The position numbers and the translations under genes are program-made. Of a stretch of DNA of 64,000 nucleotides, positions 1 to 64,000 are shown piece after piece. Within the stretch, counting starts at the first letter, position 1. Every line of letters starts with the position of its first letter. Where the stretch lies: contig JAGVGJ010000039.1 in NCBI GenBank assembly GCA_020057115.1, positions 52,806 through 116,805 on the forward strand, read 5' to 3'. Origin of the DNA: Candidatus Omnitrophota bacterium. GTDB lineage: Bacteria; Omnitrophota; Gorgyraeia; 2-01-FULL-45-10. The notes under the pieces were generated by a model. That model was not told the origin of the DNA, did no database searches, and was given only the letters and a program-made list of their open reading frames with translations.

Positions 1-33
1 GTTCTTAGTGCATAGTTCATAGAAACAAAAAAA

Positions 34-70
34 GAACCCGTAAAAAAATTGCGCGGTTCTTTTTTATTTA
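34..70 (+). terminator. Putative intrinsic terminator for a gene upstream of the window
   Basis: Imperfect GC hairpin gaacccg...cgcggttc followed by a T-run (ttttttattta). Confidence 0.35.
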
Positions 71-99
71 TATTTTGGGTATTTTAGTGTAATTAATAA

Positions 100-376
100 T
101 TAAGGTAATAATTAAGGGACGTTTCTAGGTAATTAAGGTAGGTAATTAAGGGACGTTTCTAAATCTGATCTTGGGACGTTTGTAAATTCCATCCCACACC
201 TGTCCCCTAACTTTTTTGTGGACAAATATGATTCTTTATTTTTGGGACATGCTTAAGATGGATTATATAAAGATTCCTATATCCACCTATGTCCATGCCT
301 GTCTCCCCGTTATCCTGAGGGACAGGTGTGGGATGGAATTTGGGGACACATGCAAGATCAGATTTAGAAACGTCCC
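100..376. repeat. Compound repeat element: direct repeats plus a ~57-bp inverted repeat flanking a ~110-bp core
   Basis: Two ~29-bp direct repeats taaggta(a/g)taattaagggacgtttcta at ~100-128 and ~133-162, and a third gggacgtttgt at 173-183. Left arm 150-207 (gggacgtttctaaatctgatcttg...aaattccatcccacacctgtcccc) is the reverse complement of right arm 319-376, except for a ~10-nt divergent middle. Confidence 0.6.
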
Positions 377-452
377 TTATTTTGAGAAGCTGAGGGGTTT
401 GTGGGCGAAAAATACCCCCACCGATACTGCTTATTTGATATAATATTATGTT

Positions 453-1547
453 ATGAAGATGGTTATTTTGCCCTTTAATGTTAAGGTGCCGGTGCTTGCT
501 TGCGGGGCGGATCTGAAGGGGGCTTTTGCGCTTGCCAAGGGCAATAATGCTTATTTGGTCGATGGTTTCGGCGATCTAAGTGACCCAGACAACCTGGAGA
601 AGTATGAGAAGGCAGTAAAGCTCACCTGCCGGAAGCTAAAGATAATACCGAAGACGATCGTTTGTGATATGCATCCCGGTTATTTCTCAACTCGTTTTGC
701 CGAAAACTGGACCCTGGCCCCTGGCCCCTGGACCCTTAGCAAGGTCCAACACCATCACGCCCACGTGGCCGCCGCTATCATCGACAATTCAATAAAAGGC
801 GACGTGATAGGGGTTGCGTTCGATGGCACTGGCTATGGCCTTGACGGAAATATCTGGGGTGGGGAGTTCTTCATCGGGAGCCTGAAAGGCTTTAAGCGAG
901 CCGGGCATCTGGAATATGTCGCAATGCCGGGAGGGGAAGCAGCGATAAGAGAGCCATGGCGCATGGCGGCGAGTTTTTTACATTCCGCCGGAGTCGATGA
1001 CATCGCAAGATCGTTATACGGTAATAAGACGAAACCCATAAAACTATTGATAGACAAGGCCTTCAATTCACCTCTCACATCGAGCGCCGGAAGATTGTTC
1101 GACGCTGCGGCGAGCATCATCCTTAGAAAAGAGAAGGCGATATTCGAGGCTGAACTTCCGATAGCCATCGAAAAGATAGCCGAAGAGTCATGTGGTGATC
1201 ATTATAAGTGCGCTACTACACCTCAACTCGTGAGAGCTGTGGCGCGCGACTCATTAAAAGGCGTCGAGCGTTCTATAATATCGGCAAAATTCCATAATTC
1301 TGTCGCAAGGCTCATATTGAATACGGCGCGGAAGATAAGAAGAAGCACGAAGATAAAAAAAGTCATTCTCGCGGGTGGGGTATTCCAGAACAGATTTTTA
1401 ACAGAGCGCGCTACGGGGCTTTTAGAGAAAGCGGGCTTCGAGGTATTTATTCACACTGACATTTCAACCAATGATTCCGGCATCCCGATAGGGCAGATAG
1501 CGCTCTGCGGGACCCTGGACCCTGGATCCTGGCCCCTGCACGCATAG
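453..1547 (+). CDS. hypF: HypF-like carbamoyltransferase, Kae1/TsaD-like C-terminal domain only; acylphosphatase, Zn-finger and YrdC domains absent
   Basis: 364 aa with the HHHAHVAAA motif and FDGTGYGLDG, aligning only with the C-terminal half of canonical ~750-aa HypF. Sits in a hyp cluster with hypCDE. Confidence 0.75.
   Translation: MKMVILPFNVKVPVLACGADLKGAFALAKGNNAYLVDGFGDLSDPDNLEKYEKAVKLTCRKLKIIPKTIVCDMHPGYFSTRFAENWTLAPGPWTLSKVQHHHAHVAAAIIDNSIKGDVIGVAFDGTGYGLDGNIWGGEFFIGSLKGFKRAGHLEYVAMPGGEAAIREPWRMAASFLHSAGVDDIARSLYGNKTKPIKLLIDKAFNSPLTSSAGRLFDAAASIILRKEKAIFEAELPIAIEKIAEESCGDHYKCATTPQLVRAVARDSLKGVERSIISAKFHNSVARLILNTARKIRRSTKIKKVILAGGVFQNRFLTERATGLLEKAGFEVFIHTDISTNDSGIPIGQIALCGTLDPGSWPLHA
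712..735 (+). repeat. C-rich orientation copy of the (GGGNCCA)n tandem repeat, in frame inside hypF (encodes WTLAPGPWTL)
   Basis: Sequence ccctggcccctggcccctggaccc. Confidence 0.6.
1509..1538 (+). repeat. C-rich orientation (CCCTGGN)n repeat at the hypF 3' end, just upstream of hypC
   Basis: Sequence ggaccctggaccctggatcctggcccctg, encoding the hypF tail ...DPGSWPLHA. Confidence 0.6.
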
Positions 1548-1563
1548 TTTGCGAGGATTTCTT

Positions 1564-1776
1564 ATGTGTTTAGCGATACCAATGAAGATAATCAAGATCG
1601 ACGGCGATACGGCAACAGTAAAGGCTGGCGGCTTGGAACGTAAGGCTAATATAGCACTACTTAAGAATGTCAGGTTGGGTGAGTACATCCTTGTGCATGC
1701 GGGCTTTGCCATAGAGAGGGTCAAGGAGTCCGAAGCGAAGAAGACATTGAAAATAATGCATGAGCTTGAGATGTGA
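1564..1776 (+). CDS. hypC: Hydrogenase maturation factor HypC
   Basis: Starts at the MCLAIP motif (the N-terminal Cys is essential). About 70 aa, HupF/HypC family. The listed ORF starts 5 codons earlier, but MCLAIP is the canonical N-terminus. Confidence 0.85.
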   Translation: MCLAIPMKIIKIDGDTATVKAGGLERKANIALLKNVRLGEYILVHAGFAIERVKESEAKKTLKIMHELEM

Positions 1777-2236
1777 GTTTCACGCGATGCTCGGGCGAAC
1801 CCAGCGGTTCGCCCAACGAGTAAGCCGACATCTCCATGCGGCTCGCTTATGGGTAAGGCTGGATTGGATCACGCTCTATATGGGAAACTGGTGGGTGATC
1901 CAATAAAGTATTAAGGTGTCGCTTCGCGACCTAGATAGGGAAGAAACAAGAACAAACCCTGAGCCCAATTTAGCACATTGAAAATGTTAGGCCTTTTAGA
2001 AGTAGAAAAATGGTTATATATAACAATTTTTTGATATTAAAAGGACCGAGGATGTTTGAGGCCTCCTCCGGAGGCCGAGTTCCGCAAGCCGCTGCTGTAT
2101 TCACCAGGCGGCAGCCCCCGAAGGGGGCTGGTCCCCATTTTTCTACTGAACAAAAGGCCGGCCCTTTAGTTTAACTAGAGGGGCAACATTTTCAGTGATA
2201 AATTGGGTTCAGGGTTTGGAAGCTACATGAGAGAGA
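1777..2236 (+). other. Highly structured 460-nt non-coding spacer inside the hyp operon, a candidate ncRNA or MITE-like insertion
   Basis: No ORF. Many GC-rich hairpins (gggcgaacc/ggttcgccc; attggatcac/gtgatccaat; ggcctcc/ggaggcc; gccccc/gggggc; ggccggcc). An 18-bp inverted repeat with one mismatch, aaccctgagcccaattta (1955-1972) and taaattgggttcagggtt (2199-2216), encloses 226 bp. Confidence 0.3.
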
Positions 2237-3355
2237 ATGATGAAGTATATCGATGAGTTCAGGGACAAGCATCTGATCGTGAAGATCGCTAAGCGCATAC
2301 GCGAAGCGGTCGATCCGAGCCGCACTTATAATTTCATGGAAGTATGCGGCACGCACACTATGAGCATATTCCGCTTCGGCCTGCGGGACCTGTTGCTTAA
2401 GAATATAAGGCTTATTTCAGGCCCGGGATGCCCGGTCTGCGTCACGCCGAACGAATATATCGATAAAGCGATCGCAGCCGCAGAGCTTCCAAATGTCATC
2501 ATAGCCACATTCGGGGATCTCTTCAGGGTCCCGGGATCATATTCAAGTCTTGAAAAAGAAAAAGCCGCAGGCAGAGACATCAGGATGGTCTATTCAAGCA
2601 CCGATGCGATCGAACTCGCCAAGAAGCATCCCGATAAGGAGGTTGTTTTCCTGGGCATAGGGTTCGAGACCACGATACCTACGGTAGCCATGTCGATATT
2701 GATGGCGAAGAAGGAGAAGTTGAATAACTACTCGGTCCTCTCCGGCCATAAGACGATGCCGGAAGTATTAAGAGCGCTCGTCACAGACAGGTCCGTAAAG
2801 GTGGATGGTTTTATCCTTCCGGGGCATGTGAGCGCTATAATAGGCGTAAAGCCTTATCAGTTCCTGGCCAAGACCTACAAAAAGAGGTGCGTCATAACCG
2901 GTTTTGAACCGCTGGATATCTTGCAGGGGATATTGATGCTCGTTTCGCAGAAGAAGCCTAAGGTGGATGTTCAATATACGAGGATAATAGAGGCTTCCGG
3001 CAACAGGCGCGCCGAAGCGAGTATTGAGAAGGTCTTCCAGAAGACGATATCTAATTGGCGCGGGATCGGAGAAGTAAGAAATAGCGGTCTAAAGATACGG
3101 AAAGCTTTTTCCGCCTTCGATGCGGAAGATAAATTCAACATAAGGCCAAGGCCTTCAAGAGAACATGCCGGATGTGTATGTGGGGAAGTGCTTAAGGGCG
3201 TAAAAACGCCGCTTGAGTGCAGATTATTCTCCAAGGTCTGCAACCCTGAGCATCCTGTCGGTGCATGTATGGTAGCTACCGAAGGGACGTGCGCGGCATA
3301 TTATAAATACAGGGGCCAGGGGCCAGGGGCCAGGGGCCAGGAAAAAACATGGTGA
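2237..3355 (+). CDS. hypD: Hydrogenase maturation factor HypD
   Basis: 372 aa with the conserved CGTH, GPGCPVC and CAAYY motifs. The C-terminal ~14 aa (RGQGPGARGQEKTW) are encoded by the G-repeat. Confidence 0.9.
   Translation: MMKYIDEFRDKHLIVKIAKRIREAVDPSRTYNFMEVCGTHTMSIFRFGLRDLLLKNIRLISGPGCPVCVTPNEYIDKAIAAAELPNVIIATFGDLFRVPGSYSSLEKEKAAGRDIRMVYSSTDAIELAKKHPDKEVVFLGIGFETTIPTVAMSILMAKKEKLNNYSVLSGHKTMPEVLRALVTDRSVKVDGFILPGHVSAIIGVKPYQFLAKTYKKRCVITGFEPLDILQGILMLVSQKKPKVDVQYTRIIEASGNRRAEASIEKVFQKTISNWRGIGEVRNSGLKIRKAFSAFDAEDKFNIRPRPSREHAGCVCGEVLKGVKTPLECRLFSKVCNPEHPVGACMVATEGTCAAYYKYRGQGPGARGQEKTW
3312..3341 (+). repeat. Perfect G-quadruplex motif (GGGGCCA)x4 overlapping the hypD 3' end and the hypE Shine-Dalgarno
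   Basis: Sequence ggggccaggggccaggggccaggggccagg, with AGGA at 3339-3342 and 6 nt to the hypE ATG at 3349. Confidence 0.75.
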
Positions 3356-4353
3356 GAAAAATACTTTTAAGTCATGGTTCCGGTGGGAGGATGATGCATG
3401 AACTTCTCGATAAGTTCATATTGAAAGAGCTTGATAACGAGATATTGAGGGAGAAGAAGGATTCGGCCATCCTGGCCCTCGGGAATAAGAAATTCGCATT
3501 TACCACAGACTCTTATGTGGTCGACCCGATAATATTCCCCGGAGGAGATATCGGAAGCCTTGCTGTGTGCGGCACAGTGAATGATCTTGCCGTTTGCGGC
3601 GCCCGTCCGTTATACCTGTCAGTCAGCGCTATTATCGAAGAAGGGCTCGAGATGGCGATATTGGAACGGGTCATAAGATCTGTAAGGGATGCGGCTAAGG
3701 CTGCCGGAGTAAAGGTCGTTACAGGCGACACTAAAGTCGTCAACAAAGGCTCTTGCGACAAGATATTCTTAAATGCGAGCGGTATCGGCGAGATATATTA
3801 CGGCGGGCTTTCAGCGGACAGGATAAAACGCGGAGATGTCATCATAGTTAACGGCCCAATAGGCGAACATGCCATAAGCGTCTTGTCAAAGCGCGAAGGC
3901 ATAGGCTTCAACACAACTGTCAAGAGCGATTCAGCGCCGTTAAACAAGCTTATCACCGGGATATTAGGCGCCTCTAAAAAAGTCAGGTTCATGCGCGACC
4001 CGACGCGCGGGGGCGTCGCAACCACATTGAATGAGATAGTAAAAGAGATGCCTTTCGGGATAATGCTCAATGAAAGCGATATACCCCTCAGCAATGGCGC
4101 AAGAGGGGCGTGCGAATTGCTTGGGCTCGATCCTCTATACCTTGCGTCTGAAGGCAGGGTGCTTGTTGTCGTCGCCAAAGAGGATGCCGGGAAAGTCTTG
4201 CGCGCGATGAAGCGTGATAAACTGGGCAGGAAGGCCAAGGTAATAGGTTGCGCGGTCAAGGAACACGCGGGAAAGGTATTTCTCAATACAGTATCCGGCG
4301 GCAAGAGGATAGTTGACATGCTTTCAGGCGAGCAGCTTCCGAGGATATGCTAG
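3349..4353 (+). CDS. hypE: Hydrogenase maturation factor HypE (carbamoyl dehydratase)
   Basis: 334 aa, PurM-like, with the canonical C-terminal ...PRIC motif. Confidence 0.9.
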   Translation: MVRKILLSHGSGGRMMHELLDKFILKELDNEILREKKDSAILALGNKKFAFTTDSYVVDPIIFPGGDIGSLAVCGTVNDLAVCGARPLYLSVSAIIEEGLEMAILERVIRSVRDAAKAAGVKVVTGDTKVVNKGSCDKIFLNASGIGEIYYGGLSADRIKRGDVIIVNGPIGEHAISVLSKREGIGFNTTVKSDSAPLNKLITGILGASKKVRFMRDPTRGGVATTLNEIVKEMPFGIMLNESDIPLSNGARGACELLGLDPLYLASEGRVLVVVAKEDAGKVLRAMKRDKLGRKAKVIGCAVKEHAGKVFLNTVSGGKRIVDMLSGEQLPRIC

Positions 4354-4357
4354 AACG

Positions 4358-5077
4358 ATGTATAAAGAACGCGCTTACAGGAGATGGGTAAAGTCAGACG
4401 GACTTGTATCATTTGAGGCCGTGGTGAAGGAGACGGATCTATTCGTATCGGCCGATAGCGATCTAAAGAAAGAAGCCGTCGCATCCATAATGCGTTATCG
4501 CGGGGAACTTGAAGATTATATTATGAAGCATGAGGATTTTTTGACATCTCTTGAGCCGGTAGAAGTTAAAGCCGATGCACCCGAGATAGCGAAAGTGATG
4601 GCTGCAGCCGCCAAGAAAGCCGGCGTAGGCCCGATGGCTGCCGTGGCAGGCGCTATGGCGGAATTTGTGGGAAGAGGCCTTCTCAAGTTATCCGGCGAGA
4701 TAGTGGTTGAAAATGGCGGGGATATATTCTTAAAAATAAATAAGAAGCGCTCCATGGGTATATTCGCGGGTGAGCGCTCGCCATTTACGGGAAAGCTTGC
4801 CATTGAGATCGAGCCTGATAAGGATGGAGTTGGGGTCTGCACTTCAAGCGGCACGGTGAGCCATTCTTTAAGTTTCGGGAATGCAGATGCGGCGCTTATC
4901 ATATCGGATAATGCCGCGCTTGCCGATGCGATGGCGACAGCTACAGGCAATCTCGTTAAGAGCGCATCCGACATAGAGAAAGGTGTCGCTTTCGCGAAGT
5001 CTGTAGAAGGCGTCAGGGGAGTGCTTATCATAGTAGGGGATAAATTAGGCAGTTGGGGTGATATAAAGTTAATATGA
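4358..5077 (+). CDS. UPF0280 / COG2122 (ApbE-like) family protein
   Basis: About 240 aa, Ala/Gly-rich (GPMAAVAGAMAE..., GVCTSSGTVSHSLSFGNADAA), resembling the archaeal UPF0280 family. The alternative upstream start at 4313 overlaps hypE. Confidence 0.45.
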   Translation: MYKERAYRRWVKSDGLVSFEAVVKETDLFVSADSDLKKEAVASIMRYRGELEDYIMKHEDFLTSLEPVEVKADAPEIAKVMAAAAKKAGVGPMAAVAGAMAEFVGRGLLKLSGEIVVENGGDIFLKINKKRSMGIFAGERSPFTGKLAIEIEPDKDGVGVCTSSGTVSHSLSFGNADAALIISDNAALADAMATATGNLVKSASDIEKGVAFAKSVEGVRGVLIIVGDKLGSWGDIKLI

Positions 5078-5089
5078 CAAGGAGGGGCC

Positions 5090-5497
5090 ATGGTATCAAA
5101 AAGGATAGTGTTAACATTTCCGCACAAGCTGCTCGACCAGCCGATAGCATATAAGCTGGTGAAGGACCACAACCTGATGTTCAACATCCTTCAGGCGAAG
5201 ATAACCCCAAAGGAAGAGGGCATCATGGTCCTTGAGCTTTCCGGAAAGAAGGAAGATTATGCGCAGGGAATAAAGTACCTTACGGAACTCGGCATAAAGA
5301 TAAAGCCTTTAAGCAAGGATGTCTCAAGAAATGACGTAAAGTGCACGCATTGCGGGGCATGCATCACTATATGCCCGACAGGCGCTTTATACATGGACAG
5401 GGACACGATGAAGGTCATATTTGACGATGAAAAATGCATAGCCTGCGAGCTTTGCGTAAAGGCCTGTCCCCCGAGGGCAATGGTGGTAAAGTTCTAA
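5090..5497 (+). CDS. NIL-domain protein fused to a 2x[4Fe-4S] ferredoxin
   Basis: An N-terminal ~75-aa NIL-like domain followed by CTHCGACITICP and CIACELCVKACP cluster motifs. A good SD (aggagg) lies 8 nt upstream. Confidence 0.75.
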   Translation: MVSKRIVLTFPHKLLDQPIAYKLVKDHNLMFNILQAKITPKEEGIMVLELSGKKEDYAQGIKYLTELGIKIKPLSKDVSRNDVKCTHCGACITICPTGALYMDRDTMKVIFDDEKCIACELCVKACPPRAMVVKF

Positions 5498-5498
5498 C

Positions 5499-5527
5499 TT
5501 GACTTGGCGTATTTCAGGGCATAAAAT
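5499..5527 (+). promoter_or_regulatory. Sigma70-like promoter for the asrA-like / hydrogenase-1 operon
   Basis: ttgact (5499-5504), a 17-nt spacer, then taaaat (5522-5527). Confidence 0.4.
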
Positions 5528-5553
5528 ATATCTCTTTCACCGGCCAGGAGAGC

Positions 5554-6603
5554 ATGGAAAAAACATTTTACACGATAACAAAAAAAGACCTTTTTGACCT
5601 CTTCTCTAGGTTGTCAAAAGAGTACAGGATATTCGTCCCTTACAAGAAGGGCGAAGGCCTGTACTTCGGCGAATTCAACGCCGAGAAGGAAGACGAGATA
5701 GAGCTGGGCGCGATAAGACAGGCTCAGCCGTTCAAGTCTTTTATATCCGTTTCCCGCGAGAATGTCCTGGAGCCCGCAGAGAAGCGTTCCGGCCCTGTCA
5801 TAGTGGCCGGGGTGAAAAGCTGCGACCTCCAGAGCATGGTCCTGCAGGACCATGTATTCCTCGAAGGGGATTTTAAGGATCCTTTCTACGCAAAAAAGAG
5901 AGAAGATACGATCATAATATCCCATGACTGCACCACTGCCAAAGAGACGTGTTTCTGCATGGCGATGGCGGGCATGCCATTCCCCCAAAAAGATTTTGAC
6001 ATGAACCTCTCCCCGGTCGACGGGCACATACTGGTTGAGATCGGAAGCGAAAAGGGCAGGGCGATGGTGGGCGGTTATAAGACCTTCTTTAAGAGCGCCG
6101 ACTCCCGCGATATGAAAGCCAGGGATGAGCTGCGCGCTAAAGTCTCCGAAGAGGTCTCAGGTTTTATAAGTAAGCGTGGCACCCCGAAGACGACCGAACT
6201 GTGGGGGGTGGTAAAAAAGAATTACGACAACATCCCGTTCTGGCAGGATTTTTCTTCGACGTGCGTCGAATGCGGCGCATGCAATCTCGGATGCCCGACC
6301 TGCCACTGCTTTCTTCTTTATGACTCAAAAGGAAAGGACATCCCCAGGAGGATGAAGGCCTGGGATTCGTGTCTTTATAACACTTTTGCAAGGGTGGCCG
6401 GTGACCATAACCCGAGAAAACACCTTTATGAAAGGCTGCGCAACAGAATAGACAAAAAGCTCGACTACTTTCCGCATGTCATGAATTATTTCGCCTGCAC
6501 GGGGTGCGGGCGCTGTATAGAGGCGTGTCCCGGCGATATCGATATCAGAGAGATAATGAAAGGGCTTATGAAGGGCGCCTGGAACAAGCCGCCGAATGAT
6601 TAA
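5554..6603 (+). CDS. AsrA / sulfhydrogenase-beta (HydB)-like Fe-S subunit
   Basis: 349 aa with Cys motifs CFCMAMAG, CVECGACNLGCPTCHC and CTGCGRCIEACP, matching the anaerobic sulfite reductase subunit A / sulfhydrogenase beta architecture. Confidence 0.7.
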   Translation: MEKTFYTITKKDLFDLFSRLSKEYRIFVPYKKGEGLYFGEFNAEKEDEIELGAIRQAQPFKSFISVSRENVLEPAEKRSGPVIVAGVKSCDLQSMVLQDHVFLEGDFKDPFYAKKREDTIIISHDCTTAKETCFCMAMAGMPFPQKDFDMNLSPVDGHILVEIGSEKGRAMVGGYKTFFKSADSRDMKARDELRAKVSEEVSGFISKRGTPKTTELWGVVKKNYDNIPFWQDFSSTCVECGACNLGCPTCHCFLLYDSKGKDIPRRMKAWDSCLYNTFARVAGDHNPRKHLYERLRNRIDKKLDYFPHVMNYFACTGCGRCIEACPGDIDIREIMKGLMKGAWNKPPND

Positions 6604-7423
6604 TATGAAAAATCCGTATAGCTATATTGAGGCCGAGATACTGGACGTCATCGAAGAGTCCCCGACCATCAAGACCTTCAGGCTTAAGCCTAAGGCAGAC
6701 ATAGGTTTCAGGGCGGGCCAGTTCATGGATGTCACCATCCCCGGGGTTGGAGAGGCGCCGTTCACGCCTTCCTCGAACCATGACGTCAAGGAGTATCTGG
6801 ATTTCACCATCATGAAGGCAGGCCGCGTCACGAATCTTCTTCACGGGATGAAAAAGGGAGAGGTCGTGGGCCTGAGGGGGCCTTACGGCAAGGGATATCC
6901 TCTGGACATATTTAAAGGCAAGGATATATTTATCGTAGGAGGCGGCGTAGGGCTTGCGCCATTGAGGGCTCTGTTATACGCACTTTTCAACGAGGTCGAT
7001 GATTACAACAAGATAATACTTAAATACGGTTCAAGGTCCCCGAAGGACATAATATATAAAAGCGAGATAGATACCTGGAGAGACAGGGGCAAGAATGTGA
7101 GCCTTGAGGTCTCGTGTGATACCGGAGACGATACATGGAAAGGCAACGTCGGTCTTGTGACCACGATATTGAAAGACCTTGATATAAATATGGCTAATGC
7201 CGTATCGATAGTATGCGGCCCGCCGATAATGATGAAGTTCGTCACGTTCAAGATCCTGGACCTCGGGTTCAAAGACACGCAAGTCTATCTCTCGATGGAG
7301 AAGAACATGTCGTGCGGCATCGGCAAGTGCGGCCACTGCAGGATAGGGCCGTATTACGCATGTAAGGACGGGCCGGTATTCACTTACGACAAGATCAAGG
7401 ATCTGCCGAATATATGGGATTAA
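6596..7423 (+). CDS. AsrB / sulfhydrogenase-gamma (HydG)-like FAD/NAD(P)H-binding [2Fe-2S] oxidoreductase (PyrK family)
   Basis: 275 aa with a ferredoxin-NADP reductase-like fold (RAGQFMDV, GGGVGLAPL) and C-terminal CGIGKCGHCRIG...C [2Fe-2S] motif. Confidence 0.8.
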   Translation: MINMKNPYSYIEAEILDVIEESPTIKTFRLKPKADIGFRAGQFMDVTIPGVGEAPFTPSSNHDVKEYLDFTIMKAGRVTNLLHGMKKGEVVGLRGPYGKGYPLDIFKGKDIFIVGGGVGLAPLRALLYALFNEVDDYNKIILKYGSRSPKDIIYKSEIDTWRDRGKNVSLEVSCDTGDDTWKGNVGLVTTILKDLDINMANAVSIVCGPPIMMKFVTFKILDLGFKDTQVYLSMEKNMSCGIGKCGHCRIGPYYACKDGPVFTYDKIKDLPNIWD

Positions 7424-7427
7424 TAGA

Positions 7428-7458
7428 GGGACAAGGGGCCAGGGTCAAGGGTCCCAGG
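7428..7458 (+). repeat. G-tract repeat (4 G3-4 tracts) filling the asrB-like / hycB-like intergenic spacer and carrying the SD AGGTGA
   Basis: Sequence gggacaaggggccagggtcaagggtcccaggtg. Confidence 0.7.
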
Positions 7459-7464
7459 TGAAAT

Positions 7465-7968
7465 ATGAAAAGGCTATTCATAGATCTGGACATATGCGAT
7501 CAATGCGACGAATGTGTCTCGTCATGCTCTTATGTCCAGCATCCGAAGAATGAAGGCATCACATCCTTAAGGGAGCTGGCGCATTTCGTCGTAGTCTGCC
7601 GCAGGTGCGATGATGCCCCGTGTGTGGCCTCATGCCCGTGGGAAGCGCTCGAGATGCAGGACTATAATGCGCTCAAGAGATACATGATGAGGTGCACCTC
7701 ATGCAAGTCATGTTCGAGGGCATGCCCGTTCGGGGTCATATATCCGGAGACGATACCTTTCATCATAGCAAGGTGCGATTTCTGTCTCGGAAGGCTCAAA
7801 GAGGGCGAGACGCCGGCCTGTCTCCAGGCATGCACGCATAATGGCGTCAAGTACGGCGAGTTCGAAGAAAATAAGGACGAACATATCTACCAGGTATCGG
7901 AATATCTGGTTGTGAAGACAAATTACAAATGGGAGAGGATCCTCCAGGCTCCTCCGAAGAAGAAATGA
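7465..7968 (+). CDS. HycB/NrfC-like multi-[4Fe-4S] electron-transfer subunit
   Basis: 167 aa with four Cys clusters: CDQCDECVSSC, CRRCDDAPCVASCP, CTSCKSCSRACP and CDFC...C. Confidence 0.7.
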   Translation: MKRLFIDLDICDQCDECVSSCSYVQHPKNEGITSLRELAHFVVVCRRCDDAPCVASCPWEALEMQDYNALKRYMMRCTSCKSCSRACPFGVIYPETIPFIIARCDFCLGRLKEGETPACLQACTHNGVKYGEFEENKDEHIYQVSEYLVVKTNYKWERILQAPPKKK

Positions 7969-8903
7969 ACATTTTTGGATACTTAGGGCTACTCTTGATA
8001 TTCCCGGGCTTTTTGTTCACGGCCTTCATGGGGCTCATGGTGGGCTGGGTGGACAGGAAGGTCACGGCCAGGATACAGTACAGGGTCGGCCCTCCGTGGT
8101 ACCAGAATTTCTTCGATATTGCGAAGCTATTCTTCATAAAGGAGACGCTGATACCGGCGGGCGTGTCTAGGGCGCTGTTCCTCGGGATGCCGGCCTTGGG
8201 CCTTGCAGGGGCTACTCTGGTCTCCACGATGGTGCTCGTTATAAACGCATCCCCGAAGACGGGTTTTATAGGGGACCTTATCGTAATAGCGTACCTTTTG
8301 CTCATACCGCCTATCGCGGTGATGCTCGGCGGGTTCGTCTCCGAGAACAGCCTCGCGTCGCTCGGCGCGTCGAGGGAGATGAAGCTCATGATGTCATATG
8401 AGCTTCCGTTCATCCTTGCCATGACCGTGCCGATAATAAAGTGCGGCTACTCGATAAAGCTGGGGGAGATGATATCGGCGCAATATGTCAATGGCCCGGT
8501 ATTTGCGAGCGCATCCGGGGTGATCGCTTTCTTCGTCATGATGCTGTGCATCCAGGCGAAGCTCGGATTTGTACCGTTCGATATGCCCGAGGCCGAGACC
8601 GAGATAATGGCAGGCCCGTATATCGAATATTCAGGCAAGGCCCTCGGGATATTCAAGCTGCAGAAGGCGATGCTCGGGTTCATCATCCCCGTATTCATGA
8701 TAACTTTGTTCTTCGGCGGGATAAAGGATGACTTCTCCGGTTTTATGAAGAACATAGCCGAGTTCGCAGGGATACTGGTAATAATGATAGTCATAAAGAA
8801 CACCAACCCCCGCGTCAGGATAGACCAGGCGATGGGATTCTTCTGGAAACCTGTCACCGCCGCGGCGGTAATAGCGGTGGCGTTGGCGTATTTCGGGAAA
8901 TAG
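7965..8903 (+). CDS. NuoH/HycD/MbhM-like membrane subunit of group-4 hydrogenase complex 1
   Basis: The ORF from 7929 overlaps the upstream gene, so the likely start is MNIFGYLGL at 7965. Polytopic, with NuoH-like conserved residues (RKVTARIQYRVGP). Confidence 0.85.
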   Translation: MNIFGYLGLLLIFPGFLFTAFMGLMVGWVDRKVTARIQYRVGPPWYQNFFDIAKLFFIKETLIPAGVSRALFLGMPALGLAGATLVSTMVLVINASPKTGFIGDLIVIAYLLLIPPIAVMLGGFVSENSLASLGASREMKLMMSYELPFILAMTVPIIKCGYSIKLGEMISAQYVNGPVFASASGVIAFFVMMLCIQAKLGFVPFDMPEAETEIMAGPYIEYSGKALGIFKLQKAMLGFIIPVFMITLFFGGIKDDFSGFMKNIAEFAGILVIMIVIKNTNPRVRIDQAMGFFWKPVTAAAVIAVALAYFGK

Positions 8904-8905
8904 AT

Positions 8906-9340
8906 ATGGGATTAAAAGAAAAGATACTCGCGCGCTCGATATATGTCTTCCATGTCTCAAGCGGCAGCTGCAATAATTGCGATATCGAGATACTGGATTG
9001 CCTGACGCCGAGGTTCGACCTGGAGAGATTCGGCGTGGTACTGGTGGGAAGCGTCAAGCATGCCGATGCCATGTTATGCACCGGATCGGTCAACCGTCTC
9101 ACCGTGCCGCGTATAAAAAAATTATACGAGCAGATGCCCAAGCCAGGTTTTGTGATAGCATGGGGCGCGTGCGGCTCATCGCGCGGGCTCTTCAAGGACA
9201 GCTACAATACCGGTGCGCCGCTCGACGAGATAATCCCGGTCGATGCCTATATCCCGGGATGCCCGCCTAAGCCGGAGGCCGTAATAGGCGCGCTCGTCAA
9301 GCTTAAAGAGAAGATATTGAACAAGAAAGCCGTAAAATGA
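8906..9340 (+). CDS. Group-4 [NiFe]-hydrogenase small subunit (NuoB/MbhJ/EchC-like)
   Basis: 144 aa with the proximal [4Fe-4S] ligand motifs CNNCDIE, GSVKHAD...C and GCPP. Confidence 0.9.
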   Translation: MGLKEKILARSIYVFHVSSGSCNNCDIEILDCLTPRFDLERFGVVLVGSVKHADAMLCTGSVNRLTVPRIKKLYEQMPKPGFVIAWGACGSSRGLFKDSYNTGAPLDEIIPVDAYIPGCPPKPEAVIGALVKLKEKILNKKAVK

Positions 9341-9825
9341 CGCTGGACGATATACTCGCAAGCCTTGATAAAAGGTTTAAAGATAGCATCCAGAAGATAG
9401 AGAAGACATCGCCGAAGAAGGCATTCGTGGATATGGACGCGGCGAAGATAACGCAATTCGTTATCCATATCTTCAAGGACCTGGGATTGAGGCCGAATAC
9501 CATAAGCGCTGTCGATACTTTTGGCGGCTTTGAGCTGCTTTACCATTTTTCATATGACCGTTCTGGCGTTACGCTGTCATTAAGAGCTTTATTAAAAGAC
9601 AGGACGGAGCCGACGATAGATACGATCACCGGCATTACCAGATCAGCCTGGTGGATAGAAAGAGAGATACATGAGCTCTTCGGTATAAATTTCAGGGATA
9701 ACAAGGACTTGAGGACTCTGCTATTGCCTGACGACTGGCCGAAGGGCGTATATCCTTTAAGAAAAGATTTTATACCTCCGAAGAGAGATTCGCGGGGCCA
9801 TACCCATAAACCGGGAGCAGCATGA
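9337..9825 (+). CDS. NuoC/MbhK/EchD-like subunit
   Basis: 162 aa, NuoC-like, with a conserved C-terminal segment (ERE.HELFGI, PDDWPKG.YPLRKD). Confidence 0.85.
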   Translation: MTLDDILASLDKRFKDSIQKIEKTSPKKAFVDMDAAKITQFVIHIFKDLGLRPNTISAVDTFGGFELLYHFSYDRSGVTLSLRALLKDRTEPTIDTITGITRSAWWIEREIHELFGINFRDNKDLRTLLLPDDWPKGVYPLRKDFIPPKRDSRGHTHKPGAA

Positions 9826-11009
9826 GCCATAAAGCTACTATACCAATAGGTCCATATCATCCTCTGCAGGAAGAGCCTGAGTTTTATAAGCTGGTGGTAG
9901 AAGGCGAGCGGGTGGTGGATGTTGACGTCAGAATAGGATATAACCACCGCGGCATCGAGAAGATATCCGAGGGAAAGAGCTTCGACCAGGCGATATTTGC
10001 CGTAGAGCGCATATGCGGCATATGTTCTGGCAGCCACCCGATAGCGTGCGTGCAGGCCATAGAAGAGATCGCAAAGGTCGAGATCCCCGAGAGGGCTTTA
10101 TTTATCCGCTCCATCATACAGGAACTCGAGAGGCTCCATTCACACATGTTATGGCTGGGCCTTGCCGGGCACTTCCTGGGATATAACACCATATTTATGT
10201 GGGGATGGAAATACAGGGAGCCGATATGCGATATCATGGAGACTGTCACAGGCAACAGGCAGAACTATGGCATCATGAAGGTGGGCGGCGTAAGGCGCGA
10301 CATAGAGAAGGAACATGTCCCGTATATATTATCAAGGCTCGACGAATTCACTAAACAGCTCGATATGCTGAAAGGCGCCATACTCGACGATCCGGTGCTT
10401 CACGCGCGGCTTAAAGGCGTCGGGATCCTGACAAAAGAGAAGGCCATCGATTATGCAGCCCTTGGCCCGACCGCCAGGGCCTCCGGCGTAGATATAGACG
10501 CAAGGCGCGACTATCCTTATGCGGCATACCCAAGGGTCAAGTGGAATGTCATTACCCAGAAAGAGGGCGACGTATTCGCAAAGACGGTGGTGAGGATACT
10601 TGAGATGTATGAATCGGTCAATATCATAAGGCAGTGCCTGGATAAAATGCCGCAAGGGCCGATCGACGCGAAGGTAAAGGATGTTCCGCCGGGTGAAGGA
10701 ATAGGCCAGATAGAGGCTCCGCGCGGCGAATGTTTCCATTATATAAAATCGGACGGCACGAATTCTCCCATGAGGCACAAAATAAGGGCCCCGACCTTCA
10801 TGAATTTTGCCACGTTCCGCGAAACTGTCATAGGCGAGACGGTCTCCGACGCTACGATAATACTGGCCGCGATCGATCCGTGCTATTGCTGCACCGAGAG
10901 GATGGTAGTAGTCAACTCCAAAGATAGAGAGCTGTATAAAGGACCGGACCTGATAAAGCTGTCGCAGGAAAAGACAAGGCTCATAAAAGAGAAGATGCAG
11001 AGGCTATAA
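9822..11009 (+). CDS. Group-4 [NiFe]-hydrogenase large subunit-like (NuoD/MbhL/EchE-like), possibly Mbx/MBS-type
   Basis: 395 aa with N-terminal L1 motif RICGICSGSH and C-terminal L2 motif DPCYCCTER (an extra Cys where Ech/HycE have Ser). A 32-aa C-terminal extension follows the Arg, the expected substrate of the HycI-like protease. Confidence 0.85.
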   Translation: MSHKATIPIGPYHPLQEEPEFYKLVVEGERVVDVDVRIGYNHRGIEKISEGKSFDQAIFAVERICGICSGSHPIACVQAIEEIAKVEIPERALFIRSIIQELERLHSHMLWLGLAGHFLGYNTIFMWGWKYREPICDIMETVTGNRQNYGIMKVGGVRRDIEKEHVPYILSRLDEFTKQLDMLKGAILDDPVLHARLKGVGILTKEKAIDYAALGPTARASGVDIDARRDYPYAAYPRVKWNVITQKEGDVFAKTVVRILEMYESVNIIRQCLDKMPQGPIDAKVKDVPPGEGIGQIEAPRGECFHYIKSDGTNSPMRHKIRAPTFMNFATFRETVIGETVSDATIILAAIDPCYCCTERMVVVNSKDRELYKGPDLIKLSQEKTRLIKEKMQRL

Positions 11010-11011
11010 GG

Positions 11012-12823
11012 ATGTACGCGAATATATTAGCGAATATGGTTCTTTTGCCGATATCGGCCGGGCTTGCCATGTTCATCATCCCGGAGCGGTACGGCAGGCT
11101 GGCTAAATTTTTAAGCTTTATCATAGCGCTCGGCCTTTTCGCCGCATCGATATATGTCTTTAATGTTAAGCCGGCATTCTGGCCGGGAGTGGATAAGCCG
11201 ATATTTATGGCAGATACTCTCTCGTCATTTATAGGGCTCGGGATAGCCTTCTTCGCGCTTGTCACTTTGACATATTCATTCGCTTTCATAGATAAAGATA
11301 TCGTGAAGTATAACAGTTATGTCCTCATCACCCTCGGCAGTTCTTTAGGAGCTTGCTACAGCGCGAACTTCCTGGGGCTTCTGATATTCTGGGGGGTCCT
11401 CGCGCTTGCCCTGTATCTACTGGTAAATATGTCCGGGACATCCGGAGCGGCAAAGGCGTCCGAGAAGGCGCTTGTGATAATAGGCGGCACCGACGCCCTC
11501 ATGTTGTTCGGCGTAGGCATACTCTGGGCCGCGACAGGCTCGTTCTCAATGGATAAGACGCACCTGCCGCTGGACAGCGCGCTATCCATAATAGCGTATC
11601 TTTCCATAGCGAGCGCTTCCCTGGCAAAGGCCGGTGCGATGCCGTTCCACTCGTGGCTGCCCGACGTGGCTGAAGAGGCCAAAGTGCCGGTCACAGCGTA
11701 TCTTCCGGCATCGCTCGACAAACTTCTGGGGATATATCTCCTCGCCAGGATATCGCTCGATATCTTCGCGATGAACAGCATATCTAACACCATACTCCTT
11801 GTCATCGGATCGGTAACCCTCATATTCGCCGTGACGCTCGCGCTCGTCCAGCATGACATGAAGAGGCTCCTCGGATATCATGCCGTATCTCAGGTTGGTT
11901 ATATGATCATCGGCATCGGCACGGCAAGCCCCATAGGGATAGCCGGAGCGCTGTTCCACATGCTCAATAACGCGATCTATAAATCATGCCTCTTCCTTAC
12001 GAGCGGCGCGGTAGAGCAGAAGACCGGCTCGACCGACATGTCGAAACTCGGCGGGCTTTCGAAATATATGCCCGTGACCTTCGCCGCGTGCCTTGTGTCA
12101 TCGCTTGCCATATCGGGCATTCCGCCGTTCAACGGGTTCGTCTCAAAATGGATGATATATCAGGGCATCATAGAATCGGCCAAGAGTTCCGGCCCGCTCT
12201 GGGTAATATGGCTGGTCGCGGCGATGTACGGGAGCGCGCTGACGATAGCAAGCTTCATGAAACTCCTGCATTCGGTATTTCTGGGTCGCCCTGCGAGGAA
12301 TTTCGGGGACGTGAAAGATGTCGGGCTTCTTATGGCAGTCCCCATGGCGATACTTGCGCTTCTTTCGATAATATTCGGGATATTTGCGTTCACCATACCG
12401 CTGAAGCTTTTCATAATACCGGCTGCCGGCAGCGCGGTATTTTATATAGGGACATGGAGCCCGGGCGCGGCTACCATGATGCTTGTAGCCGGCCTTATCA
12501 TAGGCCTCGGGATATACGCGTTCATGAAGTCCAAGTCATTCCGCACGACTACCACTTTCATAGGGGGCGAGGAGCCGTCGTCGATGGACAGGGTCTCCGG
12601 CACGGAATTCTATGACACGTTGAAGGATATGAAATGGCTCGGCAGGATATATAAGAAGGAAGATTCCGGCTCTTTTGATATATATGTCCAGACGAAGAAC
12701 CTTATATCGGTATTCACCGGTGTCCTCCAGCGCCTTCACAACGGAGTGCTGCCGACTTATATAGTATGGTGCCTTCTCGGGATGATCGGTTTGTTCATCG
12801 TCCTGTTCATGGGTAAGATATGA
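11012..12823 (+). CDS. MrpA/MrpD/NuoL-like antiporter subunit (MbhH-like)
   Basis: 603 aa, polytopic, with conserved WLPDV..A and HAVSQ.GYM motifs. Confidence 0.85.
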   Translation: MYANILANMVLLPISAGLAMFIIPERYGRLAKFLSFIIALGLFAASIYVFNVKPAFWPGVDKPIFMADTLSSFIGLGIAFFALVTLTYSFAFIDKDIVKYNSYVLITLGSSLGACYSANFLGLLIFWGVLALALYLLVNMSGTSGAAKASEKALVIIGGTDALMLFGVGILWAATGSFSMDKTHLPLDSALSIIAYLSIASASLAKAGAMPFHSWLPDVAEEAKVPVTAYLPASLDKLLGIYLLARISLDIFAMNSISNTILLVIGSVTLIFAVTLALVQHDMKRLLGYHAVSQVGYMIIGIGTASPIGIAGALFHMLNNAIYKSCLFLTSGAVEQKTGSTDMSKLGGLSKYMPVTFAACLVSSLAISGIPPFNGFVSKWMIYQGIIESAKSSGPLWVIWLVAAMYGSALTIASFMKLLHSVFLGRPARNFGDVKDVGLLMAVPMAILALLSIIFGIFAFTIPLKLFIIPAAGSAVFYIGTWSPGAATMMLVAGLIIGLGIYAFMKSKSFRTTTTFIGGEEPSSMDRVSGTEFYDTLKDMKWLGRIYKKEDSGSFDIYVQTKNLISVFTGVLQRLHNGVLPTYIVWCLLGMIGLFIVLFMGKI

Positions 12824-13341
12824 TAGAGATACATCTTCTTCTGCTTTTTATGATCGCCGCGGCCGTGATAGCCGTAGAGGCGAAAGACCTTTTGTCGAGC
12901 GTCATAGCGGTCGGCGCTGTCGGGATAGGCCTCTCGCTGTCATTTCTGGTACTGAAAGCGCCTGACCTCGCAATAATGCAGCTTGTGGTCGAGATATTGA
13001 GCCTCATCATACTCATCAGGGGCACGATACGGAGGGACCTTCCGTTCTCTGCTTCAGGAAGATGGTATTTTAATACGATAACCACGGTATGTTTTGTGAT
13101 AGTCTTCATAGGCCTTGCGCTCCTGACATTTAGGAGCCTGCCGGATCTGGGCAATGCCACGATGAGGGTATCGAAAGCCTATATCGCGGAAGGGATGCTT
13201 AGGACAGGCGCCAAGAACATAGTCGCAGCCATAACCCTTAATTACAGGGCATACGACACCCTGGGCGAGGCGACTATGATATTCGCCGCCGTAATAGGCG
13301 TCCTTGTGATAGCAAGGAAGACAGGCAAAAAGGAAAAATAA
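12820..13341 (+). CDS. MnhB/MrpB-domain membrane subunit (MbhD/E-like)
   Basis: 173 aa hydrophobic protein within the Mrp module. Confidence 0.55.
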   Translation: MIEIHLLLLFMIAAAVIAVEAKDLLSSVIAVGAVGIGLSLSFLVLKAPDLAIMQLVVEILSLIILIRGTIRRDLPFSASGRWYFNTITTVCFVIVFIGLALLTFRSLPDLGNATMRVSKAYIAEGMLRTGAKNIVAAITLNYRAYDTLGEATMIFAAVIGVLVIARKTGKKEK

Positions 13342-13342
13342 T

Positions 13343-13804
13343 ATGGCCGATATAGCCAGAGAGCATGGGATGACGGTGATAGTGAAGACGGTGACGCGTC
13401 TTACGCTGGCATTCATCCTTCTCTACGGCATATACATAGCCCTGAACGGCCACATATCTCCGGGGGGCGGGTTCGTGGGCGGTGTCATAGTCGCGCTTTC
13501 ATTCGTCCATGTGATGCTCGCCTTCGGCAAAGAGGCCGCGCTGAAGAGGCTCCATTCCAAGGGCTTGAGGCTCGCCGTGAATATCGGCGCGCTCATGTTC
13601 CTCTACATAGTCATGATGCGTTTCGCCTGGAAATTCCCGGCCGGAAGGTTCATCATAGAGAAGATGAGGCCTCACGAGATATTCGCGAATGAGATAATAT
13701 TACCTCTTTGCGAATTAGCGATAGTCGGGGCGGGATTATTCACCGTATTTATCGCGCTGGTGCTGCTCTGTAAGTATGAAGAAAAAATAGAGAAGGAGAA
13801 GTAG
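13343..13804 (+). CDS. MnhB/MrpB-family subunit (MbhF-like)
   Basis: The HISPGGGFVGG signature of the MnhB family. Confidence 0.7.
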   Translation: MADIAREHGMTVIVKTVTRLTLAFILLYGIYIALNGHISPGGGFVGGVIVALSFVHVMLAFGKEAALKRLHSKGLRLAVNIGALMFLYIVMMRFAWKFPAGRFIIEKMRPHEIFANEIILPLCELAIVGAGLFTVFIALVLLCKYEEKIEKEK

Positions 13805-13808
13805 GCCT

Positions 13809-14147
13809 GTGACAGCGTATATATTATGCCTTGTATTATTCTCGATAGGCCTTTACTGCGCCCTAAGGAAGAGGAACGTGGTCAAGATAATAATCGGGAT
13901 CGGCATCATGGAATATGCGGCGAATTTCCTATTCGTCTTGATAGGATACCGCTCCGGCGGCCGCTCGCCGATATATGCCAATGACCAGGTTATAAAGAGC
14001 ATGGTAGATCCGCTTCCGCAGGCCGTGGTGGCAGTAGCGATCGTGCTCAACCTGTCCGTGACGCTACTACTGGTCGCGATAGCGATAAAGCTTTATGAAA
14101 AGTACGGGACATTTGACATAACCAAGATAAATGACTTGAAGGGGTAA
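13809..14147 (+). CDS. MrpC/NuoK-like subunit (MbhG-like)
   Basis: 112 aa with three TM helices, NuoK-like. Confidence 0.7.
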   Translation: MTAYILCLVLFSIGLYCALRKRNVVKIIIGIGIMEYAANFLFVLIGYRSGGRSPIYANDQVIKSMVDPLPQAVVAVAIVLNLSVTLLLVAIAIKLYEKYGTFDITKINDLKG

Positions 14148-14156
14148 TAAAACAAC

Positions 14157-15653
14157 ATGGCTTTCATCCCATTCTTCATAGCGATACCTTTAGGAGCGGC
14201 ATTCTTGATCTCGCTTGCGGGAAAGAGGTTCAGGGCGTCTTCCGGCCCAATCGCGTGCGCGGCATCGCTCTTCCTCCTTGCGGCATCCCTCGCAATTGTG
14301 AAGCCGGTCCTGGCCCACAAGACGCTTGTATACAGGGTGGGGAACTGGCTTCCGCCGTTCGGCATACCCATGATAGTAGACAGCCTGACGGCGCTCATGC
14401 TCGTACTTGCCGGTATCGTCGTATTTTTTGTCACCATTTATTCTATAGGATATATGAAGCCATATACGGACAAGTGGAAGTATTATACCCTCCTCATGCT
14501 TCTGGTGGGAGGGTCTAACGGCGTTCTTCTGGCCGGCGACATATTTAATATGTTCGTCTTTCTCGAGATAGCGTCCATATCCGTATACGCGCTTGTCGCC
14601 TATGGTACCGAAAAACATTCTCTGGAAGGGGCATTCAAATATGCAGTAATGAGCTCCATAGGCTCGGTCTTCATATTTCTGGGTATAGCCATCCTCTATA
14701 GCTACACATCCACGCTTAACATGGCAGACATGGCCGCTGTCCTTATGCAGAAGGGGCCGGGAATGATAGTGCCTTTTGTCACGACCCTCTTCCTGGTCGG
14801 CTTCGGCCTCAAGGCGGGCCTCATGCCTTTCCACGCGTGGCTTCCGGACGCGTATTCCGCGGCTCCGGCGACGGTTCCGGCATTATCATCCGGAGTCCTG
14901 ATCAAGGTATTGGGGTTATACGCGATATCAAGGATCGTCTTCAACGTGTTCGGCATAAATGCCGAGGTCTCCAATATCCTCGTGATATTAGGTTCTCTGT
15001 CCATGGTAGGCGGAAGCATCCTCGCTTTCGGGCAGACGAAGATGAAGCGGCTCCTTGGGTATTCGAGCATCAGCCAGGTCGGATATATAGCTATCGGCCT
15101 GGGCGTCGGGACGCCGCTCGCGCTCTTCGGGAGCATATTCTATCTTTTGAACCACAGCCTTTCAAAGGCCCTCTTATTCTTAAGCGCCGGAGCGATCGAA
15201 CATTCGACGGGCACCGATGAGCTTGGATCTATAAGGGGAACCTGCAGGAGATCTCCGCTGGCCGGATGGGCCAGCCTTGTGGGCGCGCTATCCATAAGCG
15301 GCATACCGCCTCTCGGAGGATTCTGGGCGAAGCTCATTATAATATTCGCGTGCATACAGGCCGGAAGGCCGATGCTCGCATTCCTCATGGTGCTGGCAAG
15401 CATATTTACGCTCATCTATTATTTTAAAGCGTTTACCGGCGTCCTGTTCGGCTCTGAGTCAGAAAAGTCCAGGCCGTTCGAAAAGGCACTGTCGCCCCAT
15501 ATGGCCCTTGCGCTATTCTGCCTTACCGCTCTTGTGGTTGCCGCGGGGCTTGTGCTCCTTCCGGGGAAATGGCAGGCGCTTATTAACGGCGCGGTGGGCG
15601 TTCTTTCAGGCGGAAGGGATTACGCGATCATACTATTTGGAGCCATGAGATGA
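14157..15653 (+). CDS. Second MrpD/NuoN-like antiporter subunit of complex 1 (H'-like paralogue)
   Basis: 498 aa with FHAWLPDAYSAAPA and the SISQVGYI motif. Confidence 0.85.
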   Translation: MAFIPFFIAIPLGAAFLISLAGKRFRASSGPIACAASLFLLAASLAIVKPVLAHKTLVYRVGNWLPPFGIPMIVDSLTALMLVLAGIVVFFVTIYSIGYMKPYTDKWKYYTLLMLLVGGSNGVLLAGDIFNMFVFLEIASISVYALVAYGTEKHSLEGAFKYAVMSSIGSVFIFLGIAILYSYTSTLNMADMAAVLMQKGPGMIVPFVTTLFLVGFGLKAGLMPFHAWLPDAYSAAPATVPALSSGVLIKVLGLYAISRIVFNVFGINAEVSNILVILGSLSMVGGSILAFGQTKMKRLLGYSSISQVGYIAIGLGVGTPLALFGSIFYLLNHSLSKALLFLSAGAIEHSTGTDELGSIRGTCRRSPLAGWASLVGALSISGIPPLGGFWAKLIIIFACIQAGRPMLAFLMVLASIFTLIYYFKAFTGVLFGSESEKSRPFEKALSPHMALALFCLTALVVAAGLVLLPGKWQALINGAVGVLSGGRDYAIILFGAMR

Positions 15654-16150
15654 TGAAGAAGGCATTCCTGTTCATGCTTTGGTATCTGGTCTGGTGCCTT
15701 CTCGCATGGCCGCCAAGCATGCAGCACATGATAATAGGTATATTCGTAGCCTCGTTCGTGTCATTGATGACGAACGACATGTTCTCCGGAAAGCCGCTGG
15801 ATACCAGGTTGAATCCCGCCAGATATATGTGGTTCCTTTATTATGTAGCAGTGTTCGCATGGGAATGTTTCAAAGCGAATATAGACGTGGCGTACAGAGT
15901 GTTGCACCCGGACCTTCCGATAAAGCCCGGGACGATAAGGGTGAAGACAAGCCTTAAATCCGACGCCGGCCTCACTTTCCTGGCAAATTCGGTTACGCTT
16001 ACCCCGGGGACCACGAGCGTCGATATCGACAGGGATAAAGGTCTTATATATATTCACATGCTTTATATCAGCGACAGTTATGACAAGGATTCCATGAAGC
16101 TCAAAGTCGTAGACAAGTTCGAGAAGATATTGAGGAGGATATTCGAATGA
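15650..16150 (+). CDS. MrpE-like subunit (MbhA-like)
   Basis: 166 aa. The size, position in the Mrp module and hydrophobic N-terminus fit MnhE. Confidence 0.55.
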   Translation: MMKKAFLFMLWYLVWCLLAWPPSMQHMIIGIFVASFVSLMTNDMFSGKPLDTRLNPARYMWFLYYVAVFAWECFKANIDVAYRVLHPDLPIKPGTIRVKTSLKSDAGLTFLANSVTLTPGTTSVDIDRDKGLIYIHMLYISDSYDKDSMKLKVVDKFEKILRRIFE

Positions 16151-16512
16151 TCCCCGGAAGGGTCCGCTGGTTCATAGGCCTCGTGGCGTCATTTGCGGTC
16201 CTGGCGCTGATATTATTCCTGCCGCTTCCGTCGATGTTAAAGTGGCAGTCGGGCTTCCTGGGCCGCGCGTTCCTGTGGCTTCTGGTATGCGCCATACTTT
16301 GTCTGGCAAGGGTGGTGAGGGGGCCGACCGCGCCGGACAGGTCGGTCGCCATAGACATGCTCGGGATATTGATAGTCGGTTTCTGCGCCATCTTAAGCCT
16401 TTCTACGGGAAGAGATTGGTACATAGATATAGGGATAGCGTGGGCGCTGCAGAGCTTTATCGGCGTTATGGCTCTTGCCAAATACCTGGAAGGAAGGGAC
16501 TTCGATGAATGA
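16147..16512 (+). CDS. MrpF-like subunit (MbhB-like)
   Basis: 121 aa with three TM helices, positioned between the MrpE-like and MrpG-like genes. Confidence 0.55.
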   Translation: MIPGRVRWFIGLVASFAVLALILFLPLPSMLKWQSGFLGRAFLWLLVCAILCLARVVRGPTAPDRSVAIDMLGILIVGFCAILSLSTGRDWYIDIGIAWALQSFIGVMALAKYLEGRDFDE

Positions 16513-16840
16513 GAAGATAGGGATGGTGGTCATAGTGCTAGGGCTTGCATTCGACTTCTTCGGGTGCGTAGGCCTCATAAGGTTCCCGGATGTATATAAC
16601 AGGCTGCAAGCTTCGGCTAAGTGCGTGACCCTCGGGACATGCGGCATTCTCCTGGGGCTGTTCCTGTTCAAAGGTTTCAGCGGTGCCGGTATAAAGGCGT
16701 TATTGTGCATGGTATTCATATTGTTGACCGCTCCCGTCTCAGCCCACGCCCTCGCGCGGGCGGCATACCGCTCAGGGGTGAAGCCCTGGGGCGGTACGGT
16801 TGTGGATCATTACGGCGAAGACCTTGAAAATATAAAGTAG
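16505..16840 (+). CDS. MrpG-like subunit (MbhC-like)
   Basis: The MnhG signature RFPDVYNRLQASAK. The likely start is MNEKIG at 16505 (the ORF is listed from 16475). Confidence 0.75.
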   Translation: MNEKIGMVVIVLGLAFDFFGCVGLIRFPDVYNRLQASAKCVTLGTCGILLGLFLFKGFSGAGIKALLCMVFILLTAPVSAHALARAAYRSGVKPWGGTVVDHYGEDLENIK

Positions 16841-16848
16841 AGGAGCCT

Positions 16849-17457
16849 ATGAATATAAATGATATCAGGACGAAGACCATGATAATGGCCGATAAGGCCT
16901 ATGAGATGCTCGGCCTTGTCGAAAAAGGTTTTATGGAGAACAAGTCTGAGCCGCTGTCCCAGGCCATGAGGGTCGAAGACGATATAAATGACCTGGAAAA
17001 GTCCCTCACGAGGAACATCCTTGACATATCGATGGCGTCTACCAGCGAGAAGGACAGAAGAGAGCTTGCCACGCTCCAGCAGACGGTGGAGATGCTGGAA
17101 AGGATGGGCGATGAAGCGGCAAGCCTCATCGAGCGCATAGAGATAAAGGTGGCGGAGAAACTGCTCTTCAGCGACTCCGGGGTCGTCCAGTATAACGAGA
17201 CTTACCACGCGATGAAGCGTTCGGTAGAGATGATGCGCGAATTCCTCGCGAAGAATGATAAAGTCTTAAGGGAGAAGGTGATCGAGAACGGCTTCCACGT
17301 AAAGGAACTGGTGGAGCGATACCGCAAAGAACATACAGACAGGCTCCTGAAAGGGCTCTGTACGCCCATGGGCGCGAACATGTATTTCGACATGCTAGAT
17401 TTTACCGGCAACCTGGCGAGGCATTCCTCGACGATCACCAAATTTTTCGATTGCTAA
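16849..17457 (+). CDS. PhoU-like / DUF47 family protein
   Basis: 202 aa helical protein with PhoU-like repeats (D.INDLE....M.ER.GDEA), embedded in the hydrogenase operon. Confidence 0.55.
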   Translation: MNINDIRTKTMIMADKAYEMLGLVEKGFMENKSEPLSQAMRVEDDINDLEKSLTRNILDISMASTSEKDRRELATLQQTVEMLERMGDEAASLIERIEIKVAEKLLFSDSGVVQYNETYHAMKRSVEMMREFLAKNDKVLREKVIENGFHVKELVERYRKEHTDRLLKGLCTPMGANMYFDMLDFTGNLARHSSTITKFFDC

Positions 17458-17458
17458 A

Positions 17459-18079
17459 ATGAGATATCCTAAATTAAGAGAACTGATCGAAGCCGTAAAG
17501 GCCGTCATGAAGGGGCCGTATACGACGAGCTATCCGCGCAAGCCGCACAAGCCGGCGAAGCGTTTTCGCGGGAAGCCCGAATATTCGAATATCGGCTGCA
17601 TTGCGTGCGGTGCCTGCGCGCTCGTCTGCCCTGCCAGGGCGATAGAGTCCCGCGACAACATAACGAAAGACAATGCTACCAGGAAGATGGTCCTCCACCT
17701 TGACGAGTGCCATTATTGCGGCCAGTGCAGCGCTCTGTGCACCACCAAAGACGATGATCCGCCGGGCGTGCAGCACACCACAGAGTTCGATCTTGCGGGA
17801 TTTGACAGGGAGGCCATGGTCTCTACCACAGACGAAAAAGAGCTGGCCCTTTGCGAGGTATGCGGGGATGTCATAACTGCCAAAGCGCATCTTGCCTGGA
17901 TAGTGAAGAGGCTGGGGCCGCTCGCATATTCCAATCCGACGCTCTTCTTGTCTTCCTTGAAAGAGATGGGCCTTGCCGATGACATATTCTCCGCCGCCAA
18001 AGATTATGTGCTCAGGTCCGACAGGATCAAGATCCTCTGTTCCGACTGCAGGAGGAAGGCTACGATCGAAAGGTACTAA
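17459..18079 (+). CDS. NuoI/MbhN-like 2x[4Fe-4S] ferredoxin subunit with a C-terminal Cys-containing extension
   Basis: CIACGACALVCP and CHYCGQCSALC motifs, plus CEVCG...CSDC in the extension. Confidence 0.75.
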   Translation: MRYPKLRELIEAVKAVMKGPYTTSYPRKPHKPAKRFRGKPEYSNIGCIACGACALVCPARAIESRDNITKDNATRKMVLHLDECHYCGQCSALCTTKDDDPPGVQHTTEFDLAGFDREAMVSTTDEKELALCEVCGDVITAKAHLAWIVKRLGPLAYSNPTLFLSSLKEMGLADDIFSAAKDYVLRSDRIKILCSDCRRKATIERY

Positions 18080-18080
18080 G

Positions 18081-18563
18081 ATGCCCCAAAATACGCCCCT
18101 TACAAGAGATATAAAAGACAAGATAAGAGGCAATGTCACCATCGTCGGCATAGGCAACATCATGCGGGGCGACGACGGCCTCGGGCCTAAATTGATAGAG
18201 CTGTTAAGGACCGAGAAGGTGAACGCGAAACTCTTCGATTGCGGCACGGCGCCTGAAAATTACGCCATCCCGATACTGGCCACTTCGGCGGATACCATAA
18301 TATTCATAGACGCGGCAGAGATGGGCCGCTCTCCCGGAGAGATAGCGGTGCTCGGGTTAGAGGACATATCCAATGTTAGTTTCTCGACCCACAGCCCTTC
18401 GCCGAGGCTTTTCGTTGACCTGCTGAAGACCGGCAAGGAAGATATCAACGTCTTCTTCATATCCATCCAGCCGAAATCGACATCGCTAGGCGCTCACTTA
18501 AGCGGCGAGGTGATGGCGAGCCTTGACATGGTAAAGAGCGCCCTCGTAGAGACCCTGGTCTAG
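18081..18563 (+). CDS. hycI: Hydrogenase maturation endopeptidase (HycI/HybD family)
   Basis: Starts MPQNTPL. Motif IVGIGN.MRGDDG.G with conserved His later in the sequence (STHS). The larger ORF from 17973 overlaps the ferredoxin gene. Confidence 0.8.
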   Translation: MPQNTPLTRDIKDKIRGNVTIVGIGNIMRGDDGLGPKLIELLRTEKVNAKLFDCGTAPENYAIPILATSADTIIFIDAAEMGRSPGEIAVLGLEDISNVSFSTHSPSPRLFVDLLKTGKEDINVFFISIQPKSTSLGAHLSGEVMASLDMVKSALVETLV

Positions 18564-18572
18564 AAGAGCTAT

Positions 18573-20015
18573 ATGGCAAGATCTAAAATAATCCCCGTGA
18601 TCGAAGAGCTGAGATCCCCGCTTCCGCCCGAAGAGATGTTCGCCGCGCTCTCGGATCTTCCTTACAGTTTCTTCCTCGACAGTTCGCTTGTGTCCGAAAA
18701 GCTCGGACGATATTCTTTCTTCGGGTGCGAGCCTTTCCTCGTATTCAAGTCCAAGGCGGACCGCATAACCCTCGAGCGGCAGGACGGCAGCTTCGAGTCT
18801 TTAAAAGGGGACCCGTTCACGGTTCTTAAGTCTATCTTCGGAAGATATGAAGTTTCCGGAGATAAAAATATCCCGCTTGTCTCAGGAGGAGTGGGGTACT
18901 TTTCCTATGACCTAAAAAGATTCGTAGAAGAGCTACCGAATATTTCTATGGATGACATGGAGATACCGGATTCTATCATCTGCTTCTACGATGTTATCGC
19001 CTGTTATGACAACCTGACCAAGCGCGCTTACATATCAAGCTCCGGGCTTCCCGAAGAGGACCCGGGCAGGATCGCTTTGCGCGCCGGACAGAGGCTGAAA
19101 GAGTTTAAGCGAAAATTATCTTCTCCGCCGGCCAAGAAGAGAGGATCATATTTCCTGGAAGATGTCAGCATGCGGTCCAACTTCTCGAAAGATGCTTACA
19201 TAAAAGCCGTGCTCAAGGCCAAGGAGCATATAAAATGCGGAAACATATATCAGGTCAACCTCTCCCAGCGCTTTGAGGCCCAGATCGACGTGGATCCGTT
19301 CGATCTCTATTCTCATTTAAGGAAGGCGAGCCCCGCGCCATTCTCGGCATACCTTGGATTTGGGGATGTCGCGATATTAAGCTCCTCTCCCGAAAGGTTC
19401 CTGCTTAAAAATGGCGACTACATAGAGACAAGGCCCATAAAAGGCACAAGACCCAGGGGAGCAGATCCGAAATCTGACGCGCTTCTTGCAAAAGAGCTTC
19501 TCGCGAGCCCGAAGGACAGGGCGGAGCATATCATGATAGTAGATCTGGAGCGCAATGACCTCGGGCGGATATGCGAATACGGCTCTGTCAAACCGGAGGA
19601 GTTTGTCATACTTGAAAGATACGCAAATGTCTTTCACCTGGTCTCGACAGTTACGGGAAAGCTTAAAGATGACGTCGGTGCCGTCGATTGTCTTAAAGCT
19701 GCTTTCCCGGGCGGGTCGATAACAGGGGCCCCAAAGATACGCGCCATGGAGATAATAGAAGAGCTGGAGCCCGTAAAGCGCTCCGTTTACACCGGCGCCA
19801 TAGGATACATGTCATTCGACGGCAAGATGGATACGTCCATAGCCATAAGGACCTTTATCGTAAAGAGAAATGTGGCGTATTTTCAGGTCGGGGGAGGCAT
19901 AGTGGCCGACTCAGATCCGGCGCTTGAGTATGAAGAGACGCTTCATAAGGCAAAGGGATTGATAGAGGCCCTTAAGATGGCCCAAGAGGCGAGGGGAGGC
20001 TTCGTGCGCGCATGA
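18573..20015 (+). CDS. pabB: Aminodeoxychorismate synthase component I (chorismate-binding enzyme, PabB/TrpE family)
   Basis: 480 aa with chorismate-binding motifs (PFSAYL, ERNDLGR, GGSITGAPK, YTGAIGY). An adjacent class-IV aminotransferase favours PabB over TrpE. Confidence 0.75.
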   Translation: MARSKIIPVIEELRSPLPPEEMFAALSDLPYSFFLDSSLVSEKLGRYSFFGCEPFLVFKSKADRITLERQDGSFESLKGDPFTVLKSIFGRYEVSGDKNIPLVSGGVGYFSYDLKRFVEELPNISMDDMEIPDSIICFYDVIACYDNLTKRAYISSSGLPEEDPGRIALRAGQRLKEFKRKLSSPPAKKRGSYFLEDVSMRSNFSKDAYIKAVLKAKEHIKCGNIYQVNLSQRFEAQIDVDPFDLYSHLRKASPAPFSAYLGFGDVAILSSSPERFLLKNGDYIETRPIKGTRPRGADPKSDALLAKELLASPKDRAEHIMIVDLERNDLGRICEYGSVKPEEFVILERYANVFHLVSTVTGKLKDDVGAVDCLKAAFPGGSITGAPKIRAMEIIEELEPVKRSVYTGAIGYMSFDGKMDTSIAIRTFIVKRNVAYFQVGGGIVADSDPALEYEETLHKAKGLIEALKMAQEARGGFVRA

Positions 20016-20890
20016 AGAGGATGAAGGTCTATATTAACGGCAGATTTACGGACATCTCTTCGGCAAAGGTCTCAGTCTCCGACCGCGGCTTTCTTTATGG
20101 AGACGGCGCGTTCGAGACTATGAGGGCTTACGCAGGCATCGCATTCAAACTCGACGCGCATATCGACAGATTATTCCATTCGCTTAAAGTCATAGATATA
20201 AGACCGCCCTTAGCAAAGAAAGATCTCCGCGATGCGGTAAGACGGGCTATAAAGATCAACAAATTGAAGAGCGCTTACGTCCGCCTTGCCGTTACGCGCG
20301 GGGAGGGAAGGTTCGGGATCGACGCGTTTGTCGGAGCTAAACCGAATACCGTGATCATCGCTAAAGAGCTGGACGGATATCCGGAGGCTTTCTACCGAAG
20401 GGGGATAAAGGTATCGATCGCAAGGAATACCAGGCAGAATGGACATTCGCCGGTATCCGGCGTAAAGAGCCTCAACTTCCTTAACTATATCATCGCCCGA
20501 ATGGAGGCTAAAAAAAGAGGTTTTGACGAAGCCATCCTTCTTAATACGGAAGGATATGTCGCCGAAGGCGCTTCATCTAATATCTTCATCGTAAAACGCG
20601 GCCGTATTATGACCCCTTCTCCGGATAGCGGCATATTACAGGGCATTACAAGAGACATCGTGATCAAGCTCGCGCGAAGGCTTAAGGTGGCCCTCGAAGA
20701 GCGGCGCGTCCGCGAGAACGAGCTTCTCGGCGCGGACGAGGCATTCGTTACAAATTCCATGCAGGAGGTAGTTCCGGTGACTGGCGTCGATAATCGGAAG
20801 GTGGGCGGTGGAAAGCCCGGGGATGTCACAAGGCTTATCCGCATAGCCTATCAGAAAGAAGTGATCTATGATACAATACACCGGATATGA
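20012..20890 (+). CDS. pabC: Class-IV aminotransferase, probable aminodeoxychorismate lyase
   Basis: 292 aa, class IV fold (FLYGDGAFET...), translationally coupled to the pabB-like gene. Confidence 0.65.
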   Translation: MKRMKVYINGRFTDISSAKVSVSDRGFLYGDGAFETMRAYAGIAFKLDAHIDRLFHSLKVIDIRPPLAKKDLRDAVRRAIKINKLKSAYVRLAVTRGEGRFGIDAFVGAKPNTVIIAKELDGYPEAFYRRGIKVSIARNTRQNGHSPVSGVKSLNFLNYIIARMEAKKRGFDEAILLNTEGYVAEGASSNIFIVKRGRIMTPSPDSGILQGITRDIVIKLARRLKVALEERRVRENELLGADEAFVTNSMQEVVPVTGVDNRKVGGGKPGDVTRLIRIAYQKEVIYDTIHRI

Positions 20891-22554
20891 ACATGAATAT
20901 TAGCATCAAAAGGACTTCGGTGGTGATGATAGCGCTCGTGATCCTCTCGGGCTACCTGTTCTTTTTTCATCTCGGCAATATGGCGCTCACCGACCCCGAC
21001 GAGACATTCTACGGCCAGACGGCCAAAGAGATGTTGAACAGGAACGAGTGGAGCACTCCGTACCTCTACGGCAAGCCGCAGTTCGAGAAGCCGATATTCT
21101 TCTATTGGATGGTGGAGGCGTCTTATAGGATATTTGGCGTAAATGAGTTCGCTGCGCGGCTCCCCTCGGCCGTATTCGGCATGGCCGGGATCATCGCGGT
21201 ATTTTTTCTCGGGTCGCTTCTTTATGATAAGCGCATAGGGATATTGGCTGCGGTGATACTTGCCACGAACGTGGAATATATCATCCTCTCAAGGGCCTGC
21301 ATAACGGATATGGCCCTCGGGACATTCATCCTATTCGGTATGCTCTTCTTCCTCCATGGCTACATTAAAGATAAGCCGGCATTCTATTCTCTTTCGGCGG
21401 CGGCATTTGCTTTTGCGGTCCTGACAAAAGGGCCTGTCGGCCTGGCGCTTCCGGGCCTGTCCATACTGCTATATTTGGTGATCACCGGAGGGCTGGTGAA
21501 ATTTATAAAGCGCTCTAAGCTGTACTGGCCTCTCCTCATATTTATCGCGATAGCAGCGCCTTGGTATATCCTTATGTACAAGGTCCACGGCCAGCCTTTT
21601 ATCGACGAGTTTTTCGGGTTCCGCAACATGAACAGGTTCCTCGTGCCCGAGCATAAGATAGGCTCCCAGTTCTATTATTATGTGCCGGTCGTATTCGGCG
21701 CGCTCTTTCCCTGGAGCGTTTTCCTGCCGCTCGCCCTATGGCGTTCGCTCGAGAGCGCTTTTGACAAAAGCTCGCCCGGCCGCAGCAATTCGATATTCCT
21801 TATTTTATGGTTTTTAGTGATATTCATATTCTTTTCGATATCCGGGACTAAGCTGGCTACCTATATATTCCCGACATTCGCCGCGCTGGCGGTGATGATA
21901 GCCGTCCTGTGGGAGGAGCTGTTTAAAGAAAGGCCATCTCCCGGAACGGAGAAGTGGATGAAGGTGTCATTCGTCTTGTTATTCTTCGTGATAGCCATAG
22001 GAGCGGTGGTATTCTTCTTCTTTATGAAGAAGCGCTATCCCATAGCGATGGCTGGCGCGGCCATGACAGGCGCGCTTCTCACGCTCGGCTTCGGATTATC
22101 GATGCTGTCGTTCTTTAAGAAAAGATACGCGGCTTCATTATTCTTCATCGTCTACGCCATAGTCATATTCCTTTATCCGCTCTCCGTCCTTGTCCTTCCT
22201 TCGGTGGAGCGCTACGAGACGAGCAAGGAGATATCTCTCCACCTGAACAAGATGATGGAAGAGACCGAGGCCGTGGCCTCCGAGAGCCATTATCGCGCCG
22301 GCGTGGCATTTTATACCGGACATTTTCCGATCGACATAGATGTACATGAAGATCTCGTGAGGTTTCTTGATACGGATAAGCGGGTCTGGATAGTAATGAA
22401 AGATAAGAATCACCAGCAACTCTACGAGCTCGATACAAAACCATTCCACACCAAGCCGTCATACATGGTCTATAAACTGCGGAAGAAGGCTATAGTGACC
22501 AACCTTCCGCCGGAGGACGGCAAATATATCCTGAAAAGGGAGAGAATTAAGTGA
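20887..22554 (+). CDS. GT39/GT83 (ArnT/PMT-like) membrane glycosyltransferase
   Basis: 555 aa, polytopic, with an N-terminal DPDE.FYG motif typical of ArnT-like glycosyltransferases. Confidence 0.8.
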   Translation: MNMNISIKRTSVVMIALVILSGYLFFFHLGNMALTDPDETFYGQTAKEMLNRNEWSTPYLYGKPQFEKPIFFYWMVEASYRIFGVNEFAARLPSAVFGMAGIIAVFFLGSLLYDKRIGILAAVILATNVEYIILSRACITDMALGTFILFGMLFFLHGYIKDKPAFYSLSAAAFAFAVLTKGPVGLALPGLSILLYLVITGGLVKFIKRSKLYWPLLIFIAIAAPWYILMYKVHGQPFIDEFFGFRNMNRFLVPEHKIGSQFYYYVPVVFGALFPWSVFLPLALWRSLESAFDKSSPGRSNSIFLILWFLVIFIFFSISGTKLATYIFPTFAALAVMIAVLWEELFKERPSPGTEKWMKVSFVLLFFVIAIGAVVFFFFMKKRYPIAMAGAAMTGALLTLGFGLSMLSFFKKRYAASLFFIVYAIVIFLYPLSVLVLPSVERYETSKEISLHLNKMMEETEAVASESHYRAGVAFYTGHFPIDIDVHEDLVRFLDTDKRVWIVMKDKNHQQLYELDTKPFHTKPSYMVYKLRKKAIVTNLPPEDGKYILKRERIK

Positions 22555-23243
22555 AGAAGCACAGCATATCTTTCGTGTTCCCGATGTATAACGAGGCCGA
22601 TAATATCGCAGCCACTTTGGCCAAGGCGACGCGCCTTGCGCGGGAACTGTCCGATGATCATGAGCTTATCGTAGTCGATGATGCCTCGACGGACGCCTCT
22701 CCTTACATCGTCAAGGAGCTTGCCGCGAAAGACGATAGGATAAAGCTCATAAGGCTCCAGAAGAATACCAAGTTCGGTGGGGCGCTCGCCAAAGGGCTTT
22801 TAAGCGCAGCCAAGGAGACGGTGGTCTATACAGATTCCGACTTTCCCGCGAAGGAGAAGGACATATGGAATGTCTTAGGCATGCTTGAGCGCGCAGATAT
22901 AGTGAGTGCGTATAGCCTCGTAATAAAGGACTGGAGCCTGAAGCGCATCATCATGTCTAAGGGGTATAATTTCCTGGTGAGGCTACTGTTCGGCCTTAAG
23001 ATGCGAGATATAAACGCAGGGCTTAAGGCCTACAGGCGAGATGTCTTTAAAGATATGAAGCTTATCTCTAACAGTCCGTTCGTGGACGCCGAGATATTCG
23101 TCGAGGCGCTGCGGAAGGGCTTTAAGATCGAACAATACGGCCTGATATTCGATTTGCGGACGAAGGGGAGATCCATGATCTCCAGACCCAGCATAGTCGC
23201 TCGCACTTTCTGGGACATGCTGGTCTACAGGTTCTCCAGATGA
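22551..23243 (+). CDS. Family-2 glycosyltransferase (polyprenyl-phosphate sugar transferase, ArnC/DPM1-like)
   Basis: GT-A fold with FPMYNE and VVDDASTD motifs. Confidence 0.85.
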   Translation: MKKHSISFVFPMYNEADNIAATLAKATRLARELSDDHELIVVDDASTDASPYIVKELAAKDDRIKLIRLQKNTKFGGALAKGLLSAAKETVVYTDSDFPAKEKDIWNVLGMLERADIVSAYSLVIKDWSLKRIIMSKGYNFLVRLLFGLKMRDINAGLKAYRRDVFKDMKLISNSPFVDAEIFVEALRKGFKIEQYGLIFDLRTKGRSMISRPSIVARTFWDMLVYRFSR

Positions 23244-24076
23244 AGCAGCTTATAATAACAGCTGATGATTTCGGGATAACGAAGAGCGTCAATGAGGGCA
23301 TAGCCAGGGCCTACAGGGAAGGCGCCATTACATGCGTATCTTTTTTGCCTTCGGGAGACGCTTATCAGGATGCCGTCGCCCGGGCCGGGGCGCTGGGCAT
23401 AAAAGAGATGGCCGCGCATCTTGCGCTCACGGAAGTTTCGCCGGTCTCAGATCCCGCCAAAGTCTCGAGCCTCGTAACAAAGTCCGGACGGTTCAATAAA
23501 AGTCGCATATCGTTCTTCTTGAAGTTTTTCCTCGGCAGCATAAAGACCGAAGAGATATATTCAGAGTTAAAAGCCCAGCTCGATCTATTAAAGAAGGCCG
23601 GTATCCCGATAGCGTGTTTAAGCGGCCATGAACATATCCACATGATGCCGGGGATCCTCGAGATATTCATTAAGCTTGCCAAAGAATACGATATCCCGTC
23701 CATAAGATACATGAATGACAATTCAAAGATCGCCGGATTCGATCTTGCGAAAATTTTCAGGGCCATGGTCCAATATCTTTACAGGGACAATATGAAGAAG
23801 TCTTTCGGCGCTTCCTCTATAAAATACGCAGACAGGCTGCTTGGTTTTATCGATTCGGGCAGGATGGGGGAGAAGAAACTCATGATGATGCTCGGGGGAC
23901 TCCCCGACGGCGTTACGGAGCTCGTCACCCATCCCGGTCTCATGGGCCCGGAAATCGCAAGCCGCTACAAATTCCACTCTAACTGCGAGCGCGAACTGAA
24001 AGCGCTCACCAGCCCCAGCGTCAGATCTCTCATCTCCAAGAACAACATCACCCTCACCACTTTCGGTTCACTGTAG
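23240..24076 (+). CDS. YdjC/ChbG-family carbohydrate deacetylase
   Basis: N-terminal ITADDFG motif and the conserved HEHIH. Confidence 0.7.
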   Translation: MKQLIITADDFGITKSVNEGIARAYREGAITCVSFLPSGDAYQDAVARAGALGIKEMAAHLALTEVSPVSDPAKVSSLVTKSGRFNKSRISFFLKFFLGSIKTEEIYSELKAQLDLLKKAGIPIACLSGHEHIHMMPGILEIFIKLAKEYDIPSIRYMNDNSKIAGFDLAKIFRAMVQYLYRDNMKKSFGASSIKYADRLLGFIDSGRMGEKKLMMMLGGLPDGVTELVTHPGLMGPEIASRYKFHSNCERELKALTSPSVRSLISKNNITLTTFGSL

Positions 24077-24077
24077 C

Positions 24078-24212
24078 CCTCTCGGGGTGGGGTATCCTTA
24101 CGCGAACGCTCCATTCCCAGAGGGAATGTCGCTCGGAAGGTTGCTAAATTCGTTGAAATTTAGCAACCTTCGACGTCGCTTCAGGACACCCCACCCCTCG
24201 AGAGCACACATG
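24078..24212. repeat. Large compound palindrome downstream of the ydjC-like gene
   Basis: Outer inverted repeat ctctcggggtggggtatcc ... ggacaccccacccctcgagag, enclosing a perfect 14-bp hairpin (aggttgctaaattt cgttg aaatttagcaacct). Confidence 0.5.
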
Positions 24213-24276
24213 CAGCGAAATTATAGACGGTTTTAAAAGGAAATTCAAAATTTCAACTTTAGGGGGAAAAGGTCTT

Positions 24277-24318
24277 AAAGGGAAAGGAGGACATACTCCT
24301 CCTTTCCCTTTTATATAG
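24277..24318 (+). terminator. Intrinsic terminator, possibly bidirectional
   Basis: A 14-15-bp perfect stem (aaagggaaaggagga / cctcctttcccttt) followed by ttttatatagatttt. Confidence 0.5.
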
Positions 24319-24431
24319 ATTTTCGCGAATTTTTCGCGTGCGTACATTTAAGGAAAGGGGGTTCAGTGAGCGAGTCGTTGTTTTTACTTGAGACGAGCGA
24401 ACGCCGAAGGGGGAAAACAACGTTTTCCCCC

Positions 24432-24486
24432 TTGGAAAAACGGAAAACCCCTGCTCGCGAAACTACGCGGGAGGGGTTTCCGTTTT
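24432..24486 (-). terminator. Intrinsic terminator of ssrA
   Basis: Long imperfect GC hairpin (ggaaaacccctgctcgcg / cgcgggaggggtttcc) immediately 3' of the tmRNA CCA, followed on the minus strand by a U-run (ccgtttttcc). Confidence 0.6.
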
Positions 24487-24900
24487 TGGTGGAGGTGGGG
24501 GGAATCGAACCCCCGTCCCCGGGTATCAGAATAAAGGTCTCTACATGTTTATCCTAATCTTTGATTTCCCTCCCGCGGGCTTCAATAGGAGGAATCCCGC
24601 AGGAAGTATCCTTTATAGATTTCATCCCGCCGGCAAAAGGCTATGTCGCCGGGACTATCCCGCTAGTGTCGTCTTACCCGTTCCCGCAGGCTGGAACAGA
24701 AGACGGGTTAGCTTATAAAGCTAACGCTGCCGGAAGAACCGGTCCCGGCACTACTTGCATAGTGCGTAGGAGCTGGTCTACCGTTGCTGGAACCTTTAGG
24801 TTTTCAGCATTTGATTTGTGCCAGGTTTTTTAAGAGGCCTCCTAGCAACCTCTACATGCCGCCCTTACCTTGCTTACCTGGGTCGAATCCAGTCACCCCC
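24487..24900 (-). ncRNA. ssrA: tmRNA (SsrA)
   Basis: The minus strand ends ...GGGGGTTCGATTCCCCCCACCTCCACCA (T-arm plus CCA). The 5' end GGGGGTGACTGGATTCGACCCAGG pairs with the 3' end to form a 7-bp acceptor stem with the G3:U70 alanine identity pair. An internal tag-like frame ends ...PAALAL followed by UAA within a hairpin. smpB lies immediately upstream on the same strand. Confidence 0.85.
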
Positions 24901-25060
24901 TCAAATGAGACCACAACTTATGGAGCGATAGCGACATAAGTTGTTCGCGTCGCTTGCCGGCTGGGTCGAATTTGATCCCGCAAGATACCTTTAAATATTC
25001 GTAGTCTACGATAAATCTATCTTGCGGGAAAAATAATTCAGGTTAGCGTTTCAAAGAACA

Positions 25061-25516
25061 TTACTTATTGCGGTCTCTCAAGGCGCGCTTAAGCTCGCGG
25101 TCGGATTCACGCTTCTTGATCGCGTCGCGCTTGTCATAAAGCTTCTTGCCTTTGGCAAGCCCGAGCTCGACCTTGACGATACCATTCTTAAAATATAGCT
25201 TAAGAGGGATCAATGTGAGGCTCTTCTGCGAGAGCTCTACCGAAAACCTCTTGATCTGGTTTTTATGAAGTAATAGCTTCCTCGGCCTTATCGATTCGAC
25301 ATTGGCTATATTGCCGAACTCGTAAGGGGGTATATGCATATTATACAGGAAAATCTCCGCACCTTCAAGCCTTGCGTAACTATCGACCAGGCTCGCTTTG
25401 CCTGCCCTTAAGGACTTTACTTCAGTCCCTTTAAGCTGGATGCCGGCCTCAAGGCTCTCAAAGATAGCATAGTTATGGCGGGCCTTCCTATTAGTTGCAA
25501 TAACTTTATCGTCCAT
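25061..25516 (-). CDS. smpB: SsrA-binding protein SmpB
   Basis: 151 aa, clear SmpB family (ATNRKARHNY...KGTEVKSLR...). Confidence 0.95.
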   Translation of the reverse strand: MDDKVIATNRKARHNYAIFESLEAGIQLKGTEVKSLRAGKASLVDSYARLEGAEIFLYNMHIPPYEFGNIANVESIRPRKLLLHKNQIKRFSVELSQKSLTLIPLKLYFKNGIVKVELGLAKGKKLYDKRDAIKKRESDRELKRALRDRNK

Positions 25517-25560
25517 ATTGGCTTAAACATATCATAATATACATGTAAAATCAAGACGGA

Positions 25561-25589
25561 TTGACAGGAAGGGCGTTTTGGGATATACT
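25561..25589 (+). promoter_or_regulatory. Sigma70-like promoter for the 1094-aa membrane/spermidine-synthase-like gene
   Basis: ttgaca (25561-25566), a 17-nt spacer, then tatact (25584-25589). An 85-nt leader hairpin (25603-25687) follows. Confidence 0.45.
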
Positions 25590-25717
25590 ATTTCAACAAT
25601 TTGTGCGGACGTGGCGGAACTGGCATACGCGTACGGCTCAGAACCGTATGGGGCAACCCTTAAGAGTTCAACTCTCTTCGTCCGCACCACTATCTTTACT
25701 CTTCTGACAAAGGAAAA

Positions 25718-28700
25718 TTGATGAAAAAGATGTTCTCCATCAAGGCGATAGTATTTATAGCCGCATTCCTGCTATTCCAGATCGAACTCATAATATCCAA
25801 GCTTTTATTGCCTAAGTTCGGCGGGAGTTATACTGTATGGGGCGCGGCCATCGTATTTTTCCAGGCGACCCTGTTATTGGGCTACCTCTATTCCCATTTT
25901 GTCATTCAGAAGTTCGGCATAGAGCGATACCGCCGCTTCCATATCGGGCTCATCCTTCTTACGCTATTATTCTTTCCGGGAAGGCCGCTGCCGGCCATCG
26001 CTCCGGTGGAGCACCTGCCTATGGTGCTCAATATATTCTGGCAATTATCCCGCACCATAGGGGTCTCATTCTTCCTCTTGTCAACGACGAGCATAATATT
26101 CCAGAGCTGGCTGGCCTCATCCGAATTACCCGAAAAGAAAGACCCTTATTCACTGTACGGCGTATCCAATCTAGGGTCATTCGCGGCGCTTTTGACCTAC
26201 CCGTTCCTGTTCGAGATGTCATTCGATCTAGGCGTGCAGCTGGGGATATGGAGGTTCTTTTATATTATTCTGGTCTTGCTGCACATCGTAGCGCTTCGTT
26301 CGGTAAAGGTGGTTTCTCCTGTAGCGGAAGAGGCCCGGCCCGTCGAAAGCGCGCCCATAAAAACAAAACTCCGCTGGTTTGCGCTCGGCGGGGCAGGCGT
26401 TATCATGTTCCTCTCCATAACCAATATCATCACCTATGAGATAGCCCCCATACCGTTATTATGGATAGTCCCGCTCTCGATCTATCTTTTGTCATTCGTA
26501 TTGAACTTTAAAAGAAAATCATGGTGCCCGGCGTGGATAAGGGATAAATTCCATCTTGTCATCGCCTTCGGCGTGATGCTCTATTTCATGACCGAGATAG
26601 CGGCCCTTGAGTTTATGATCAAGGTCATGTGCTATATATTCGTACTATTTGCGACATGCATGTTCTGCCAAAACGAGCTTTATGCGCGCAAGCCGCAGGA
26701 TAGCCGCAACTTGACGGAGTTCTATCTGGTGATCGCGCTGGGAGGTTTTTGCGGCGGGGTGCTGGTAAGCTGGATCATGCCGCTTGTCACGGCGTCAATG
26801 GCGGAATATCTGATAGGGTTATTACTTATCACCGGGGCCATGGCGCTCGGCGAGGAGAAATGGCGCATTGATAACTACAGCATTAAGCTGATAGCCTACC
26901 TGCTCATACTGGTGATAGTTTGGCCTTTCATATTCAGCGGCTACAACATCTTCGGCATCCTTATACTTTGGGCGGTATTCGCTTTCGTATATTCCAAGCT
27001 TAAAGCCAGGCCGGTGGCCATGGCTGTCAGCGTGCTGGTGCTCCTCGGCCTTTCGCTTACGTCATTCTTACCTTCCATCTGGGGCAATTACACATATCTG
27101 TACCGCCACCGCAACTATTACGGATTTTACAAGGTATACGAGGCCAAGGAGAAAAGGAGTCTTACGAACGGCAGCATATTGCACGGCGCGCAGTACCTTT
27201 CCAAGGACAGGCAGTCAGAGCCGCTCACATACTACAGCTATTCCACTCCGGTCGGCGCTGTGCTGAAGTCACCGTTCTTCGATTTCAAGCGCATAGGTAT
27301 TGTGGGGCTCGGGACCGGAACGCTTGCCGCTTACGGCGCGCCTGATCGAACGATAGATTTTTTTGAGCTGGACCCCGAAGTCTACGGGATAGCCAAAAAG
27401 TATTTTACATATCTAGACGACAGTAAGAGCAAGATCACTTATGTGATCGGCGACGCGCGGCTCTCGCTTGCGGCGGTCCCGGCCGAATACTACGACATCC
27501 TTATCGTCGACGCTTTCAGCGGGGATTCTATACCGATACACCTTCTTACGGTAGAAGCGATCACGGAATACCAGAAACGCATCACCAGGAAGGGCATCGT
27601 GTTGTTCCATGTATCTAACAGATATCTGGACCTCGCTCCCGTATTGTTCGCCAACGCGAACACAGTGCTTGCCTACGCATGCATGGACCGGAACAGGTCA
27701 TTGTTCGATGACACAGCCGCATCGGAATGGGTGGCCATGACATGGAGCCCTGCGACCTATGACATCATGATGTCTCAGATGAAATGGAAGAAGTCTCCCG
27801 GAGGAGCGAATAAGGTCTCAAGGCCGTGGACGGATACATACTCCAACATCTTAAGCGTGTTCCAGTCCGAGAACCTGCTCGCCCAGGTACGCAACTTCAG
27901 GCCATTCTACTGGGATGCTAATCCCGTTGCCGATAAAGCAAGAGATGCATATTACTATTTTGTTGAAGGAAGCTTTTACATGAGTAAGAACGAGATAGAC
28001 AAAGCTATCCGTTCCTACCAGAAATCTTTGAAGTCCAATCCTGCGAGCGCTTCGGTATTGAACGGGATGGGCTTCGCTTATTACCGGAAGGGGGATTATC
28101 CGCTCGCTTTGGAGTATTTTAAGAAAGCTGTCACTGCGAAGCCGAACGACGAAAACATACTATACAATATGGGCAACGTCTATTTCAAGATCAATGATTA
28201 TGAGCAGGCAATAGAATGCTACAAGAAGTCTCTGGAGATAAAACCCAATGATCCGGATTCCCTGCGCAATCTTGCGCGGGCTTACAGTAAGACGGGCCAG
28301 CCCCGGGAGGCGAAGGCATATTTTAAGAAGGCCATAGACGTCAATCCCAACGCATTTGACGTGCGGCTTGCATATCAATTCGAGCAGGAGGTGAGCCGGC
28401 TGGAAGAGGCTATCAGGAAAGACCCTAAAGACGCCGCGTCACTGAACTCTCTCGGCGGTGTATACTTTCGCCAGGCCGAATATGGGAAGGCCATAGAGTG
28501 TTATAAGCGCGCCATGGATGTAAAGCCGGATGACGTAGAGAGCGTTAATAGTCTCGGTTATGCCTATTATACGCAGGGTAATTATCCGAAAGCTCTCGAG
28601 CTTTATCAGAAGGGACTTTCGATGCGTCCGAAAGACGCTGATGTGCTCCACAACCTGGGCAATACTTATTACAAGACCGGCGCTTTCCAGAAGGCAGTAG

Positions 28701-29002
28701 AACATTATCAAAGTTCTATCGATCTCAATCCGAAGAACTTCAATGCCCTGCATAATCTGGGTAAAACATATATAAAGCTCAAGAAGTATCAGGAAGCGCT
28801 CGCATGCTACCAGAAGATCGTCGATGCCAATGCGGCCGACGGCGTAGTCTATGTAGATATGGCGCTGGCCTACGGCCTTCTGGGCGACCGGGATAAGGCG
28901 GTCGAGATCCTGAAGCAGGCGAAGAAGGTATACGAAGACCGGGGAGACGAAAATAGCGTCAGGCAGATAGACGAGTGTCTTGTCAAATTAAAGACGCCCT
29001 GA
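25718..29002 (+). CDS. Fusion protein: N-terminal polytopic membrane domain, spermidine-synthase-like (PABS) methyltransferase-fold domain, and C-terminal TPR repeats
   Basis: 1094 aa with about 12 TM helices. The central region carries GLGTGTLAAY, ELDPEVY, DAR and DILIVDAFSGDSIPIHLLT (spermidine synthase-like). The C-terminal ~350 aa hold at least 8 TPR-like repeats (...YY..G.Y..A...Y.KAL...P...). Confidence 0.7.
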   Translation: MMKKMFSIKAIVFIAAFLLFQIELIISKLLLPKFGGSYTVWGAAIVFFQATLLLGYLYSHFVIQKFGIERYRRFHIGLILLTLLFFPGRPLPAIAPVEHLPMVLNIFWQLSRTIGVSFFLLSTTSIIFQSWLASSELPEKKDPYSLYGVSNLGSFAALLTYPFLFEMSFDLGVQLGIWRFFYIILVLLHIVALRSVKVVSPVAEEARPVESAPIKTKLRWFALGGAGVIMFLSITNIITYEIAPIPLLWIVPLSIYLLSFVLNFKRKSWCPAWIRDKFHLVIAFGVMLYFMTEIAALEFMIKVMCYIFVLFATCMFCQNELYARKPQDSRNLTEFYLVIALGGFCGGVLVSWIMPLVTASMAEYLIGLLLITGAMALGEEKWRIDNYSIKLIAYLLILVIVWPFIFSGYNIFGILILWAVFAFVYSKLKARPVAMAVSVLVLLGLSLTSFLPSIWGNYTYLYRHRNYYGFYKVYEAKEKRSLTNGSILHGAQYLSKDRQSEPLTYYSYSTPVGAVLKSPFFDFKRIGIVGLGTGTLAAYGAPDRTIDFFELDPEVYGIAKKYFTYLDDSKSKITYVIGDARLSLAAVPAEYYDILIVDAFSGDSIPIHLLTVEAITEYQKRITRKGIVLFHVSNRYLDLAPVLFANANTVLAYACMDRNRSLFDDTAASEWVAMTWSPATYDIMMSQMKWKKSPGGANKVSRPWTDTYSNILSVFQSENLLAQVRNFRPFYWDANPVADKARDAYYYFVEGSFYMSKNEIDKAIRSYQKSLKSNPASASVLNGMGFAYYRKGDYPLALEYFKKAVTAKPNDENILYNMGNVYFKINDYEQAIECYKKSLEIKPNDPDSLRNLARAYSKTGQPREAKAYFKKAIDVNPNAFDVRLAYQFEQEVSRLEEAIRKDPKDAASLNSLGGVYFRQAEYGKAIECYKRAMDVKPDDVESVNSLGYAYYTQGNYPKALELYQKGLSMRPKDADVLHNLGNTYYKTGAFQKAVEHYQSSIDLNPKNFNALHNLGKTYIKLKKYQEALACYQKIVDANAADGVVYVDMALAYGLLGDRDKAVEILKQAKKVYEDRGDENSVRQIDECLVKLKTP

Positions 29003-29020
29003 CGCTGATTCGCGGTATTT

Positions 29021-30136
29021 ATGAAAAGATGTTTTAGATATATGGTGCTGGGACTGGCGATATTTCTCGGAGGCTGTGCCTCCGGAACGCCGTATCTCAA
29101 GCTTGACCAAGCCCTGCAGAAAGATGTGAAGGTGTTTAACGGCGGGCAATATATCCCGCTCGTTAAACTTTGCGACGTATACGGCCTTGACTGGAAGTGG
29201 GATCCGTACACGAAGAGCGCCGTTATAGAGAGAAAGGGCAAGATAGCGCTTGTCGCCGGAAGCGACAGCATACTGATAAATGGCGCTTTAGTAAAACTCG
29301 ACAGGCCCGTAATACAGACGGACGGCGCTATGTATGTTCCGATATCTTTCATGAAGCAGGCCTTAAGCCGCATAGTCGAATATCCTCTTTCCAAGAGGCC
29401 GGCCGAAATGCCCATATCCGGAGGGTCTGGTAGATTTACGATAAGAAGCGTAGTCATAGATCCGGGCCATGGAGGAAAAGATCCGGGCGCCATAGGCGGG
29501 AGACTGCACATAAAAGAGAGGGATCTCACTCTTGCCGTATCAAAGAGGCTCAAGAATAAGCTTGAGGAGAACGGCATGAAGGTGATCATAACAAGAGACA
29601 CAGATACGTTCATACCGCTTCCTAAGAGGGCTGATATAGCCAACAGGAGCGGTGCTGACCTCTTCATCAGCGTTCATATAAATGCTTCCCGTTCCAGGGC
29701 GATGAACGGCTTTGAATGTTATTACCTATCGGAAGCCACCGATGATAACGCAAGGGCCCTCGAAGCGCTCGAGAATGCGTCCATAAAGCTGGGCGAGGGC
29801 GCGGCGCTTGAGCACTCAAGCGGCGTGGACAAGGCGCTCTGGGACATGACGCTCACCGAGAACAGGCGCGAATCTGCGGCGCTCGCAAGCTACGTATGCA
29901 GCGCCGTAGAGAGTAGTTCCGCCGCCAGGAACAGGGGCATAAGGACCGCCAGGTTCTCCGTCCTTAAAGGCACGCGCATGCCGGCGGTGCTCCTTGAGAT
30001 GGGATATATTAGCAACAGGGATGAAGAGCGGCGTATGACCGATGACCGTTATTGGGACAGGATGATCGATGCAGTGGCTCAGGGCATCCTGGCATACAGG
30101 AGTGAATACGAAAGAACGGAAGGATTCACAAATTAA
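29021..30136 (+). CDS. N-acetylmuramoyl-L-alanine amidase (AmiC-like) lipoprotein
   Basis: Lipobox LGGC, the Amidase_3 motif VIDPGHGGKDPGAIG, and a DLFISVHINA segment. Confidence 0.85.
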   Translation: MKRCFRYMVLGLAIFLGGCASGTPYLKLDQALQKDVKVFNGGQYIPLVKLCDVYGLDWKWDPYTKSAVIERKGKIALVAGSDSILINGALVKLDRPVIQTDGAMYVPISFMKQALSRIVEYPLSKRPAEMPISGGSGRFTIRSVVIDPGHGGKDPGAIGGRLHIKERDLTLAVSKRLKNKLEENGMKVIITRDTDTFIPLPKRADIANRSGADLFISVHINASRSRAMNGFECYYLSEATDDNARALEALENASIKLGEGAALEHSSGVDKALWDMTLTENRRESAALASYVCSAVESSSAARNRGIRTARFSVLKGTRMPAVLLEMGYISNRDEERRMTDDRYWDRMIDAVAQGILAYRSEYERTEGFTN

Positions 30137-30137
30137 T

Positions 30138-30932
30138 ATGAGCGACAATAGACCTATAGGCGTCTTCGATTCAGGCCTGGGCGGGCTTACCGTAGTCGGC
30201 CAGATGCAGTCGATACTGCCGAAAGAGACCATCGTATATTTCGGGGACACGGCAAGGGTGCCGTACGGGACGAAATCAAAAGAGACGGTCACCAAATTTT
30301 CAGTAGAGAATGTCGAATTCCTGATGAAGCATGACGTGAAAATGATAGTCGTCGCCTGTAATACCGTATCAAGCTTGAGCCTCGACTTTCTTAAGAGGTG
30401 TTTCAGGGTCCCGATAATAGGGGTTATAGAGCCGGGCGCCAAGGGCGCCTTGAGCGCGACAAGGAACAACAAGGTCGGCGTGATAGGCACTGCCGCAACA
30501 ATATCATCCGGAGCTTATGAGCGGACGATAAGGAAACTAAATACGAGGATATCTTGCTTTAGCCAGAGCTGCGCGCTGTTCGTTCCGCTCGTAGAGGAAG
30601 GGTGGCTCGATAAGGGCGTGACGGCTGATGTCGCACAGACGTATCTCGTTCCGCTCAAGAAGAAGGGCGTCGATACGCTGATACTCGGGTGCACGCATTA
30701 TCCCATCTTAAAAAGGGTCATCGGCAAGGTCATGGGGCCCAAGGTGGTCCTGATAGATTCCGCGAAAGAAGTGGCAAAATGCGCCAGGGAAGTGCTCGAT
30801 GCGAACGGGCTGCTTAATGATTCAAATGCCAAACCGAGGCACAAGTTCTTCGTCTCGGATGAACCTGAGAAGTTTGCCCGGTCAGGAGAGAAGTTCCTGA
30901 AGAAAAATATGGGCATGGTGAAGAGGGCGTAA
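30138..30932 (+). CDS. murI: Glutamate racemase
   Basis: Starts MSDNRPIGVFDSGLGGLTV. Conserved VVACNT and GCTHYP active-site motifs. The listed ORF from 30069 overlaps the amidase gene. Confidence 0.9.
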   Translation: MSDNRPIGVFDSGLGGLTVVGQMQSILPKETIVYFGDTARVPYGTKSKETVTKFSVENVEFLMKHDVKMIVVACNTVSSLSLDFLKRCFRVPIIGVIEPGAKGALSATRNNKVGVIGTAATISSGAYERTIRKLNTRISCFSQSCALFVPLVEEGWLDKGVTADVAQTYLVPLKKKGVDTLILGCTHYPILKRVIGKVMGPKVVLIDSAKEVAKCAREVLDANGLLNDSNAKPRHKFFVSDEPEKFARSGEKFLKKNMGMVKRA

Positions 30933-30951
30933 GGCAAGGAGTTTTGCTCGA

Positions 30952-31323
30952 ATGTATGAAATAAAAGTGAAGAGCAGTTTCAGCGCGGCACATAACCTTA
31001 AGAACTATAAGGGCAAGTGCGAGCACCTGCATGGCCACAACTGGGCCGTCGAGGCGGTATTCCGTTACGAAGCCCTCGACAAGGACGGGATGGCTATAGA
31101 TTTCAGGCTTGCCAAGAAGGTGCTCAAAACCGTTACCGAAAAATTGGACCATTCGTATATGAACGAACTGAAGATCATAAAGCACATCAATCCCACGTCG
31201 GAGAACATGGCAAGATTCATCTACGATTCCGTAAAGAAGAAGAATAAGAATATATATCATATTTCCGTATGGGAAAACGAGAACTCCTGCGCCACATACA
31301 GTGAGGAGCGAGTTTTACGTTGA
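30952..31323 (+). CDS. queD: 6-carboxy-5,6,7,8-tetrahydropterin synthase
   Basis: 123 aa with the CEHLHGHNW motif, in a queDCEF operon. Confidence 0.85.
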   Translation: MYEIKVKSSFSAAHNLKNYKGKCEHLHGHNWAVEAVFRYEALDKDGMAIDFRLAKKVLKTVTEKLDHSYMNELKIIKHINPTSENMARFIYDSVKKKNKNIYHISVWENENSCATYSEERVLR

Positions 31324-31991
31324 AACCTAAGGCGGTCATTCTTCTTTCGGGCGGGCTTGATTCAGCCGTCATGTTATATTACGCCTCAGATAAAGGCTAT
31401 GATTGCCATTGCCTCGCTTTCGATTATGGCCAGAGGCACAAGAAAGAGACGGATTTCTCAAGGCTGATAGCCCGCAAGGCCGGGGCAAAGTTCACTGTCT
31501 TCAAGCTCGACCTTCCATGGAAAGGGTCAAGCCTCCTGGACAGGAAGATGGCGCTGCCCTCCGGCAGGAGCCCGTTAAAGATAAAAGGGGGCGGTATCCC
31601 GACGACATATGTGCCGGCCAGAAATACGCTATTTTTAAGCGCGGCGGCATCTTTTGCGGAGGCGATAGGCGCAAGGGCGATATTCATAGGAGCGCATTAT
31701 GAGGATTCGAGCGGCTATCCGGATTGCCGCAAGGAATACCTCGAAGCTTTTGATAAGGTGATACGGCTCGGCACGAAAGCCGGGACCGAAGGCAGGCTGG
31801 CGTTAAAGTATCCGCTTATAAGCCTTAAGAAGAGCGGCATAATAAAATTGGGACAGAAGTTTAAGGCCCCTTTTCGCCTCACATGGTCCTGTTATAATGG
31901 CGGCCCCAAGCCGTGCGGAAAGTGCGACTCCTGCGTCTTGAGGGCAAAAGGCTTTAAGGACGCCGGGATAAAAGATCCGGCGACGAGTTAA
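31320..31991 (+). CDS. queC: 7-cyano-7-deazaguanine synthase
   Basis: LLSGGLDS PP-loop motif and a C-terminal CGKCDSC zinc motif. Confidence 0.9.
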   Translation: MKPKAVILLSGGLDSAVMLYYASDKGYDCHCLAFDYGQRHKKETDFSRLIARKAGAKFTVFKLDLPWKGSSLLDRKMALPSGRSPLKIKGGGIPTTYVPARNTLFLSAAASFAEAIGARAIFIGAHYEDSSGYPDCRKEYLEAFDKVIRLGTKAGTEGRLALKYPLISLKKSGIIKLGQKFKAPFRLTWSCYNGGPKPCGKCDSCVLRAKGFKDAGIKDPATS

Positions 31992-32702
31992 ATGAAAAAT
32001 AAAGACTTGAAAGCTGACATAGCGGAGATATTCTCGTCCGTTCAGGGTGAGGGCATATTTGTAGGCGCGAAGCAAATTTTCGTCCGGTTCAGCAAGTGTA
32101 ACATGAACTGCGCTTACTGCGACGAGCCGAGGAGCCGAAAGGCGAAGAGTTATTCGGCCTCCGGCCTCATGACCGAGATAAGAAGGCTGAATAAGAAGTC
32201 CGGCCCCCACCACTCCGTATCATTTACCGGAGGCGAGCCGCTCCTTTACGCGGATTTCCTGCGAGATCCGCTCGAGCTGTTAAAAGAAGAGGGTTTGCGT
32301 TCATACCTTGAGACGAATGGCACGCTCCCGGAAGAATTGGCTAAGATAATAGGGCTCCTTGACATAATAGCAATGGACATCAAACTCCCTTCGTCTACAG
32401 GGGAGAGGGAGTTCTGGGTGGAGCATTACGAGTTCCTTAAGATAGCTTCGGCGAAGAAGGTGTTTGCGAAACTCGTCGTGACGGCGAATACGGTAGCGGA
32501 AGACATACAGAGATCAGTAGAGCTTATTAAGAGCGTAGATGAATCTATCCCGCTCATACTGCAGCCTGCGACAGCGATCAATCCTCTTGAGAACAGGATA
32601 GACAGTCAGACCATAATGTCATTCCTTGATATCTGCTCAAAGAACAGGCTGGATGACGTCAGGGTGATACCGCAGGTACATAAAATACTGGGGATAAAAT
32701 AG
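31992..32702 (+). CDS. queE: 7-carboxy-7-deazaguanine synthase (radical SAM)
   Basis: CNMNCAYCDE radical-SAM-like motif, QueE family. Confidence 0.85.
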   Translation: MKNKDLKADIAEIFSSVQGEGIFVGAKQIFVRFSKCNMNCAYCDEPRSRKAKSYSASGLMTEIRRLNKKSGPHHSVSFTGGEPLLYADFLRDPLELLKEEGLRSYLETNGTLPEELAKIIGLLDIIAMDIKLPSSTGEREFWVEHYEFLKIASAKKVFAKLVVTANTVAEDIQRSVELIKSVDESIPLILQPATAINPLENRIDSQTIMSFLDICSKNRLDDVRVIPQVHKILGIK

Positions 32703-32705
32703 AGT

Positions 32706-32732
32706 AGGGGCAAGGGTCCTGGGCCCAGGGTC
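32706..32732 (+). repeat. G-tract repeat in the queE-queF spacer
   Basis: Sequence ggggcaagggtcctgggcccagggtcc. Confidence 0.7.
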
Positions 32733-32751
32733 CAAAAGAAACGGTGATACG

Positions 32752-33204
32752 ATGAAGAGTCCGACATACGAAGGGTTGCAGTGCAAAATAAAGAAGTTAA
32801 ACACGCCGGAGATAGAGGTCTGGGAAAATAATTATCCGGAGCGGGATTATGTGATAGAGATAGATATCCCGGAATTTACCTGCATATGCCCCAAGACGGG
32901 ATTGCCGGATTTCGCGGATATAAAAATAAGATATATAGCCGATAAGCAGTGTATCGAGCTAAAGTCGCTCAAATACTACACTCTGTTTTACAGGGATGTG
33001 GGGATATTCAATGAAAACGTCGTAAATAAGTTCATGGATGACTTTGTGAAGGCTGTGAAGCCGCGCTGGGCCCAGATAACGGGCGTGTTCAACGCAAGAG
33101 GCGGGATAAAGACGACGGTTGTGGCTGAATATAAAAGGGGCAAGGGGCCAGGGTCTCCCGCCCATATGGTATCGAGGGGCGGGACAGGCGGGGTCCAGAG
33201 ATAA
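32752..33204 (+). CDS. queF: NADPH-dependent 7-cyano-7-deazaguanine reductase with an unusual Gly/Pro-rich C-terminal tail
   Basis: FTCICPKTGLPDFA and E.KSLKYY motifs. The last ~25 aa (GKGPGSPAHMVSRGGTGGVQR) are encoded by the G-repeat at 33137-33198. Confidence 0.85.
   Translation: MKSPTYEGLQCKIKKLNTPEIEVWENNYPERDYVIEIDIPEFTCICPKTGLPDFADIKIRYIADKQCIELKSLKYYTLFYRDVGIFNENVVNKFMDDFVKAVKPRWAQITGVFNARGGIKTTVVAEYKRGKGPGSPAHMVSRGGTGGVQR
33137..33198 (+). repeat. Extended G-tract repeat at the queF 3' end, just upstream of the fumarase alpha start
   Basis: Sequence ggggcaaggggccagggtctcccgcccatatggtatcgaggggcgggacaggcggggtcc, with six or more G3-4 tracts. Confidence 0.7.
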
Positions 33205-33208
33205 AAAG

Positions 33209-34051
33209 ATGCGAAAGATCCATGTTTCAAAAATAAAAGAAACCGTAAAAAAACTTTGCCTCAAGGCGAATTTTGAGCTGAGGAAAGATATCCTTTGCGC
33301 TCTCAGAGCAGCCGAGAAAAAAGAGAAAAGCCCGAGAGCCCGCACCATCCTTAAAGAGATAATAGAGAATGCGGAGCTCGCGAAGAAGAAGAGAGTCGCC
33401 ATATGCCAGGATACAGGTGTAGTATCGGTCTTCTTGGAGATAGGGCGCGATGCGGCGCTTACCGGAGGCAATCTTGAGAAAGCTATAAATTCCGGAGTGG
33501 CCGAGGCTTACAAGGAAGGATATCTCCGCAAATCTGTGGTCGGAGATCCTTTCTTAAGAAAAAATACAGGGACGAACACCCCGTCGGTCATCAATATAGA
33601 TGTCGTCGAAGGCAGCAGGGTCAGGATAGCAGTTTCGCCGAAAGGTTTCGGGAGCGAGAATAAATCCAGGATAAAGATGTTCAACCCGACCGCTCCTATA
33701 AAAGAGATAAAGAAGTTCATAATCGATACTGCCGTTGAAGCAGGCCCGTCCGCATGTCCTCCGCTTGTTTTGGGGGTGGGGATCGGCGGGACTTTCGACA
33801 AGGCGGCTCACTTGGCGAAGAAGGCCTTGCTCAGGCCGATAAACAAGCCGAACCCTAATAAGCGCATCAAAATATTGGAAAAGGATATCTTGAAAGAGAT
33901 AAATGCCTCAGGCATGGGGCCGATGGGCCTGGGTGGAAAGACGACGATACTCGGAGTGAACATGCTCGAGTACCCGACCCACATCGCCGGTCTTCCCGTA
34001 GCTGTCAATATCAGCTGCCATGCGACAAGGTCGGCCGAGGCTGTCTTATGA
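33209..34051 (+). CDS. Class-I (Fe-S) fumarate hydratase / tartrate dehydratase alpha subunit
   Basis: Starts MRKIHVS. Has the Fe-S hydro-lyase alpha catalytic-domain motifs (CQDTGV, SPKGFGSEN). The listed ORF from 33119 overlaps queF. Confidence 0.8.
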   Translation: MRKIHVSKIKETVKKLCLKANFELRKDILCALRAAEKKEKSPRARTILKEIIENAELAKKKRVAICQDTGVVSVFLEIGRDAALTGGNLEKAINSGVAEAYKEGYLRKSVVGDPFLRKNTGTNTPSVINIDVVEGSRVRIAVSPKGFGSENKSRIKMFNPTAPIKEIKKFIIDTAVEAGPSACPPLVLGVGIGGTFDKAAHLAKKALLRPINKPNPNKRIKILEKDILKEINASGMGPMGLGGKTTILGVNMLEYPTHIAGLPVAVNISCHATRSAEAVL

Positions 34052-34590
34052 TAAAGTTAAAGTTGCCTCTTAGTAAAGACGCGATAAAGAGCCTTAAAGC
34101 AGGTGATGAGGTTTCATTGAGCGGCACGATATTTACCGCGAGGGATGCCGCTCACCAGCGGCTCTCAGAGCTTATTAAAAAAGGAAAGCGTTTACCGATA
34201 GATCTTGCGGCCTCATGCATATATTACGCAGGCCCGACGCCTGCGCGCCCGGGCATGGCGATAGGTTCATGCGGCCCTACTACAAGCTCCAGGATGGATG
34301 CATTCACCCCCGCGCTTATCGATCGCGGACTTATGGGCATGATCGGTAAGGGCGGAAGGTCGTCGGATGTCAGGAATGCTATAAAAAAACACGGAGCCGT
34401 ATATTTTCTTGCGACAGGCGGAGTGGGGGCGCTATTGGCCGCAAAAGTGAAGTCCTCCAAAGTCATCGCTTACGCCGATCTCGGGACTGAAGCGATCCAC
34501 AGATTAGTGGTAGAGGATTTTCCGGTTATAGTCGGCATAGATCCGAAAGGAAGAGATATATATGACAAGGCAAAACGGAAGAAAGCCTAA
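34048..34590 (+). CDS. Class-I fumarate hydratase / tartrate dehydratase beta subunit
   Basis: 180 aa with [11 protein letters not shown] and [10 protein letters not shown] motifs. Confidence 0.8.
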
Positions 34591-35287
34591 CGAGTTACGC
34601 AAGATAAAGATAGTCAAGGATTTTATAGAATACGCGGAAGGCTCATGCCTCATCGAATTCGGCAATACGAAGGTCATAACTACTGCGTCGGTAGAGAATA
34701 CAGTCCCACCGTTCTTAAAAGGTAAGGGAGTGGGCTGGGTGACGGCCGAGTATGCCATGATACCCCGCTCTTGCAAGACGAGAGTCCCGCGCGAATCCTC
34801 GAAAGGCAAGGCAAGCGGCAGGACGCATGAGATCCAGCGGCTTGTCGGCAGGGCGATGAGATCGGTCGTAGACACTTCAAAGCTGGGCGAGAGGACTATA
34901 TGGCTCGACTGCGACGTCATCCAGGCCGATGGCGGCACGCGCTGCGCCAGCATCACGGGCAGCTTCATATCTCTTATCCTCGCCCTTGAGAAGATAAGAG
35001 GAAGCGGGCTCATCAAAGATATCCCCGTAGGCGACTATGTGGCGGCCGTATCTGTCGGGATGTCTAGCGGCAAGCCGATACTCGACCTTGATTATGAGGA
35101 AGATTCATCGGCGGAAGTGGACATGAACATCGTTATGACAGGGTCCGGAAAGTTCATAGAGGTGCAGGGTACCGCCGAAAGGGAGCCTTTTGAAAAGAAG
35201 GACCTTGATTCGCTCATAACGCTGGCGAAGAAGGGCGTGGATGAGCTTGTGGCCATACAGAAAAAGGCGTTAAAAGGGATATTTTAA
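34562..35287 (+). CDS. rph: Ribonuclease PH
   Basis: 241 aa, RNase PH family ([21 protein letters not shown]). Confidence 0.9.
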
Positions 35288-35884
35288 TTGGCACGAAAGC
35301 TTGTGGTAGCCACAAAGAATCCTAAGAAACTCCGTGAGCTGCAGAGGTACCTTAGGACGGTAAAGGCGAACGTCGTCTCCCTTAATAGTTTTGACAGGCC
35401 GCCTGACGTGAGGGAGGACGGCGATACGTTCAAAAAGAATGCCGTCAAGAAAGCCGTCAGGATATCAAAATTCGCCAAAGGTCTGGCGCTTGCGGATGAT
35501 TCAGGGCTTGTCGTGGACGCCCTTAAAGGCGCCCCAGGAGTAAGAAGCGCGCGTTTCGCCGGCCCGGGCAAGAACGATAAAGATAATTGCCGAAAAGTCC
35601 TCGCGCTCCTTGAAGAAGCATCTTCAAGAAAGAGGACGGCGCGTTTCGTCTGCGCGGTCGCGATCGCCGATCATGGCAAAGTCGTAAAAGTAATAGAAGA
35701 GGATTGCAGGGGCTTGATAGCGTTCGAGGCGAAGGGAAGGCACGGCTTTGGCTATGACCCGTTATTCCTGATACCTAAATACAACAAGACATTCGGCCAG
35801 CTAGGTTTAAAGGTAAAGGATAAGATGAGCCACCGTTCCAAGGCCCTTAAAAAAGCAAGAGTGTTTTTGAAGAAATATCTTTAG
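35288..35884 (+). CDS. rdgB: Non-canonical purine NTP pyrophosphatase (RdgB/HAM1)
   Basis: KLVVATKNPKK.RE aligns with the RdgB N-terminus. Conserved GFGYDP and SHR motifs. Apparent TTG start. Confidence 0.8.
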   Translation: MARKLVVATKNPKKLRELQRYLRTVKANVVSLNSFDRPPDVREDGDTFKKNAVKKAVRISKFAKGLALADDSGLVVDALKGAPGVRSARFAGPGKNDKDNCRKVLALLEEASSRKRTARFVCAVAIADHGKVVKVIEEDCRGLIAFEAKGRHGFGYDPLFLIPKYNKTFGQLGLKVKDKMSHRSKALKKARVFLKKYL

Positions 35885-35918
35885 CGCATAGCATGGATTT
35901 TTGATATAATTTTTGCCC

Positions 35919-35995
<77 letters not shown>

Positions 35996-36000
35996 TTTTC

Positions 36001-36077
36001 GTCCCTGTAGCTCAGTTGGATAGAGCATCTGCCTTCTAAGCAGGTGGCCGCCTGTTCGAATCAGGCCAGGGACGCCA
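36001..36077 (+). tRNA. tRNA-Arg (anticodon UCU)
   Basis: Acceptor GTCCCTG/CAGGGAC, anticodon loop cTTCTAa, T-arm GCCTGTTCGAATCAGGC, and encoded CCA. Confidence 0.9.
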
Positions 36078-36087
36078 TATTTAGGAT

Positions 36088-36615
36088 ATGCAAGATATGA
36101 AAATCGGAAGACCGCCAATGTTCTTTGTGCTTATAGGCATATCTTGCGCAGTTTTATCGTGTGCCGTATCGGCCAGGGCTACAGCCGCGGGCGCTGGCGG
36201 CGAAGAGCCGCGCAGGTCCCTAGTCAAAGCCACAGGGACGGGATATATCTCACGGGACGCCCGAGACCCGAGACAGGCCAAGTTACTCGCCAGGCGGGCC
36301 GCGATCATTGACGGATACAGGAAGCTCTCGATCTCCCTCGGGGAGATAACAACATATATGAACGACAATGATGCAGTGGTGGAGAAGAGCGGATTTATAA
36401 GAGGAGCAAAAGTGCTGGGCGTCCGCTACCTGGATGGCGGGAAGGTTGAGGCGGATGTGGGCGTGGGCATAGGCATTACGAGCGAAGCTCGGGAGAAGAT
36501 CTCCGGAGAGGGCCATGCGGTTGTCTATAGCGGGAAGACGCTCGGCTCCAAAGGAAGAGTGATAACTAAAGAGGAATGGGTTGAATTGACAAACAAGAAA
36601 GGGGTGTCCGAATGA
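36088..36615 (+). CDS. LPP20-like secreted protein (one LPP20 domain)
   Basis: Signal peptide, then KATGTGY...ARRAAIIDGYRKL...GAKVLGVRYLDGGKVEADV (LPP20 pattern). Confidence 0.6.
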   Translation: MQDMKIGRPPMFFVLIGISCAVLSCAVSARATAAGAGGEEPRRSLVKATGTGYISRDARDPRQAKLLARRAAIIDGYRKLSISLGEITTYMNDNDAVVEKSGFIRGAKVLGVRYLDGGKVEADVGVGIGITSEAREKISGEGHAVVYSGKTLGSKGRVITKEEWVELTNKKGVSE

Positions 36616-37427
36616 AGATCTTAAAAACGGCCGCATTGTTCTCGATATGCATCGTTCTTATGATGGGCTCAGGCTATGCCGAATCCACGGGACAAGAGAA
36701 GCTTATGGCGAAGAGGGCGGCTACGGTCGACGCCTACAGGAACTTGGCCGAGAAGGTGAATGGCCTGCAGATAAATGCGCAGACTTACGTCAGGGATTTC
36801 GTTGCGGCAAGTGACCAGGTGAATACGGCTCTGGACGCATTCTTAAAAGGAGCTCGAGTAACCAACACCAGATATCTTCCGGACGGGACATGCGAGGTGG
36901 ATGTCGAGATGGGCGTAAAAGAGCTTGTGCGGGAGCTTGAGACGATAAAGAAGCAGACCGGGTTTCTTATTTTCTGGCAGACCGTATATTTCGATAAGAT
37001 AACGGAATACTATAAGGAGAGCATTGTGAAGGCCACAGGAGCCGGAGTTCCGCCAGAAAAGTATTCTGCCGGCACCGCTCAGGCTGCAGCCGCAGCCCCA
37101 GATTGGTCTTCGCGCAAAGAGGTCGCTACCGGTACCGGCGTGCCGCCTAAGGATGCTACGGGCGCAGAGGCGAGGATCATGGCGGAGCGCGCAGCAAAAC
37201 TCGACGGATTGAGGAACCTGGCCGAAAGGGTATACGGCGTCAAGATAGACTCTTCTACTACGGTAAAAGATTTTGTAACGAAGAATGACCAGATCAAGGC
37301 TGAGGTCGACGCGTTCTTAAGAGGCGCAGAGGTCTCAGATACGCGCTATAAGGATGACGGCTCTGTAGAAGTGGATGTTTCGGTGGACCTGAACGGCGTA
37401 TGGGGCATACTTAAAAATGCCCAATAA
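36612..37427 (+). CDS. Tandem-LPP20-domain lipoprotein
   Basis: Signal peptide and two repeats of ATG.GVP..AKRAA.VDAYRNLAE.V.G..I...T.V.DFV...D.....VDAFL.GA.V...RY..DG..EVDV. Confidence 0.65.
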   Translation: MKILKTAALFSICIVLMMGSGYAESTGQEKLMAKRAATVDAYRNLAEKVNGLQINAQTYVRDFVAASDQVNTALDAFLKGARVTNTRYLPDGTCEVDVEMGVKELVRELETIKKQTGFLIFWQTVYFDKITEYYKESIVKATGAGVPPEKYSAGTAQAAAAAPDWSSRKEVATGTGVPPKDATGAEARIMAERAAKLDGLRNLAERVYGVKIDSSTTVKDFVTKNDQIKAEVDAFLRGAEVSDTRYKDDGSVEVDVSVDLNGVWGILKNAQ

Positions 37428-37442
37428 GCAGGGAGATAGAAC

Positions 37443-38564
37443 ATGATGCGTAAGCTTACAGCGTTTTTACTTGTTTTACTTTTTGCCTCTTCCGTATCTT
37501 TTGCCGAATTAGCCGAGAAAGAGATCGTGGCGGAGGGAACAGCCCGCGCAGGCTCGGCTCAGTCGAAAGAGGCCGCGCTGAACCGAGCGCTCCGTAACGC
37601 CGTCGAACAGGCGGTCGGCACCATAATAGACTCCGAGACTATGGTGGAGAATTTTCAGCTATTGGATGACAAGATATATTCCGAGACGAAAGGATATGTC
37701 AAGAGTTATGAGATACTGTCGGACAATGGCGGGGAGGGGAGCGTCTACACCGTAAAGGTGAAGGCTGTCGTCGCGCTGGGGGCGCTCGGACAGAGCATCA
37801 AGGGCCTCGGCATAATACGCGAGAAGATGAATTATCCCAGGGTGATGGTGCTGGTGGGAGATTATGTCGACGGAGTCGAGCAGGCCAGCCATGTGATCGG
37901 CACCGAGATCGAAAAGGTCTTTATGGAGAGCAAATTCCCCATCGTCTCCAAGAACCAGATGGAGATGATAAAGGAGCGGGATGCGACGCTGTCTTACGCT
38001 GATCCGGCGAAAGCGGCTGCTCTGGGAAGGCGTTACGGCGCCGAGGTCGTCATAGTCGGGCAGGGTTCGTCAAGCCTTATGGATACCAGCACGCCTTACG
38101 GCGTGAGCGTATTCGCATATCAGGCGCATGTGGAAGTTAAGGCCGTAAAGACCGACAACGCGCAGATCCTGGCCGTAGATAGCCTGAACCAGACCGCCCG
38201 TGCCAACGGTAGGGTGCCGGCAGCGAATAAAGCGCTTGCCGATGCGGCGCAGTCTGTCTCGAAGAACATAATGGCGAAGATAGTGGAGGCATGGAGAAGC
38301 GAGGTATATAATGAGACATCGGTCGAGATCATATGCGACAATGCCGATGTTGCAAAGTCCTCGGCCATGAAGAAGGCGCTCGGCGCCATAAACGAAGTCA
38401 AAGGAGTGAGCGAGCGGTCACTCGTCGGCAGCACGCTCGAACTGGACGTGAGGTTCTTCGGAACGCCAGACCAGCTTGCGACCATACTTTCGGAACTTAA
38501 AGAGCCGGCCGTAAAGATAATATCCAAAACGCCGAGCAGGATAGATATCAGGTTTATAGATTAA
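37443..38564 (+). CDS. Secreted protein with an N-terminal LPP20-like domain and a ~250-aa C-terminal domain of unknown function
   Basis: Signal peptide, then EGTARAGSAQSKEAALNRALRNAVEQAVGTIIDSETMVENFQ...GSVYTVKVKAVV. Confidence 0.5.
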   Translation: MMRKLTAFLLVLLFASSVSFAELAEKEIVAEGTARAGSAQSKEAALNRALRNAVEQAVGTIIDSETMVENFQLLDDKIYSETKGYVKSYEILSDNGGEGSVYTVKVKAVVALGALGQSIKGLGIIREKMNYPRVMVLVGDYVDGVEQASHVIGTEIEKVFMESKFPIVSKNQMEMIKERDATLSYADPAKAAALGRRYGAEVVIVGQGSSSLMDTSTPYGVSVFAYQAHVEVKAVKTDNAQILAVDSLNQTARANGRVPAANKALADAAQSVSKNIMAKIVEAWRSEVYNETSVEIICDNADVAKSSAMKKALGAINEVKGVSERSLVGSTLELDVRFFGTPDQLATILSELKEPAVKIISKTPSRIDIRFID

Positions 38565-38580
38565 AACGGAGGAGGAGTGT

Positions 38581-39528
38581 ATGAATAAGAAGTTTTTTAT
38601 CATGACATGCGCGCTATGCTGCGTGTTATGCCTGCTGCCTTTAGATTCTTACGCAAGATCGAAAAATGAGCAGGTTGAGGAGATGTCGGCTTTAAAAGGG
38701 CCGAAAAAGACGATAGCCGTCATGGAATTCGAGAACAAGGCCGGAGCGGATTCGCAATGGCAGCTGGGCACGGGCATGGCCGAGATGCTTACAACAGCGC
38801 TTGTCAATACGGGCAGGTTCATAGTCGTTGAGCGCCAGGCAGTCACGGATGTCCTGAAAGAACAGGATTTCGGAGCGAGCGGCAGGACGACGGAAGTTGG
38901 CGCGGCAAAGATAGGCAAGATATTGAATTCGCAGATACTTGTAAGAGGGGCCATAACGGAATTCAGCAATCAAACATCCGGCGGGGATTCCGGCATAGGA
39001 TATATGGGCGTATCGCTCGGCATGTCCAGCTCGAAAGCCCACGTAGCCGTCAATATACGCATATTCGACTCGGTTACCGGAGAAGTGCTCGACTCGATGC
39101 GCTGCGCAGGCACTGCTAAGTCGAGCGGGGCATCCGTCGGTTATTCGGGTATTGTGAATGTCGGCGGCAGCGGGTTCGCCAAGACCCCGCTCGGAAAGGC
39201 CACCCAGCAAGCCATAGATGAAGCCGTCGCTTTCATTACGGCTAAGATGAACAATGTCCCCTGGTCAGGGAAGGTAGTTTCCGTAAAAGGGGATATCGTA
39301 TTCATCAATGCCGGACAGAACTCGAATGTAAATCCCGGGGACGAATTCACCGTTTATAAGAAGGGCGAGGATATGCTGGATCCTGATACCGGCGCCAGCC
39401 TGGGGTGTGAGATCAAGAAGGCCGGTCGCATACAGATAACGAGCGTGGAAGAGAAATTCTCAAAGGCTAAAGCCGCAGCAGGATCTGCCGCCTCTTTTGC
39501 TACAGGAGATATCATAAAGCTGGATTAA
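38581..39528 (+). CDS. CsgG-family (curli production assembly/transport component-like) lipoprotein
   Basis: Lipoprotein signal (LCCVLCL), TIAVMEFENKAG and SQILVRGAITEF motifs typical of CsgG-like proteins. Confidence 0.7.
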   Translation: MNKKFFIMTCALCCVLCLLPLDSYARSKNEQVEEMSALKGPKKTIAVMEFENKAGADSQWQLGTGMAEMLTTALVNTGRFIVVERQAVTDVLKEQDFGASGRTTEVGAAKIGKILNSQILVRGAITEFSNQTSGGDSGIGYMGVSLGMSSSKAHVAVNIRIFDSVTGEVLDSMRCAGTAKSSGASVGYSGIVNVGGSGFAKTPLGKATQQAIDEAVAFITAKMNNVPWSGKVVSVKGDIVFINAGQNSNVNPGDEFTVYKKGEDMLDPDTGASLGCEIKKAGRIQITSVEEKFSKAKAAAGSAASFATGDIIKLD

Positions 39529-39534
39529 CCGGAT

Positions 39535-40572
39535 CTAGCGCAGGAATTCATCAAAGTCGGCCGGTGTCAGTATCTCCGCTCCCGGGATGCAGTCAGACCC
39601 GAAGATATTCCCGGCGAGCGGGGTAAGGTCCTCTTTTACGCGCGCTCCCGCAGTCTCCATAGTTACGCGCACCGAACCGTCGGAAAAATATTGCGAACTG
39701 GTTTCTCTGGCCCCGCGCACGATCCCCTGGACGGTCGTGCGTATAGTGTCATCCTTCACCGCGAAGTTCTCGACCGTCGTACTGGAGTCTATCACGACCC
39801 CGTATATCTTTTCTGCAAGTTTTCTGTAACAATCGGTCACAGCCGCGCGTTTTGTCGTTACGCGCGCAAGGGCGCCGAACTTTTTGCCGTATTCGTCATC
39901 CGTCATCTCGACCGGAGGCCCTGAAGACGCCGCGCTCACGACCTCTTTTTCCAATATGGCTTTTGAGAGGATCCCGGAGCCCCTTGCGGTTATTATAGCC
40001 TTATCCCACGGCGAGATCTCGCGCTCCTCGCACTCTTTTATCAGGACATACTTATTTGCCTCATCCTTGCTCCGCAGGTCTACGGAGCTCTCCAGGACAC
40101 GGACCGCCGTAACAGGCCTGTCTTTTAAGACGAGCACCTCGTATTTCGTTCCGCGGGCGCCGGTCGTGCCTTGAGGCGTTTTGACGGTGAAGTCGGACTT
40201 TCCGGCTAATGACTTCAATTTTATCAGCAGGTCTCCATGGGACATCGACAGCTCGATCAGCTTGACCATGGACGCGAACGTCACCTCGGAGTTCTCGTTT
40301 ATCTTTACGCTCGATGCGCCGAAACTTATTTCGCACGAGCCGCCGCCCTGGGTCCTTACTATATCATTGGCCCGGATCGTACAAGGGATCGTCATATCCT
40401 GCCAGGAGTTCTTCTCGGCGCTGAATATAGCAACAGGCCCTTGGGCCTTCACCGCTGTGAGGACATAAGTTTCCTGGTCCGTATCCGAGGCAGATACGCG
40501 CAAAACAGCCGCCGCCAGGAATAGGGACGCCAGAAGCAGTATCTTACTAATACGCATATACATATGCATCAT
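39535..40572 (-). CDS. Secreted protein with an N-terminal FecR-like beta-sandwich region and a C-terminal LPP20-like domain
   Basis: Signal peptide, then VRTQGGGSCEISFGASSVKINENSEVTF (FecR-like). The C-terminus carries KRAAVTDCYRKLAEKIYGVVIDSSTTVENF...GSVRVTMET. Confidence 0.55.
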   Translation of the reverse strand: MMHMYMRISKILLLASLFLAAAVLRVSASDTDQETYVLTAVKAQGPVAIFSAEKNSWQDMTIPCTIRANDIVRTQGGGSCEISFGASSVKINENSEVTFASMVKLIELSMSHGDLLIKLKSLAGKSDFTVKTPQGTTGARGTKYEVLVLKDRPVTAVRVLESSVDLRSKDEANKYVLIKECEEREISPWDKAIITARGSGILSKAILEKEVVSAASSGPPVEMTDDEYGKKFGALARVTTKRAAVTDCYRKLAEKIYGVVIDSSTTVENFAVKDDTIRTTVQGIVRGARETSSQYFSDGSVRVTMETAGARVKEDLTPLAGNIFGSDCIPGAEILTPADFDEFLR

Positions 40573-41530
40573 CCTGGTATCTGTAGTTCCCCAGACATTG
40601 ATTAGCCCACCCGGATACCTGTACTGGCGTCAGCGGCCGCCAGAACCCGAATCCCAGGCCGAAGCCGGTGCCGTAGAAGCGCGAATAGCCAGGGTAGTCG
40701 TAGTAATTCCTGAAGGCTGTGTAATACTGCTGGTCCTTTTTATCCTTCTTCTCGATCGCGGCGAGGTATTCGCGTTTACTCTTTATGTCGCTATCGGCCG
40801 ACGCGAGCATGGCCTTCTGGGTTTCCACGCTTACCTTATCGGGGCCGGCAATGCTTTCGCCGTATGGCGTCCAGCCGGGAGGCGGGGGAGCGGTTGGCTT
40901 TCCTGAGCCGCCGAACTTCTTGGCCATATCCACGCACTCTTTATTTATGTCCGGGAACCCAAGTTCTTTAGCGGTCTCACCCAGGGTCAACGCGGCCATT
41001 TCACTGCTCGTGCCCTTAACTAGCTCCTTCGCCGATGTTAGCGCTTTTTTAGCAGCCTGCTTCTCGCCAATATTTGAGTATATCTTGGCTATCTCTATAA
41101 GACCGCGCCAATCCTTAGCGGCTAATGTCAGGGGCAGTGCTTTTGCAAGAGAAGAAGACGCATTCTTCTTAGGACCCAGCTTCTCAGGAAGGACCATGTA
41201 ACCATATGCTACCGAGACAAGTCCCCTCCAGTCCTTCTGCGAACTTGCCAGGGCGCGAGCCTCGTTAAAAGGACCTGCGGCATCCTCAGGTCTTCCCAGG
41301 GCTGAAAATGCATTCCCGGCGTCCACGAATCCTTTCCAGCTTGAGCATTTTTTGGCATATTCGAGGCTCTTCGTAAAGTTGCCCAGAGCCCCGTCAATAT
41401 CGTTTTTGCTGGCGGCGAGATATCCGCGGCCCAGCTCATTTTCCATCTTGTCGGAATCGGTATCTTTGGCGATAGCAGGTTGAACAAATAGGAATATTAC
41501 GGCAAGGATAATGATGAAATTTTTTGGCAT
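40547..41530 (-). CDS. Secreted TPR/SEL1-like repeat protein with a Gly/Tyr-rich C-terminus
   Basis: The likely start is MPKNFIIILAV. Repeated W(K/R)GL...A..Y...G helical repeats. C-terminal YGTGFGLGFGFW. Confidence 0.5.
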   Translation of the reverse strand: MPKNFIIILAVIFLFVQPAIAKDTDSDKMENELGRGYLAASKNDIDGALGNFTKSLEYAKKCSSWKGFVDAGNAFSALGRPEDAAGPFNEARALASSQKDWRGLVSVAYGYMVLPEKLGPKKNASSSLAKALPLTLAAKDWRGLIEIAKIYSNIGEKQAAKKALTSAKELVKGTSSEMAALTLGETAKELGFPDINKECVDMAKKFGGSGKPTAPPPPGWTPYGESIAGPDKVSVETQKAMLASADSDIKSKREYLAAIEKKDKKDQQYYTAFRNYYDYPGYSRFYGTGFGLGFGFWRPLTPVQVSGWANQCLGNYRYQDDAYVYAY

Positions 41531-41663
41531 AGTGCCCTCCCTTTTTAATATAAATGACATAGATAAAGGCGTTTGTCAACGATTTATTGTAGCAGCATAA
41601 ACCTGATATTTGAATAATTTACATTATTAAAGGTTAAGGAAAAAAAAGGAAGATAAATTTTTA

Positions 41664-41691
41664 TTGACTTAACTATCACTTGTGATATAAT
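41664..41691 (+). promoter_or_regulatory. Strong sigma70-like promoter with an extended -10, driving the giant gene
   Basis: ttgact (41664-41669), a 16-nt spacer, then TGaTATAAT (41683-41691). The promoter lies in an AT-rich divergent region. Confidence 0.5.
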
Positions 41692-41734
41692 TGATTATCA
41701 AATTACAAAAATATAGAAGAGGCTATCCTTAAGA

Positions 41735-44700
41735 ATGCGAAACACTATTTGGTTCAAAACAATCTGCATGCTTTTGGCGGCGGCGTTTTTGTCTTTAGAT
41801 GTCGCCTGGGCATACCCGCCTGACCGGATGGAGCCTTCCAGGCATAACCTTGCGCCAGAGTCGATATTCGGCGAGAGAGTGATGACTGATGGCACCAGGG
41901 CGCGCAAGGCCGATCTGCTCAAAGAGGAGGAATTAGCCGGATGCGTGATGAGCGTAGCCGTCCTCTTGTTCCGCGACCGCACGCCCGTAACTCGCCTGGA
42001 AACTACGCTTAGCCCCGAGTTTAAGAAGTCCATTGACGGCATAGACCTTTCGAAAGTCACTGCAGCTACCATAAAAGACAATAAGCTTGATCTCATCCCT
42101 CTGGAAGATGACAGGCTGATACCCAAAGACCAGATAGCGGGCATCCCCTACAAGAAAGACGGTAAATATTATTATATTCAAATAACGCCAAAAGGCAGCC
42201 CTGTCGCAGGGCGGCTTATCGGAAAGGCGTGGCCTATATCAGATATGTATGAGATAAGCGTATATGCCCCTGACGCATTGGTCACTATGCCTGTCAGGAG
42301 CACTGACGCCGGTATTGTGGAAACCGCAGAAGAGGTCGCGAGATCTCCGGAAGCTGTTATTCCGCCATCCATGGCTCCTCCGAGCGCGCCTACCGTTAAG
42401 ATGCCGGAAGCCTCCAGAAATCCGCCAGGCACTACATCATACTCGTTCACTTTCCCGGCCGCGCTGGCATTCTTGGTCCCGATCTTTGAAACAGCCAAAA
42501 ATTTTATAGCGGAGCATCCTTTCATTTCGGCTGGGGCCGGAATTGCCGCAGGAGCTGTTGTAGGGATGCTCGCATATCGTAAATTTTTGCGCATGAAAAG
42601 ATTCGCCGCCGGATCCTTCAGTAATGAAAAAGAGGCCGCTCTTACGCAGATATTTGATGACCTCGCGGATGTGGAAGATAAGACAAACAATGTAACAGGA
42701 GACAAAAAGAGAGTAGAGGCAAAAGAAAAAACAGCCGTTGTCATCGGAGCCGGGAGGATAGGACGCGGCCTGATAGGCAAGCTCCTCAATGATTCCGGTT
42801 ACAAAATAACATTTGTCAACAGGAGCTCCGGAATAGTCGATGCTTTAAATAGAGACGGCGGTTATAACCTTCAGATAGTGGGAAATGACGGGAGCGTGAT
42901 ATCCAGGCGCATAGGCAACGTGATCGCCATAGCAAAGTCAGATACAAACGGCGTAACCAATGCTATCTATGATACAGATACGGTGTTCCTCGCCGTATTC
43001 GACCAGGATTTTGATGACGTCTCTTCCGTGATAGCTAAAGGAATAGAGAATAGGCTGGCGGGAGGCGTGAGGCGGCCTATCAACGTCATAGTCGTCTCGA
43101 ACAGGTTCTCCGCGAAACACGTTGTAAGGGATGCCATATTGCGTCATGTCTCGCCCATGATGAGGACCGATGCGGACGCGCTCCTGGGGGTCGTTGATAC
43201 GGCGACATTCGATATAATACCCGGGATCCCGGACTTATTGGCCGAAAAAGACCCGAGCCTGATACAAGTATACAGCGACATGCATCTGTTTGCGGATAAT
43301 AGCGGATTCAGGGGAGAGCTTTTAAGGTTAAAAGGCATCGATATGACCGATAATATCAAGGATATAAAACTCAGGAAGCTATTCGTATATAACGGCGCGC
43401 ACGCGATATGCGCGTACCTCGGGTATCTTAAGAGGTACGAATATATACAGGAGGCGATAAATGATCCGGCCATAAGAGGCGTTGTGGGAGCCGCTTTCGA
43501 AGAGATGAGGGGCCTTTTGGGAGAGTGGCCTGATTATGATGAGTTTACCAGGTTTGTTATCGCAAGACTTGCCGATAAAAGGTTCAATGACAAACTCGAG
43601 AGAGTCGCAAAGGACCCTATAAGAAAACTGTCAAGTTACGACCGTCTCGTAAGCCCGGCTCTATTGGCCATTAAAAATAACAAAACCCCGCACGCTTATG
43701 CCATGGGCATAGCCGCGGCGCTTCTCTATGATGACCCGGCAGACGAAGAGGCCGTAAAGATGCAGGCAAGACTCGCTGAAGAAGGCGGCATTGGCAAGGT
43801 CATAAGCGAGATATGCGGTCTCCGGTCGCAATATAAAGATGAGTTTGTTCTCATCGATCTCATCAGAACGAAGATCGCCATAGCCCGCAGAGAGAAGGCA
43901 AAGGCAGAGCTTGCAAAATCTATGAAGGCCGGAATATTTGATGAAGATAATTATGACAAGGTGGTGCACGTCTTGGGCAAGGTGCCTAAAAATGTCAAGC
44001 TTGTAGTATGGGACTTTGACAATGTCATAGGCAATACGCAGAAGCTCTATGCCGAGGCGACAGCCATAGTCTATTGGAAGATAAGAAAAGGCATCAAAGA
44101 AGCGGACGCTATTCCCGAAGATAATGATCCTGTATATCGGAAAGGAAAAGACCTCTATAACCAATTTTTGGCCGAAGGCCCGGCTACTTTCCGCACCATA
44201 CAGAAAGCTATCGAAGAGGTGAAGTCGGAAAAGGAGCTTGCGTCCGGCCTGCTTCCCGAAGCTGAATATTACAAACAGTTCGAGGCGATAAGAGAGGCCA
44301 TGTTCAGCGTGCTCGACCCATCAGACTTTTTTAATCCCAGGATGAGAGAGCTATTGTGTATCGTAAGGGCGCTCAATCCAGACGTAGAATTTTGCGTGAA
44401 TACGGCTCTTGAAAAGAGTTTCTTTGAGCGGCAGTTCATGAGGCCCGGATTCAGGGGTTACTTCACTTCCGCCAAAGCGCTCAGCGTAGAGCAGAGGAAT
44501 GCCGGGAATATAGAGGAGGCGAAAGCGCGTAATCTGATGGTGCTGCTCCAGGAGAAAGGCGTCAAGCCCGAAGAGACCGTAGTCATAGATGATTCGAGCA
44601 GGTTCATGAATACGGTGAGGATGAGAGCTCCTGATATATTCAGGATAGGGGTCGCCACAGATATCAGGTTCGGCAAGAACCTTATCGATAAGGAAGTCAA

Positions 44701-47700
44701 CGTAGTATTCATGAACATGAAGCCTACGCCGGAAAAATTGATGATGCTTGGCCTTAACAAGAAGCTCCTCGAGAGCAATCAGGACGGCTCAAGCGTAATA
44801 AAGAGCGTAGCCCCCGATGTCTATATGATCAGGTCTGAACCCAAGGTCCAGCACGATCCCGGCGCCATAGATTGGGATATAGAGACCGCGTTCAGCAAGA
44901 AGCACGGGATGCAGCCTGTGAGGAGCGAAACGGCGAGAAAGGTCATGGAGCAGTCGTTCGAAGCGCTCGTCAGAAAAGGCAGCATAAAACCAAATGTCAT
45001 AGTGAACATAAAAGATTTCAGCCCTAATGCGGTCGCTGTCTACATGAGTAAATTGAAGGAGGTCTCGGAATATTATAACGGGAATGTCACTTTCGTGCTG
45101 GTAGTGGAAAACAACATAGAGCGCTTCCGGAACGACATGCCGAGCATGTTCAGCGCGGTGGCTAAAGCGCAGGCTGCTATAAGAGAGGCCGCAAAAGCGA
45201 AGAATGCGGATAGCGAGCATTTCGGGACCGAATACACGATGATGATAGCGGACGGCGGCCGGAAGATGAGGAACATGCCTCTCACGCTGGCGTATCTGTA
45301 CGAAGGCCTTATGCCGTACGAGAAGGACAGGATAAGGCTCCAGGAGGTATTCGTAAGGACCGGGGCGCTTCTCATGCAGATGCCGAAGTGCGGCGTGGAC
45401 GACATGGCGGTCGTCGGCTCCGACAGCGTATTCAACTCGGAGAAGATGGTGACAGCGGAGGGAGGGCCGCTGGCTTCTCTTAGGCAAAGAGCCCTGGTGG
45501 TCCCGGTGGTCCAGTATGATGCCAAAGAAGATATGTCGACAAAGATAGTCCGCGCTGCAGACGCCCAAGACAAGACGCAATATGTCCTTGTCAAGCCAGG
45601 AAAAGAGCTCTTGGATAAATACAGGCTCAAATATAAAGATAGCAGCTATTCGGGCCTCCACTTCCTTGCCATATGGAAGAAGTCCTTCCTCTCAGATTTT
45701 CTTCAGGTCATGCAGGGCGAGAAGATGGATAACGGAGATACGTTCTTAGAGCTCCCGTGCGACATGTTCATGCTCTTCTTCCAGAGCGTATTGATGCCGG
45801 AGGATGAGTGGGCAGCTTTAAGGCCAAGCGGGATATCGGAAAGGGACTGGAAGAAGGCAAGAGAACTTTCGACAAGATGCTTCGGCCAGGACCTGGCCCA
45901 GGTCAGGTTCGTGAAGATGGAGGCGGAAGAAGCCTTTACCGACGAGGGCATCCTTGAGACTTCACTGCCCAGATTCAGCCACCTTATAACGGATGACAGG
46001 AATGTCGTGAAGAAGAGCCCTGATGTGGATTTTGCCAATGCCACGGCCGCCAGCCTTGATCACGTGATCGTAAAAGGCAGCGGCAAAATAGTATTCGGCA
46101 AGAACGTGAAATTGTCGAAGGTCATCATAGAACTTAACGGCGAGGAGCTCAACATACCGGACAACTGGACGATCGTTAACTCATATTTGAGCGGCGATTG
46201 CAAATTTAAAGAGTGCAACTCCTGTGTAGAAAGAGATGCTGCCAAGGCGCCGCGTCCGGGATACATCTTGAACGGGGTCTTTGTCAAAGATGGCAAGCTT
46301 AAGCCTTTGGCCGGCATGACATTCGAAGATGATACGGCATCAACGGTCCTTTACACTATACACGGCGAGCAGATAGTCGTGACCGTATCGATAGATGCAT
46401 CCAAAGCTGAACTCGACAAGATGAGGTTCACCAAGCGCAATCGCAGTCTTATGGGCCTTCAGGTAGATGCAGATATACAGGCCAATATAAGGGCTAAAGA
46501 TGCGATAGAAAAAGCCGTAAGAGAAGAGATACTGTCGATGCCAAAGATATTTCCTCTGTCGAAGGATGCCGTTAGGAAAAGGGTCTCCATAGGAACGAAG
46601 AAGTTCGATAAGCCGGTCGAGTATGCGGAAATAATAAAGACCCTGGAGGATCGCATCAAAAGAGACAGCAAGGGTGAAGATCAATACTGGGTCACTATCG
46701 AAGGCATACAGGGCGCAGGCAAGACATATATGATCAATGAGCTTAAGAGAGTGCTGGAGGCGCGCGGTAAGAACGTGGTAGTGATAGAAGAGGACTGGTA
46801 TCACAGATCGCGTATGGAGCGAGACCACGAGATGGATTCTCTTGATAAGCCCGAGAAAAAAACAAGGATATATCACGCTGAGAACTGGCACAAGTGGGGC
46901 AGATTAAGAGACGACATTAAAGATGTAAAGGATGCAGCTATGTCCGGCAATGAAGTCACATTGACCCTGAAAGATCTGTATAATAGGGATGATGAAGGCC
47001 AGCTGACCAGGGTTGAGAAATTGGCCATAAAACCCGGTACCATATTCATATACTCCGGATTCTACGTATCCGACAAGGGGAAGGTTGATATAGATTCCGA
47101 TCTTTCGATCTATATAGGCATAAATCAGGAAGATTCGCTTATAGTTAAACGCGAAAGAGACAAATGGAGGCCCCGCGGTGAAGTGTGGCAGCTTGACGAT
47201 GTGATATATAGACCGGCTTTCGAGCAATATATAAGCACATATGATCCGGCAGCCTCCTCCGACATAGTGATCAGATTCGATAATATAGATAACCGCAAGA
47301 AGGCGAGCTTTGTAATGCCTCTTACGAAAGCCGAATATAAAGATTATTATGATAATGAAAAGAAAGAGGCGGCCAAGAGAGAGCGCGAGATACAGAAGCA
47401 GGCGAGATCTCAAATAACCGAAAAACTTAAAGATATGATGAGATCCTCCAATAATACCAAGGCCATGTTTGAGGAAGCGGCCAACAGGGTGGTGAGTCTA
47501 TTGCGCAGCGAAAGCATGCTAAAGGGCCCCTCATCCGACCATGAGATCAAAAGACAGATGACTGCGGCCGAGATCAGGGAGAGGGCGGAGAAGATCATAG
47601 TAGCGGCCAAGGCGGCAGATAGATCCAGGCTGCCGCCTGATTTCGGTGAATATGTCGCTCTTCTGAAAGATAATCTGGAGCGCCTTGAGCCAGATGCCAT

Positions 47701-48328
47701 AACGGCAAGCCTCATAGTGAAGGCCAGGAGGGCGTCAAGGGAAGGCAAGAAGCTTATAATCGGCATCGAGACGGACTGGATACCGGGGATCAATGATAAA
47801 TCAAGCCTCCAGCATAATACCGTAAGCCCGCTCATAAAGGCCGTAGAGGCGGTGGCAGCGACATTACGCTCTCTTAATCTTGAGGATGTCGTAGAGGTTG
47901 TGCATTCAGACGCAAAGAACCTGGCGGGAGAGATCATGAAGAGGGCTGGCAATGATACGTCAAACCTTTCGAACGTGGTGATCCTCGCCTCAAGCAATAC
48001 GGTGGATTCCCCGGGATTTGAGATATTAAAGAGCACCCCGCTGGAGGAGAGGGCTTTCATAGCCGCGGTAGATACGACCGAGCTCGAAAAATGGTATAAA
48101 GAGAATGAATATTCGACCAAACAGCCGGATGTCAAGATAGTTGAGATGCTATCGATAGCCCTGGAGTTATCTGTCGGGAATATTGAATTCTCAAAATTAC
48201 CGATAGTCCTCGGTTATGATGCCGGTAAGAGGTTAGTTATATTCCTGCCCAGGGCCGTTTCCAAGGACATAGAAGAGCTTAAGAAGATCTATGATCTGCA
48301 GATAGGCGCTTTGAGAAGGATGGCATAA
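41735..48328 (+). CDS. Giant multidomain protein (2197 aa): signal/TM region, mannitol-1-phosphate dehydrogenase-like domain, HAD phosphatase-like domain, a region resembling hexapeptide/LbH repeats, P-loop nucleoside-kinase-like domain, and a C-terminal domain of unknown function
   Basis: N-terminal signal-like hydrophobic segment and a second TM segment. VIGAGRIGRGLIGKLL...NGAHAICAYLGY (MtlD family). VVWDFDNVIG...VVIDDSS (HAD motifs I and IV). VTIEGIQGAGKTY (Walker A, dNK/Tmk-like). DHVIVKGSGKIVFGKNVKLSKVIIELNG (LbH-like). Confidence 0.7.
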   Translation: MRNTIWFKTICMLLAAAFLSLDVAWAYPPDRMEPSRHNLAPESIFGERVMTDGTRARKADLLKEEELAGCVMSVAVLLFRDRTPVTRLETTLSPEFKKSIDGIDLSKVTAATIKDNKLDLIPLEDDRLIPKDQIAGIPYKKDGKYYYIQITPKGSPVAGRLIGKAWPISDMYEISVYAPDALVTMPVRSTDAGIVETAEEVARSPEAVIPPSMAPPSAPTVKMPEASRNPPGTTSYSFTFPAALAFLVPIFETAKNFIAEHPFISAGAGIAAGAVVGMLAYRKFLRMKRFAAGSFSNEKEAALTQIFDDLADVEDKTNNVTGDKKRVEAKEKTAVVIGAGRIGRGLIGKLLNDSGYKITFVNRSSGIVDALNRDGGYNLQIVGNDGSVISRRIGNVIAIAKSDTNGVTNAIYDTDTVFLAVFDQDFDDVSSVIAKGIENRLAGGVRRPINVIVVSNRFSAKHVVRDAILRHVSPMMRTDADALLGVVDTATFDIIPGIPDLLAEKDPSLIQVYSDMHLFADNSGFRGELLRLKGIDMTDNIKDIKLRKLFVYNGAHAICAYLGYLKRYEYIQEAINDPAIRGVVGAAFEEMRGLLGEWPDYDEFTRFVIARLADKRFNDKLERVAKDPIRKLSSYDRLVSPALLAIKNNKTPHAYAMGIAAALLYDDPADEEAVKMQARLAEEGGIGKVISEICGLRSQYKDEFVLIDLIRTKIAIARREKAKAELAKSMKAGIFDEDNYDKVVHVLGKVPKNVKLVVWDFDNVIGNTQKLYAEATAIVYWKIRKGIKEADAIPEDNDPVYRKGKDLYNQFLAEGPATFRTIQKAIEEVKSEKELASGLLPEAEYYKQFEAIREAMFSVLDPSDFFNPRMRELLCIVRALNPDVEFCVNTALEKSFFERQFMRPGFRGYFTSAKALSVEQRNAGNIEEAKARNLMVLLQEKGVKPEETVVIDDSSRFMNTVRMRAPDIFRIGVATDIRFGKNLIDKEVNVVFMNMKPTPEKLMMLGLNKKLLESNQDGSSVIKSVAPDVYMIRSEPKVQHDPGAIDWDIETAFSKKHGMQPVRSETARKVMEQSFEALVRKGSIKPNVIVNIKDFSPNAVAVYMSKLKEVSEYYNGNVTFVLVVENNIERFRNDMPSMFSAVAKAQAAIREAAKAKNADSEHFGTEYTMMIADGGRKMRNMPLTLAYLYEGLMPYEKDRIRLQEVFVRTGALLMQMPKCGVDDMAVVGSDSVFNSEKMVTAEGGPLASLRQRALVVPVVQYDAKEDMSTKIVRAADAQDKTQYVLVKPGKELLDKYRLKYKDSSYSGLHFLAIWKKSFLSDFLQVMQGEKMDNGDTFLELPCDMFMLFFQSVLMPEDEWAALRPSGISERDWKKARELSTRCFGQDLAQVRFVKMEAEEAFTDEGILETSLPRFSHLITDDRNVVKKSPDVDFANATAASLDHVIVKGSGKIVFGKNVKLSKVIIELNGEELNIPDNWTIVNSYLSGDCKFKECNSCVERDAAKAPRPGYILNGVFVKDGKLKPLAGMTFEDDTASTVLYTIHGEQIVVTVSIDASKAELDKMRFTKRNRSLMGLQVDADIQANIRAKDAIEKAVREEILSMPKIFPLSKDAVRKRVSIGTKKFDKPVEYAEIIKTLEDRIKRDSKGEDQYWVTIEGIQGAGKTYMINELKRVLEARGKNVVVIEEDWYHRSRMERDHEMDSLDKPEKKTRIYHAENWHKWGRLRDDIKDVKDAAMSGNEVTLTLKDLYNRDDEGQLTRVEKLAIKPGTIFIYSGFYVSDKGKVDIDSDLSIYIGINQEDSLIVKRERDKWRPRGEVWQLDDVIYRPAFEQYISTYDPAASSDIVIRFDNIDNRKKASFVMPLTKAEYKDYYDNEKKEAAKREREIQKQARSQITEKLKDMMRSSNNTKAMFEEAANRVVSLLRSESMLKGPSSDHEIKRQMTAAEIRERAEKIIVAAKAADRSRLPPDFGEYVALLKDNLERLEPDAITASLIVKARRASREGKKLIIGIETDWIPGINDKSSLQHNTVSPLIKAVEAVAATLRSLNLEDVVEVVHSDAKNLAGEIMKRAGNDTSNLSNVVILASSNTVDSPGFEILKSTPLEERAFIAAVDTTELEKWYKENEYSTKQPDVKIVEMLSIALELSVGNIEFSKLPIVLGYDAGKRLVIFLPRAVSKDIEELKKIYDLQIGALRRMA
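42254..42312 (-). pseudogene. Antisense relic fragment of an mrpD/nuoL-family gene embedded in the 5' region of the giant gene
   Basis: The minus strand reads ccggcgtcagtgctcctgacaggcatagtgaccaatgcgtcaggggcatatacgcttat, about 85% identical to 54871-54929 of the MrpD-like gene (ccggcgtcagtgctcctggcaggcatagttaccaaggtatcaggcatatatacccttat). It translates to PASVLLTGIVTNASGAYTLI versus PASVLLAGIVTKVSGIYTLI. Confidence 0.6.
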
Positions 48329-48355
48329 GTCCGTTAATTACCCCGCCAAAAAATA

Positions 48356-48383
48356 GTTGACAAAAATATATCAGGTTGTATAA
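48356..48383 (+). promoter_or_regulatory. Near-consensus sigma70 promoter upstream of hppA
   Basis: ttgaca (48356-48361), a 16-nt spacer, then tataat (48378-48383). Confidence 0.55.
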
Positions 48384-48406
48384 TACGACCTAACGCATAA
48401 GACTGT

Positions 48407-48499
48407 GATGTCTTCTAGTATAGTTATGCTAGAAGACATTTTATTTTTACTATACGGGCCTCTTTGATTAGAAGGCATATTATAGAGGCCCTGTTTTTT
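48407..48499 (+). terminator. Two tandem terminator-like hairpins in the hppA leader; a possible ~100-nt sRNA or attenuator
   Basis: Hairpin 1 is atgtcttctag/ctagaagacat (48407-48438) followed by tttatttttact. Hairpin 2 is gggcctct/agaggccc (48455-48490) followed by tgttttttt. Confidence 0.5.
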
Positions 48500-48522
48500 T
48501 AACAGATAAGGAGCGAAAGGCC

Positions 48523-50847
48523 ATGGTTTACGGACTCACATTGTTCGAGCAGGTCGCCATATGGAGCGTCTTGGGAATAGCGCTGCTAGGTCTTCTTTAC
48601 GCCCTATTCCTGCGCAAGCAGATACTTGCGGAAGATAAGGGGACTGCCAAGATGCAGGAGGTTTGGAATGCCATCCGCGAAGGCGCAGACGCCTACCTTA
48701 AGAAACAGCTAGTCTCCATCCTTCCCTTGATAGGCATACTCACATTTGCTCTATTCTTCTCAGTTTATATAGTTCCGCCTTCCCAGGAGGCCATGCAGAG
48801 GTTCGCCGGCCACTCCACAGACCAGGTGCGCCTTATTATAGGTATAGGAAGAGCCATTGCATTCATCATGGGCGCCATATTCTCACTGCTGGTCGGCCAG
48901 CTTGGCATGAGGATGGCTGTCCAGGCCAATGTCCGCGTTGCTTCAGCATCAAAAAGGTCTTTTGGGGATGCGCTGCGCATAGCCTACCGCGCGGGTACGA
49001 TCACAGGCATGTTGACTGACGGCCTGGGACTCTTCGGCGGCACCATCATATTCATAATATTCGGCATAGCTGCTCCTGATGCCCTTCTCGGTTTCGGTTT
49101 CGGCGGAACACTCTTAGCGCTCTTCATGAGGGTGGGCGGCGGTATCTTCACAAAGGCAGCTGACGTAGGCGCTGACCTCGTGGGTAAGGTCGAGGCAGGC
49201 ATACCCGAAGATGATCCGCGTAACCCGGCGGTTATAGCGGACCTTGTCGGTGACAATGTCGGCGACTGCGCAGGTATGGCAGCTGACATATTCGAATCAT
49301 ACGAAGTCACGATCGTTTCCGCCTTGATACTGGGGCTTGCGCTATACCACATCACCCATAGGCTGGAGTGGATAGTCTATCCGCTACTTGTCCGCGGCAT
49401 AGGCGTCATCTGCTCTATTATAGGTACTTATGCGGTCAGGAGCAGCCCTTCCAAGAGCGGCAATGCCATGGTCGCCATCTTTAAAGGCTTCCTGACATCG
49501 GCGGTTATTTCGATAGCTATGTTCGGCGTGCTTGCATTCTTCTATATGAAGAACACGCCGGGCGGATGGTGGAGACCGTTCCTTGCCACTACTGTCGGCG
49601 TATTATTGGCCATCATGATAGACCGCCTTACCGAATATTTCACCGGCACGCACGGAAGGCCTGTCCGTGAGATAAGAAAGTCCACCAATACAGGCGCTGC
49701 TACGACGATACTTTCAGGTCTTGCGGTGGGCCTCGAGTCTTCCGTATGGTCCATACTTGTTATTGCCGGCACGATATTCTCTTCGATATTGATATTTGGG
49801 ACTATGTCAGGGGTGAGCGGCGTAGACAGGGTTGCATACATCCTTTACGGCGTTGCGATGACCGGTATCGGCATGTTGACGCTGACAGGCAACAACGTCG
49901 CGATGGACTCATTCGGTCCCATAGCCGATAATGCTAACGGCATAGGCGAGATGGCATGGCACGGCCAGACTGACAAAGATACTAAGGATGCCCGCCAGAT
50001 CATGGCTGACCTGGACGGCGTAGGCAATACCACGAAGGCCATTACAAAGGGGGTCGCCATAGGCTCGGCCGTTATAGCTGCAGTTTCGCTATTTGGCGCA
50101 TATATGGTCGATGTCTCAAAAGTCCAGGCGGCTATGGGCGTTGCGGCGGCCGACCAGCTTAGTGCTGTCGGTATCCGCGTATCAGTTCCTCAAGTTTTCG
50201 TCGGCATGCTTATCGGCGGGGCGCTTCCGTGGTTATTCTCCTCTTTCTGCATACAGGCTGTCAGCCGCGCTGCTTCATTAATAGTGGAAGAGGTCCGCCG
50301 CCAGTTCAAGATGGGCGTCCTGGAGGGCAAAGTGAAGCCTGATTATAAACAGGCCGTTGCTATTTCCACTACCGCCGCCCAGAAAGAGCTTATAAGCCTT
50401 GCGGCGATGAGCGTCATTGCTCCGATACTCGTAGGGCTCGTTCTTCAGGTAGAGGCGCTAGGCGGATTCCTTGCAGGCATAATCCTTTCAGGCCAGCTCT
50501 TAGCGGTATTCATGTCAAATGCGGGCGGCGCGTGGGATAATGCGAAAAAGACGATCGAGGATGAACCTCGCGATACAGCCAAAAATACAGGCAAGGGTTC
50601 GGAGCGCCATAAGGCAAGCGTTGTCGGTGATACCGTTGGAGATCCGCTAAAGGATACAGCGGGCCCGGCATTGAATCCAATGATCAAGGTTGTAAACCTT
50701 GTATCGGTCATCATAGCTCCGATAGTCGTTCAGTATAACAAACTAGGTCTAGGCGGATGGCTCGTAGTCGCAGGGCTTTCGGCTGCGATGGTGTGGGCTA
50801 TAATGCATTCCAAGAAGCCGACGCCTGAATTAGCGCCGGTAAAGTAG
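48523..50847 (+). CDS. hppA: Membrane-bound H+/Na+-translocating pyrophosphatase (V-PPase)
   Basis: 774 aa, polytopic. Signature motifs GGIFTKAADVGADLVGKVE, DNVGDCAGMAAD and GDTVGDPLKDTAGPALN. SD aaggag lies 10 nt upstream. Confidence 0.95.
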   Translation: MVYGLTLFEQVAIWSVLGIALLGLLYALFLRKQILAEDKGTAKMQEVWNAIREGADAYLKKQLVSILPLIGILTFALFFSVYIVPPSQEAMQRFAGHSTDQVRLIIGIGRAIAFIMGAIFSLLVGQLGMRMAVQANVRVASASKRSFGDALRIAYRAGTITGMLTDGLGLFGGTIIFIIFGIAAPDALLGFGFGGTLLALFMRVGGGIFTKAADVGADLVGKVEAGIPEDDPRNPAVIADLVGDNVGDCAGMAADIFESYEVTIVSALILGLALYHITHRLEWIVYPLLVRGIGVICSIIGTYAVRSSPSKSGNAMVAIFKGFLTSAVISIAMFGVLAFFYMKNTPGGWWRPFLATTVGVLLAIMIDRLTEYFTGTHGRPVREIRKSTNTGAATTILSGLAVGLESSVWSILVIAGTIFSSILIFGTMSGVSGVDRVAYILYGVAMTGIGMLTLTGNNVAMDSFGPIADNANGIGEMAWHGQTDKDTKDARQIMADLDGVGNTTKAITKGVAIGSAVIAAVSLFGAYMVDVSKVQAAMGVAAADQLSAVGIRVSVPQVFVGMLIGGALPWLFSSFCIQAVSRAASLIVEEVRRQFKMGVLEGKVKPDYKQAVAISTTAAQKELISLAAMSVIAPILVGLVLQVEALGGFLAGIILSGQLLAVFMSNAGGAWDNAKKTIEDEPRDTAKNTGKGSERHKASVVGDTVGDPLKDTAGPALNPMIKVVNLVSVIIAPIVVQYNKLGLGGWLVVAGLSAAMVWAIMHSKKPTPELAPVK

Positions 50848-50863
50848 AGAGATATTTACCACG

Positions 50864-50911
50864 CTGTCATTGCGAGGAGCGAACGAAGTGAGCGACGAAG
50901 CAATCTATCAA
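50864..50911 (+). repeat. Bipartite repeat copy A, upstream boundary of the hydrogenase-2 operon
   Basis: Conserved flanks ctgtcattgcgagg ... gaagcaatctatcaa around a variable core (gagcgaacgaagtgagcgac). Copy B is at 60739-60778. Confidence 0.6.
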
Positions 50912-50916
50912 CTATC

Positions 50917-52353
50917 ATGAAGAATATGATCCTTTTGTCAGCCATATTCGTTCCGGTAATAGGTTCATTTATATTGCCTGTTATCGGAAAGATCTCTGAG
51001 CGCGCGAGAAATGGTCTCGCGCTCTGTTTTGTCCTCGTATCTTTAGTCGGATCATCACTCCTGATACCGTCTGTCCTGGCAGGCAATGCCGTTACATTCT
51101 CAAGAGCCCTGCCGGTAGGGTTCAATATGGTATTTACCGCAGACTCGCTTGCGGTATTCATGGCTATCTGTTCTTCTTTAGTGGGCGCCGTCATAGTACT
51201 GTTCTCGTTCGGTTATATAAGCCATTATGAGAACAGGAACGAATATTACCTTATGGTCGTGCTGTTCCTGGGCGCCATGATGGGGATCATATTTTCGGCC
51301 AACCTTATATGCATGTTCCTCTTCTGGGAGATAACGGCGATAGCGAGCTGGAGGCTGATAGGTTTCTTCAGGGGCAAGAACGACGTCTTGAAGGCGGACA
51401 AAGCGTTCCTTGTGACAGTATTCGGAGCGCTCGTCATGCTGCTGGGTTTTGTGCTCATCGCTCAACAGGCGGGATCGTTCGACCTCTCGGTTATAAAAGA
51501 GACATTTAAGGCAAGCCCCGTACCCGATATAGCGGTCCTGCTGATACTTATCGGCATACTCACGAAATCAGCCACATTGCCTTTCCACACATGGCTTCCG
51601 GACGCCGGCGTGGCGCCATCGCCTGTCACCGCACTCCTGCACGCCGCAGTCTTAGTCAAGATAGGCGTCTATGTATTCGCAAGGTTATTCATAGTGACAT
51701 TCACCTTTAGCCAGATGTGGCATGTGATAGTGCCGTGGATCGCCGCCTCCAGCGCTCTCGTATCGGCAGGCGCAGCGCTCATCGACACCGACTTAAAGAG
51801 GATCATAGCTTATTCTACGGTGAGCCAGATAGCTTTTATATTCCTTGGCCTTGCGATAGGCGGGCCGCTCGGGGTCGCGGGAGCGATGCTCTACATATTG
51901 ATGCATGGTATCGCCAAGGGCGGGCTATTCCTTTGCGCCGGCATAATCGAGCAGAACACGCACACGAAAGATATCACGAAGATGGGGGGGCTTGTCGCGA
52001 CGATGCCTGTCACGGCAGTGGCTTTCTTGTTCTGCGCCTTCTCAGTCATGGGCATCCCGCCGTTCGGAGGATTCTTCTCAAAGTATATGGTCATGTCGAG
52101 CGTTTTCACAAGCGGGCAAATGGCCCTGGCGTTGACATTTTTAGTCGGAGCGTTCCTGACGATACTCTACATGTTCAGGTTGTTTAATATGATATTTATG
52201 GGCGACGCTCAAGGCGCTCCTGCAAAAGAGGGGAGCCGGGTCATGGTCGTGTCTGTCGCGATACTCGGCGCCTTATCATTGCTTGGCGGATTATATATAA
52301 TCTATCCTTCAAATTATGTGCAGATAGCCGTAAAACAGATGCTCGGGATGTAA
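50917..52353 (+). CDS. MrpD/NuoN-like antiporter subunit (complex 2)
   Basis: 478 aa with FHTWLPDAGVAPSP and TVSQIAFI motifs. Confidence 0.85.
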   Translation: MKNMILLSAIFVPVIGSFILPVIGKISERARNGLALCFVLVSLVGSSLLIPSVLAGNAVTFSRALPVGFNMVFTADSLAVFMAICSSLVGAVIVLFSFGYISHYENRNEYYLMVVLFLGAMMGIIFSANLICMFLFWEITAIASWRLIGFFRGKNDVLKADKAFLVTVFGALVMLLGFVLIAQQAGSFDLSVIKETFKASPVPDIAVLLILIGILTKSATLPFHTWLPDAGVAPSPVTALLHAAVLVKIGVYVFARLFIVTFTFSQMWHVIVPWIAASSALVSAGAALIDTDLKRIIAYSTVSQIAFIFLGLAIGGPLGVAGAMLYILMHGIAKGGLFLCAGIIEQNTHTKDITKMGGLVATMPVTAVAFLFCAFSVMGIPPFGGFFSKYMVMSSVFTSGQMALALTFLVGAFLTILYMFRLFNMIFMGDAQGAPAKEGSRVMVVSVAILGALSLLGGLYIIYPSNYVQIAVKQMLGM

Positions 52354-52354
52354 G

Positions 52355-54175
52355 ATGAGACCAGAGATATTATTATTACCTATATTGATACCGTTCGCCT
52401 CAGGGGTGCTGGCGTTATTCACCTCCCGTAAGTACCGCGGCATGGTTGCCCTTATAGCCGCAGCCATGAATCTGGCGCTAGCCTGTTTCCTGTTCAAGGC
52501 CAACGTCATATTTACAGCTCCCTGGGCGGGTTTTGGTTTCGAGTTCATCTTAAGGGCATACCAGTTCTCAGGTTTTATAATCGGCGCCGCGGCATGTTTC
52601 GCGATACTCATTACCTTATACTGCACCGTATTCCTGAAGGAGAAGGCGTTCTCCAACCAGTTTTACGCGTACCTTTTGATATCCATAGCCATGCTGAACG
52701 GGGCTGTCCTGGCGGACAACCTGGTGGCCATGCTCTTCTTCTGGGAAGGCATGCTCCTGACGCTCTTCGGCCTCATCGCCATAGGAAGGCCCGGCGCATT
52801 CAAGACCGCTACGAAAGCCTTCGTGATCGTCGGCATATGCGACCTCTGCATGATGGCAGGGATAGCCCTCTCAGGCCATCTCGCCGGCACGCTCACGATC
52901 TCCAAAATAAGCCTTGATATAACCGGGCTCGGAGGGCTGGCGTTCATCCTCCTCATGATAGGCGCGATATCCAAGGCAGGCTCGATGCCATTCCACAGCT
53001 GGATACCGGATGCCGCGCTCGACGCGCCGCTTCCGTTCATGGCCATATTCCCGGGAGCTTTGGAAAAACTTATAGGGATATATTTCCTGACGAGGATATC
53101 GCTCGACATGTTTAAACTCGACCCTCATTCGTGGGTAAGCATGGTGATGATGATAGTCGGCTCCCTCACAATAGTGCTTGCCGTATCGATGGCGCTCATC
53201 CAGAAAGATTACAAGAGACTCCTCTCTTATCACGCCATAAGCCAGGTAGGATATATGATACTGGGCATAGGCACTCTCGTGCCGGCCGGCATAATCGGCG
53301 GGCTATTCCACATGCTCAATAATGCCATATACAAATCCTGCCTGTTCCTGACCGGCGGAGCGGTGGAGAAAGAGACGGGCACTACAGACCTTAAGAAGTT
53401 GGGGGGCTTGTGGAAGAAGATGCCGGTCACGTTCGCGTGTTTTGCTGTCGCGGCAGTTTCAATATCCGGCGTTCCGCCTTTCAACGGTTTCTTCTCGAAA
53501 GAGCTCGTCTACGACGGCGCTTTAGAGAGGGGAATGATATTCTATATTGCGGCGCTTTTAGGATCATTCCTTACGGCGGCGTCATTCTTAAAGCTCGGGC
53601 ATGCGGCATACCTGGGAAAGATATCTAAAGAGAATGAACGAGCGAAAGAGGCGCCCATTCAGATGCTTCTTCCCATGATAGTGATCGCGTCTTTTTGCAT
53701 CATCTTCGGCCTCTGGAATACGCTGCCCATACAGAAGCTGATACAGCCGATACTCGGCGAGAGGCTGGAGGGGCATAATTACGGAGGCTTCCCGACCAAT
53801 ATGATGCTTGTGATAGCGACGGTGGCAGTGCTATTGGCGGCGCTCATAAACCATATCTTCGGCGTGAAAAAGTCGGGCTCAGGCCTGGGCGCAGTTGACC
53901 ACATACATCATGCGCCCGTACTTTCCGGCATATACGATAAAGCAGAGAAGAGGCTCTTCGATCCTTATGCAATAGGCCTCAAGATAGTTGACGTAGTGTC
54001 GAAGATAGCCTGGTCGGTCGACAGGGGGATAGACTGGGTCTATAACGTATTTTTTGTGGATGCGGCGTTTGCCGTATCAAATGGCATAAGGAGCCTGCAC
54101 AACGGAAGCTACGCCGCGTATCTTGCGTGGTCGCTTGCGGGCGCGGGTCTAGTGATAATATTTTTGATGAGATAG
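52355..54175 (+). CDS. MrpA/NuoL-like antiporter subunit (MbhH-like, complex 2)
   Basis: 606 aa with FHSWIPDAALDAP and AISQVGYMILG motifs, and an extended C-terminus. Confidence 0.85.
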   Translation: MRPEILLLPILIPFASGVLALFTSRKYRGMVALIAAAMNLALACFLFKANVIFTAPWAGFGFEFILRAYQFSGFIIGAAACFAILITLYCTVFLKEKAFSNQFYAYLLISIAMLNGAVLADNLVAMLFFWEGMLLTLFGLIAIGRPGAFKTATKAFVIVGICDLCMMAGIALSGHLAGTLTISKISLDITGLGGLAFILLMIGAISKAGSMPFHSWIPDAALDAPLPFMAIFPGALEKLIGIYFLTRISLDMFKLDPHSWVSMVMMIVGSLTIVLAVSMALIQKDYKRLLSYHAISQVGYMILGIGTLVPAGIIGGLFHMLNNAIYKSCLFLTGGAVEKETGTTDLKKLGGLWKKMPVTFACFAVAAVSISGVPPFNGFFSKELVYDGALERGMIFYIAALLGSFLTAASFLKLGHAAYLGKISKENERAKEAPIQMLLPMIVIASFCIIFGLWNTLPIQKLIQPILGERLEGHNYGGFPTNMMLVIATVAVLLAALINHIFGVKKSGSGLGAVDHIHHAPVLSGIYDKAEKRLFDPYAIGLKIVDVVSKIAWSVDRGIDWVYNVFFVDAAFAVSNGIRSLHNGSYAAYLAWSLAGAGLVIIFLMR

Positions 54176-54185
54176 GAGACAATAA

Positions 54186-55616
54186 GTGCCGGCATTGTTT
54201 TTCTTAATACCGCTTATCGGAGTGATAACGCTGAACCTGCCGTTCAGAAAGCTGATGAAGAAGACGGCGTTCTGGTTTGCCGCGGTTCTTTTTATCTTTC
54301 AAATAGTCCTCGTCTCATCTCATCGCACAAGTTTCTGGGGGACGGGGCTAGTCCAGGGTTCCTTCTTTAACGTCAATTTTTACGTCGATCATCTAACCCT
54401 CATAATGCTTTTCTCTATCAGCATAGTTTCTCTTGCCAGCCTCCTTGTGGCCCGCGCCATGATATCCGACGAGAATAAGAGGTTTAATTTTATAAACTTG
54501 CTGATAACCGCCGCCATCGGCATGAACGGCATCGTGATGGTGAAGGACATATTCTCATTGTACGTTTTCCTCGAAGTCGCGGCCGTATCGGCGTTCATCA
54601 TGATAACCATAAATAAAGACAAGCCGGCCCTTGAAGGGGCGTTCAAATATATATTGCTCTCGGCGATAGCGACGATAATGATGCTCTCGTCGATAGGCTT
54701 ATTGCTATTGATCGCAGGCGACACTTCTTTTGGCGCGATAAGCGCGGCCATATCCTCTTCTCCACAGAGCATGCTGGTCAAGCTTGCCATGGCGATATTC
54801 CTGTGCGGGCTGTTCATAAAGGGCGGCCTCATCCCGTTCCACGGCTGGCTTCCGGACGCATACTCCGCGGCCGCAGCGCCGGCGTCAGTGCTCCTGGCAG
54901 GCATAGTTACCAAGGTATCAGGCATATATACCCTTATAAGGATAGTGACGTCACTATTCGGCTTTACCCCGGCCGTTTCAAAAGTACTCCTTCTTATCGG
55001 AGCCGCCTCAATAGTCATCGGCGCTTTTGCGGCGTTAGGGCAAAAAGATCTTAAAAGGATGCTGGCCTATTCAAGCATAAGCCAGGTGGGATACATAATA
55101 ATAGGTTTTGGCACGGGCTCAGTGCTTGGCGTAACCGGAGCGGTCTTCCATCTGTTTAACCATGCCATATTTAAATCTCTTCTCTTCGTAAATGCAGCCG
55201 CGGTTGAGAAAGAGGCTGGAACGGTAGATATGGATAGATTGGGAGGATTATCCCAGACGATGCCTATAACGGGGACGACATCCGCGATAGCGTTTCTGTC
55301 GACATCAGGCATACCGCCTCTTGCCGGGTTCTGGTCAAAGGTCATAATAATAATCGCGCTCTGGCAGGCGGGATATATAGCTTATGCGGCAGTTGCGGTC
55401 CTGACGAGCGTCCTGACCGCGGCATATCTTATTACGATGCAGAGGAAGGCATTCTTTGGCAATATCGCCCCAGGCTTGGAAAGGACTAAAGAGGCTCCTC
55501 TGGCCATATGCGTCGCTTCGATAATACTTGCGGCAGTTACGGTAGGCGTCGGCGTATTCTTCCCGTTCGTCTTTAATAATTTTATTATGCCTGTAAAAGA
55601 AATATTGATAAAATGA
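54186..55616 (+). CDS. MrpD/NuoN-like antiporter subunit (complex 2), source-like copy of the antisense relic at 42254-42312
   Basis: 476 aa with a GTG start. FHGWLPDAYSAAAAPASVLLAGIVTKVSGIYTLIRI. Confidence 0.85.
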   Translation: MPALFFLIPLIGVITLNLPFRKLMKKTAFWFAAVLFIFQIVLVSSHRTSFWGTGLVQGSFFNVNFYVDHLTLIMLFSISIVSLASLLVARAMISDENKRFNFINLLITAAIGMNGIVMVKDIFSLYVFLEVAAVSAFIMITINKDKPALEGAFKYILLSAIATIMMLSSIGLLLLIAGDTSFGAISAAISSSPQSMLVKLAMAIFLCGLFIKGGLIPFHGWLPDAYSAAAAPASVLLAGIVTKVSGIYTLIRIVTSLFGFTPAVSKVLLLIGAASIVIGAFAALGQKDLKRMLAYSSISQVGYIIIGFGTGSVLGVTGAVFHLFNHAIFKSLLFVNAAAVEKEAGTVDMDRLGGLSQTMPITGTTSAIAFLSTSGIPPLAGFWSKVIIIIALWQAGYIAYAAVAVLTSVLTAAYLITMQRKAFFGNIAPGLERTKEAPLAICVASIILAAVTVGVGVFFPFVFNNFIMPVKEILIK

Positions 55617-56107
55617 CCATCGATCTTATATTGCTCGTAATGATGACGATCGCGGCCCTCTGGGCCGTAATGGCGCGCAGCCTGTTAAAAGCGGCCATCG
55701 CGCTTGCTGTCACAAGCGCCGTAGTCACGATAATCATGTTCCGCCTCGCCTCGCCGCTTGCGGCAGTATTCGAGCTCTCCGTCTGCACGGGCCTCATAAC
55801 GGCGATATTTGTCAGCGCCATAAGCCTGACCAGGCCGCTTACCCACGCGCAGACGATAGCGATGTCAAAGAATAAGTTCAGGAGGTATTGGTATCTCCCG
55901 GTCATCATGGTCATCGCGGCCGCGGCGCTATTTCTCCTTAAGATCAAGGTCGATGTGCCGCTTCCTCAAGTTCTGGCTATCGACGATGTCCGCAATATCA
56001 TGTGGAACTTAAGGCAGCTCGACATGTACGGCCAGATAGTGCTCATCCTTGCGGGTTCGTTCGGCATAGTGATACTTTTTAGAGAGAGCGACAAAGATGG
56101 AAGCTAA
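55613..56107 (+). CDS. MnhB-domain membrane subunit (MbhD/E-like)
   Basis: 164 aa hydrophobic protein, in the same position as the MnhB-domain subunit in complex 1. Confidence 0.55.
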   Translation: MTIDLILLVMMTIAALWAVMARSLLKAAIALAVTSAVVTIIMFRLASPLAAVFELSVCTGLITAIFVSAISLTRPLTHAQTIAMSKNKFRRYWYLPVIMVIAAAALFLLKIKVDVPLPQVLAIDDVRNIMWNLRQLDMYGQIVLILAGSFGIVILFRESDKDGS

Positions 56108-56417
56108 TAACATACAATTATTCTCGATATTCGGCATATTTATCGTGATGCTCTTCATCGCGGGCCTTTACTGCATATTGATGACGCGTAACATGATGAG
56201 GGCGCTTATAGGCCTTGAGATATTGACCAAGGCTGTCACCGTCCTTCTTATATTGGCAGGATATGTGACCGGCAACATGGCCTTCGCCCAATCGATAGTA
56301 ATAACGCTCATCATCATAGAAGTCGTGGTCATCGCCATAACGGCAGGCGTGATATTAAGCATATACAGGCATACCAATTCATTGGACAGAAGCACTATCA
56401 GGGACTTAAAAGGTTAA
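56097..56417 (+). CDS. MrpC/NuoK-like subunit
   Basis: 106 aa with three TM helices. Confidence 0.65.
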   Translation: MEANNIQLFSIFGIFIVMLFIAGLYCILMTRNMMRALIGLEILTKAVTVLLILAGYVTGNMAFAQSIVITLIIIEVVVIAITAGVILSIYRHTNSLDRSTIRDLKG

Positions 56418-56420
56418 TAT

Positions 56421-56756
56421 ATGAATAATATGCTGCTTTCACCACCTATAGCTTTTTCGATACTTCTTGTTGTCATGCTCGTGATCTCAGGGCTATTGTC
56501 AAAGCTTTCTTATAAGAGGAAGGACTCCCCGGGCGCGGTAGGGGAGTCATATGCCTGCGGCGAAGATAATTACAGCACATTCGTCCAGCCGGACTATACG
56601 CAGTTCTTCCCATTCGCATTTTTCTTTACCATACTTCACGTTGTGGCGCTTATCATAGCGACCGTGCCGAAACAGACGATCCAGGCTTTTGCCATAGCCG
56701 TGGTCTATATAATCGGCGCCGTTATAGGGTTATTTATACTTTTCAGGAAGGATTAA
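56421..56756 (+). CDS. NuoA/MbhI-like small membrane subunit
   Basis: SYACGE (NuoA/ND3 E-C-G motif) between TM helices. Confidence 0.6.
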   Translation: MNNMLLSPPIAFSILLVVMLVISGLLSKLSYKRKDSPGAVGESYACGEDNYSTFVQPDYTQFFPFAFFFTILHVVALIIATVPKQTIQAFAIAVVYIIGAVIGLFILFRKD

Positions 56757-56758
56757 AG

Positions 56759-57232
56759 ATGGGCCTGGTTCGAAAGATAGTGACATGGGCAAGGATAAAG
56801 TCGCCGTGGATCATCCACTTTAATACAGGCGCGTGCAATGCCTGCGACATAGAGATAGTTGCCGCGCTTACTCCGCGTTATGATCTGGAGAGGTTCGGCA
56901 TCCAGCTTAAAGGCACGCCACGCCACGCAGATGTGCTCGTATGCTCCGGCCCTGTCACGAAGCAGATCACGCCCAGGTTGAAACGCATATATGAGCAGAT
57001 GCCCGAGCCGAAGTTCGTAGTGGCGGTAGGCACCTGCTCCTGCTCAGGCGGAGTATTCCAGGGATGTTATAATGTCGAGTCTGGGATCGACGAGGTCCTT
57101 CCGGTATCAGCCTATATACCCGGATGCCCTGCGAGCCCGAAGGCGATAATAGACGGCGTGACGAAACTTTTAATGAGTCTCGAGGATAAAGAAGGGTCCA
57201 GGATCCAGGGTCCAGGGTCCGGAAAAAAATAG
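56759..57232 (+). CDS. Group-4 [NiFe]-hydrogenase small subunit (NuoB/MbhJ-like, complex 2)
   Basis: CNACDIE, GTPRHADV, GTCSCSGG and GCPASP motifs. The C-terminal tail KEGSRIQGPGSGKK is encoded by the G-repeat. Confidence 0.9.
   Translation: MGLVRKIVTWARIKSPWIIHFNTGACNACDIEIVAALTPRYDLERFGIQLKGTPRHADVLVCSGPVTKQITPRLKRIYEQMPEPKFVVAVGTCSCSGGVFQGCYNVESGIDEVLPVSAYIPGCPASPKAIIDGVTKLLMSLEDKEGSRIQGPGSGKK
57194..57222 (+). repeat. G-tract repeat at the small-subunit / NuoC-like junction
   Basis: Sequence gggtccaggatccagggtccagggtccgg. Confidence 0.7.
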
Positions 57233-57237
57233 ATCAA

Positions 57238-57711
57238 ATGACAAGTGAAGAGAATATACAGGAAGGGCTACTGAAGAAGTTCGCTTTCCTCGATGGCAAT
57301 ATAAAAGTCCAGAGGGCGAGGAGGATCTTCGGCATTGTCGATCACGGTAAATTTAGAGAAGTTTTCGAATCCCTCATAAAGGACTTCGGATTTACGCTTC
57401 TTTGCACGATCACCGGCTTTGACGAGGGGGAAGTGTTCAGCCTGATGTACCACATGGCGAGGCCCGACGGAATAGTCTTGAGCATAAAGACGAGCGCTCC
57501 AAAAGATAAGCCGATATTCAAGACCGTTACCGCCTATTTCCCGGATGCGGAGATATATGAAAGGGAAGTCGTGGGCCTGTTCGGGGTGACTGTCGAGGGC
57601 CTTGGGCCCGGAAACAGCTATCCGCTCCCGGATGATTGGCCGAAAGGACAATATCCATTACGCAAAGATTGGAAACCGGCACCAAAGAAGGGTGAGGTGA
57701 AAGATGCATAA
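57238..57711 (+). CDS. NuoC/MbhK-like subunit (complex 2)
   Basis: 157 aa with EREV.GLFG and PDDWPKGQYPLRKDW. Confidence 0.85.
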   Translation: MTSEENIQEGLLKKFAFLDGNIKVQRARRIFGIVDHGKFREVFESLIKDFGFTLLCTITGFDEGEVFSLMYHMARPDGIVLSIKTSAPKDKPIFKTVTAYFPDAEIYEREVVGLFGVTVEGLGPGNSYPLPDDWPKGQYPLRKDWKPAPKKGEVKDA

Positions 57712-58927
57712 AGTCATTATACCCATAGGTCCTCAACACCCGGCACTCAAAGAACCTGAGAGCTTCAGGATCCAGCTAAGCGGCGAGAGGATAACAGGTT
57801 TCAGCGTAAAGCTCGGCTATAACCATCGCGGCATAGAGAAGGCCTGCGAGGAGAGGACGTATCTGCAGGATGTTTATTTGACAGAGCGTATCTGCGGCAT
57901 CTGCTCGCATGCCCATTCGACGGCTTTTACGCAGGCGGTTGAAGAGATAGCGGCTCTGGCCGTGCCGAAAAGGGCCCTTTACATAAGGACGCTTATAGGC
58001 GAGCTTGAAAGGATACACAGCCATCTATTATGGCTCGGCGTCGCGGGGCATGAGATAGGTTTTGATACGCTCCTCATGTACACCTGGCGCGACCGCGAGG
58101 TCGTGATGGATATCCTTGCTACGACAACAGGCAACCGCGTAAATTACGGCATCAATACCATCGGCGGGGTAAGGCGCGACATCTCCCTGGCTCAGGTGAA
58201 AGATATCCTTAAGGCTGTCGATATCCTCGAGGAGAGGACCAAATACTATATAGACATCTCCACAAAAGAGACGACCATGATAAAGCGCCTTTCAGGCGTA
58301 GGCGTGCTCTCCCATAAAGATGCCGTGAGGCTGGGGGCAGTAGGCCCGACAGGCCGAGCGTCAGGCGTAGACAGGGATGTCCGGCGCGACGATCCTTACG
58401 CGGCTTACGGCGAGCTCGATTTCAATGTAATAACAGACGATCATTGCGATGTTTACGGCCGGGCTGTCGTGCGCTTAAAAGAGCTCATGGAGTCCTATAG
58501 ATTGATAAGGCAGATATTAAAGAACATGCCCGAAGGGCCTATTGCAGTAAAGGCTCCGCGCAAGATACCTGCGGGCGAGGCAGTGAGCCGTTATGAAGCC
58601 CCCAGAGGCGAAGATGTTCATTATGTGAAGTCAAACGGCACTGACAAGCCCGAGAGAGTAAAGGTAAGGGCCCCGACGTTGGCTAATGTCCAGACGGTCG
58701 CCAAGATGCTTGAGGACGGACAACTCGCGGACCTTCCGATAGTGATAGCGGCCATAGATCCCTGCTTCTCCTGCACCGACAGGCTTATATCGATAAAAGA
58801 TACGAAATCAAAGAAGACGAATATCCTCATGTGGGATGACCTGCATAGTTACAGCGTCAAGTGGTATCGCGACAAGGGGATAGATTTTACGAAGCTGAAC
58901 AGAAAACTTCAAGGAAAGATGAGCTGA
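57704..58927 (+). CDS. Group-4 [NiFe]-hydrogenase large subunit (MbhL/EchE-type, canonical)
   Basis: RICGICSHAH (L1) and DPCFSCTDR (L2), with a 46-aa C-terminal extension after the Arg. Confidence 0.9.
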   Translation: MHKVIIPIGPQHPALKEPESFRIQLSGERITGFSVKLGYNHRGIEKACEERTYLQDVYLTERICGICSHAHSTAFTQAVEEIAALAVPKRALYIRTLIGELERIHSHLLWLGVAGHEIGFDTLLMYTWRDREVVMDILATTTGNRVNYGINTIGGVRRDISLAQVKDILKAVDILEERTKYYIDISTKETTMIKRLSGVGVLSHKDAVRLGAVGPTGRASGVDRDVRRDDPYAAYGELDFNVITDDHCDVYGRAVVRLKELMESYRLIRQILKNMPEGPIAVKAPRKIPAGEAVSRYEAPRGEDVHYVKSNGTDKPERVKVRAPTLANVQTVAKMLEDGQLADLPIVIAAIDPCFSCTDRLISIKDTKSKKTNILMWDDLHSYSVKWYRDKGIDFTKLNRKLQGKMS

Positions 58928-59868
58928 TGATAGCAGCATTCTTTAATCTTTTGATATTTCCAGGGTTCCTCTTTCTGGCGATATTCGGCCTGGCGGCTGA
59001 ATATATCGATAGGATAATATACGCAAGGCTCCAGAACAGGATGGGGCCGCCATGGTTCCAGCCGCTCGCCGACCTTATAAAGCTCATCGCCAAAGAAGAC
59101 GTGATACCTTGCGAGGCAAATCCCAGGATGTTCAAGATGATGCCTATACTTGCCCTGACAGCGGCCGTTACGGCATCTTTCTATATTCCGCTATGGGGTG
59201 AAAGGGCGCTCTTCAGTTTTAATGGCGACTTGGTCGTGGTCTTATACCTCTTAACTATACCGACGCTCACGTTCTTCCTGGGGGGATGGTATTCGACATC
59301 GCTTTTTTCAAAGATCGGGGCGATGCGCGCCATCACGCAGCTATTCGCGTACGAGGTCCCGTTATTTATATGCATACTGGCCCCGGCACTCCTTGCGAAT
59401 ACATGGTCCTTGAGCGAGATGGCGGCCTTTTACGCGGCGCACCCGTTTTACTGGACATTCAATCTTATAGGCTTCGGGGTCGCTTTAATAGCCATGCTCG
59501 GAAAACTGGAGAAGGTGCCCTTTGACATACCTGAAGCCGAGACGGAGATCGTGGCCGGGACATTCACCGAATACAGCGGCAAGCTTCTCGGATTCTTCAA
59601 GCTCGCCATAGACGTAGAGGCCGTGGTAGGCGCATCGCTTTTAGCGGCGGTATTTTTACCGTTCGGCTATGGCATAGGTTCTTATTTGGGATTTGTCATA
59701 TATGTCGCGAAGGTATTATTTATAATATGCCTATTAGCGCTTTCCAGGACGATATTCGCGCGCTTGAGGATCGACCAGATGATGGAGTTCTGCTGGAAAT
59801 ACGTGGCGCCGCTCGCCTTCGTGCAGCTCGTGATAGATCTGGCGCTTAAGGGAGTTCTCATAAGATGA
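58927..59868 (+). CDS. NuoH/MbhM-like membrane subunit (complex 2)
   Basis: The likely start is MIAAFFNLLIF (the ORF is listed from 58861). Motif RLQNRMGPPW. Confidence 0.85.
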   Translation: MIAAFFNLLIFPGFLFLAIFGLAAEYIDRIIYARLQNRMGPPWFQPLADLIKLIAKEDVIPCEANPRMFKMMPILALTAAVTASFYIPLWGERALFSFNGDLVVVLYLLTIPTLTFFLGGWYSTSLFSKIGAMRAITQLFAYEVPLFICILAPALLANTWSLSEMAAFYAAHPFYWTFNLIGFGVALIAMLGKLEKVPFDIPEAETEIVAGTFTEYSGKLLGFFKLAIDVEAVVGASLLAAVFLPFGYGIGSYLGFVIYVAKVLFIICLLALSRTIFARLRIDQMMEFCWKYVAPLAFVQLVIDLALKGVLIR

Positions 59869-60266
59869 TAAGACCGGGCAAGATGCTAAAAGAGGTCCTC
59901 GAGACGATATTCAAGAAGCCGGCGACCGTCAATTATCCCCATGACAAGTCCGGCATGCCGGACCATTTCAGGGGCGCGATAAAGTTCATCCCCCAGAATT
60001 GCATCGGCTGCAAGCTCTGCGTTAAGGACTGCCCCGCAAATGCCATTACCATCAACAAGGTGGGCGATAAGCAGTTCGAGTGCATCATAGACATGGGCAA
60101 ATGCATCTACTGCGGCCAGTGCGTAGACTCCTGCATGAAGAAGGCCCTGGAGATCACAAAAGAGTTCGAGCTCGCCCAGCTCGACAGAGAGAAGCTCAAG
60201 GTGACATTCCATGCCGTCCCGGCCCCAGCAACACCCCCTAAAGACGACCTTAAGCCAAAGGCTTAA
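59865..60266 (+). CDS. NuoI/MbhN-like 2x[4Fe-4S] ferredoxin subunit
   Basis: CIGCKLCVKDCP and CIYCGQCVDSC. Confidence 0.85.
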   Translation: MIRPGKMLKEVLETIFKKPATVNYPHDKSGMPDHFRGAIKFIPQNCIGCKLCVKDCPANAITINKVGDKQFECIIDMGKCIYCGQCVDSCMKKALEITKEFELAQLDREKLKVTFHAVPAPATPPKDDLKPKA

Positions 60267-60732
60267 AGGCGCCAAGCGCATAGCGATCCTCGGAATAGGC
60301 TCTGACCTGAGACAGGATGATGTTGCAGGTATGCTCGTCGCCCAAAGCCTTGAGAAGTTCTACAGGAAAAGAAGATCCTCACCAAAACTTAAGTCATTCC
60401 TCGGGGCGACTGCTCCTGAAAACCTCACAGGCGAGATAAGGGATTTCAAACCTGACCATATTATCCTCGTTGACACCATAGATATAAAAGAAAAACCCGG
60501 AACGATACTTCTTCTCATGGCCGATGAATTGGGCGGGGGAGTGTCATTCTCGACGCACAAGCTTCCGGCGGAGGTCCTCGTAGACTATTTCGTAAAGTCG
60601 ATCGGAAGCAAAGTAATGATCATAGGTATCCAGCCCAAAAGCCTCGATTTCGGTAAATCCCCGTCAAAGGTCGTTATCAGCGCCGCAAAAGAAGTTTCCC
60701 AATCCATCAAAGACGCGTTAAGAACTATTTAA
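60211..60732 (+). CDS. hycI: Hydrogenase maturation endopeptidase (HycI family), second copy
   Basis: ILGIGSDLRQDD.AG motif. The true start is probably downstream of 60266 and is unresolved. Confidence 0.75.
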   Translation: MPSRPQQHPLKTTLSQRLKGAKRIAILGIGSDLRQDDVAGMLVAQSLEKFYRKRRSSPKLKSFLGATAPENLTGEIRDFKPDHIILVDTIDIKEKPGTILLLMADELGGGVSFSTHKLPAEVLVDYFVKSIGSKVMIIGIQPKSLDFGKSPSKVVISAAKEVSQSIKDALRTI

Positions 60733-60738
60733 TCCTTA

Positions 60739-60778
60739 CTGTCATTGCGAGGCCCGAAGGGCCGAAGCAATCTATCAA
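60739..60778 (+). repeat. Bipartite repeat copy B, downstream boundary of the hydrogenase-2 operon
   Basis: Sequence ctgtcattgcgagg cccgaagggccg gaagcaatctatcaa. Confidence 0.6.
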
Positions 60779-61014
60779 AGAGATGGCGGAAGGCCGCTCC
60801 AGACCCACCCCAGCGGGTCGCCACTCAATTTCTGCTCCACTTTTTTGCTTTTTCCAATCACGCACCAATTTTACTCAAGATAGTGAACCAGTTTCCACTC
60901 CCCATATTTTTTGGCCCACTCGAAGGGGCCCCCGAGAGGTAGAGGAGAGGAGGGACTAACAATAGGCTTGATATATTACTGCGTCGGGTATAAAATATTG
61001 AAACGAATTTCGTG

Positions 61015-61091
61015 GTGGGCGTAGTTCAGCCTGGCAGAACACTTGACTGTGGCTCAAGACGTCGCGGGTTCAAATCCCGTCGCCCACCCCA
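61015..61091 (+). tRNA. tRNA-His (anticodon GUG) with G-1
   Basis: Acceptor GTGGGCG/CGCCCAC, G at -1 opposite C73, anticodon loop cTGTGGc, T-arm GCGGGTTCAAATCCCGT, and encoded CCA. A ttgata-17-taaaat promoter lies ~20 nt upstream. Confidence 0.9.
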
Positions 61092-62654
61092 TTTTTTGTT
61101 TTGAGCATATAAAGCCTCCCAATCTGTCGTAGAATCAACGAGTTGCGCTGGTTCTAACCGGTTGTGGAGGCTTTGTACGTCCGGGGCGACCTCTTGGAAG
61201 AGGGCAAGGCTTTTGTCGACCTGAAATCGCAGTTGTTTGCCCGTCAGGACGAGGTTCGAACCTAAACACGAGAGAACATACCGCTTGTCCTCCAAAGTGC
61301 CCGTTTCGAAGCGGTTTTGAGCGGTTTGAGCGAAAGTGAAGGCTTTGTCAGCCCGTTCTAACCAAGTCTCGATCCTCGCTTGAGTATCGCCGATCAACTC
61401 CTCATATTTCTGTTTTTCCCGCAATAGATCGTCTTTTTTCTTAGCATATTCCTCTGGGCCAATCTCTTCGTTTAAACGCATATTAAAAAGCGCGTCCAAT
61501 TTCTTCGCGCAGGCATCCAGATTATGCCGATGCGCCTTCGTGATCTCATCGCGGTCGACTATTTCTTTTGATTGATCAACTTTCAGTTGTTTTATCGCCC
61601 AATCCCGGAATTGCGGCGGTATGGTTATTTTTCCTAAAATGTCACGGATCTGATTCTCGAGATCCTCTAAGCGGATAGGCGGCTCGGAGCAATCCCGCTT
61701 GATCCTTTTTGTGCAACGATAATAAGTGTGATGATTTGTGCCACCGTTCTTTAAGTGCTTAAATTTTTCCTCAGCGGTAATATAAGCCCCGCATTCTCCG
61801 CAACGCATCAGGCCGGTGAAGGCAAAAGTGTGCGTTTGCTCCCGAGGGAAACTCCGGCTATTGATAATTTTTTGTGCTAAATCAAACTCGGTCTTGGTGA
61901 TCATCGGTTCATGCTTTCCCGGATATACCTCGTCATTCCAGAGGAATGAGCCGTAATAGAAGGGATTGCGGAAGAGCAGGTAGAAGTTGTGGCTCGACAT
62001 TTTAGTGCCCTTAGCCATTTTTAGGCCCATCCCGTGAGCGATATCAAAAAGTTTGTCAATGGAACAGCGTTTCTCCAAAAGAATCGCCCAAAGTTTCTTC
62101 ATGATCGGGAAAGAAACAGTGTCTGGGTATATCGGCGGTTTATCCGGCTGATTGTAAAGATTATTGAGATACCCAACCGGCGGCTTATGCGGAAGCCAGC
62201 CCTGCTGAATTTTATTCCGCTGGCCGCGCTTGGTATTGACGCTTAAATCGAGAATGAATTGATTGGCCATCCCGAACTCAAGATTCATCATCAGGACGTT
62301 GTCTGTCGGGTGATAGGCGCGCTGGAATGTCTGAATATGCCGGATAATCGACTGCTGAAGCATCCAGCTAATCGTGCCGCCGTCTATTGGGTTGCGCGCC
62401 AGACGGTCTAATTTCCAGCAGAGAATACCCTCGGCGCGGCCTTTGTGAATGTCCGCGATCATCTGACTAAAGACCGGCCGTCCCGGGGCCTTGGCAGATT
62501 TCTCCTCGGTAAAGATTTCAACGATGTTTAGATTCATCTCTTGGGAAAGCTTCTTGAGCTCTTCGATCTGCGAGGGGACGGAAGCGACTTGCTTGTCTTC
62601 GTTCTCCGATGACTTGCGGGCGTAAAGAAAATATCTGACGGGCTTGGTGATCAT
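61026..62654 (-). CDS. Large serine recombinase (resolvase/invertase N-terminal catalytic domain, recombinase domain, Zn ribbon, C-terminal coiled coil)
   Basis: YARKSSE...QVASVPSQ catalytic-Ser region, and the recombinase domain with a CGECGA...C zinc ribbon. The last ~22 codons are the antisense of the tRNA-His 3' half, so the true stop is uncertain. Confidence 0.85.
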   Translation of the reverse strand: MITKPVRYFLYARKSSENEDKQVASVPSQIEELKKLSQEMNLNIVEIFTEEKSAKAPGRPVFSQMIADIHKGRAEGILCWKLDRLARNPIDGGTISWMLQQSIIRHIQTFQRAYHPTDNVLMMNLEFGMANQFILDLSVNTKRGQRNKIQQGWLPHKPPVGYLNNLYNQPDKPPIYPDTVSFPIMKKLWAILLEKRCSIDKLFDIAHGMGLKMAKGTKMSSHNFYLLFRNPFYYGSFLWNDEVYPGKHEPMITKTEFDLAQKIINSRSFPREQTHTFAFTGLMRCGECGAYITAEEKFKHLKNGGTNHHTYYRCTKRIKRDCSEPPIRLEDLENQIRDILGKITIPPQFRDWAIKQLKVDQSKEIVDRDEITKAHRHNLDACAKKLDALFNMRLNEEIGPEEYAKKKDDLLREKQKYEELIGDTQARIETWLERADKAFTFAQTAQNRFETGTLEDKRYVLSCLGSNLVLTGKQLRFQVDKSLALFQEVAPDVQSLHNRLEPAQLVDSTTDWEALYAQNKKWGGRRDLNPRRLEPQSSVLPG

Positions 62655-62830
62655 TTCTTCTCGATTTTGTTTAAAAGCTTAATCAAATCAGACTTCTTAT
62701 ACAGACGGTAATTGTTGAGCGGATGGCGATGAGGCGTTAGTTTTCCCTGCTTATCCCAATTGCGCAATGTTTGCTTGGTGATTTTAAGCAGGTCCGCCGC
62801 TTCATGGATTTTTAAATATTCAGGCATAGG
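62651..62830 (-). CDS. MerR/excisionase-family HTH DNA-binding protein
   Basis: MPEYLKIHEAADLLKITKQTLRNWDKQGKL, an HTH_17-like motif, translationally coupled to the recombinase. Confidence 0.7.
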   Translation of the reverse strand, partial: PMPEYLKIHEAADLLKITKQTLRNWDKQGKLTPHRHPLNNYRLYKKSDLIKLLNKIEKK

Positions 62831-63072
62831 TTTCTCTCCTTTAAGGTTATAAAGCATTATAACTTGTGTTTTCGATTGGTTCAAGTAGTTTGTCGCCTAT
62901 ATCAGGCGCCGAGCGTTTCATAAAAAAGAATTCTTTTTTGTTGAATTGACCATGACATGACATTTTAAAATTTTAAATCACTGACAGACCGCGCCTCGCC
63001 TGACCCGCACCCGACACCCCCTTCCAAGGACCCGTAAACTTACACAAGCATTTGTGCCAAAACAAAGCCATT

Positions 63073-63708
63073 CTACCGCATAGATTGAAGCCGTTTTAAG
63101 AGGGCAAGGTTCTGCAATATAGACCGCTGAACGGCCTTCTCATACTTAATGACCTTATCCCAATCATCCCCGGCAGGCAGACTGCCTATCCTGACAACTA
63201 CCTCTTCGGCGAGCTTATTCTTAAGCTTCTGCCGGGTAAGATCAGCGACCTGCTTCTGCGAGCTTGCGTCTTGCTTGTCTTCATATCCTGCGATCTCCTT
63301 ATCTAATTGCTCATTGTCCTTATGTTCCTTGTTGCCGAAGTAATCCGTCTTCTCGTAATAATCGCTGATTGCCATATCGAGGATTTTGCGGATACTGCCG
63401 GACTCGAAGCGCAATACTCGCCGTAATCGCCAGTAATCAGCGGCAATTTTCTCAACCAATAGGCACTCCATTTGTCCGGAAGGGTTAAGGCTTACGATAA
63501 GGCCGTCTAAAAGCTCGTTATACTCCTGTTCGTCTTCCTTGCCGTCGCCTGACATGATGATTAAATCCCGAGCAAAGATGCCATGCTTGACGGCGTTCTG
63601 CGAAACAAGGGCTTTACCTTCCGGGCTTACCGGCCCGGTTGAAACAAGTGCGTTCTGTTTGTTTGTCTCGATCTGTTTCTTCGTGGTCATGAACAAATCT
63701 CCTTTCAA
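63073..63708 (-). CDS. Hypothetical protein (element cargo)
   Basis: 211-aa ORF, charged and coiled-coil-rich, with no recognisable motif. Confidence 0.4.
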   Translation of the reverse strand: MKGDLFMTTKKQIETNKQNALVSTGPVSPEGKALVSQNAVKHGIFARDLIIMSGDGKEDEQEYNELLDGLIVSLNPSGQMECLLVEKIAADYWRLRRVLRFESGSIRKILDMAISDYYEKTDYFGNKEHKDNEQLDKEIAGYEDKQDASSQKQVADLTRQKLKNKLAEEVVVRIGSLPAGDDWDKVIKYEKAVQRSILQNLALLKRLQSMR

Positions 63709-63944
63709 AATGGTCTTGGCCCAAGCTCGTCTAAGTAGTCTGCTTCAGTCTCTGGGACGCTTGGGACACTATCTGTCGGTTCTTCTTGCGCTTTATACTC
63801 CTTTTTATTTAGATGACTTTCAAAACTCTTTCGGGCGTGAGTTGATGGAATGCGTCCCAAATGTCCCAGAATATCCTTTTGAATGACCGAAGCACCTGCT
63901 GGAGTAGAGAGGGGCTTTCTGACTTCAAAGCTTTTACTCGGCAT
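63705..63944 (-). CDS. Hypothetical protein (element cargo)
   Basis: 79-aa ORF translationally coupled to the upstream gene. Could be longer if the start lies beyond 63944. Confidence 0.3.
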   Translation of the reverse strand: MPSKSFEVRKPLSTPAGASVIQKDILGHLGRIPSTHARKSFESHLNKKEYKAQEEPTDSVPSVPETEADYLDELGPRPF

Positions 63945-64000
63945 TTCCTTGACTCCTGCCAGCTCAAATATGCGCTGGCGGTGCTGTTGGCCACTTTGCC

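Follow-up and report, generated by a model that had tools for sequence, protein, structure and literature searches.

Introduction

What are two genes associated with homocysteine synthesis from sulfide doing between the maturation genes and the structural operon of a [NiFe] hydrogenase? The question is raised by a stretch of 64,000 nucleotides from a Candidatus Omnitrophota bacterium (assembly GCA_020057115.1, contig JAGVGJ010000039.1, positions 52,806 to 116,805), referred to here as the window, in which hypE is followed by a gene for a UPF0280/COG2122 protein (4358..5077, forward strand) and by one for a NIL-domain ferredoxin (NIL-Fd; 5090..5497, forward strand). Proteins of both kinds have been studied in two organisms. 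In Desulfovibrio vulgaris Miyazaki, homocysteine synthesis depends on each of three proteins, one of the DUF39 family, one of the NIL/ferredoxin kind and one of COG2122, and the corresponding genes (DvMF_1464, DvMF_0262 and DvMF_0044) lie in three separate places of the genome (PMC5764234). [quoted passage not shown] The DUF39/COG1900 component is called HcyBio below, and related loci are cited by number (L001 and so on).

The gene pair

The first gene of the pair encodes a protein of 239 aa with a trimmed ApbE-like fold. It scores 300.6 bits over residues 2-239 against the NCBIfam family NF003323 (PRK04334/UPF0280), for which the curated cutoff is 271, and it matches PDB entry 2o34 (DVU1097 of Desulfovibrio vulgaris, Pfam DUF375) with an E value of 2.8e-40 and about 36% identity to DVU1097. 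The Pfam-A copy that was used holds no UPF0280 model, so hmmscan of this protein returned zero families. A database protein of identical sequence is annotated with PF27030 AbpE_bact as a precomputed domain and is named 'ApbE superfamily uncharacterized protein (UPF0280 family)' by JGI. The nearest organism-named database relatives are all labelled Candidatus Omnitrophota. The longest ORF in this frame opens at a TTG at 4313; because the homologues are 239 aa long and begin with MYKER..., the ATG at 4358 is taken as the real start. An AF2 model built from an alignment of 34 homologues reached a pLDDT of 89 and a pTM of 0.88 (a single-sequence model, with a pLDDT of 37, was discarded), and Foldseek aligns it with 2o34 at a TM score of 0.84-0.88 and an E value of 1e-22.

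The family motifs GVGPMAAVAG, ENGGD, CTSSGTxxHSxSxGxAD and LADAxATAxGN are all present in the window protein, as are all of the 18 invariant and 25 near-invariant columns found among 51 representatives clustered at 50% identity. Its sole cysteine, Cys161 of the GVCTSSG motif, is shared by 81 of 83 homologues and, together with the flexible SSGTxxHSxS loop, is a candidate for the functional site. A C-terminal Cys-rich cluster is known from a methanogen COG2122 protein (PMC9431491); with a single cysteine, the window protein cannot have one.

The second gene, preceded by the strong ribosome-binding site AAGGAGG, encodes a ferredoxin of 135 aa in which a NIL domain (PF09383, residues 4-71, E 3.3e-16) is followed by two [4Fe-4S] motifs; Fer4 families are matched as well, and eight cysteines lie in two CxxCxxCxxxCP motifs (Cys 85/88/91/95 and 116/119/122/126). 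It is 54-65% identical to the NIL-Fd copies that stand 3' of HcyBio in Dehalococcoidia and other phyla, and judged by its sequence it is homologous to the ferredoxin component of L-aspartate-semialdehyde sulfurtransferase. Both reading frames are assigned as strong homology matches and not as chance ORFs, and the two gene identities given in the original prediction hold on the family score and the NIL-domain match above.

Locus layout

Over its first 18.6 kb, the window is a single co-directional string of genes on the forward strand. It contains a truncated hypF (453..1547), which encodes only the Kae1-like C-terminal half (PF17788 and PF22521 only), hypC (1564..1776), which starts with MCLAIP and has homologues carrying PF01455, hypD (2237..3355), 66% identical to a gene with PF01924 in L001 and overlapping the start of the next gene, and hypE (3349..4353), which scores 443 bits against TIGR02124 and ends in the C-terminal PRIC. 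The N-terminal half of hypF is absent from every related locus examined, HypF being the Kae1-like half throughout. The gap of 460 nt between hypC and hypD is a structured spacer, for which Rfam gave no match at E <= 1 and for which no phage match was found, its core also being without a viral-contig match. Over the whole window Rfam returned only a tmRNA and four tRNAs; around the pair there was neither a riboswitch nor an RNA of any other known family.

The pair was predicted to lie between hypE and the hydrogenase operon, and its coordinates proved correct: hypE is separated from UPF0280 by 4 nt, UPF0280 from NIL-Fd by 12 nt, and NIL-Fd from the first hydrogenase gene by 56 nt. At the 3' side of the hydrogenase operon, genes for a PhoU-domain protein, for a ferredoxin and for a HycI-like protease follow on the same strand (16849-18563). 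The last of these, a HycI-like maturation endopeptidase with an uncertain start (17973..18563, forward strand), closes the cluster and is 46% identical to a gene with PF01750 in L176. PabB and PabC stand downstream of the hydrogenase in the window, as they do in L176-L179.

The neighbouring hydrogenase

The membrane-bound [NiFe] hydrogenase operon spans 5554 to about 16840, all on the forward strand. Its first genes (5554..7423) encode AsrA-like and AsrB-like Fe-S and FAD/NAD(P) subunits, similar to the beta and gamma subunits of sulfhydrogenase; they are followed by a ferredoxin, by NuoH-, NuoB- and NuoC-like subunits and by the [NiFe] large subunit, with its CGIC and DPCYCC motifs (7465..11009, the large subunit occupying 9822-11009), and then by Mrp/Mbh-type antiporter-like membrane subunits (11012..16840), which in the syntenic L001 match Proton_antipo_M, MbhD/E, MnhB and Oxidored_q2. 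The large subunit retains the Ni-Fe cysteines in RICGICSGSH and DPCYCC, and the complex is classed from such motifs as a genuine group-4 [NiFe] hydrogenase.

The original prediction had described this neighbour as an AsrAB/Mbx-like complex of sulfur type. Mbx complexes have lost the Ni-Fe ligand cysteines. The AsrA-like subunit scores 135.8 against a cut-off of 323 and the AsrB-like subunit 236 against 288.6, both being under the curated cut-offs for AsrA, AsrB, ShyB/C and HydB/G, and no AsrC-like sirohaem subunit was seen among the scanned ORFs of the window. With the Ni-Fe cysteines kept, the two scores below cut-off and no sirohaem subunit seen, the label of an Mbx-like complex or of a sulfite reductase (AsrABC) was rejected. 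Mrp-linked hydrogenases of group 4g have already been described in Omnitrophota (PMC8542988).

Conservation of the arrangement

The order hypF'-C-D-E, UPF0280, NIL-Fd and hydrogenase, hypF' being the truncated gene, was found in at least 25 loci, which form 18 clusters at 70% UPF0280 identity and 8 at 60%; the neighbourhood beside hyp and hydrogenase genes, which the original prediction had put forward for checking in relatives, is thus a conserved one. The full recurring string, hypF'-hypC-hypD-hypE-UPF0280-NILFd-AsrA-AsrB-Fd-NuoH-B-C-D-Mrp, occurs in Omnitrophota MAGs (L001-L005 and L020, with 63-67% UPF0280 identity), in deeper lineages (L032 and L060, about 50%), in L169 and L180, and in 15 of the 80 metagenome contigs retrieved with the AsrA-like subunit. 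JAZDFG, JBAYMS, JAQTPE, JAQUSB, JBDRBM, JAFGFD and JAQUQN are among the assemblies with a hyp-linked locus. Taken by themselves, the two genes do not stand out within their known families; the unusual feature is a conserved position at the end of hypDE, away from HcyBio.

To which of its two neighbours does the pair belong? A census of 40 hydrogenase operons of the window type, each preceded by 2.5 kb of sequence or more, gave hyp genes and the pair together in 11, hyp without the pair in one (L091, the 725-kb contig Ga0082335_1000012, of the same clade, where hyp runs directly to AsrA) and neither in 28. The pair therefore stands directly 3' of hypE in 11 of the 12 hyp operons that adjoin such a hydrogenase, and it was never seen ahead of AsrA without hypE where upstream sequence was visible, from which it follows that it belongs to the hyp unit and not to the structural operon. 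Across the loci, the gaps within the hyp unit are mostly short (medians of 28 nt between hypE and UPF0280 and 18 nt between UPF0280 and NIL-Fd), and the spacer between NIL-Fd and AsrA ranges from 1 to 3545 nt. In the window this spacer contains a sigma-70-like promoter match, TTGACT-17-TAAAAT (5499..5527, forward strand, 10 of 12 positions), which is only suggestive because promoter-like matches across the region are not above chance; a promoter at this place is backed by the variable spacers and by the Rex genes that occupy the equivalent place in L060 and L112. Of the association that had been predicted, the part concerning the hyp genes stands, the pair being attached to hypDE, and the part concerning the structural operon of the hydrogenase does not.

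Contacts between UPF0280 and hyp genes were also seen in other forms, as in L026, where UPF0280 and the start of a full-length hypF overlap, in L055, where UPF0280 follows a lone hypE, and in L033, where a complete HcyBio-NILFd-UPF0280 trio adjoins a convergent hyp operon. Outside Omnitrophota, hyp genes lie within 10 kb of UPF0280 in 2 of about 70 loci, a number counted as close to the rough chance expectation of about 0.5-0.7 loci. Within Omnitrophota, the pair occurs without hyp in L058 and in L044, where it adjoins a CysE-like gene.

The third gene of the pathway

The best 80 genome loci from a scan with the UPF0280 profile, one genome being taken per species, were used to establish the usual context of these genes. 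In about half of them HcyBio (PF01837), NIL-Fd and UPF0280 are contiguous, with UPF0280 last; such trios are found in Dehalococcoidia, Clostridia, Elusimicrobia, Planctomycetes, Atribacterota and some Omnitrophota, and in many Desulfobacterota the UPF0280 gene is solitary. The genetic link to sulfide incorporation that the original prediction took from methanogens is correct (PMC12068725), and its framing as a methanogen trait is not, these being bacterial loci. Compared with the canonical operon, the window lacks HcyBio, has the pair in inverted order (UPF0280, then NIL-Fd) and has hyp genes as neighbours.

The absence of a COG1900/DUF39 gene from the window, which the original prediction had remarked on, was confirmed by a six-frame HMM search of the 64 kb with a profile of 38 HcyBio proteins (best E 4.3) and by the lack of any PF01837 match among the Pfam-scanned ORFs of the window, including all those of HcyBio-like size. 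HcyBio is equally missing within 10 kb on either side of every hyp-linked locus, and a comparison of NCBI accession blocks found no assembly with both HcyBio and a hyp-linked pair; the nearest cases seen were sister assemblies from a shared project (JAQUQN and JAQUBB; JAFGET and JAFGFD), never one and the same assembly.

HcyBio proteins labelled as Omnitrophota are common, with a mutual identity of 80-85%. Some stand in full trios behind Rrf2, a Thi4-like gene and CysK (L031, L087/L088, L170/L171), and others are alone in an Rrf2-(Thi4)-CysK setting (L084, L085/L086, L172-L175, L182), a setting shared by the taxonomically unlabelled L176-L179. Neither NIL-Fd nor UPF0280 was found within 10 kb of these lone HcyBio loci (L084, L085/L086, L172-L179 and L182). 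Since a lone HcyBio and a pair without HcyBio each need partners elsewhere, the simplest account is that they are two halves of one pathway. Some of the lone genes lie close to a hydrogenase: in L085, the genes CysK-HcyBio-IscS-NifU-Trx-MnmA-Rex are directly upstream of AsrA, and in L176-L179 about 9 kb separate a lone HcyBio from the MnhG-Fd-HycI end of a hydrogenase of the Mrp type. JGI contigs Ga0118724_1000343 and Ga0117905_1001666 carry a lone HcyBio at this distance from the hydrogenase end.

Sequence constraint on the hyp-linked copies

With 36 HcyBio-linked loci as reference and columns conserved there in at least 90%, eight hyp-linked copies keep 27 of 27 columns of NIL-Fd and 66 of 74 of UPF0280, the exceptions being scattered substitutions that only part of these copies carry. 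In a neighbour-joining tree, the hyp-linked UPF0280 proteins of Omnitrophota form no separate paralogue clade and lie mixed among proteins of the phylum whose genes have other neighbours (the trio of L031, the lone pair of L058), and no second UPF0280 locus was found in any hyp-linked assembly among the best 80 genome hits. With such a tree, no second UPF0280 locus among those hits and the constraints kept, neither neofunctionalisation nor a second, 'housekeeping' copy is indicated.

Explanations of the linkage

The explanation that we consider rather probable is a homocysteine pathway of the DUF39 type that has been split, its accessory pair riding on the hypDE transcript and not connected mechanistically with the hydrogenase. 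By this route, aspartate semialdehyde, sulfide and two electrons would be converted to homocysteine; NIL-Fd would be the electron-delivering subunit of L-aspartate-semialdehyde sulfurtransferase, with a NIL domain reported to sense methionine, and UPF0280 would be the helper that makes the use of sulfide efficient. In this Omnitrophota lineage, the pair would have become separated from the catalytic HcyBio and its order inverted, HcyBio would be encoded elsewhere in the genome, beside Rrf2 and CysK, and the pair would form the last part of the hypD-hypE transcript, just upstream of a group-4 hydrogenase operon with a promoter of its own. We infer that the genome of the window has an HcyBio, with which the pair still works, and that the linkage to hyp is one of co-expression only, with no biochemical task in common. 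The dispersal of pathway genes would be compatible with function, by analogy with D. vulgaris Miyazaki (PMC5764234). The weak point of this reading is that HcyBio was found neither in the window, nor within 10 kb of a hyp-linked locus, nor in any assembly compared that has such a locus. Against it count also the contacts of UPF0280 with hyp genes in other arrangements (L026, L055, L033) and the adjacency of hypE, UPF0280 and NIL-Fd across lineages with about 50% identity, which is more conserved than simple hitchhiking usually gives. The two roles offered in the original prediction part company here: sulfide assimilation is favoured, and sulfur-trafficking support for the hydrogenase met with no positive evidence.

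Two observations keep a functional link to the hydrogenase alive, namely the long-lived adjacency itself and the position of other pathway parts near a hydrogenase.

Such a link could be adaptive with the homocysteine function unchanged, if the hydrogenase system supplied low-potential electrons for the NIL-ferredoxin, or sulfide made by the AsrAB-like subunits from sulfur or polysulfide. The needs of L-ASST for two electrons and for sulfide would suit such a supply (PMC12068725), and parts of the pathway lie near this type of hydrogenase in independent arrangements (the hyp-linked pair, L085 and L176-L179). This reading seems unlikely, however, given that hyp and the pair are both lacking in 28 of the 40 hydrogenase operons whose upstream DNA could be seen and that a promoter-like site, a spacer of variable length or a Rex gene comes between the pair and AsrA, while sulfur reduction by the AsrAB-like module is unsupported, its scores being under the sulfhydrogenase cut-offs.

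Recruitment of the pair as [NiFe]-hydrogenase maturation factors in Omnitrophota, perhaps tied to the truncated HypF, is less likely again. The ferredoxin could, for example, be the reductant for cyanation by HypCD/HypE, with UPF0280 as a carrier of sulfur or thiols. The near-constant place of the pair (immediately 3' of hypE in 11 of 12 hyp operons), the tight gaps (4 nt in the window), the UPF0280-hyp contacts in L026 and L055 and the Kae1-like half-length HypF in all hyp-linked loci speak for a role of this kind, but the pair has kept the DUF39-linked constraints in both of its proteins (27/27 and 66/74 columns), it occurs without hyp (L058, L044) as hyp does without it (L091), and beyond Omnitrophota its proximity to hyp is close to chance. 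We know of no report of such extra Hyp factors. That COG2122 and NIL-ferredoxin are genuine maturation factors in Omnitrophota, in addition to or in place of their homocysteine role, we hold to be slightly more doubtful still; if true, it would bring new players into a well-studied machinery.

That UPF0280 is an ApbE-type flavin transferase flavinylating a subunit of the neighbouring complex is highly improbable, for although ApbE, Ftp and FmnB are the next structural matches of the model after 2o34 (TM 0.45-0.63), the identity to these flavin transferases is 12-16%, and the identification was rejected on the grounds that there is no Pfam match to ApbE (PF02424) at E <= 0.01, that the UPF0280 family profile matches only 2o34 in the PDB and that the flavinylation motif [ST]GA[ST] is found in 0 of 22 proteins of the operon.

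If the split homocysteine pathway is the true account, methionine synthesis in many Omnitrophota relies on three scattered genes, and reconstruction tools that seek an HcyBio-NILFd-UPF0280 operon would wrongly call these organisms auxotrophs. The locus would then also show clearly how a transcript for hydrogenase maturation can carry two biosynthetic genes over a long evolutionary time.

Comparison with known systems

Among the characterised proteins, the closest counterparts of the window UPF0280 are DvMF_0044, DVU1097 (2o34) and, more distantly, MA1715, with which it shares the family profile, the fold and the invariant motifs; the genetic tie of COG2122 to homocysteine synthesis and to efficient sulfide assimilation comes from DvMF_0044 and MA1715 (PMC5764234, PMC12068725). 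It differs from all three in its setting, 3' of hypE and ahead of NIL-Fd, with no HcyBio nearby. The FMN transferases ApbE and Ftp have a related fold, but the window protein is about 70-90 residues shorter and has no membership of that family at the sequence level, and the homology of COG2122 to ApbE is known to stop short of the flavin-binding region (PMC5764234). The NIL-Fd of the window has the same build as MA1822 and DvMF_0262, a NIL domain followed by two [4Fe-4S] motifs in about 135 aa, and differs from them in lying between UPF0280 and a hydrogenase operon, HcyBio not being adjacent. With the HcyBio-NILFd-UPF0280 operon, exemplified by DET0921-DET0919 of Dehalococcoides (PMC5764234), the window has two of the three genes in common, adjacent in both, and the neighbours of these two genes in the window are hyp genes instead of Rrf2, a Thi4-like gene and CysK.

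Hydrogenase Clusters of the Window

The genes that begin with AsrA form a first hydrogenase cluster at 5554-18563 on the + strand, which combines AsrA/AsrB-like subunits (sulfhydrogenase beta/gamma-like, FAD/NAD(P)-binding) with a Mbh/Mrp-type group-4 [NiFe] hydrogenase and whose last genes encode a protein with a PhoU domain, a ferredoxin and a HycI-like protease. Its make-up suggests a NAD(P)H-linked, ion-translocating hydrogenase. In many relatives, a Rex gene lies ahead of the hydrogenase genes. A second group-4 cluster (48523-60732, +) is found 3' of a H+-pyrophosphatase gene and encodes three Mrp antiporter-like subunits, a NuoH-like subunit and a large subunit (57704-58927) that contains the motifs CGIC and CFSC. 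With it, the number of membrane-bound hydrogenases in the window comes to two.

UPF0280, HcyBio and Their Neighbors

A natural "deletion" variant with respect to the UPF0280/NIL-ferredoxin pair is provided by L091, a locus (6452-11050) of the 725,798-nt metagenome contig Ga0082335_1000012, where AsrA directly follows hypF'CDE (hypF' being the truncated hypF) on the 3' side and the pair is missing. This locus comes from a close relative, with identities to the window proteins of 84% for NuoD and 67% for HypD. Other contacts between UPF0280 and hyp genes take several forms. In an unclassified bacterium (L026, 8853-14222), UPF0280 overlaps the start of hypF-C-D-E with a full-length hypF, and in an Omnitrophota locus (L055, 8969-10723) it is abutted by a lone hypE, with no other hyp genes over 9 kb of upstream sequence. 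A third case (L033, 8377-16482), from a Dehalococcoidales MAG, has a convergent hyp operon next to the HcyBio trio. HcyBio (DUF39/COG1900) also occurs alone in other lineages, together with CysK and Rrf2, at 5-9 kb from a hydrogenase cluster of the window type (L085, 7403-21212, and L176, 8507-21221), and in L085 the lone HcyBio is grouped with IscS, NifU, thioredoxin and MnmA. Within the UPF0280 protein of the window, residues 166-172 (4853-4873), just past its only cysteine, Cys161, form the near-invariant loop TVSHSLS. In the AF2 model this is the only internal stretch with pLDDT below 50, and it probably serves as a mobile loop at the active site.

A Structured Spacer in the hyp Operon

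The 460-nt gap between hypC and hypD (1777-2236, +) has very strong RNA structure, its minimum free energy being -205 kcal/mol versus -138 ± 5.7 for shuffled sequences (z = -11.9), and the predicted fold includes a long-range helix, 1953-2013/2135-2218. Partial sequence homologs of this spacer occur in two relatives, both intergenic and beside hyp operons: one at L001 5894-6530 (-), with a folding z of -18.4 and an orientation opposite to that of the window copy, and another at L099, about 3900-3975. The conserved core, TTTTTCKACTGAACAAAAGRCCGRCCC, is single-copy within the window. No match was found for the spacer in Rfam (E <= 1) or among phages, or for its core in viral contigs. Possible identities for the spacer are a large, hitherto unknown ncRNA and a non-autonomous mobile element.

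Other Features of the Window

Toward the end of the window, a large serine recombinase gene (61026-62654, -), encoding Resolvase, Recombinase and Zn-ribbon domains, overlaps on the opposite strand with a tRNA gene (61015-61088, +); this region (61015-62654) may mark the edge of an integrated element. A tmRNA (172 bits) adjoins smpB at 24487-25516 (-), an ordinary arrangement. Two ORFs, at 37443-38564 (+, 373 aa) and 40547-41560 (-, 337 aa), have no Pfam match; CsgG-, LPP20- and FecR-like genes lie near these and near a 2197-aa ORF at 41735-48328 (+).

Truncated HypF

The hypF gene of the window (453-1547, +) encodes only the Kae1-like C-terminal half (PF17788 and PF22521, 364 aa). The other half of HypF (acylphosphatase, Zn-finger, YrdC) was found within 10 kb in none of 17 Omnitrophota-type hyp loci. 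In these loci HypF is reduced to the Kae1-like half, whereas it is full-length in both L026 and L033.

What the first reader, a model, noticed from the sequence alone, without database searches (positions are those of the whole stretch)
5499..18563. Group-4 hydrogenase-like complex 1 with an AsrAB (sulfhydrogenase beta/gamma)-like NAD(P)H module, two MrpD paralogues and an atypical DPCYCCTER active-site motif
The operon is laid out as AsrA-like, AsrB-like (FAD plus [2Fe-2S]), HycB-like, NuoH/B/C/D-like, an Mrp module with two MrpD-type subunits (11012 and 14157), a PhoU-like protein, a NuoI-like ferredoxin and a HycI-like protease. Duplicated H subunits are a hallmark of the Thermococcales Mbx/MBS sulfane-reducing complex. 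The large subunit L2 motif here carries an extra Cys (DPC-Y-C-C) where Ech/HycE have Ser. A soluble sulfhydrogenase-type beta/gamma pair welded to a membrane ion-pumping module would be an unusual NAD(P)H-linked (or sulfur-linked) energy-converting complex. The C-terminal extension and a dedicated protease argue that a NiFe site is still matured.
Basis: partly seen in the sequence, partly recalled or inferred. Interest (0 to 1): 0.75.

Follow-up and report, generated by a model that had tools for sequence, protein, structure and literature searches.

The report
Membrane hydrogenase with NAD(P)H-type input module
This is a real 18-gene operon from an uncultured Omnitrophota bacterium that joins a membrane-bound, ion-pumping nickel-iron hydrogenase to a flavoprotein pair that probably handles NAD(P)H; the gene arrangement is widespread and has been noted before, but nobody has tested what it does.

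Summary

- **Active site.** The large subunit keeps all four NiFe cysteines (RICGICSGSH and DPCYCCTER). It has a 35-residue C-terminal tail, its own HycI protease, and hyp genes upstream.
- **Closest relatives.** Among solved structures it is closest to P. furiosus MbhL (44% identity), then HycE. MbsL is far more distant, so the MBS/sulfane idea is not supported.
- **Input module.** The beta/gamma pair is closest to P. furiosus sulfhydrogenase I beta/gamma, and its Fe-S, FAD and NAD(P) motifs are intact.
- **One operon.** The order beta-gamma-HycB-NuoHBCD was found in every related locus long enough to show it, across several phyla. A conserved sigma-70-like promoter sits just upstream of beta.
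- **The extra Cys.** It is invariant in Omnitrophota, rare elsewhere, and replaced by Ser in sister clades with the same architecture. It sits at a small-residue position, so it is a clade marker and not evidence of new chemistry.
- **Prior literature.** Matheus Carnevali et al. 2019 described this cluster type in Saganbacteria. Méheust et al. 2020 named it "Mbh-Mrp-oxidoreductase type". Omnitrophota papers call their membrane hydrogenase HydDB group 4g and assume ferredoxin coupling.

Best reading: an Mrp-coupled NAD(P)H:H+ / H2:NAD(P)+ oxidoreductase. It is a new member of a noted but uncharacterised kind.

The parts
5499..5527 (+). Sigma-70-like promoter TTGACT-17 nt-TAAAAT, 26 bp upstream of the beta start codon
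   Evidence: Best-scoring promoter-like site in 4000-21000 (10/12). TTGAC and TAnAAT are conserved at the same spacing upstream of beta in five of six aligned loci, and only approximately in L006. One of the conserved loci, L003, has unrelated upstream genes.
5554..6603 (+). Beta subunit (HydB/ShyB/AsrA-like Fe-S protein, 349 aa, 15 Cys)
   Evidence: Pfam Fer4_22 1e-28. NCBIfam ShyB 1e-45, AsrA 2e-39 and HydB 6.5e-38, all below the equivalog cut-offs. Full-length match to P. furiosus sulfhydrogenase I beta 9nez_B, E 1.8e-30, with the cluster cysteines aligned.
6596..7423 (+). Gamma subunit (HydG/AsrB-like; FAD, NAD(P)-binding, [2Fe-2S]; 275 aa); overlaps beta by 8 bp
   Evidence: Pfam FAD_binding_6, NAD_binding_1 and DHODB_Fe-S_bind. 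Match to 9nez_C, E 7.8e-56. PFTPSS, GGGVGLAPLRA, CGPP and C-x4-C-x2-C...C are conserved in the Mrp-linked relatives.
7465..7968 (+). HycB/CooF-like four-cluster ferredoxin subunit (167 aa, 16 Cys in four cluster motifs)
   Evidence: Pfam Fer4_11. Solved-structure hits to E. coli HycB 7z0s_B, HDCR HycB3 and PsrB-type proteins. Cys motifs read from the sequence.
7929..8903 (+). NuoH/MbhM-like membrane subunit (likely start 7965)
   Evidence: Pfam NADHdh 5e-60. Start inferred.
8906..9340 (+). NuoB/MbhJ-like small subunit with four Cys for the proximal [4Fe-4S]
   Evidence: Pfam Oxidored_q6 3e-28. Sequence.
9337..9825 (+). NuoC/MbhK-like subunit
   Evidence: Pfam Complex1_30kDa 2.5e-24.
9822..11009 (+). 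[NiFe] large subunit (395 aa): L1 RICGICSGSH, L2 DPCYCCTER, 35-aa C-terminal extension
   Evidence: MbhL 6cfw_L E 3.8e-92 (44% identity); HycE E 1.7e-82 (37%); MbsL E 1.1e-50. DPCYCCTER in 120/120 close homologues.
11012..12823 (+). Antiporter-like subunit 1 (603 aa; MrpA N-terminal/NuoL/MbsH'-like)
   Evidence: Pfam Proton_antipo_M. NCBIfam PRK08668 full-length match, and NuoL over 64-600. Solved-structure hits to MbhH, MrpA 7qru_A and 6u8y_X.
12820..14147 (+). MbhD/E-like (12820-13341), MnhB-like (13343-13804) and MnhC/NuoK-like (13809-14147) small membrane subunits
   Evidence: Pfam MbhD+MbhE, MnhB and Oxidored_q2.
14157..15653 (+). Antiporter-like subunit 2 (498 aa; MrpD/MbhH-like)
   Evidence: Pfam Proton_antipo_M 7e-63. 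Solved-structure hits MbhH 3e-76 and MrpD 1e-70.
15650..16840 (+). MnhE (15650-16150), MnhF (16147-16512) and MnhG (16475 or 16505 to 16840)
   Evidence: Pfam MNHE, MrpF_PhaF and PhaG_MnhG_YufB.
16849..17457 (+). PhoU-domain protein inside the operon (role unknown; possibly assembly or regulation)
   Evidence: Pfam PhoU 5e-13. Present at the same place in L001 and L003 and absent in L036/L037.
17459..18079 (+). NuoI/HycF/MbhN-like 2x[4Fe-4S] subunit with a C-terminal CxxC...CxxC extension
   Evidence: Pfam Fer4_7. NCBIfam formate hydrogenlyase Fe-S subunit 3e-25. Sequence.
17973..18563 (+). HycI-type maturation endopeptidase (likely start 18081)
   Evidence: Pfam HycI 7e-12. Start inferred.

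Best explanation
This is an Mrp-linked, Mbh-type group 4 [NiFe]-hydrogenase whose electron-input module is a sulfhydrogenase-type beta/gamma pair wired in through a four-cluster HycB/CooF-like subunit.

Proposed electron path:
1. NAD(P)H binds gamma (FNR-type FAD domain).
2. Gamma [2Fe-2S].
3. Beta Fe-S clusters.
4. Four [4Fe-4S] clusters of the HycB-like subunit.
5. Two [4Fe-4S] clusters of the NuoI-like subunit.
6. Proximal [4Fe-4S] of the NuoB-like subunit.
7. The NiFe site, where protons and H2 interconvert.

The NuoH subunit plus the full Mrp module (MrpA-like, MrpD-like, MbhD/E, MnhB, C, E, F, G) would couple this to H+/Na+ movement. The complex would therefore be a reversible, ion-coupled NAD(P)H:H+ / H2:NAD(P)+ oxidoreductase. 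Its layout parallels formate hydrogenlyase, with beta/gamma in the place of FdhH.

NAD(P)H to H2 is uphill by about 18 kJ/mol under standard conditions (textbook potentials of -320 and -414 mV). The likely physiological modes are therefore one of two:
- ion-gradient-driven H2 release from NAD(P)H;
- H2 oxidation that makes NAD(P)H while conserving energy.

What is shown: gene content, intact cofactor and NiFe motifs, operon unity, and conservation across phyla. What is inferred: physical attachment of beta/gamma, the nucleotide as the substrate, ion coupling, and direction.
For: **Catalytic core**
- NiFe ligands, a cleavable tail, HycI and hyp genes are all present.
- The large subunit is closest to MbhL and HycE.

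**Input module**
- Beta and gamma match P. furiosus SHI beta and gamma over their full length, with cluster cysteines, the FAD motif and the glycine-rich NAD(P) motif intact.
- A HycB-like four-cluster subunit is present. In solved FHL (7z0s) this type of subunit bridges the dehydrogenase to HycF (for the match; the bridging role is established knowledge).

**Operon unity**
- The beta-gamma overlap is 8 bp and the gamma-HycB gap is 41 bp with no terminator-like site.
- A promoter is conserved just upstream of beta in five of six aligned loci, including L003, whose upstream genes differ.
- All 32 loci recovered with beta as the query show the group-4 hydrogenase context as far as each contig extends. 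They come from species-representative genomes labelled Omnitrophota, Eisenbacteria, WOR-3, Phycisphaerae, Brocadiia, Anaerolineales and Spirochaetaceae, and beta identity ranges from 33 to 63%.
- Large-subunit relatives at 80-82% and 56% identity carry the same full Mrp-linked operon; a 46% relative (L040) carries beta, gamma and HycB upstream of a hydrogenase core without an Mrp module.

**Contrast within the window**
- A second Mbh-like hydrogenase has no beta/gamma/HycB. This fits one ferredoxin-coupled and one nucleotide-coupled enzyme in the same cell.
Against: - There is no biochemical or expression data.
- No gene fusion links beta/gamma to core subunits in any locus examined.
- Complex formation could not be modelled because no multimer prediction was available.
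- Beta and gamma score below every NCBIfam equivalog cut-off, so their partner specificity is not established by homology.
- Many sister loci insert a degenerate molybdopterin-family protein between gamma and HycB. This hints that the ancestral module may have served another substrate.
- In the Ech-type relative L040 the gamma glycine-rich motif is degenerate.
- Published Omnitrophota reconstructions assume ferredoxin coupling.
- A ferredoxin gene (NIL-Fd) lies just upstream.
Confidence: 0.55

Rival explanations
1. This is a ferredoxin-dependent Mbh, as currently annotated for group 4g. Beta/gamma forms a side branch, so the complex passes ferredoxin electrons to both H+ and NAD(P)+, or takes electrons from both donors. 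It would then act as a membrane-bound redox balancer and not as a strictly NAD(P)H-driven enzyme.
For: - The large subunit is Mbh-like.
- The NuoI-like subunit is the ferredoxin entry site in Mbh (established knowledge from 6CFW).
- A conserved NIL-domain ferredoxin gene lies next to the operon in many Omnitrophota loci.
- The literature assumes ferredoxin coupling.
Against: - The cell already has a second Mbh-like enzyme without any input module.
- In FHL-type complexes a HycB-like subunit caps the NuoI-like subunit; if that holds here it would occupy the ferredoxin site.
- The gamma flavin is a simple FNR-type domain with no sign of a bifurcating architecture.
Confidence: 0.2
2. This is a sulfur-linked complex. 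Beta/gamma acts as a sulfur or polysulfide reductase (as reported for sulfhydrogenase), or the whole enzyme works like MBS, with the extra active-site Cys involved in sulfane chemistry.
For: - Beta/gamma are homologous to sulfhydrogenase and AsrAB subunits.
- There are two antiporter-like subunits, as in MBS.
- The extra Cys is invariant in the clade.
Against: - MbsL is a distant match, and all four NiFe cysteines, the protease and the hyp genes are present, unlike MBS.
- No AsrC/siroheme subunit was found among the window ORFs scanned against Pfam.
- The extra Cys is replaced by Ser in sister lineages with the same architecture, and it sits at a generic small-residue position.
Confidence: 0.08
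3. This is a remnant or partner of a formate-hydrogenlyase-like system. Beta/gamma-HycB normally serves a molybdopterin dehydrogenase, as in the Saganbacteria and Planctomycetota variants. In Omnitrophota it would dock an unlinked catalytic subunit, so the true substrate would be formate or another small molecule.
For: - Sister loci carry a 470-580 aa molybdopterin-family protein between gamma and HycB.
- Carnevali et al. describe an FdhH-like gene in the Saganbacteria cluster.
- Beta weakly matches F420-type formate dehydrogenase beta subunits.
Against: - The inserted proteins are short and match molybdopterin domains only weakly or partially.
- Carnevali et al. could not classify their version as a formate dehydrogenase.
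- The Omnitrophota and Eisenbacteria loci lack it, yet keep beta/gamma highly conserved.
- No molybdopterin gene was found among the window ORFs scanned against Pfam.
Confidence: 0.1
4. Beta/gamma is an independent soluble NAD(P)H:acceptor oxidoreductase that is merely co-transcribed with the hydrogenase and is not physically attached to it.
For: - There are no fusion proteins.
- Attachment was not tested structurally.
Against: - The order beta-gamma-(X)-HycB-NuoH... is strictly conserved across phyla despite changing flanks.
- The gene overlaps suggest translational coupling.
- All 32 beta homologues recovered sit in the group 4 hydrogenase context as far as each contig extends.
Confidence: 0.05

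Closest known systems
'Mbh-Mrp-oxidoreductase type' group 4 [NiFe]-hydrogenase clusters of Saganbacteria RX5A and groundwater Elusimicrobia (Matheus Carnevali et al. 2019, PMC6349859; Méheust et al. 2020, bioRxiv 10.1101/765248)
   Same: - AsrA-like, AsrB-like and CooF/HycB-like genes lie directly upstream of hydrogenase core genes and Mrp antiporter-like genes.
- The authors state that the closest large-subunit relatives are in Zixibacteria and Omnitrophica.
- The function is unknown.
   Different: - The published Saganbacteria cluster includes an unclassifiable molybdopterin (FdhH-like) protein, which the window lacks.
- The window adds a PhoU-like gene.
- Neither paper proposes NAD(P)H coupling explicitly or mentions the DPCYCC motif.
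Pyrococcus furiosus membrane-bound hydrogenase Mbh (PDB 6CFW; HydDB group 4d)
   Same: - It is the best solved-structure match for the large subunit (44% identity) and for both antiporter-like subunits.
- It shares the NuoB/C/D/H/I-like core plus Mrp-derived subunits and the same NiFe motifs.
   Different: - Mbh has one antiporter-like subunit and no beta, gamma or HycB-like subunits, and it takes electrons from ferredoxin.
- Its L2 motif is DPCLSCTDR.
- The gene order differs: in the window the core precedes the Mrp genes and NuoI comes last.
E. coli formate hydrogenlyase FHL-1 (PDB 7Z0S; group 4a) and Thermococcus Fdh-Mfh-Mnh / CODH-Mch-Mnh (group 4b)
   Same: - The logic is a soluble dehydrogenase module wired through a HycB/CooF-type multi-cluster ferredoxin to HycF/NuoI, then HycG/NuoB, then the NiFe site.
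- HycE is the second-best structural match, and it has a very similar cleavage site (CTDR|MTVV against CTER|MVVV).
   Different: - The dehydrogenase here is an FAD/NAD(P)-type beta/gamma pair and not a formate dehydrogenase or CODH.
- NuoC and NuoD are separate proteins here.
Pyrococcus furiosus soluble sulfhydrogenase I (PDB 9NEZ; group 3b) beta and gamma subunits
   Same: - Beta and gamma align over their full length with conserved cluster cysteines, FAD and NAD(P) motifs.
- In SHI this pair links NADP(H) to the hydrogenase dimer (established knowledge).
   Different: - The partner is a membrane-bound group 4 enzyme and not the soluble alpha/delta dimer.
- Scores are far below the NCBIfam equivalog cut-offs (156 against 690 bits for ShyB; 191 against 600 for ShyC).
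Pyrococcus furiosus MBS/Mbx (PDB 6U8Y)
   Same: Two antiporter-like subunits. The 603-aa subunit matches the 618-aa antiporter-like chain 6u8y_X, which I take to be MbsH'.
   Different: MbsL is a distant match (E 1e-50). By my recollection, not tested here, MBS lacks the full NiFe cysteine set and needs no HycI; the window enzyme keeps all of these.

Membership tests
[quoted passage not shown] | Large subunit with L1 RxCGxCxxxH and L2 DPCxxCxx(H/R) NiFe-binding motifs | tested here: met
   RICGICSGSH and DPCYCCTER. Pfam NiFeSe_Hases plus Complex1_49kDa.
[quoted passage not shown] | NuoB-, NuoC-, NuoH- and NuoI-like core subunits encoded with the large subunit | tested here: met
[quoted passage not shown] | Mrp antiporter-derived subunits in the same operon | tested here: met
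   MrpA-like, MbhD/E, MnhB, MnhC, MrpD, MnhE, MnhF and MnhG.
[quoted passage not shown] | C-terminal extension with a dedicated endopeptidase, and Hyp maturation genes | tested here: met
   35-aa tail after CTER. HycI. hypC/D/E and a partial hypF upstream.
[quoted passage not shown] | HydDB subgroup assignment (4d against 4g) by the HydDB classifier or a reference phylogeny | not testable with these tools
Published HydDB runs call the Omnitrophota membrane hydrogenases group 4g. The window holds two such enzymes, so which one those papers scored is an inference.
[quoted passage not shown] | Ferredoxin as the electron donor | not testable with these tools
   This needs enzymology. The presence of beta/gamma/HycB argues for a different or additional donor.
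'Mbh-Mrp-oxidoreductase type' cluster (Carnevali 2019 / Méheust 2020) | AsrA-like, AsrB-like and CooF-like genes adjacent to the Mbh core and Mrp genes | tested here: met
.
'Mbh-Mrp-oxidoreductase type' cluster (Carnevali 2019 / Méheust 2020) | Molybdopterin (FdhH-like) oxidoreductase in the module | tested here: not met
   No such ORF lies between gamma and HycB (41-bp gap). It is present in the sister loci L012, L025-L028, L030 and L034.
MBS/Mbx sulfane-reducing complex | Large-subunit homologue lacking the complete NiFe cysteine set; no hydrogenase maturation protease | tested here: not met
   All four Cys and HycI are present. MbsL matches at only E 1e-50, against 4e-92 for MbhL.
MBS/Mbx sulfane-reducing complex | Two antiporter-like subunits (H and H') | tested here: met
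   This feature is shared with Mrp antiporters in general, so it does not discriminate.
Soluble sulfhydrogenase (group 3b) beta/gamma | Beta and gamma reach the NCBIfam equivalog scores and are encoded with group 3b delta/alpha subunits | tested here: not met
   Scores are far below the cut-offs. The neighbours are group 4 subunits in every locus.
Anaerobic sulfite reductase AsrABC | AsrA and AsrB at equivalog score, together with the siroheme subunit AsrC | tested here: not met
   AsrA scores 136 bits against a cut-off of 323, and AsrB 236 against 289. No AsrC-like gene was found among the ORFs scanned.
Formate hydrogenlyase (group 4a/4b) | Formate dehydrogenase catalytic subunit in the complex | tested here: not met
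   No molybdopterin-family ORF was found among the window ORFs scanned against Pfam.
Formate hydrogenlyase (group 4a/4b) | HycB-type four-cluster connector plus a HycF-type subunit | tested here: met

The most novel reading that the evidence does not exclude
The clade defined by beta-gamma-HycB plus a group 4 core could be a biochemically new enzyme class: a membrane-bound, ion-translocating NAD(P)H-dependent [NiFe]-hydrogenase. In effect it would be a 'complex I that reduces protons instead of quinone', built with an FNR-type flavoprotein in place of NuoEF. Such an enzyme would let fermenters and syntrophs spend ion gradient to dispose of NAD(P)H as H2, or gain energy while making NAD(P)H from H2, without flavin-based bifurcation. 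The clade occurs in Omnitrophota, Eisenbacteria, WOR-3, Planctomycetota, Chloroflexota and others.
Probability: 0.45. Interest if true: 0.72.

Novelty: new member of a known kind. Interest (0 to 1): 0.5.

Why it matters
HydDB lists group 4g hydrogenases as of undetermined role. Metabolic reconstructions of Omnitrophota, Cloacimonadota and Auribacterota model them as ferredoxin-driven proton pumps.

If the conserved beta/gamma-HycB module makes this enzyme NAD(P)H-linked, the redox and energy budgets in those reconstructions are wrong. A direct, ion-coupled route between the pyridine-nucleotide pool and H2 would then exist in many uncultured anaerobes.

That bears on a long-standing question: how NADH is re-oxidised to H2 against thermodynamics, outside electron-bifurcating [FeFe] hydrogenases. 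It would also be an independent solution to attaching an NAD(P)H dehydrogenase module to a complex-I-like scaffold.

The operon is compact and comes with its maturation genes, so the hypothesis can be tested directly by heterologous expression.

Tried and rejected
- **MBS/Mbx-like sulfur chemistry.** Rejected because the NiFe site is intact and MbsL is only a weak match.
- **DPCYCC as a mechanistically special motif.** Downgraded. Among 95 group-4 cluster representatives with a readable L2 motif, the position is S in 59, A in 22, G in 6, C in 6 and T in 2. It is Ser in sister loci with the same architecture.
- **Rex operator upstream of beta.** Only two 3-mismatch hits in the window, both inside genes, at chance level.
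- **Gene fusions linking beta/gamma/HycB to core subunits.** None found; only NuoC-NuoD fusions.
- **Exact look-up of the window's large subunit in the contig index.** Nothing returned, so relatives were used instead.
- **Contigs for P0121 and P0124.** Too short to show context.
- **Literature search for a cryo-EM paper on sulfhydrogenase I (9NEZ).** Nothing in the searchable library.
- **Structure prediction.** Not run. Only monomers are possible, sequence matches to solved chains were already full-length, and the decisive question (docking of beta/gamma on HycB) needs a multimer model.
- **HydDB subgroup.** Could not be computed here.

Full report
**1. Observation**

The region 5499-18563 holds 18 co-directional ORFs on the + strand. 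Pfam and NCBIfam identify them as follows:
- an AsrA/HydB-like Fe-S protein ("beta", 5554-6603);
- an AsrB/HydG-like FAD/NAD(P)/[2Fe-2S] protein ("gamma", 6596-7423);
- a HycB/CooF-like ferredoxin (7465-7968);
- NuoH-, NuoB-, NuoC- and NuoD-like subunits (7929-11009);
- a full set of Mrp-derived subunits: a 603-aa MrpA/NuoL-like subunit, MbhD/E, MnhB, MnhC, a 498-aa MrpD-like subunit, and MnhE, F, G (11012-16840);
- a PhoU-domain protein (16849-17457);
- a NuoI/HycF-like subunit (17459-18079);
- a HycI endopeptidase (to 18563).

The large subunit carries RICGICSGSH and DPCYCCTER, followed by 35 residues.

Small corrections, from in-frame start codons and gene lengths in relatives:
- NuoH probably starts at 7965.
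- MnhG probably starts at 16505.
- HycI probably starts at 18081.

With those starts, every junction from beta to HycI is between -8 and +41 bp.

**2. Organism and surroundings**

The large subunit is 100% identical to a public protein. It is 79-93% identical to the next 119 listed homologues, and every source name that gives an organism says Candidatus Omnitrophota/Omnitrophica.

Upstream lie a partial hypF, hypC, hypD, hypE, an unassigned ORF and a NIL-domain 2x[4Fe-4S] ferredoxin. Downstream, 9 bp after hycI, lie pabB- and pabC-like genes.

A second Mbh-like cluster sits at 50917-60732, just after an H+-pyrophosphatase gene:
- It has three antiporter-like subunits, NuoB/C/D/H/I-like subunits and its own HycI.
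- Its large subunit is genuine (RICGICSHAH, DPCFSCTDR plus a 47-residue tail) and 48% identical to that of complex 1.
- It has no beta, gamma or HycB-like genes.

**3. Is beta/gamma part of the hydrogenase operon?**

Four lines of evidence say yes.

(a) Beta and gamma overlap by 8 bp. Gamma and HycB are 41 bp apart, with no terminator-like site between them.

(b) The best promoter-like site in the region (TTGACT-17-TAAAAT, 5499-5527) lies in the 56-bp gap before beta. An alignment of the same gap from six Omnitrophota-type loci keeps TTGAC invariant. TAnAAT at the same spacing is kept in five of the six and only approximately in L006. One of the conserved loci, L003, has unrelated polysaccharide-export genes upstream.

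(c) Large-subunit relatives at 80-82% identity (L001-L003) and 56% (L036/L037) carry beta, gamma and HycB in front of the same core and Mrp genes; a 46% relative (L040) carries them in front of a core without an Mrp module.

(d) Searching the other way, with beta as the query against one genome per species, gave 32 loci. Their titles name Omnitrophota, Eisenbacteria, WOR-3, Phycisphaerae, Brocadiia, Anaerolineales, Spirochaetaceae and unclassified bacteria. In every one, beta-gamma is followed by HycB-NuoH-NuoB-NuoC-NuoD and antiporter genes as far as the contig extends.

The beta subfamily therefore appears dedicated to group 4 hydrogenases. No fusion proteins link the module to the core, so physical attachment remains an inference.

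**4. Variants of the architecture**

Three variants were seen.
- **Minimal form.** Beta-gamma-HycB plus core plus Mrp. This is the form in the window, and also in Eisenbacteria-type loci and L036/L037.
- **Form with an inserted protein.** A 470-580 aa protein sits between gamma and HycB. It matches molybdopterin-oxidoreductase domains only weakly or partially. It occurs in L012, L025-L028, L030 and L034; L029, L031 and L035 show the same ~2.5 kb spacing but their ORFs were not examined.
- **Ech-type form.** Beta-gamma-HycB plus NuoH/B/C/D/I with no Mrp module. This is L040, whose gamma has a degenerate glycine-rich motif.

The PhoU-like gene is present in the Omnitrophota loci L001 and L003 but absent from L036/L037.

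**5. What the parts look like**

- **Large subunit.** Among solved structures it is closest to P. furiosus MbhL (6CFW; E 3.8e-92, 44% identity). Next is E. coli HycE (7Z0S; E 1.7e-82, 37%). Its cleavage site (CTER|MVVV) closely resembles that of HycE (CTDR|MTVV). MbsL (6U8Y) is far weaker at E 1.1e-50.
- **Beta.** It aligns end to end with sulfhydrogenase I beta (9NEZ_B, E 1.8e-30), with the cysteine groups conserved. It has 15 Cys in all.
- **Gamma.** It aligns with sulfhydrogenase I gamma (9NEZ_C, E 7.8e-56). It keeps the PFTPSS flavin motif, GGGVGLAPLRA, CGPP and the C-x4-C-x2-C...C [2Fe-2S] motif.
- **Equivalog status.** Both score well below the NCBIfam equivalog cut-offs for ShyB/C, HydB/G and AsrA/B. 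They form a separate subfamily of that superfamily.
- **HycB-like protein.** It has 16 Cys in four cluster motifs and matches HycB of FHL, HycB3 of HDCR and PsrB-type subunits.
- **Antiporter-like subunits.** The 603-aa subunit matches MbhH, MrpA and the 618-aa chain 6u8y_X of MBS. The 498-aa subunit matches MbhH and MrpD.

**6. The DPCYCC motif**

- It is invariant in the 120 closest homologues.
- It is present in the Eisenbacteria-, WOR-3- and L036-type loci.
- The Phycisphaerae, Anaerolineales, Brocadiia and Spirochaetaceae loci, which have the same beta-gamma-HycB architecture, have DPCYSCTER.
- An exhaustive HMMER search of 1.84 billion representatives listed its best 150 matches. Of these, 95 show an L2 motif. 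The residue before the second Cys is S in 59, A in 22, G in 6, C in 6 and T in 2. Four of the six Cys cases are DPCYCCTER and so apparently of this clade (one confirmed by its locus). The other two are DPCICCTDR and DPCFCCQDR.

The extra Cys is thus a real, rare, clade-typical substitution at a small-residue position. It is not required for the architecture, so it gives no evidence of altered chemistry.

The next representatives outside the clade are at most 48% identical. The enzyme therefore does not sit inside ordinary Mbh or Ech clusters.

**7. Mechanism**

The arrangement mirrors formate hydrogenlyase and the Thermococcus Fdh/CODH-Mfh/Mch-Mnh systems. In those, a soluble dehydrogenase is wired through a HycB/CooF-type protein to the NuoI-like subunit, then the NuoB-like subunit, then the NiFe site (established knowledge from 7Z0S). 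Here the dehydrogenase is the beta/gamma pair. In sulfhydrogenase and in AsrABC, that pair links NAD(P)H to an Fe-S chain (established knowledge).

I therefore propose an Mrp-coupled NAD(P)H:H+ / H2:NAD(P)+ oxidoreductase.

With textbook potentials (-320 mV for NAD(P)+/NAD(P)H, -414 mV for H+/H2), H2 formation from NAD(P)H costs about +18 kJ/mol under standard conditions. It becomes roughly neutral only near 10 Pa H2. The membrane arm would then do one of two things (inference):
- spend ion gradient to push H2 out;
- conserve energy when H2 reduces NAD(P)+.

The ion gradient could be supplied, for example, by the neighbouring H+-PPase or by the second, presumably ferredoxin-driven, hydrogenase.

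The gamma segment YGSRSPKD aligns with NTARYGKD of the NADPH-preferring sulfhydrogenase I (the NADPH preference is from memory). This is a weak hint towards NADPH.

Rival readings are scored separately in the report: ferredoxin-coupled with an NAD(P) side branch; sulfur reduction; a docking site for an unlinked molybdoenzyme; an unattached soluble enzyme.

**8. Comparison with the literature**

- HydDB lists group 4g as "ferredoxin-coupled (putative), undetermined role".
- Williams et al. 2021 and Seymour et al. 2023 report a "group 4g, Mrp-linked" membrane hydrogenase in Omnitrophota and assume ferredoxin coupling and redox balancing. In the passages retrieved, neither mentions beta/gamma.
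- Matheus Carnevali et al. 2019 describe an "enigmatic" group 4 hydrogenase in Saganbacteria RX5A. Its closest relatives are in Zixibacteria and Omnitrophica. Its region encodes Mrp-like subunits, an unclassifiable molybdopterin oxidoreductase, a CooF-like protein, and AsrA- and AsrB-like proteins that "might compose an oxidoreductase module".
- Méheust et al. 2020 call this the "Mbh-Mrp-oxidoreductase type", function unknown.
- Full-text searches found no paper with biochemical data, or with an explicit NAD(P)H-coupling proposal, for this cluster type.

**9. Verdict**

The feature is real and correctly described. It is a member of a previously noticed but uncharacterised family. Specifically, it is the minimal, molybdopterin-free form, which is nearly universal among the Omnitrophota homologues examined.

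The MBS/sulfur analogy and the significance of the extra cysteine are not supported. The NAD(P)H-linked, ion-coupled hydrogenase reading is the best-supported hypothesis (about 0.55). It would be of real interest if shown, but it rests on homology and synteny only.

Noticed in passing
window 48523-60732: A second, separate Mbh-like [NiFe]-hydrogenase cluster sits directly after an H+-pyrophosphatase gene (48523-50847). It has three antiporter-like subunits and NuoK/J-like, NuoB, NuoC, large subunit (57704-58927; RICGICSHAH / DPCFSCTDR plus a 47-aa tail), NuoH, NuoI and its own HycI (60211-60732). It has no beta/gamma/HycB, so it is probably the ferredoxin-coupled enzyme of this cell. Its large subunit is 48% identical to that of complex 1.
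   Followed up: partly
window 1-2237: The hypF ORF (453-1547) encodes only the C-terminal Kae1-like half (HypF_C domains). Bases 1-450 are stop-rich in all frames, so the acylphosphatase/Zn-finger/YrdC half is missing here. hypC is at 1564-1776, followed by about 460 bp without an obvious gene before hypD (2237). This could be a split or truncated hypF, or an assembly artefact.
   Followed up: partly
window 5090-5497: A NIL-domain plus 2x[4Fe-4S] ferredoxin gene lies immediately upstream of the operon promoter. It is 73-79% identical in eight loci (L001, L002, L004, L007-L009, L011) and always lies within about 3 kb upstream of beta. It could be a redox partner or be related to maturation.
   Followed up: partly
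window 16849-17457: A PhoU-domain protein is embedded between mnhG and the NuoI-like gene. It is conserved at that position in L001 and L003 but absent from the otherwise identical operon in L036/L037. Its role in a hydrogenase operon is unexplained.
   Followed up: partly
window 18573-20890: pabB-like (aminodeoxychorismate/anthranilate synthase component I) and pabC-like (class IV aminotransferase) genes start 9 bp after hycI with no terminator. The same pair follows the operon in L001 and L003, so there may be read-through co-transcription of folate-branch genes with a hydrogenase.
   Followed up: no
L012, L025-L028, L030, L034 (e.g. L027:11800-13416): Sister lineages insert a short (470-580 aa) protein between gamma and HycB. 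It matches molybdopterin-oxidoreductase domains only weakly or partially and has an N-terminal CxxCxxxC motif. I read it as reminiscent of the cofactor-less C-terminal domain of NuoG, which would suggest an independently assembled 'N-module'. L029, L031 and L035 show the same ~2.5 kb spacing between gamma and HycB, but their ORFs were not examined.
   Followed up: partly
L040:4808-11011: This is an Ech-type version of the same idea: beta-gamma-HycB followed by NuoH/B/C/D/I only, with no Mrp module. It lies on a contig with PorV / Por-secretion-tail genes. Its gamma has a degenerate glycine-rich NAD(P) motif and its L2 motif is DPCTGCAER.
   Followed up: no
window 41735-48328 and 25718-29002: There is a very large ORF (2197 aa) and a 1094-aa TPR-repeat protein. 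The 2197-aa ORF was not scanned against any family library.
   Followed up: no
window 61026-62654 (- strand): A large serine recombinase (Resolvase, Recombinase and Zn-ribbon domains) lies just downstream of the second hydrogenase cluster. It may mark the border of a mobile element.
   Followed up: no

Follow-up and report, generated by a model that had tools for sequence, protein, structure and literature searches.

The closest described counterparts of the structure reported here are SPDIR mutations, in which a patch of 3 to ~100 bp taken from an ectopic donor is joined to its new site at microhomologies, and the donor may lie inside or outside the genome (10.1101/2023.11.22.568220, 10.1101/2024.07.02.601687). 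SPDIR proceeds by the annealing of single-stranded DNA at the replication fork and is suppressed by RecA, DprA and ssDNA exonucleases, and the known cases are mainly Acinetobacter baylyi mutants obtained under selection (10.1101/2023.11.22.568220, 10.1101/2024.07.02.601687). Microindels of the SPDIR or template-switch type come mostly from selection experiments, and according to the authors there are few reports from other organisms (10.1101/2023.11.22.568220).

The locus described here shares the sequence hallmarks of SPDIR. In the window, which is the whole 64,000 nt stretch of DNA that was analysed, a gene for a giant protein carries a heterologous patch of 47 nt in place of ~5 nt, and an ectopic donor can be identified in an MrpD-like gene (54879-54937). 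Microhomology is present at both joints (TAAGGGT and CCGGCG, with the recipient represented by the orthologous locus L001), and the flanks have no longer homology, hence the event would be illegitimate and not homologous recombination. Unlike the SPDIR cases, the event is old and fixed in a wild, uncultivated lineage, probably Omnitrophota, its patch has diverged by ~12%, and the ancestral recipient is read from an orthologue instead of being observed directly.

Other known systems share some of these features. An inverted copy drawn from 12.6 kb away, in the same strand context and bounded by microhomology, is also reminiscent of FoSTeS/MMBIR and of quasipalindrome template switching; classical bacterial template-switch mutations involve tens of bases within quasipalindromes, and not a distance of 12.6 kb. 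As in overprinting, the giant protein includes ~15 codons that read a transmembrane-helix segment in antisense, with coinciding third codon positions, but the two readings lie at separate loci and only a linker was extended, with no new gene. The minus strand holds a 19-20-aa piece of the conserved helix, PASVLLTGIVTNASGAYTL, as would a pseudogene fragment of the MrpD/NuoN type (PF00361), but there is no profile match, nothing continues past the motif and the conserved lysine has been replaced (K to N). Three further candidates were rejected. The nine mismatches (G/A, T/G, G/T, T/C, A/G, C/G, A/G, T/C and C/G) are not adenine-specific, as those of a diversity-generating retroelement TR/VR pair would be. 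A MITE or REP-like repeat does not fit two copies in the window, one of which is a conserved coding motif, and a core pattern with no exact match in genome contigs. The core pattern also has no exact match in viral contigs, which argues against a phage origin.

Table 1. Features of the recipient and donor genes, with positions given in the window. L001 is an orthologous locus without the patch.
Feature	Position	Strand	Description
Promoter-like site	41664..41691	+	TTGACT-16 nt-TATAAT with TG extension; 11/12 matches
Recipient giant gene, 2197 aa	41735..48328	+	Starts at ATG 41735
Antisense ORF, 203 aa, judged not a gene	42178..42789	-	Contains the MrpD-like motif
Inverted block	42254..42312	+	Codons I174-G193 of the giant gene; translation ISVYAPDALVTMPVRSTDAG; reverse complement matches the MrpD-like gene
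Left junction microhomology	42255..42261	+	TAAGCGT in the window; TAAGGGT in donor reverse complement and L001
Donor-only patch, 47 nt	42262..42308	+	First part of the linker, encoding YAPDALVTMPVRSTD(A)
Right junction microhomology	42309..42312	+	CCGG in the window, donor reverse complement and L001
Hairpin followed by T-run, likely terminator	48408..48439	+	Past the stop codon of the giant gene
MrpD-like (Proton_antipo_M) donor gene	54186..55616	+	PF00361, E 3.5e-67
Donor segment	54879..54937	+	Encodes PASVLLAGIVTKVSGIYTL(I); inside the PF00361 match, residues 120-411

The reverse complement of the block is identical to the donor segment at 50 of 59 nt (84.7%) without gaps. When read on the minus strand, the first 29 nt of the alignment (42284-42312 against 54879-54907) differ at a single position (28/29 identical). 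The match has a blastn E value of 1.3e-12 with a 1.7-kb query and 4.8e-11 when the whole window is compared with itself. An intergenic inverted repeat at 144-382 was also seen in the self-comparison; apart from it, every other strong non-self match in the window links paralogous genes, and the block alone does not. The edges of the block are sharp. Past both of them, identity along the diagonal sinks to background, mostly 0-7 matches per 15-nt block, and gapped local alignments of flanks of 60-300 nt gave scores that were not above those of shuffled sequences, the only hint being the 60-nt upstream flank, for which 29 of 500 shuffles reach the observed score. As an older, longer insert would show uniformly diverged flanks, the sharp edges indicate that the transferred piece was truly short, and a longer captured fragment was rejected on the diagonal profile and the shuffled flank alignments, which show nothing past 59 nt. 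An earlier note on this DNA had reported an antisense match of ~85% to an mrpD-like gene, which is borne out once its donor coordinates are moved from 54871-54929 to 54879-54937, but the weaker similarity described for ~70 nt on either side does not rise above chance. Its proposal that a captured fragment is now read as coding therefore stands at a smaller scale, with ~47 nt of foreign sequence and without ~70-nt diverged flanks. The giant ORF does stay open across the block, as stated there, to encode the 20 codons listed in Table 1, and the same antisense translation of the real mrpD-like gene is IRVYMPDTLVTMPARSTDA.

The donor gene encodes the third antiporter-like subunit of a cluster that also specifies NuoB/C/D/H-like subunits and looks like a group-4 hydrogenase or Mbx complex. 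We take the donor segment to be the transmembrane helix that bears the conserved lysine in this antiporter-like subunit. The other Proton_antipo_M paralogues of the window (14157-15653, 50917-52353, 52355-54175 and 11012-12823) gave no match to the block, and only the gene at 54186-55616 matches. A closer donor paralogue could exist beyond the 64-kb window. Orthologues of the donor gene share 92% and 77% identity with it, and in the orthologous loci L005, from JGI 3300036761 and with the 92% identical MrpD, and L006 the donor segment is identical to that of the window at 55/59 and 43/59 positions, respectively. Named MrpD homologues are annotated as Candidatus Omnitrophica. The PASVLLAGIVTKVSGIYTL motif is kept in the MrpD orthologues despite many synonymous differences and the orthologues of the giant gene lack it at this position, so the copying ran from the mrpD-like gene to the giant gene. 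Of the three antisense frames of the donor segment, two contain stop codons, and the patch uses the one that is open.

The giant protein begins with a signal peptide, MRNTIWFKTICMLLAAAFLSLDVAWAYP, and a conserved N-domain (about 27-177), which are followed by a variable linker (178-235), a glycine-zipper transmembrane region (about 236-285), a mannitol-dehydrogenase-like domain (333-677), a weak HAD-like match (754-954) and a PRK-type kinase-like domain (1654-1834). Signal peptide and N-domain together (about aa 1-177) are conserved in two orthologues, P0002 and P0003, with 53% and 45% identity (tblastn of the N-terminus against orthologue loci, E 4e-66 and 3e-30), and an exhaustive HMMER search found the N-terminal region conserved in 77 representative clusters. 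P0003 is annotated as Candidatus Omnitrophica. A protein search with aa 1-340 returned no homologue, while full-length and exhaustive HMMER searches did; the empty search reflects a failure of word-index sensitivity, and an orphan N-terminus was rejected. The promoter-like site ends 44 nt upstream of ATG 41735 in an AT-rich intergenic region. The suggestion that the N-terminus is noncoding and that the true start lies downstream is refuted by this site and by the conservation in P0002, P0003 and the 77 clusters, and the ORF is coding from ATG 41735. Closer relatives of the giant gene were absent from scans of genome contigs and metagenome contigs, and no exact protein match exists for the giant protein, P0001 or the H+-PPase among the records searched. 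The neighbouring TPR protein matched a 1.7-kb JGI contig (L009) that, by our coordinate mapping, ends near position 41778 of the window, short of the block.

Comparison of codons in the window, L001, L004 and the donor reveals how the patch is bounded. At the patch site, the closest insert-free orthologue reads GTAAGGGTGAATTCCGGCGGC. The L001 junction is GAA GTA AGG GTG AAT TCC GGC GGC, and the donor reverse complement reads ATA AGG GTA TAT ... GAC GCC GGC GCT; identities of 7 nt and 6 nt between them bracket the patch, with the right microhomology extending to CCGGCG in donor and L001. The patch occupies 47 nt where the orthologue has ~5 nt (GAATT), so that the gene is longer by 42 nt, or 14 codons. 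P0002 and P0003 both lack it, and the pairwise alignment with the orthologue has a 14-residue gap exactly there. These comparisons show that the patch is absent from the orthologues and that the two microhomologies are present in the orthologue. Nearest-neighbour free energies are -5.95 kcal/mol for TAAGGGT and -8.28 kcal/mol for CCGGCG. TAAGGGT followed by CCGGCG within 100 nt occurs once in the window, at the donor, though this count was made post hoc and carries little weight. The codons of the left junction (I/V-R/S-V) are part of the beta-strand that closes the conserved N-domain, and they probably derive from the ancestral giant gene. The ancestral junction was read from L001, an orthologue 53% identical in protein, and we infer that its junction stands for the ancestral state; since no closer relative of the giant gene was found, the microhomologies are indirect evidence. 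Family alignments stop at about aa 173-181, where the patch starts. An AlphaFold2 model, built on a 3-sequence alignment with a mean pLDDT of 50 and used only for the boundary between domain and linker, places a strand at residues 172-177 and falls below pLDDT 50 from residue 181.

The age of the copy can be gauged by using L005 as the outgroup to polarise the nine differences in the block. Seven are private to the giant copy, and the other two, both synonymous, are private to the mrpD of the window; by our count the block matches the state reconstructed in this way at 52/59 positions. The private divergence of the giant copy (7/59, 12%) is close to the ~11% per lineage obtained from 4-fold degenerate sites, at which the mrpD genes of the window and L005 have diverged by 21.7%. 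In the giant frame, we count 5 non-synonymous changes among the 7, approximately the neutral expectation, and the copy has diverged at about the neutral rate since the event. One private change falls in the first 29 nt and six in the last 30 nt, the half nearest the N-domain (one-sided binomial p ~0.07, our own estimate). This clustering could reflect chance, adaptation where the domain ends, or constraint that acts on the other half.

We therefore read the block as a fixed templated microindel, formed when a single-stranded copy of the mrpD-like gene annealed in inverted orientation at two microhomologies, and assign this reading a probability of about 0.7. The starting material would have been a single-stranded copy of ~55-60 nt of the MrpD-like gene, from the present genome or a relative diverged by less than ~10%. 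In inverted orientation it would have paired with the giant gene through TAAGGGT, where the last beta-strand of the N-domain ends, and through CCGG(CG) 5 bases further on, and its incorporation in the nascent strand would have exchanged ~5 nt for 47 nt and added 14 codons. The insert-free junction expected under such a model is TAAGGGTGAATTCCGGCG-like. The event may have persisted because it fell in a variable linker that is left unstructured by the structural model and landed in the only stop-free antisense frame of the donor, and the patch now encodes part of the linker and has drifted approximately neutrally. It has no function of its own. The molecular pathway is one we infer from the scar: SPDIR, a template switch at the fork and filler DNA at a repaired break are all possible, and a replicative double template switch would leave an identical scar.

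Other explanations of the match need to be weighed against the templated microindel. Its shortness, and nothing more, would favour a chance match or two coding sequences that had converged, and the likelihood of either is next to nil given the E value of 4.8e-11 in the whole-window comparison, the 28 of 29 identical consecutive bases and the unrelated sequence that orthologues of the giant gene carry at this position. An assembly or amplification artefact, such as a chimera or an inverted template switch of the MDA type, comes to mind because the sequence is present in one assembly only, and phi29 amplification typically yields inverted chimeras with microhomology at their bounds. However, an artefactual copy should equal its source, yet this one differs at 9 of 59 positions, two of which show the state of the independent orthologue L005 and not that of the window's own mrpD. 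The longest exact run, 18 nt, is reckoned too short to mislead a k-mer assembler, and the insert is in frame with continuous giant-gene sequence on both sides, which together make an artefact extremely unlikely. A larger inverted MrpD-like fragment or pseudogene, of which the block would be the best-preserved remnant, would make the 5' third of the giant gene spurious and place its start near the Rossmann domain. The codon-usage score of the giant frame is indeed ~0 over 42170-42470 where the minus frame scores ~0.3 bits/codon (six-frame log-odds), the 203-aa minus ORF is present and the search with aa 1-340 was empty. Against this, conservation of aa 1-176 of the giant protein extends to two orthologues and 77 representative clusters, and a promoter-like site lies upstream of ATG 41735. 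Neither the minus ORF nor its 120-aa C-terminal part matches any Pfam family, PF00361 included, at E<=10, BLASTP aligns the ORF to MrpD over 20 aa only, and nothing past ~20 aa is alike. In L001, the minus frame is interrupted at 1213 by a stop that falls within the aligned stretch (1464-907), and it scores 74 bits against 216 bits for the plus frame. The minus ORF stays open because it shares third codon positions with the giant gene, and the dip in codon score is accounted for by this sharing together with the Pro/Ala/Ser-rich composition of the linker; as the plus-frame protein is conserved, the dip is not evidence for a minus-strand gene. A larger remnant is thus very unlikely, and there is no support for a gene on the minus strand, for a pseudogene or for a role in regulation.

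The complementarity itself might be functional if the giant and mrpD-like mRNAs paired in trans, so that the stability or translation of one would depend on the other, with RNase III cleavage as one conceivable route. Complementarity of at least ~20 bp exists between the two predicted transcripts, as the first 29 positions would pair without a break, one G.U included, and the predicted duplex of the 59-mers has a free energy of -89 kcal/mol. Both genes are on the + strand, and from the terminator-like hairpin and T-run at 48408-48439, the donor operon is probably transcribed separately from the giant gene. The best-pairing half is also the half of low divergence, with 1 private change in 29 nt. 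However, the orthologue loci of the giant gene (L001-L004) have no match to the block, the overall divergence of the copy equals the neutral expectation and the clustering of changes is not significant (p ~0.07, as above). Moreover, we count G.U wobbles at only 3 of the 5 transition differences, roughly the ~50% expected without selection for pairing. Functional pairing is therefore very unlikely. The narrower proposal that the near-perfect 29-nt half would have been kept through pairing of the two mRNAs, as an antisense link born from the templated microindel, is likewise very unlikely. If it were true, pairing would couple a membrane-anchored multi-enzyme protein to an Mrp/Mbx-like energy-converting complex encoded 12.6 kb away.

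Read as a templated microindel, the patch is an ordinary mutation scar of a rare but known process, and is neither a new gene nor the sign of a mis-called start. The known function of either gene is unchanged by the finding. For annotation, it is a warning that a conserved-motif match opposite a long ORF need not imply a mis-called start or an overlapping gene. The diagnostic trio of donor, mutant and insert-free orthologue, the last as proxy for the recipient, can be read in the natural DNA of an uncultivated lineage, where the event is old enough for fixation and drift. The case illustrates how a linker in a protein can grow when the antisense strand of an unrelated gene is put to new use.

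The reverse complement of a short block in the giant gene (42254-42312) aligns without gaps with 54879-54937 in the MrpD-like gene, with 50 of 59 bases identical (84.7%), and 28 of the first 29 aligned bases, counted from the start of this donor segment, match. The blastn E values are 1.3e-12 for a 1.7-kb query and 4.8e-11 in a self-comparison of the whole window, where the match ranks third among non-self matches and, the intergenic inverted repeat at 144-382 aside, is the sole strong one that does not link paralogues of the two Mrp-like clusters. Chance resemblance is a negligible source of such a match. The earlier note had the recipient coordinates exactly and placed the donor (at 54871-54929) 8 nt away from its true position. 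It correctly described the giant ORF as open across the block, which is translated as ISVYAPDALVTMPVRSTDAG, and the corresponding antisense reading of the MrpD-like gene is indeed IRVYMPDTLVTMPARSTDA. The weaker similarity that it reported for ~70 nt to either side is not borne out: same-diagonal identity is at background beyond both block edges (mostly 0-7 matches per 15-nt block), and gapped local alignment of the 60-300 nt flanks was no better than shuffled controls. None of the other antiporter-like paralogues of the window matches the block.

Features of the window, with their coordinates
Feature	Coordinates	Strand	Remarks
Giant ORF	41735-48328	+	2197 aa
Promoter-like site	41664-41691		TTGACT-16-TATAAT with TG extension; near-consensus, in AT-rich intergenic region
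Minus-strand ORF	42178-42789	-	203 aa, contains the block
GC-rich hairpin	42198-42212		GCCCTG-CGA-CAGGGC, within the giant gene
MrpD-like gene (donor)	54186-55616	+	PF00361, E 3.5e-67
H+-pyrophosphatase gene	48523-50847		precedes second Mrp-like cluster
Mrp-like clusters	9337-16150; 48523-59868		paralogous
Inverted repeat	144-206 / 319-382		67 nt, 85% identical
Tandem heptamers (AGGGKCC)n	706-736	-	
	1514-1537	-	
	3311-3341	+	
	7434-7450	+	
	33136-33152	+	
	57193-57216	+	

Three relatives of the giant protein were found by full-length search. P0001 is the NCBI deposit of this very protein, with an annotation shorter by 18 codons; P0002 (53% identity) is from Logan assemblies L001-L003, and P0003 (45% identity) is from a MAG of Candidatus Omnitrophica (L004). 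All three share the N-terminus up to residue ~176, signal peptide MRNTIWFKTICMLLAAAFLSLDVAWAYP included (tblastn E of 4e-66 and 3e-30 against the orthologues). When aa 1-240 were searched exhaustively with HMMER, 77 representative clusters were recovered, mostly N-termini of 1000-5000-aa proteins, with alignments that usually stop at query residues 173-181. The conserved N-terminus and signal peptide, the 77 clusters and the promoter-like site upstream therefore indicate that the gene is coding from 41735, and the suggestion that its N-terminus is non-coding, with the true start downstream, is refuted. The stop codon is followed by a hairpin with a T-run. NCBI P0001 (2179 aa) begins at a TTG at 41789, 18 codons past the ATG, and loses most of the signal peptide; comparison with the orthologues favours the ATG at 41735.

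Residues 1-177 (41735-42265) comprise the signal peptide and a ~150-aa domain that has no Pfam match, yet is the N-terminal module of the 77 clusters and ends in the family consensus 'W.ISDKYV.K.LPEDY'. Large proteins of this lineage, probably Omnitrophota, may share it as an export or anchoring module. This N-domain is followed by a transmembrane glycine zipper, a mannitol-dehydrogenase-like Rossmann domain with its C-terminal domain (aa 333-677), a weak HAD-like stretch, a long region without matches, a PRK/uridine-kinase-like P-loop domain (domain matches from Pfam) and a C-terminal region, an unusual fusion kept end to end in just two other known proteins.

The block spans codons I174-G193, with I174-Y177 in the last beta-strand of the N-domain. 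The AlphaFold2 model has a strand at 172-177 and pLDDT of 70-85 over residues 59-180, falling below 50 from 181 to ~258. This low-pLDDT region is a Pro/Ala/Ser-rich linker, variable in length and sequence among orthologues, and the glycine zipper comes after it. Nothing similar to the patch, the part of the block shared with the donor alone, was detected in P0002 and P0003, and the pairwise alignment with P0002 has a 14-residue gap exactly at the patch.

At the junction, insert-free L001 reads GAA GTA AGG GTG AAT TCC GGC GGC TAT GAA (E V R V N S G G Y E), the window reads GAG ATA AGC GTA TAT GCC CCT GAC GCA TTG GTC ACT ATG CCT GTC AGG AGC ACT GAC GCC GGT ATT GTG GAA, and the donor reverse complement reads ..CTT ATA AGG GTA TAT ATG CCT GAT ACC TTG GTA ACT ATG CCT GCC AGG AGC ACT GAC GCC GGC GCT... 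The left end of the donor segment has TAAGGGT in common with L001, and the right end has CCGGCG, which in L001 lies five bases further on (nearest-neighbour dG of -5.95 and -8.28 kcal/mol, respectively). Because patch-free L001 resembles the donor exactly at both block edges, the edge bases appear ancestral to the giant gene, and the arrangement is best explained if TAAGGGT and CCGGCG pre-existed there and served as annealing points. No closer relative of the giant gene was found in the collections searched, and the ancestral junction is thus inferred from L001, a distant orthologue. On this reading, the foreign part would be 42262-42308 (47 nt), in place of ~5 nt, and the net gain of 42 nt or 14 codons agrees with the alignment gap. 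Read in antisense, the donor segment is free of stops in just one of its three frames, and the patch occupies that frame. The GC-rich hairpin lies ~40 nt upstream of the patch; that it stalled replication and favoured an illegitimate event is speculation.

The donor gene encodes the third antiporter-like subunit of its cluster, and MbhD-, NuoB-, NuoC-, NuoD/NiFe- and NuoH-like genes follow it. Both Mrp-like clusters combine antiporter-like genes with complex-I-like or hydrogenase-like subunits, and nucleotide similarity between their paralogues reaches 71-82% in short conserved stretches. The PASVLLAGIVTKVSGIYTL motif is retained in mrpD orthologues despite synonymous-site differences, which marks the mrpD version as ancestral and that of the giant gene as the copy. 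The mrpD orthologue at locus L005 (92% aa, 90.4% nt) matches the mrpD block of the window at 55/59 positions, and those at L006-L008 (77% aa) at 43/59. When the nine differences between block and donor were polarised with L005 as outgroup, seven were private to the giant copy; the other two, at block positions 30 and 45, are private to the window's mrpD and synonymous, with the giant copy keeping the L005 state. By our count, the giant copy is identical to the inferred ancestral donor at 52/59 positions. The donor, sought in 64 kb of the genome, was by all indications this orthologous mrpD lineage, whether in this genome itself or in a close relative. At 4-fold degenerate sites, the mrpD genes of the window and L005 differ by 21.7%, or ~11% per lineage. 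The giant copy has changed at 7/59 sites (12%), and in the giant frame five of these seven alter the amino acid (our count); both values are as expected from neutral drift since about the time of the window/L005 split.

In SPDIR (short-patch double illegitimate recombination), intra- or extragenomic ssDNA anneals at simple or extended microhomologies at the replication fork and is incorporated in the manner of an Okazaki primer, producing a microindel of 3 to ~100 bp (10.1101/2023.11.22.568220; 10.1101/2024.07.02.601687). The block shares this signature: its patch is short and heterologous, the ectopic donor can be identified, both joints have microhomology, and the flanks show no homology. 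On sequence grounds the block has the testable features of SPDIR or a template-switch microindel. We consider it a microhomology-bounded templated microindel that is now a neutral part of the linker (probability about 0.7). Donor ssDNA would have annealed at the giant-gene microhomologies at a replication fork and been incorporated; a double replicative template switch would leave an identical scar, and filler DNA inserted during the repair of a break, though possible, seems less likely with microhomologies of 6-7 nt.

Functional pairing between the giant-gene and mrpD-like mRNAs is very unlikely. The two genes probably have separate transcripts, and the 59-mer duplex is predicted at -89 kcal/mol with its first 29 pairs continuous, but orthologue loci of the giant gene lack any block match, the copies have diverged at the neutral level, wobble pairs from transitions are no commoner than chance, and the skew of the changes towards one half is non-significant (p ~0.07, our own binomial estimate). 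Still less probable is a larger pseudogene with the true start downstream, which a codon-usage dip in the giant frame had suggested; the background flank identity and the conserved coding N-terminus argue against it, as does the minus-strand ORF, for which a Pfam search gave no match even at E<=10. This ORF has only ~20 residues in common with the MrpD-like protein, its third codon positions coincide on inspection with those of the giant gene, and a stop codon breaks the equivalent frame in L001; it is a by-product of the giant gene. That the block is an artefact is hardly credible at all, and an assembly or amplification chimera is excluded by the nine differences between copy and donor. Diversity-generating (DGR) and mobile-repeat readings failed their defining tests.

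Elsewhere in the window, tandem heptamers (2-5 copies) occur at six sites; searching for the pattern returned 12 overlapping matches, where shuffles predict 0. Three or more of the sites lie at the very 3' end of an ORF (453-1547, 2237-3355 and NuoB-like 56759-57232), giving Gly/Pro/Trp/Gln-rich tails, and since 7 is not divisible by 3, gain or loss of copies would shift the frame. The inverted repeat surrounds ~110 nt upstream of ORF 453-1547.

The block is neither an MrpD pseudogene nor an overlapping gene, and a role as a regulatory element is improbable. It adds a new case from nature to a known class of mutation, one in which donor, product and insert-free orthologue are all readable, and it alters the biology of neither gene. 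It is also a small case of antisense sequence reused as a coding linker.
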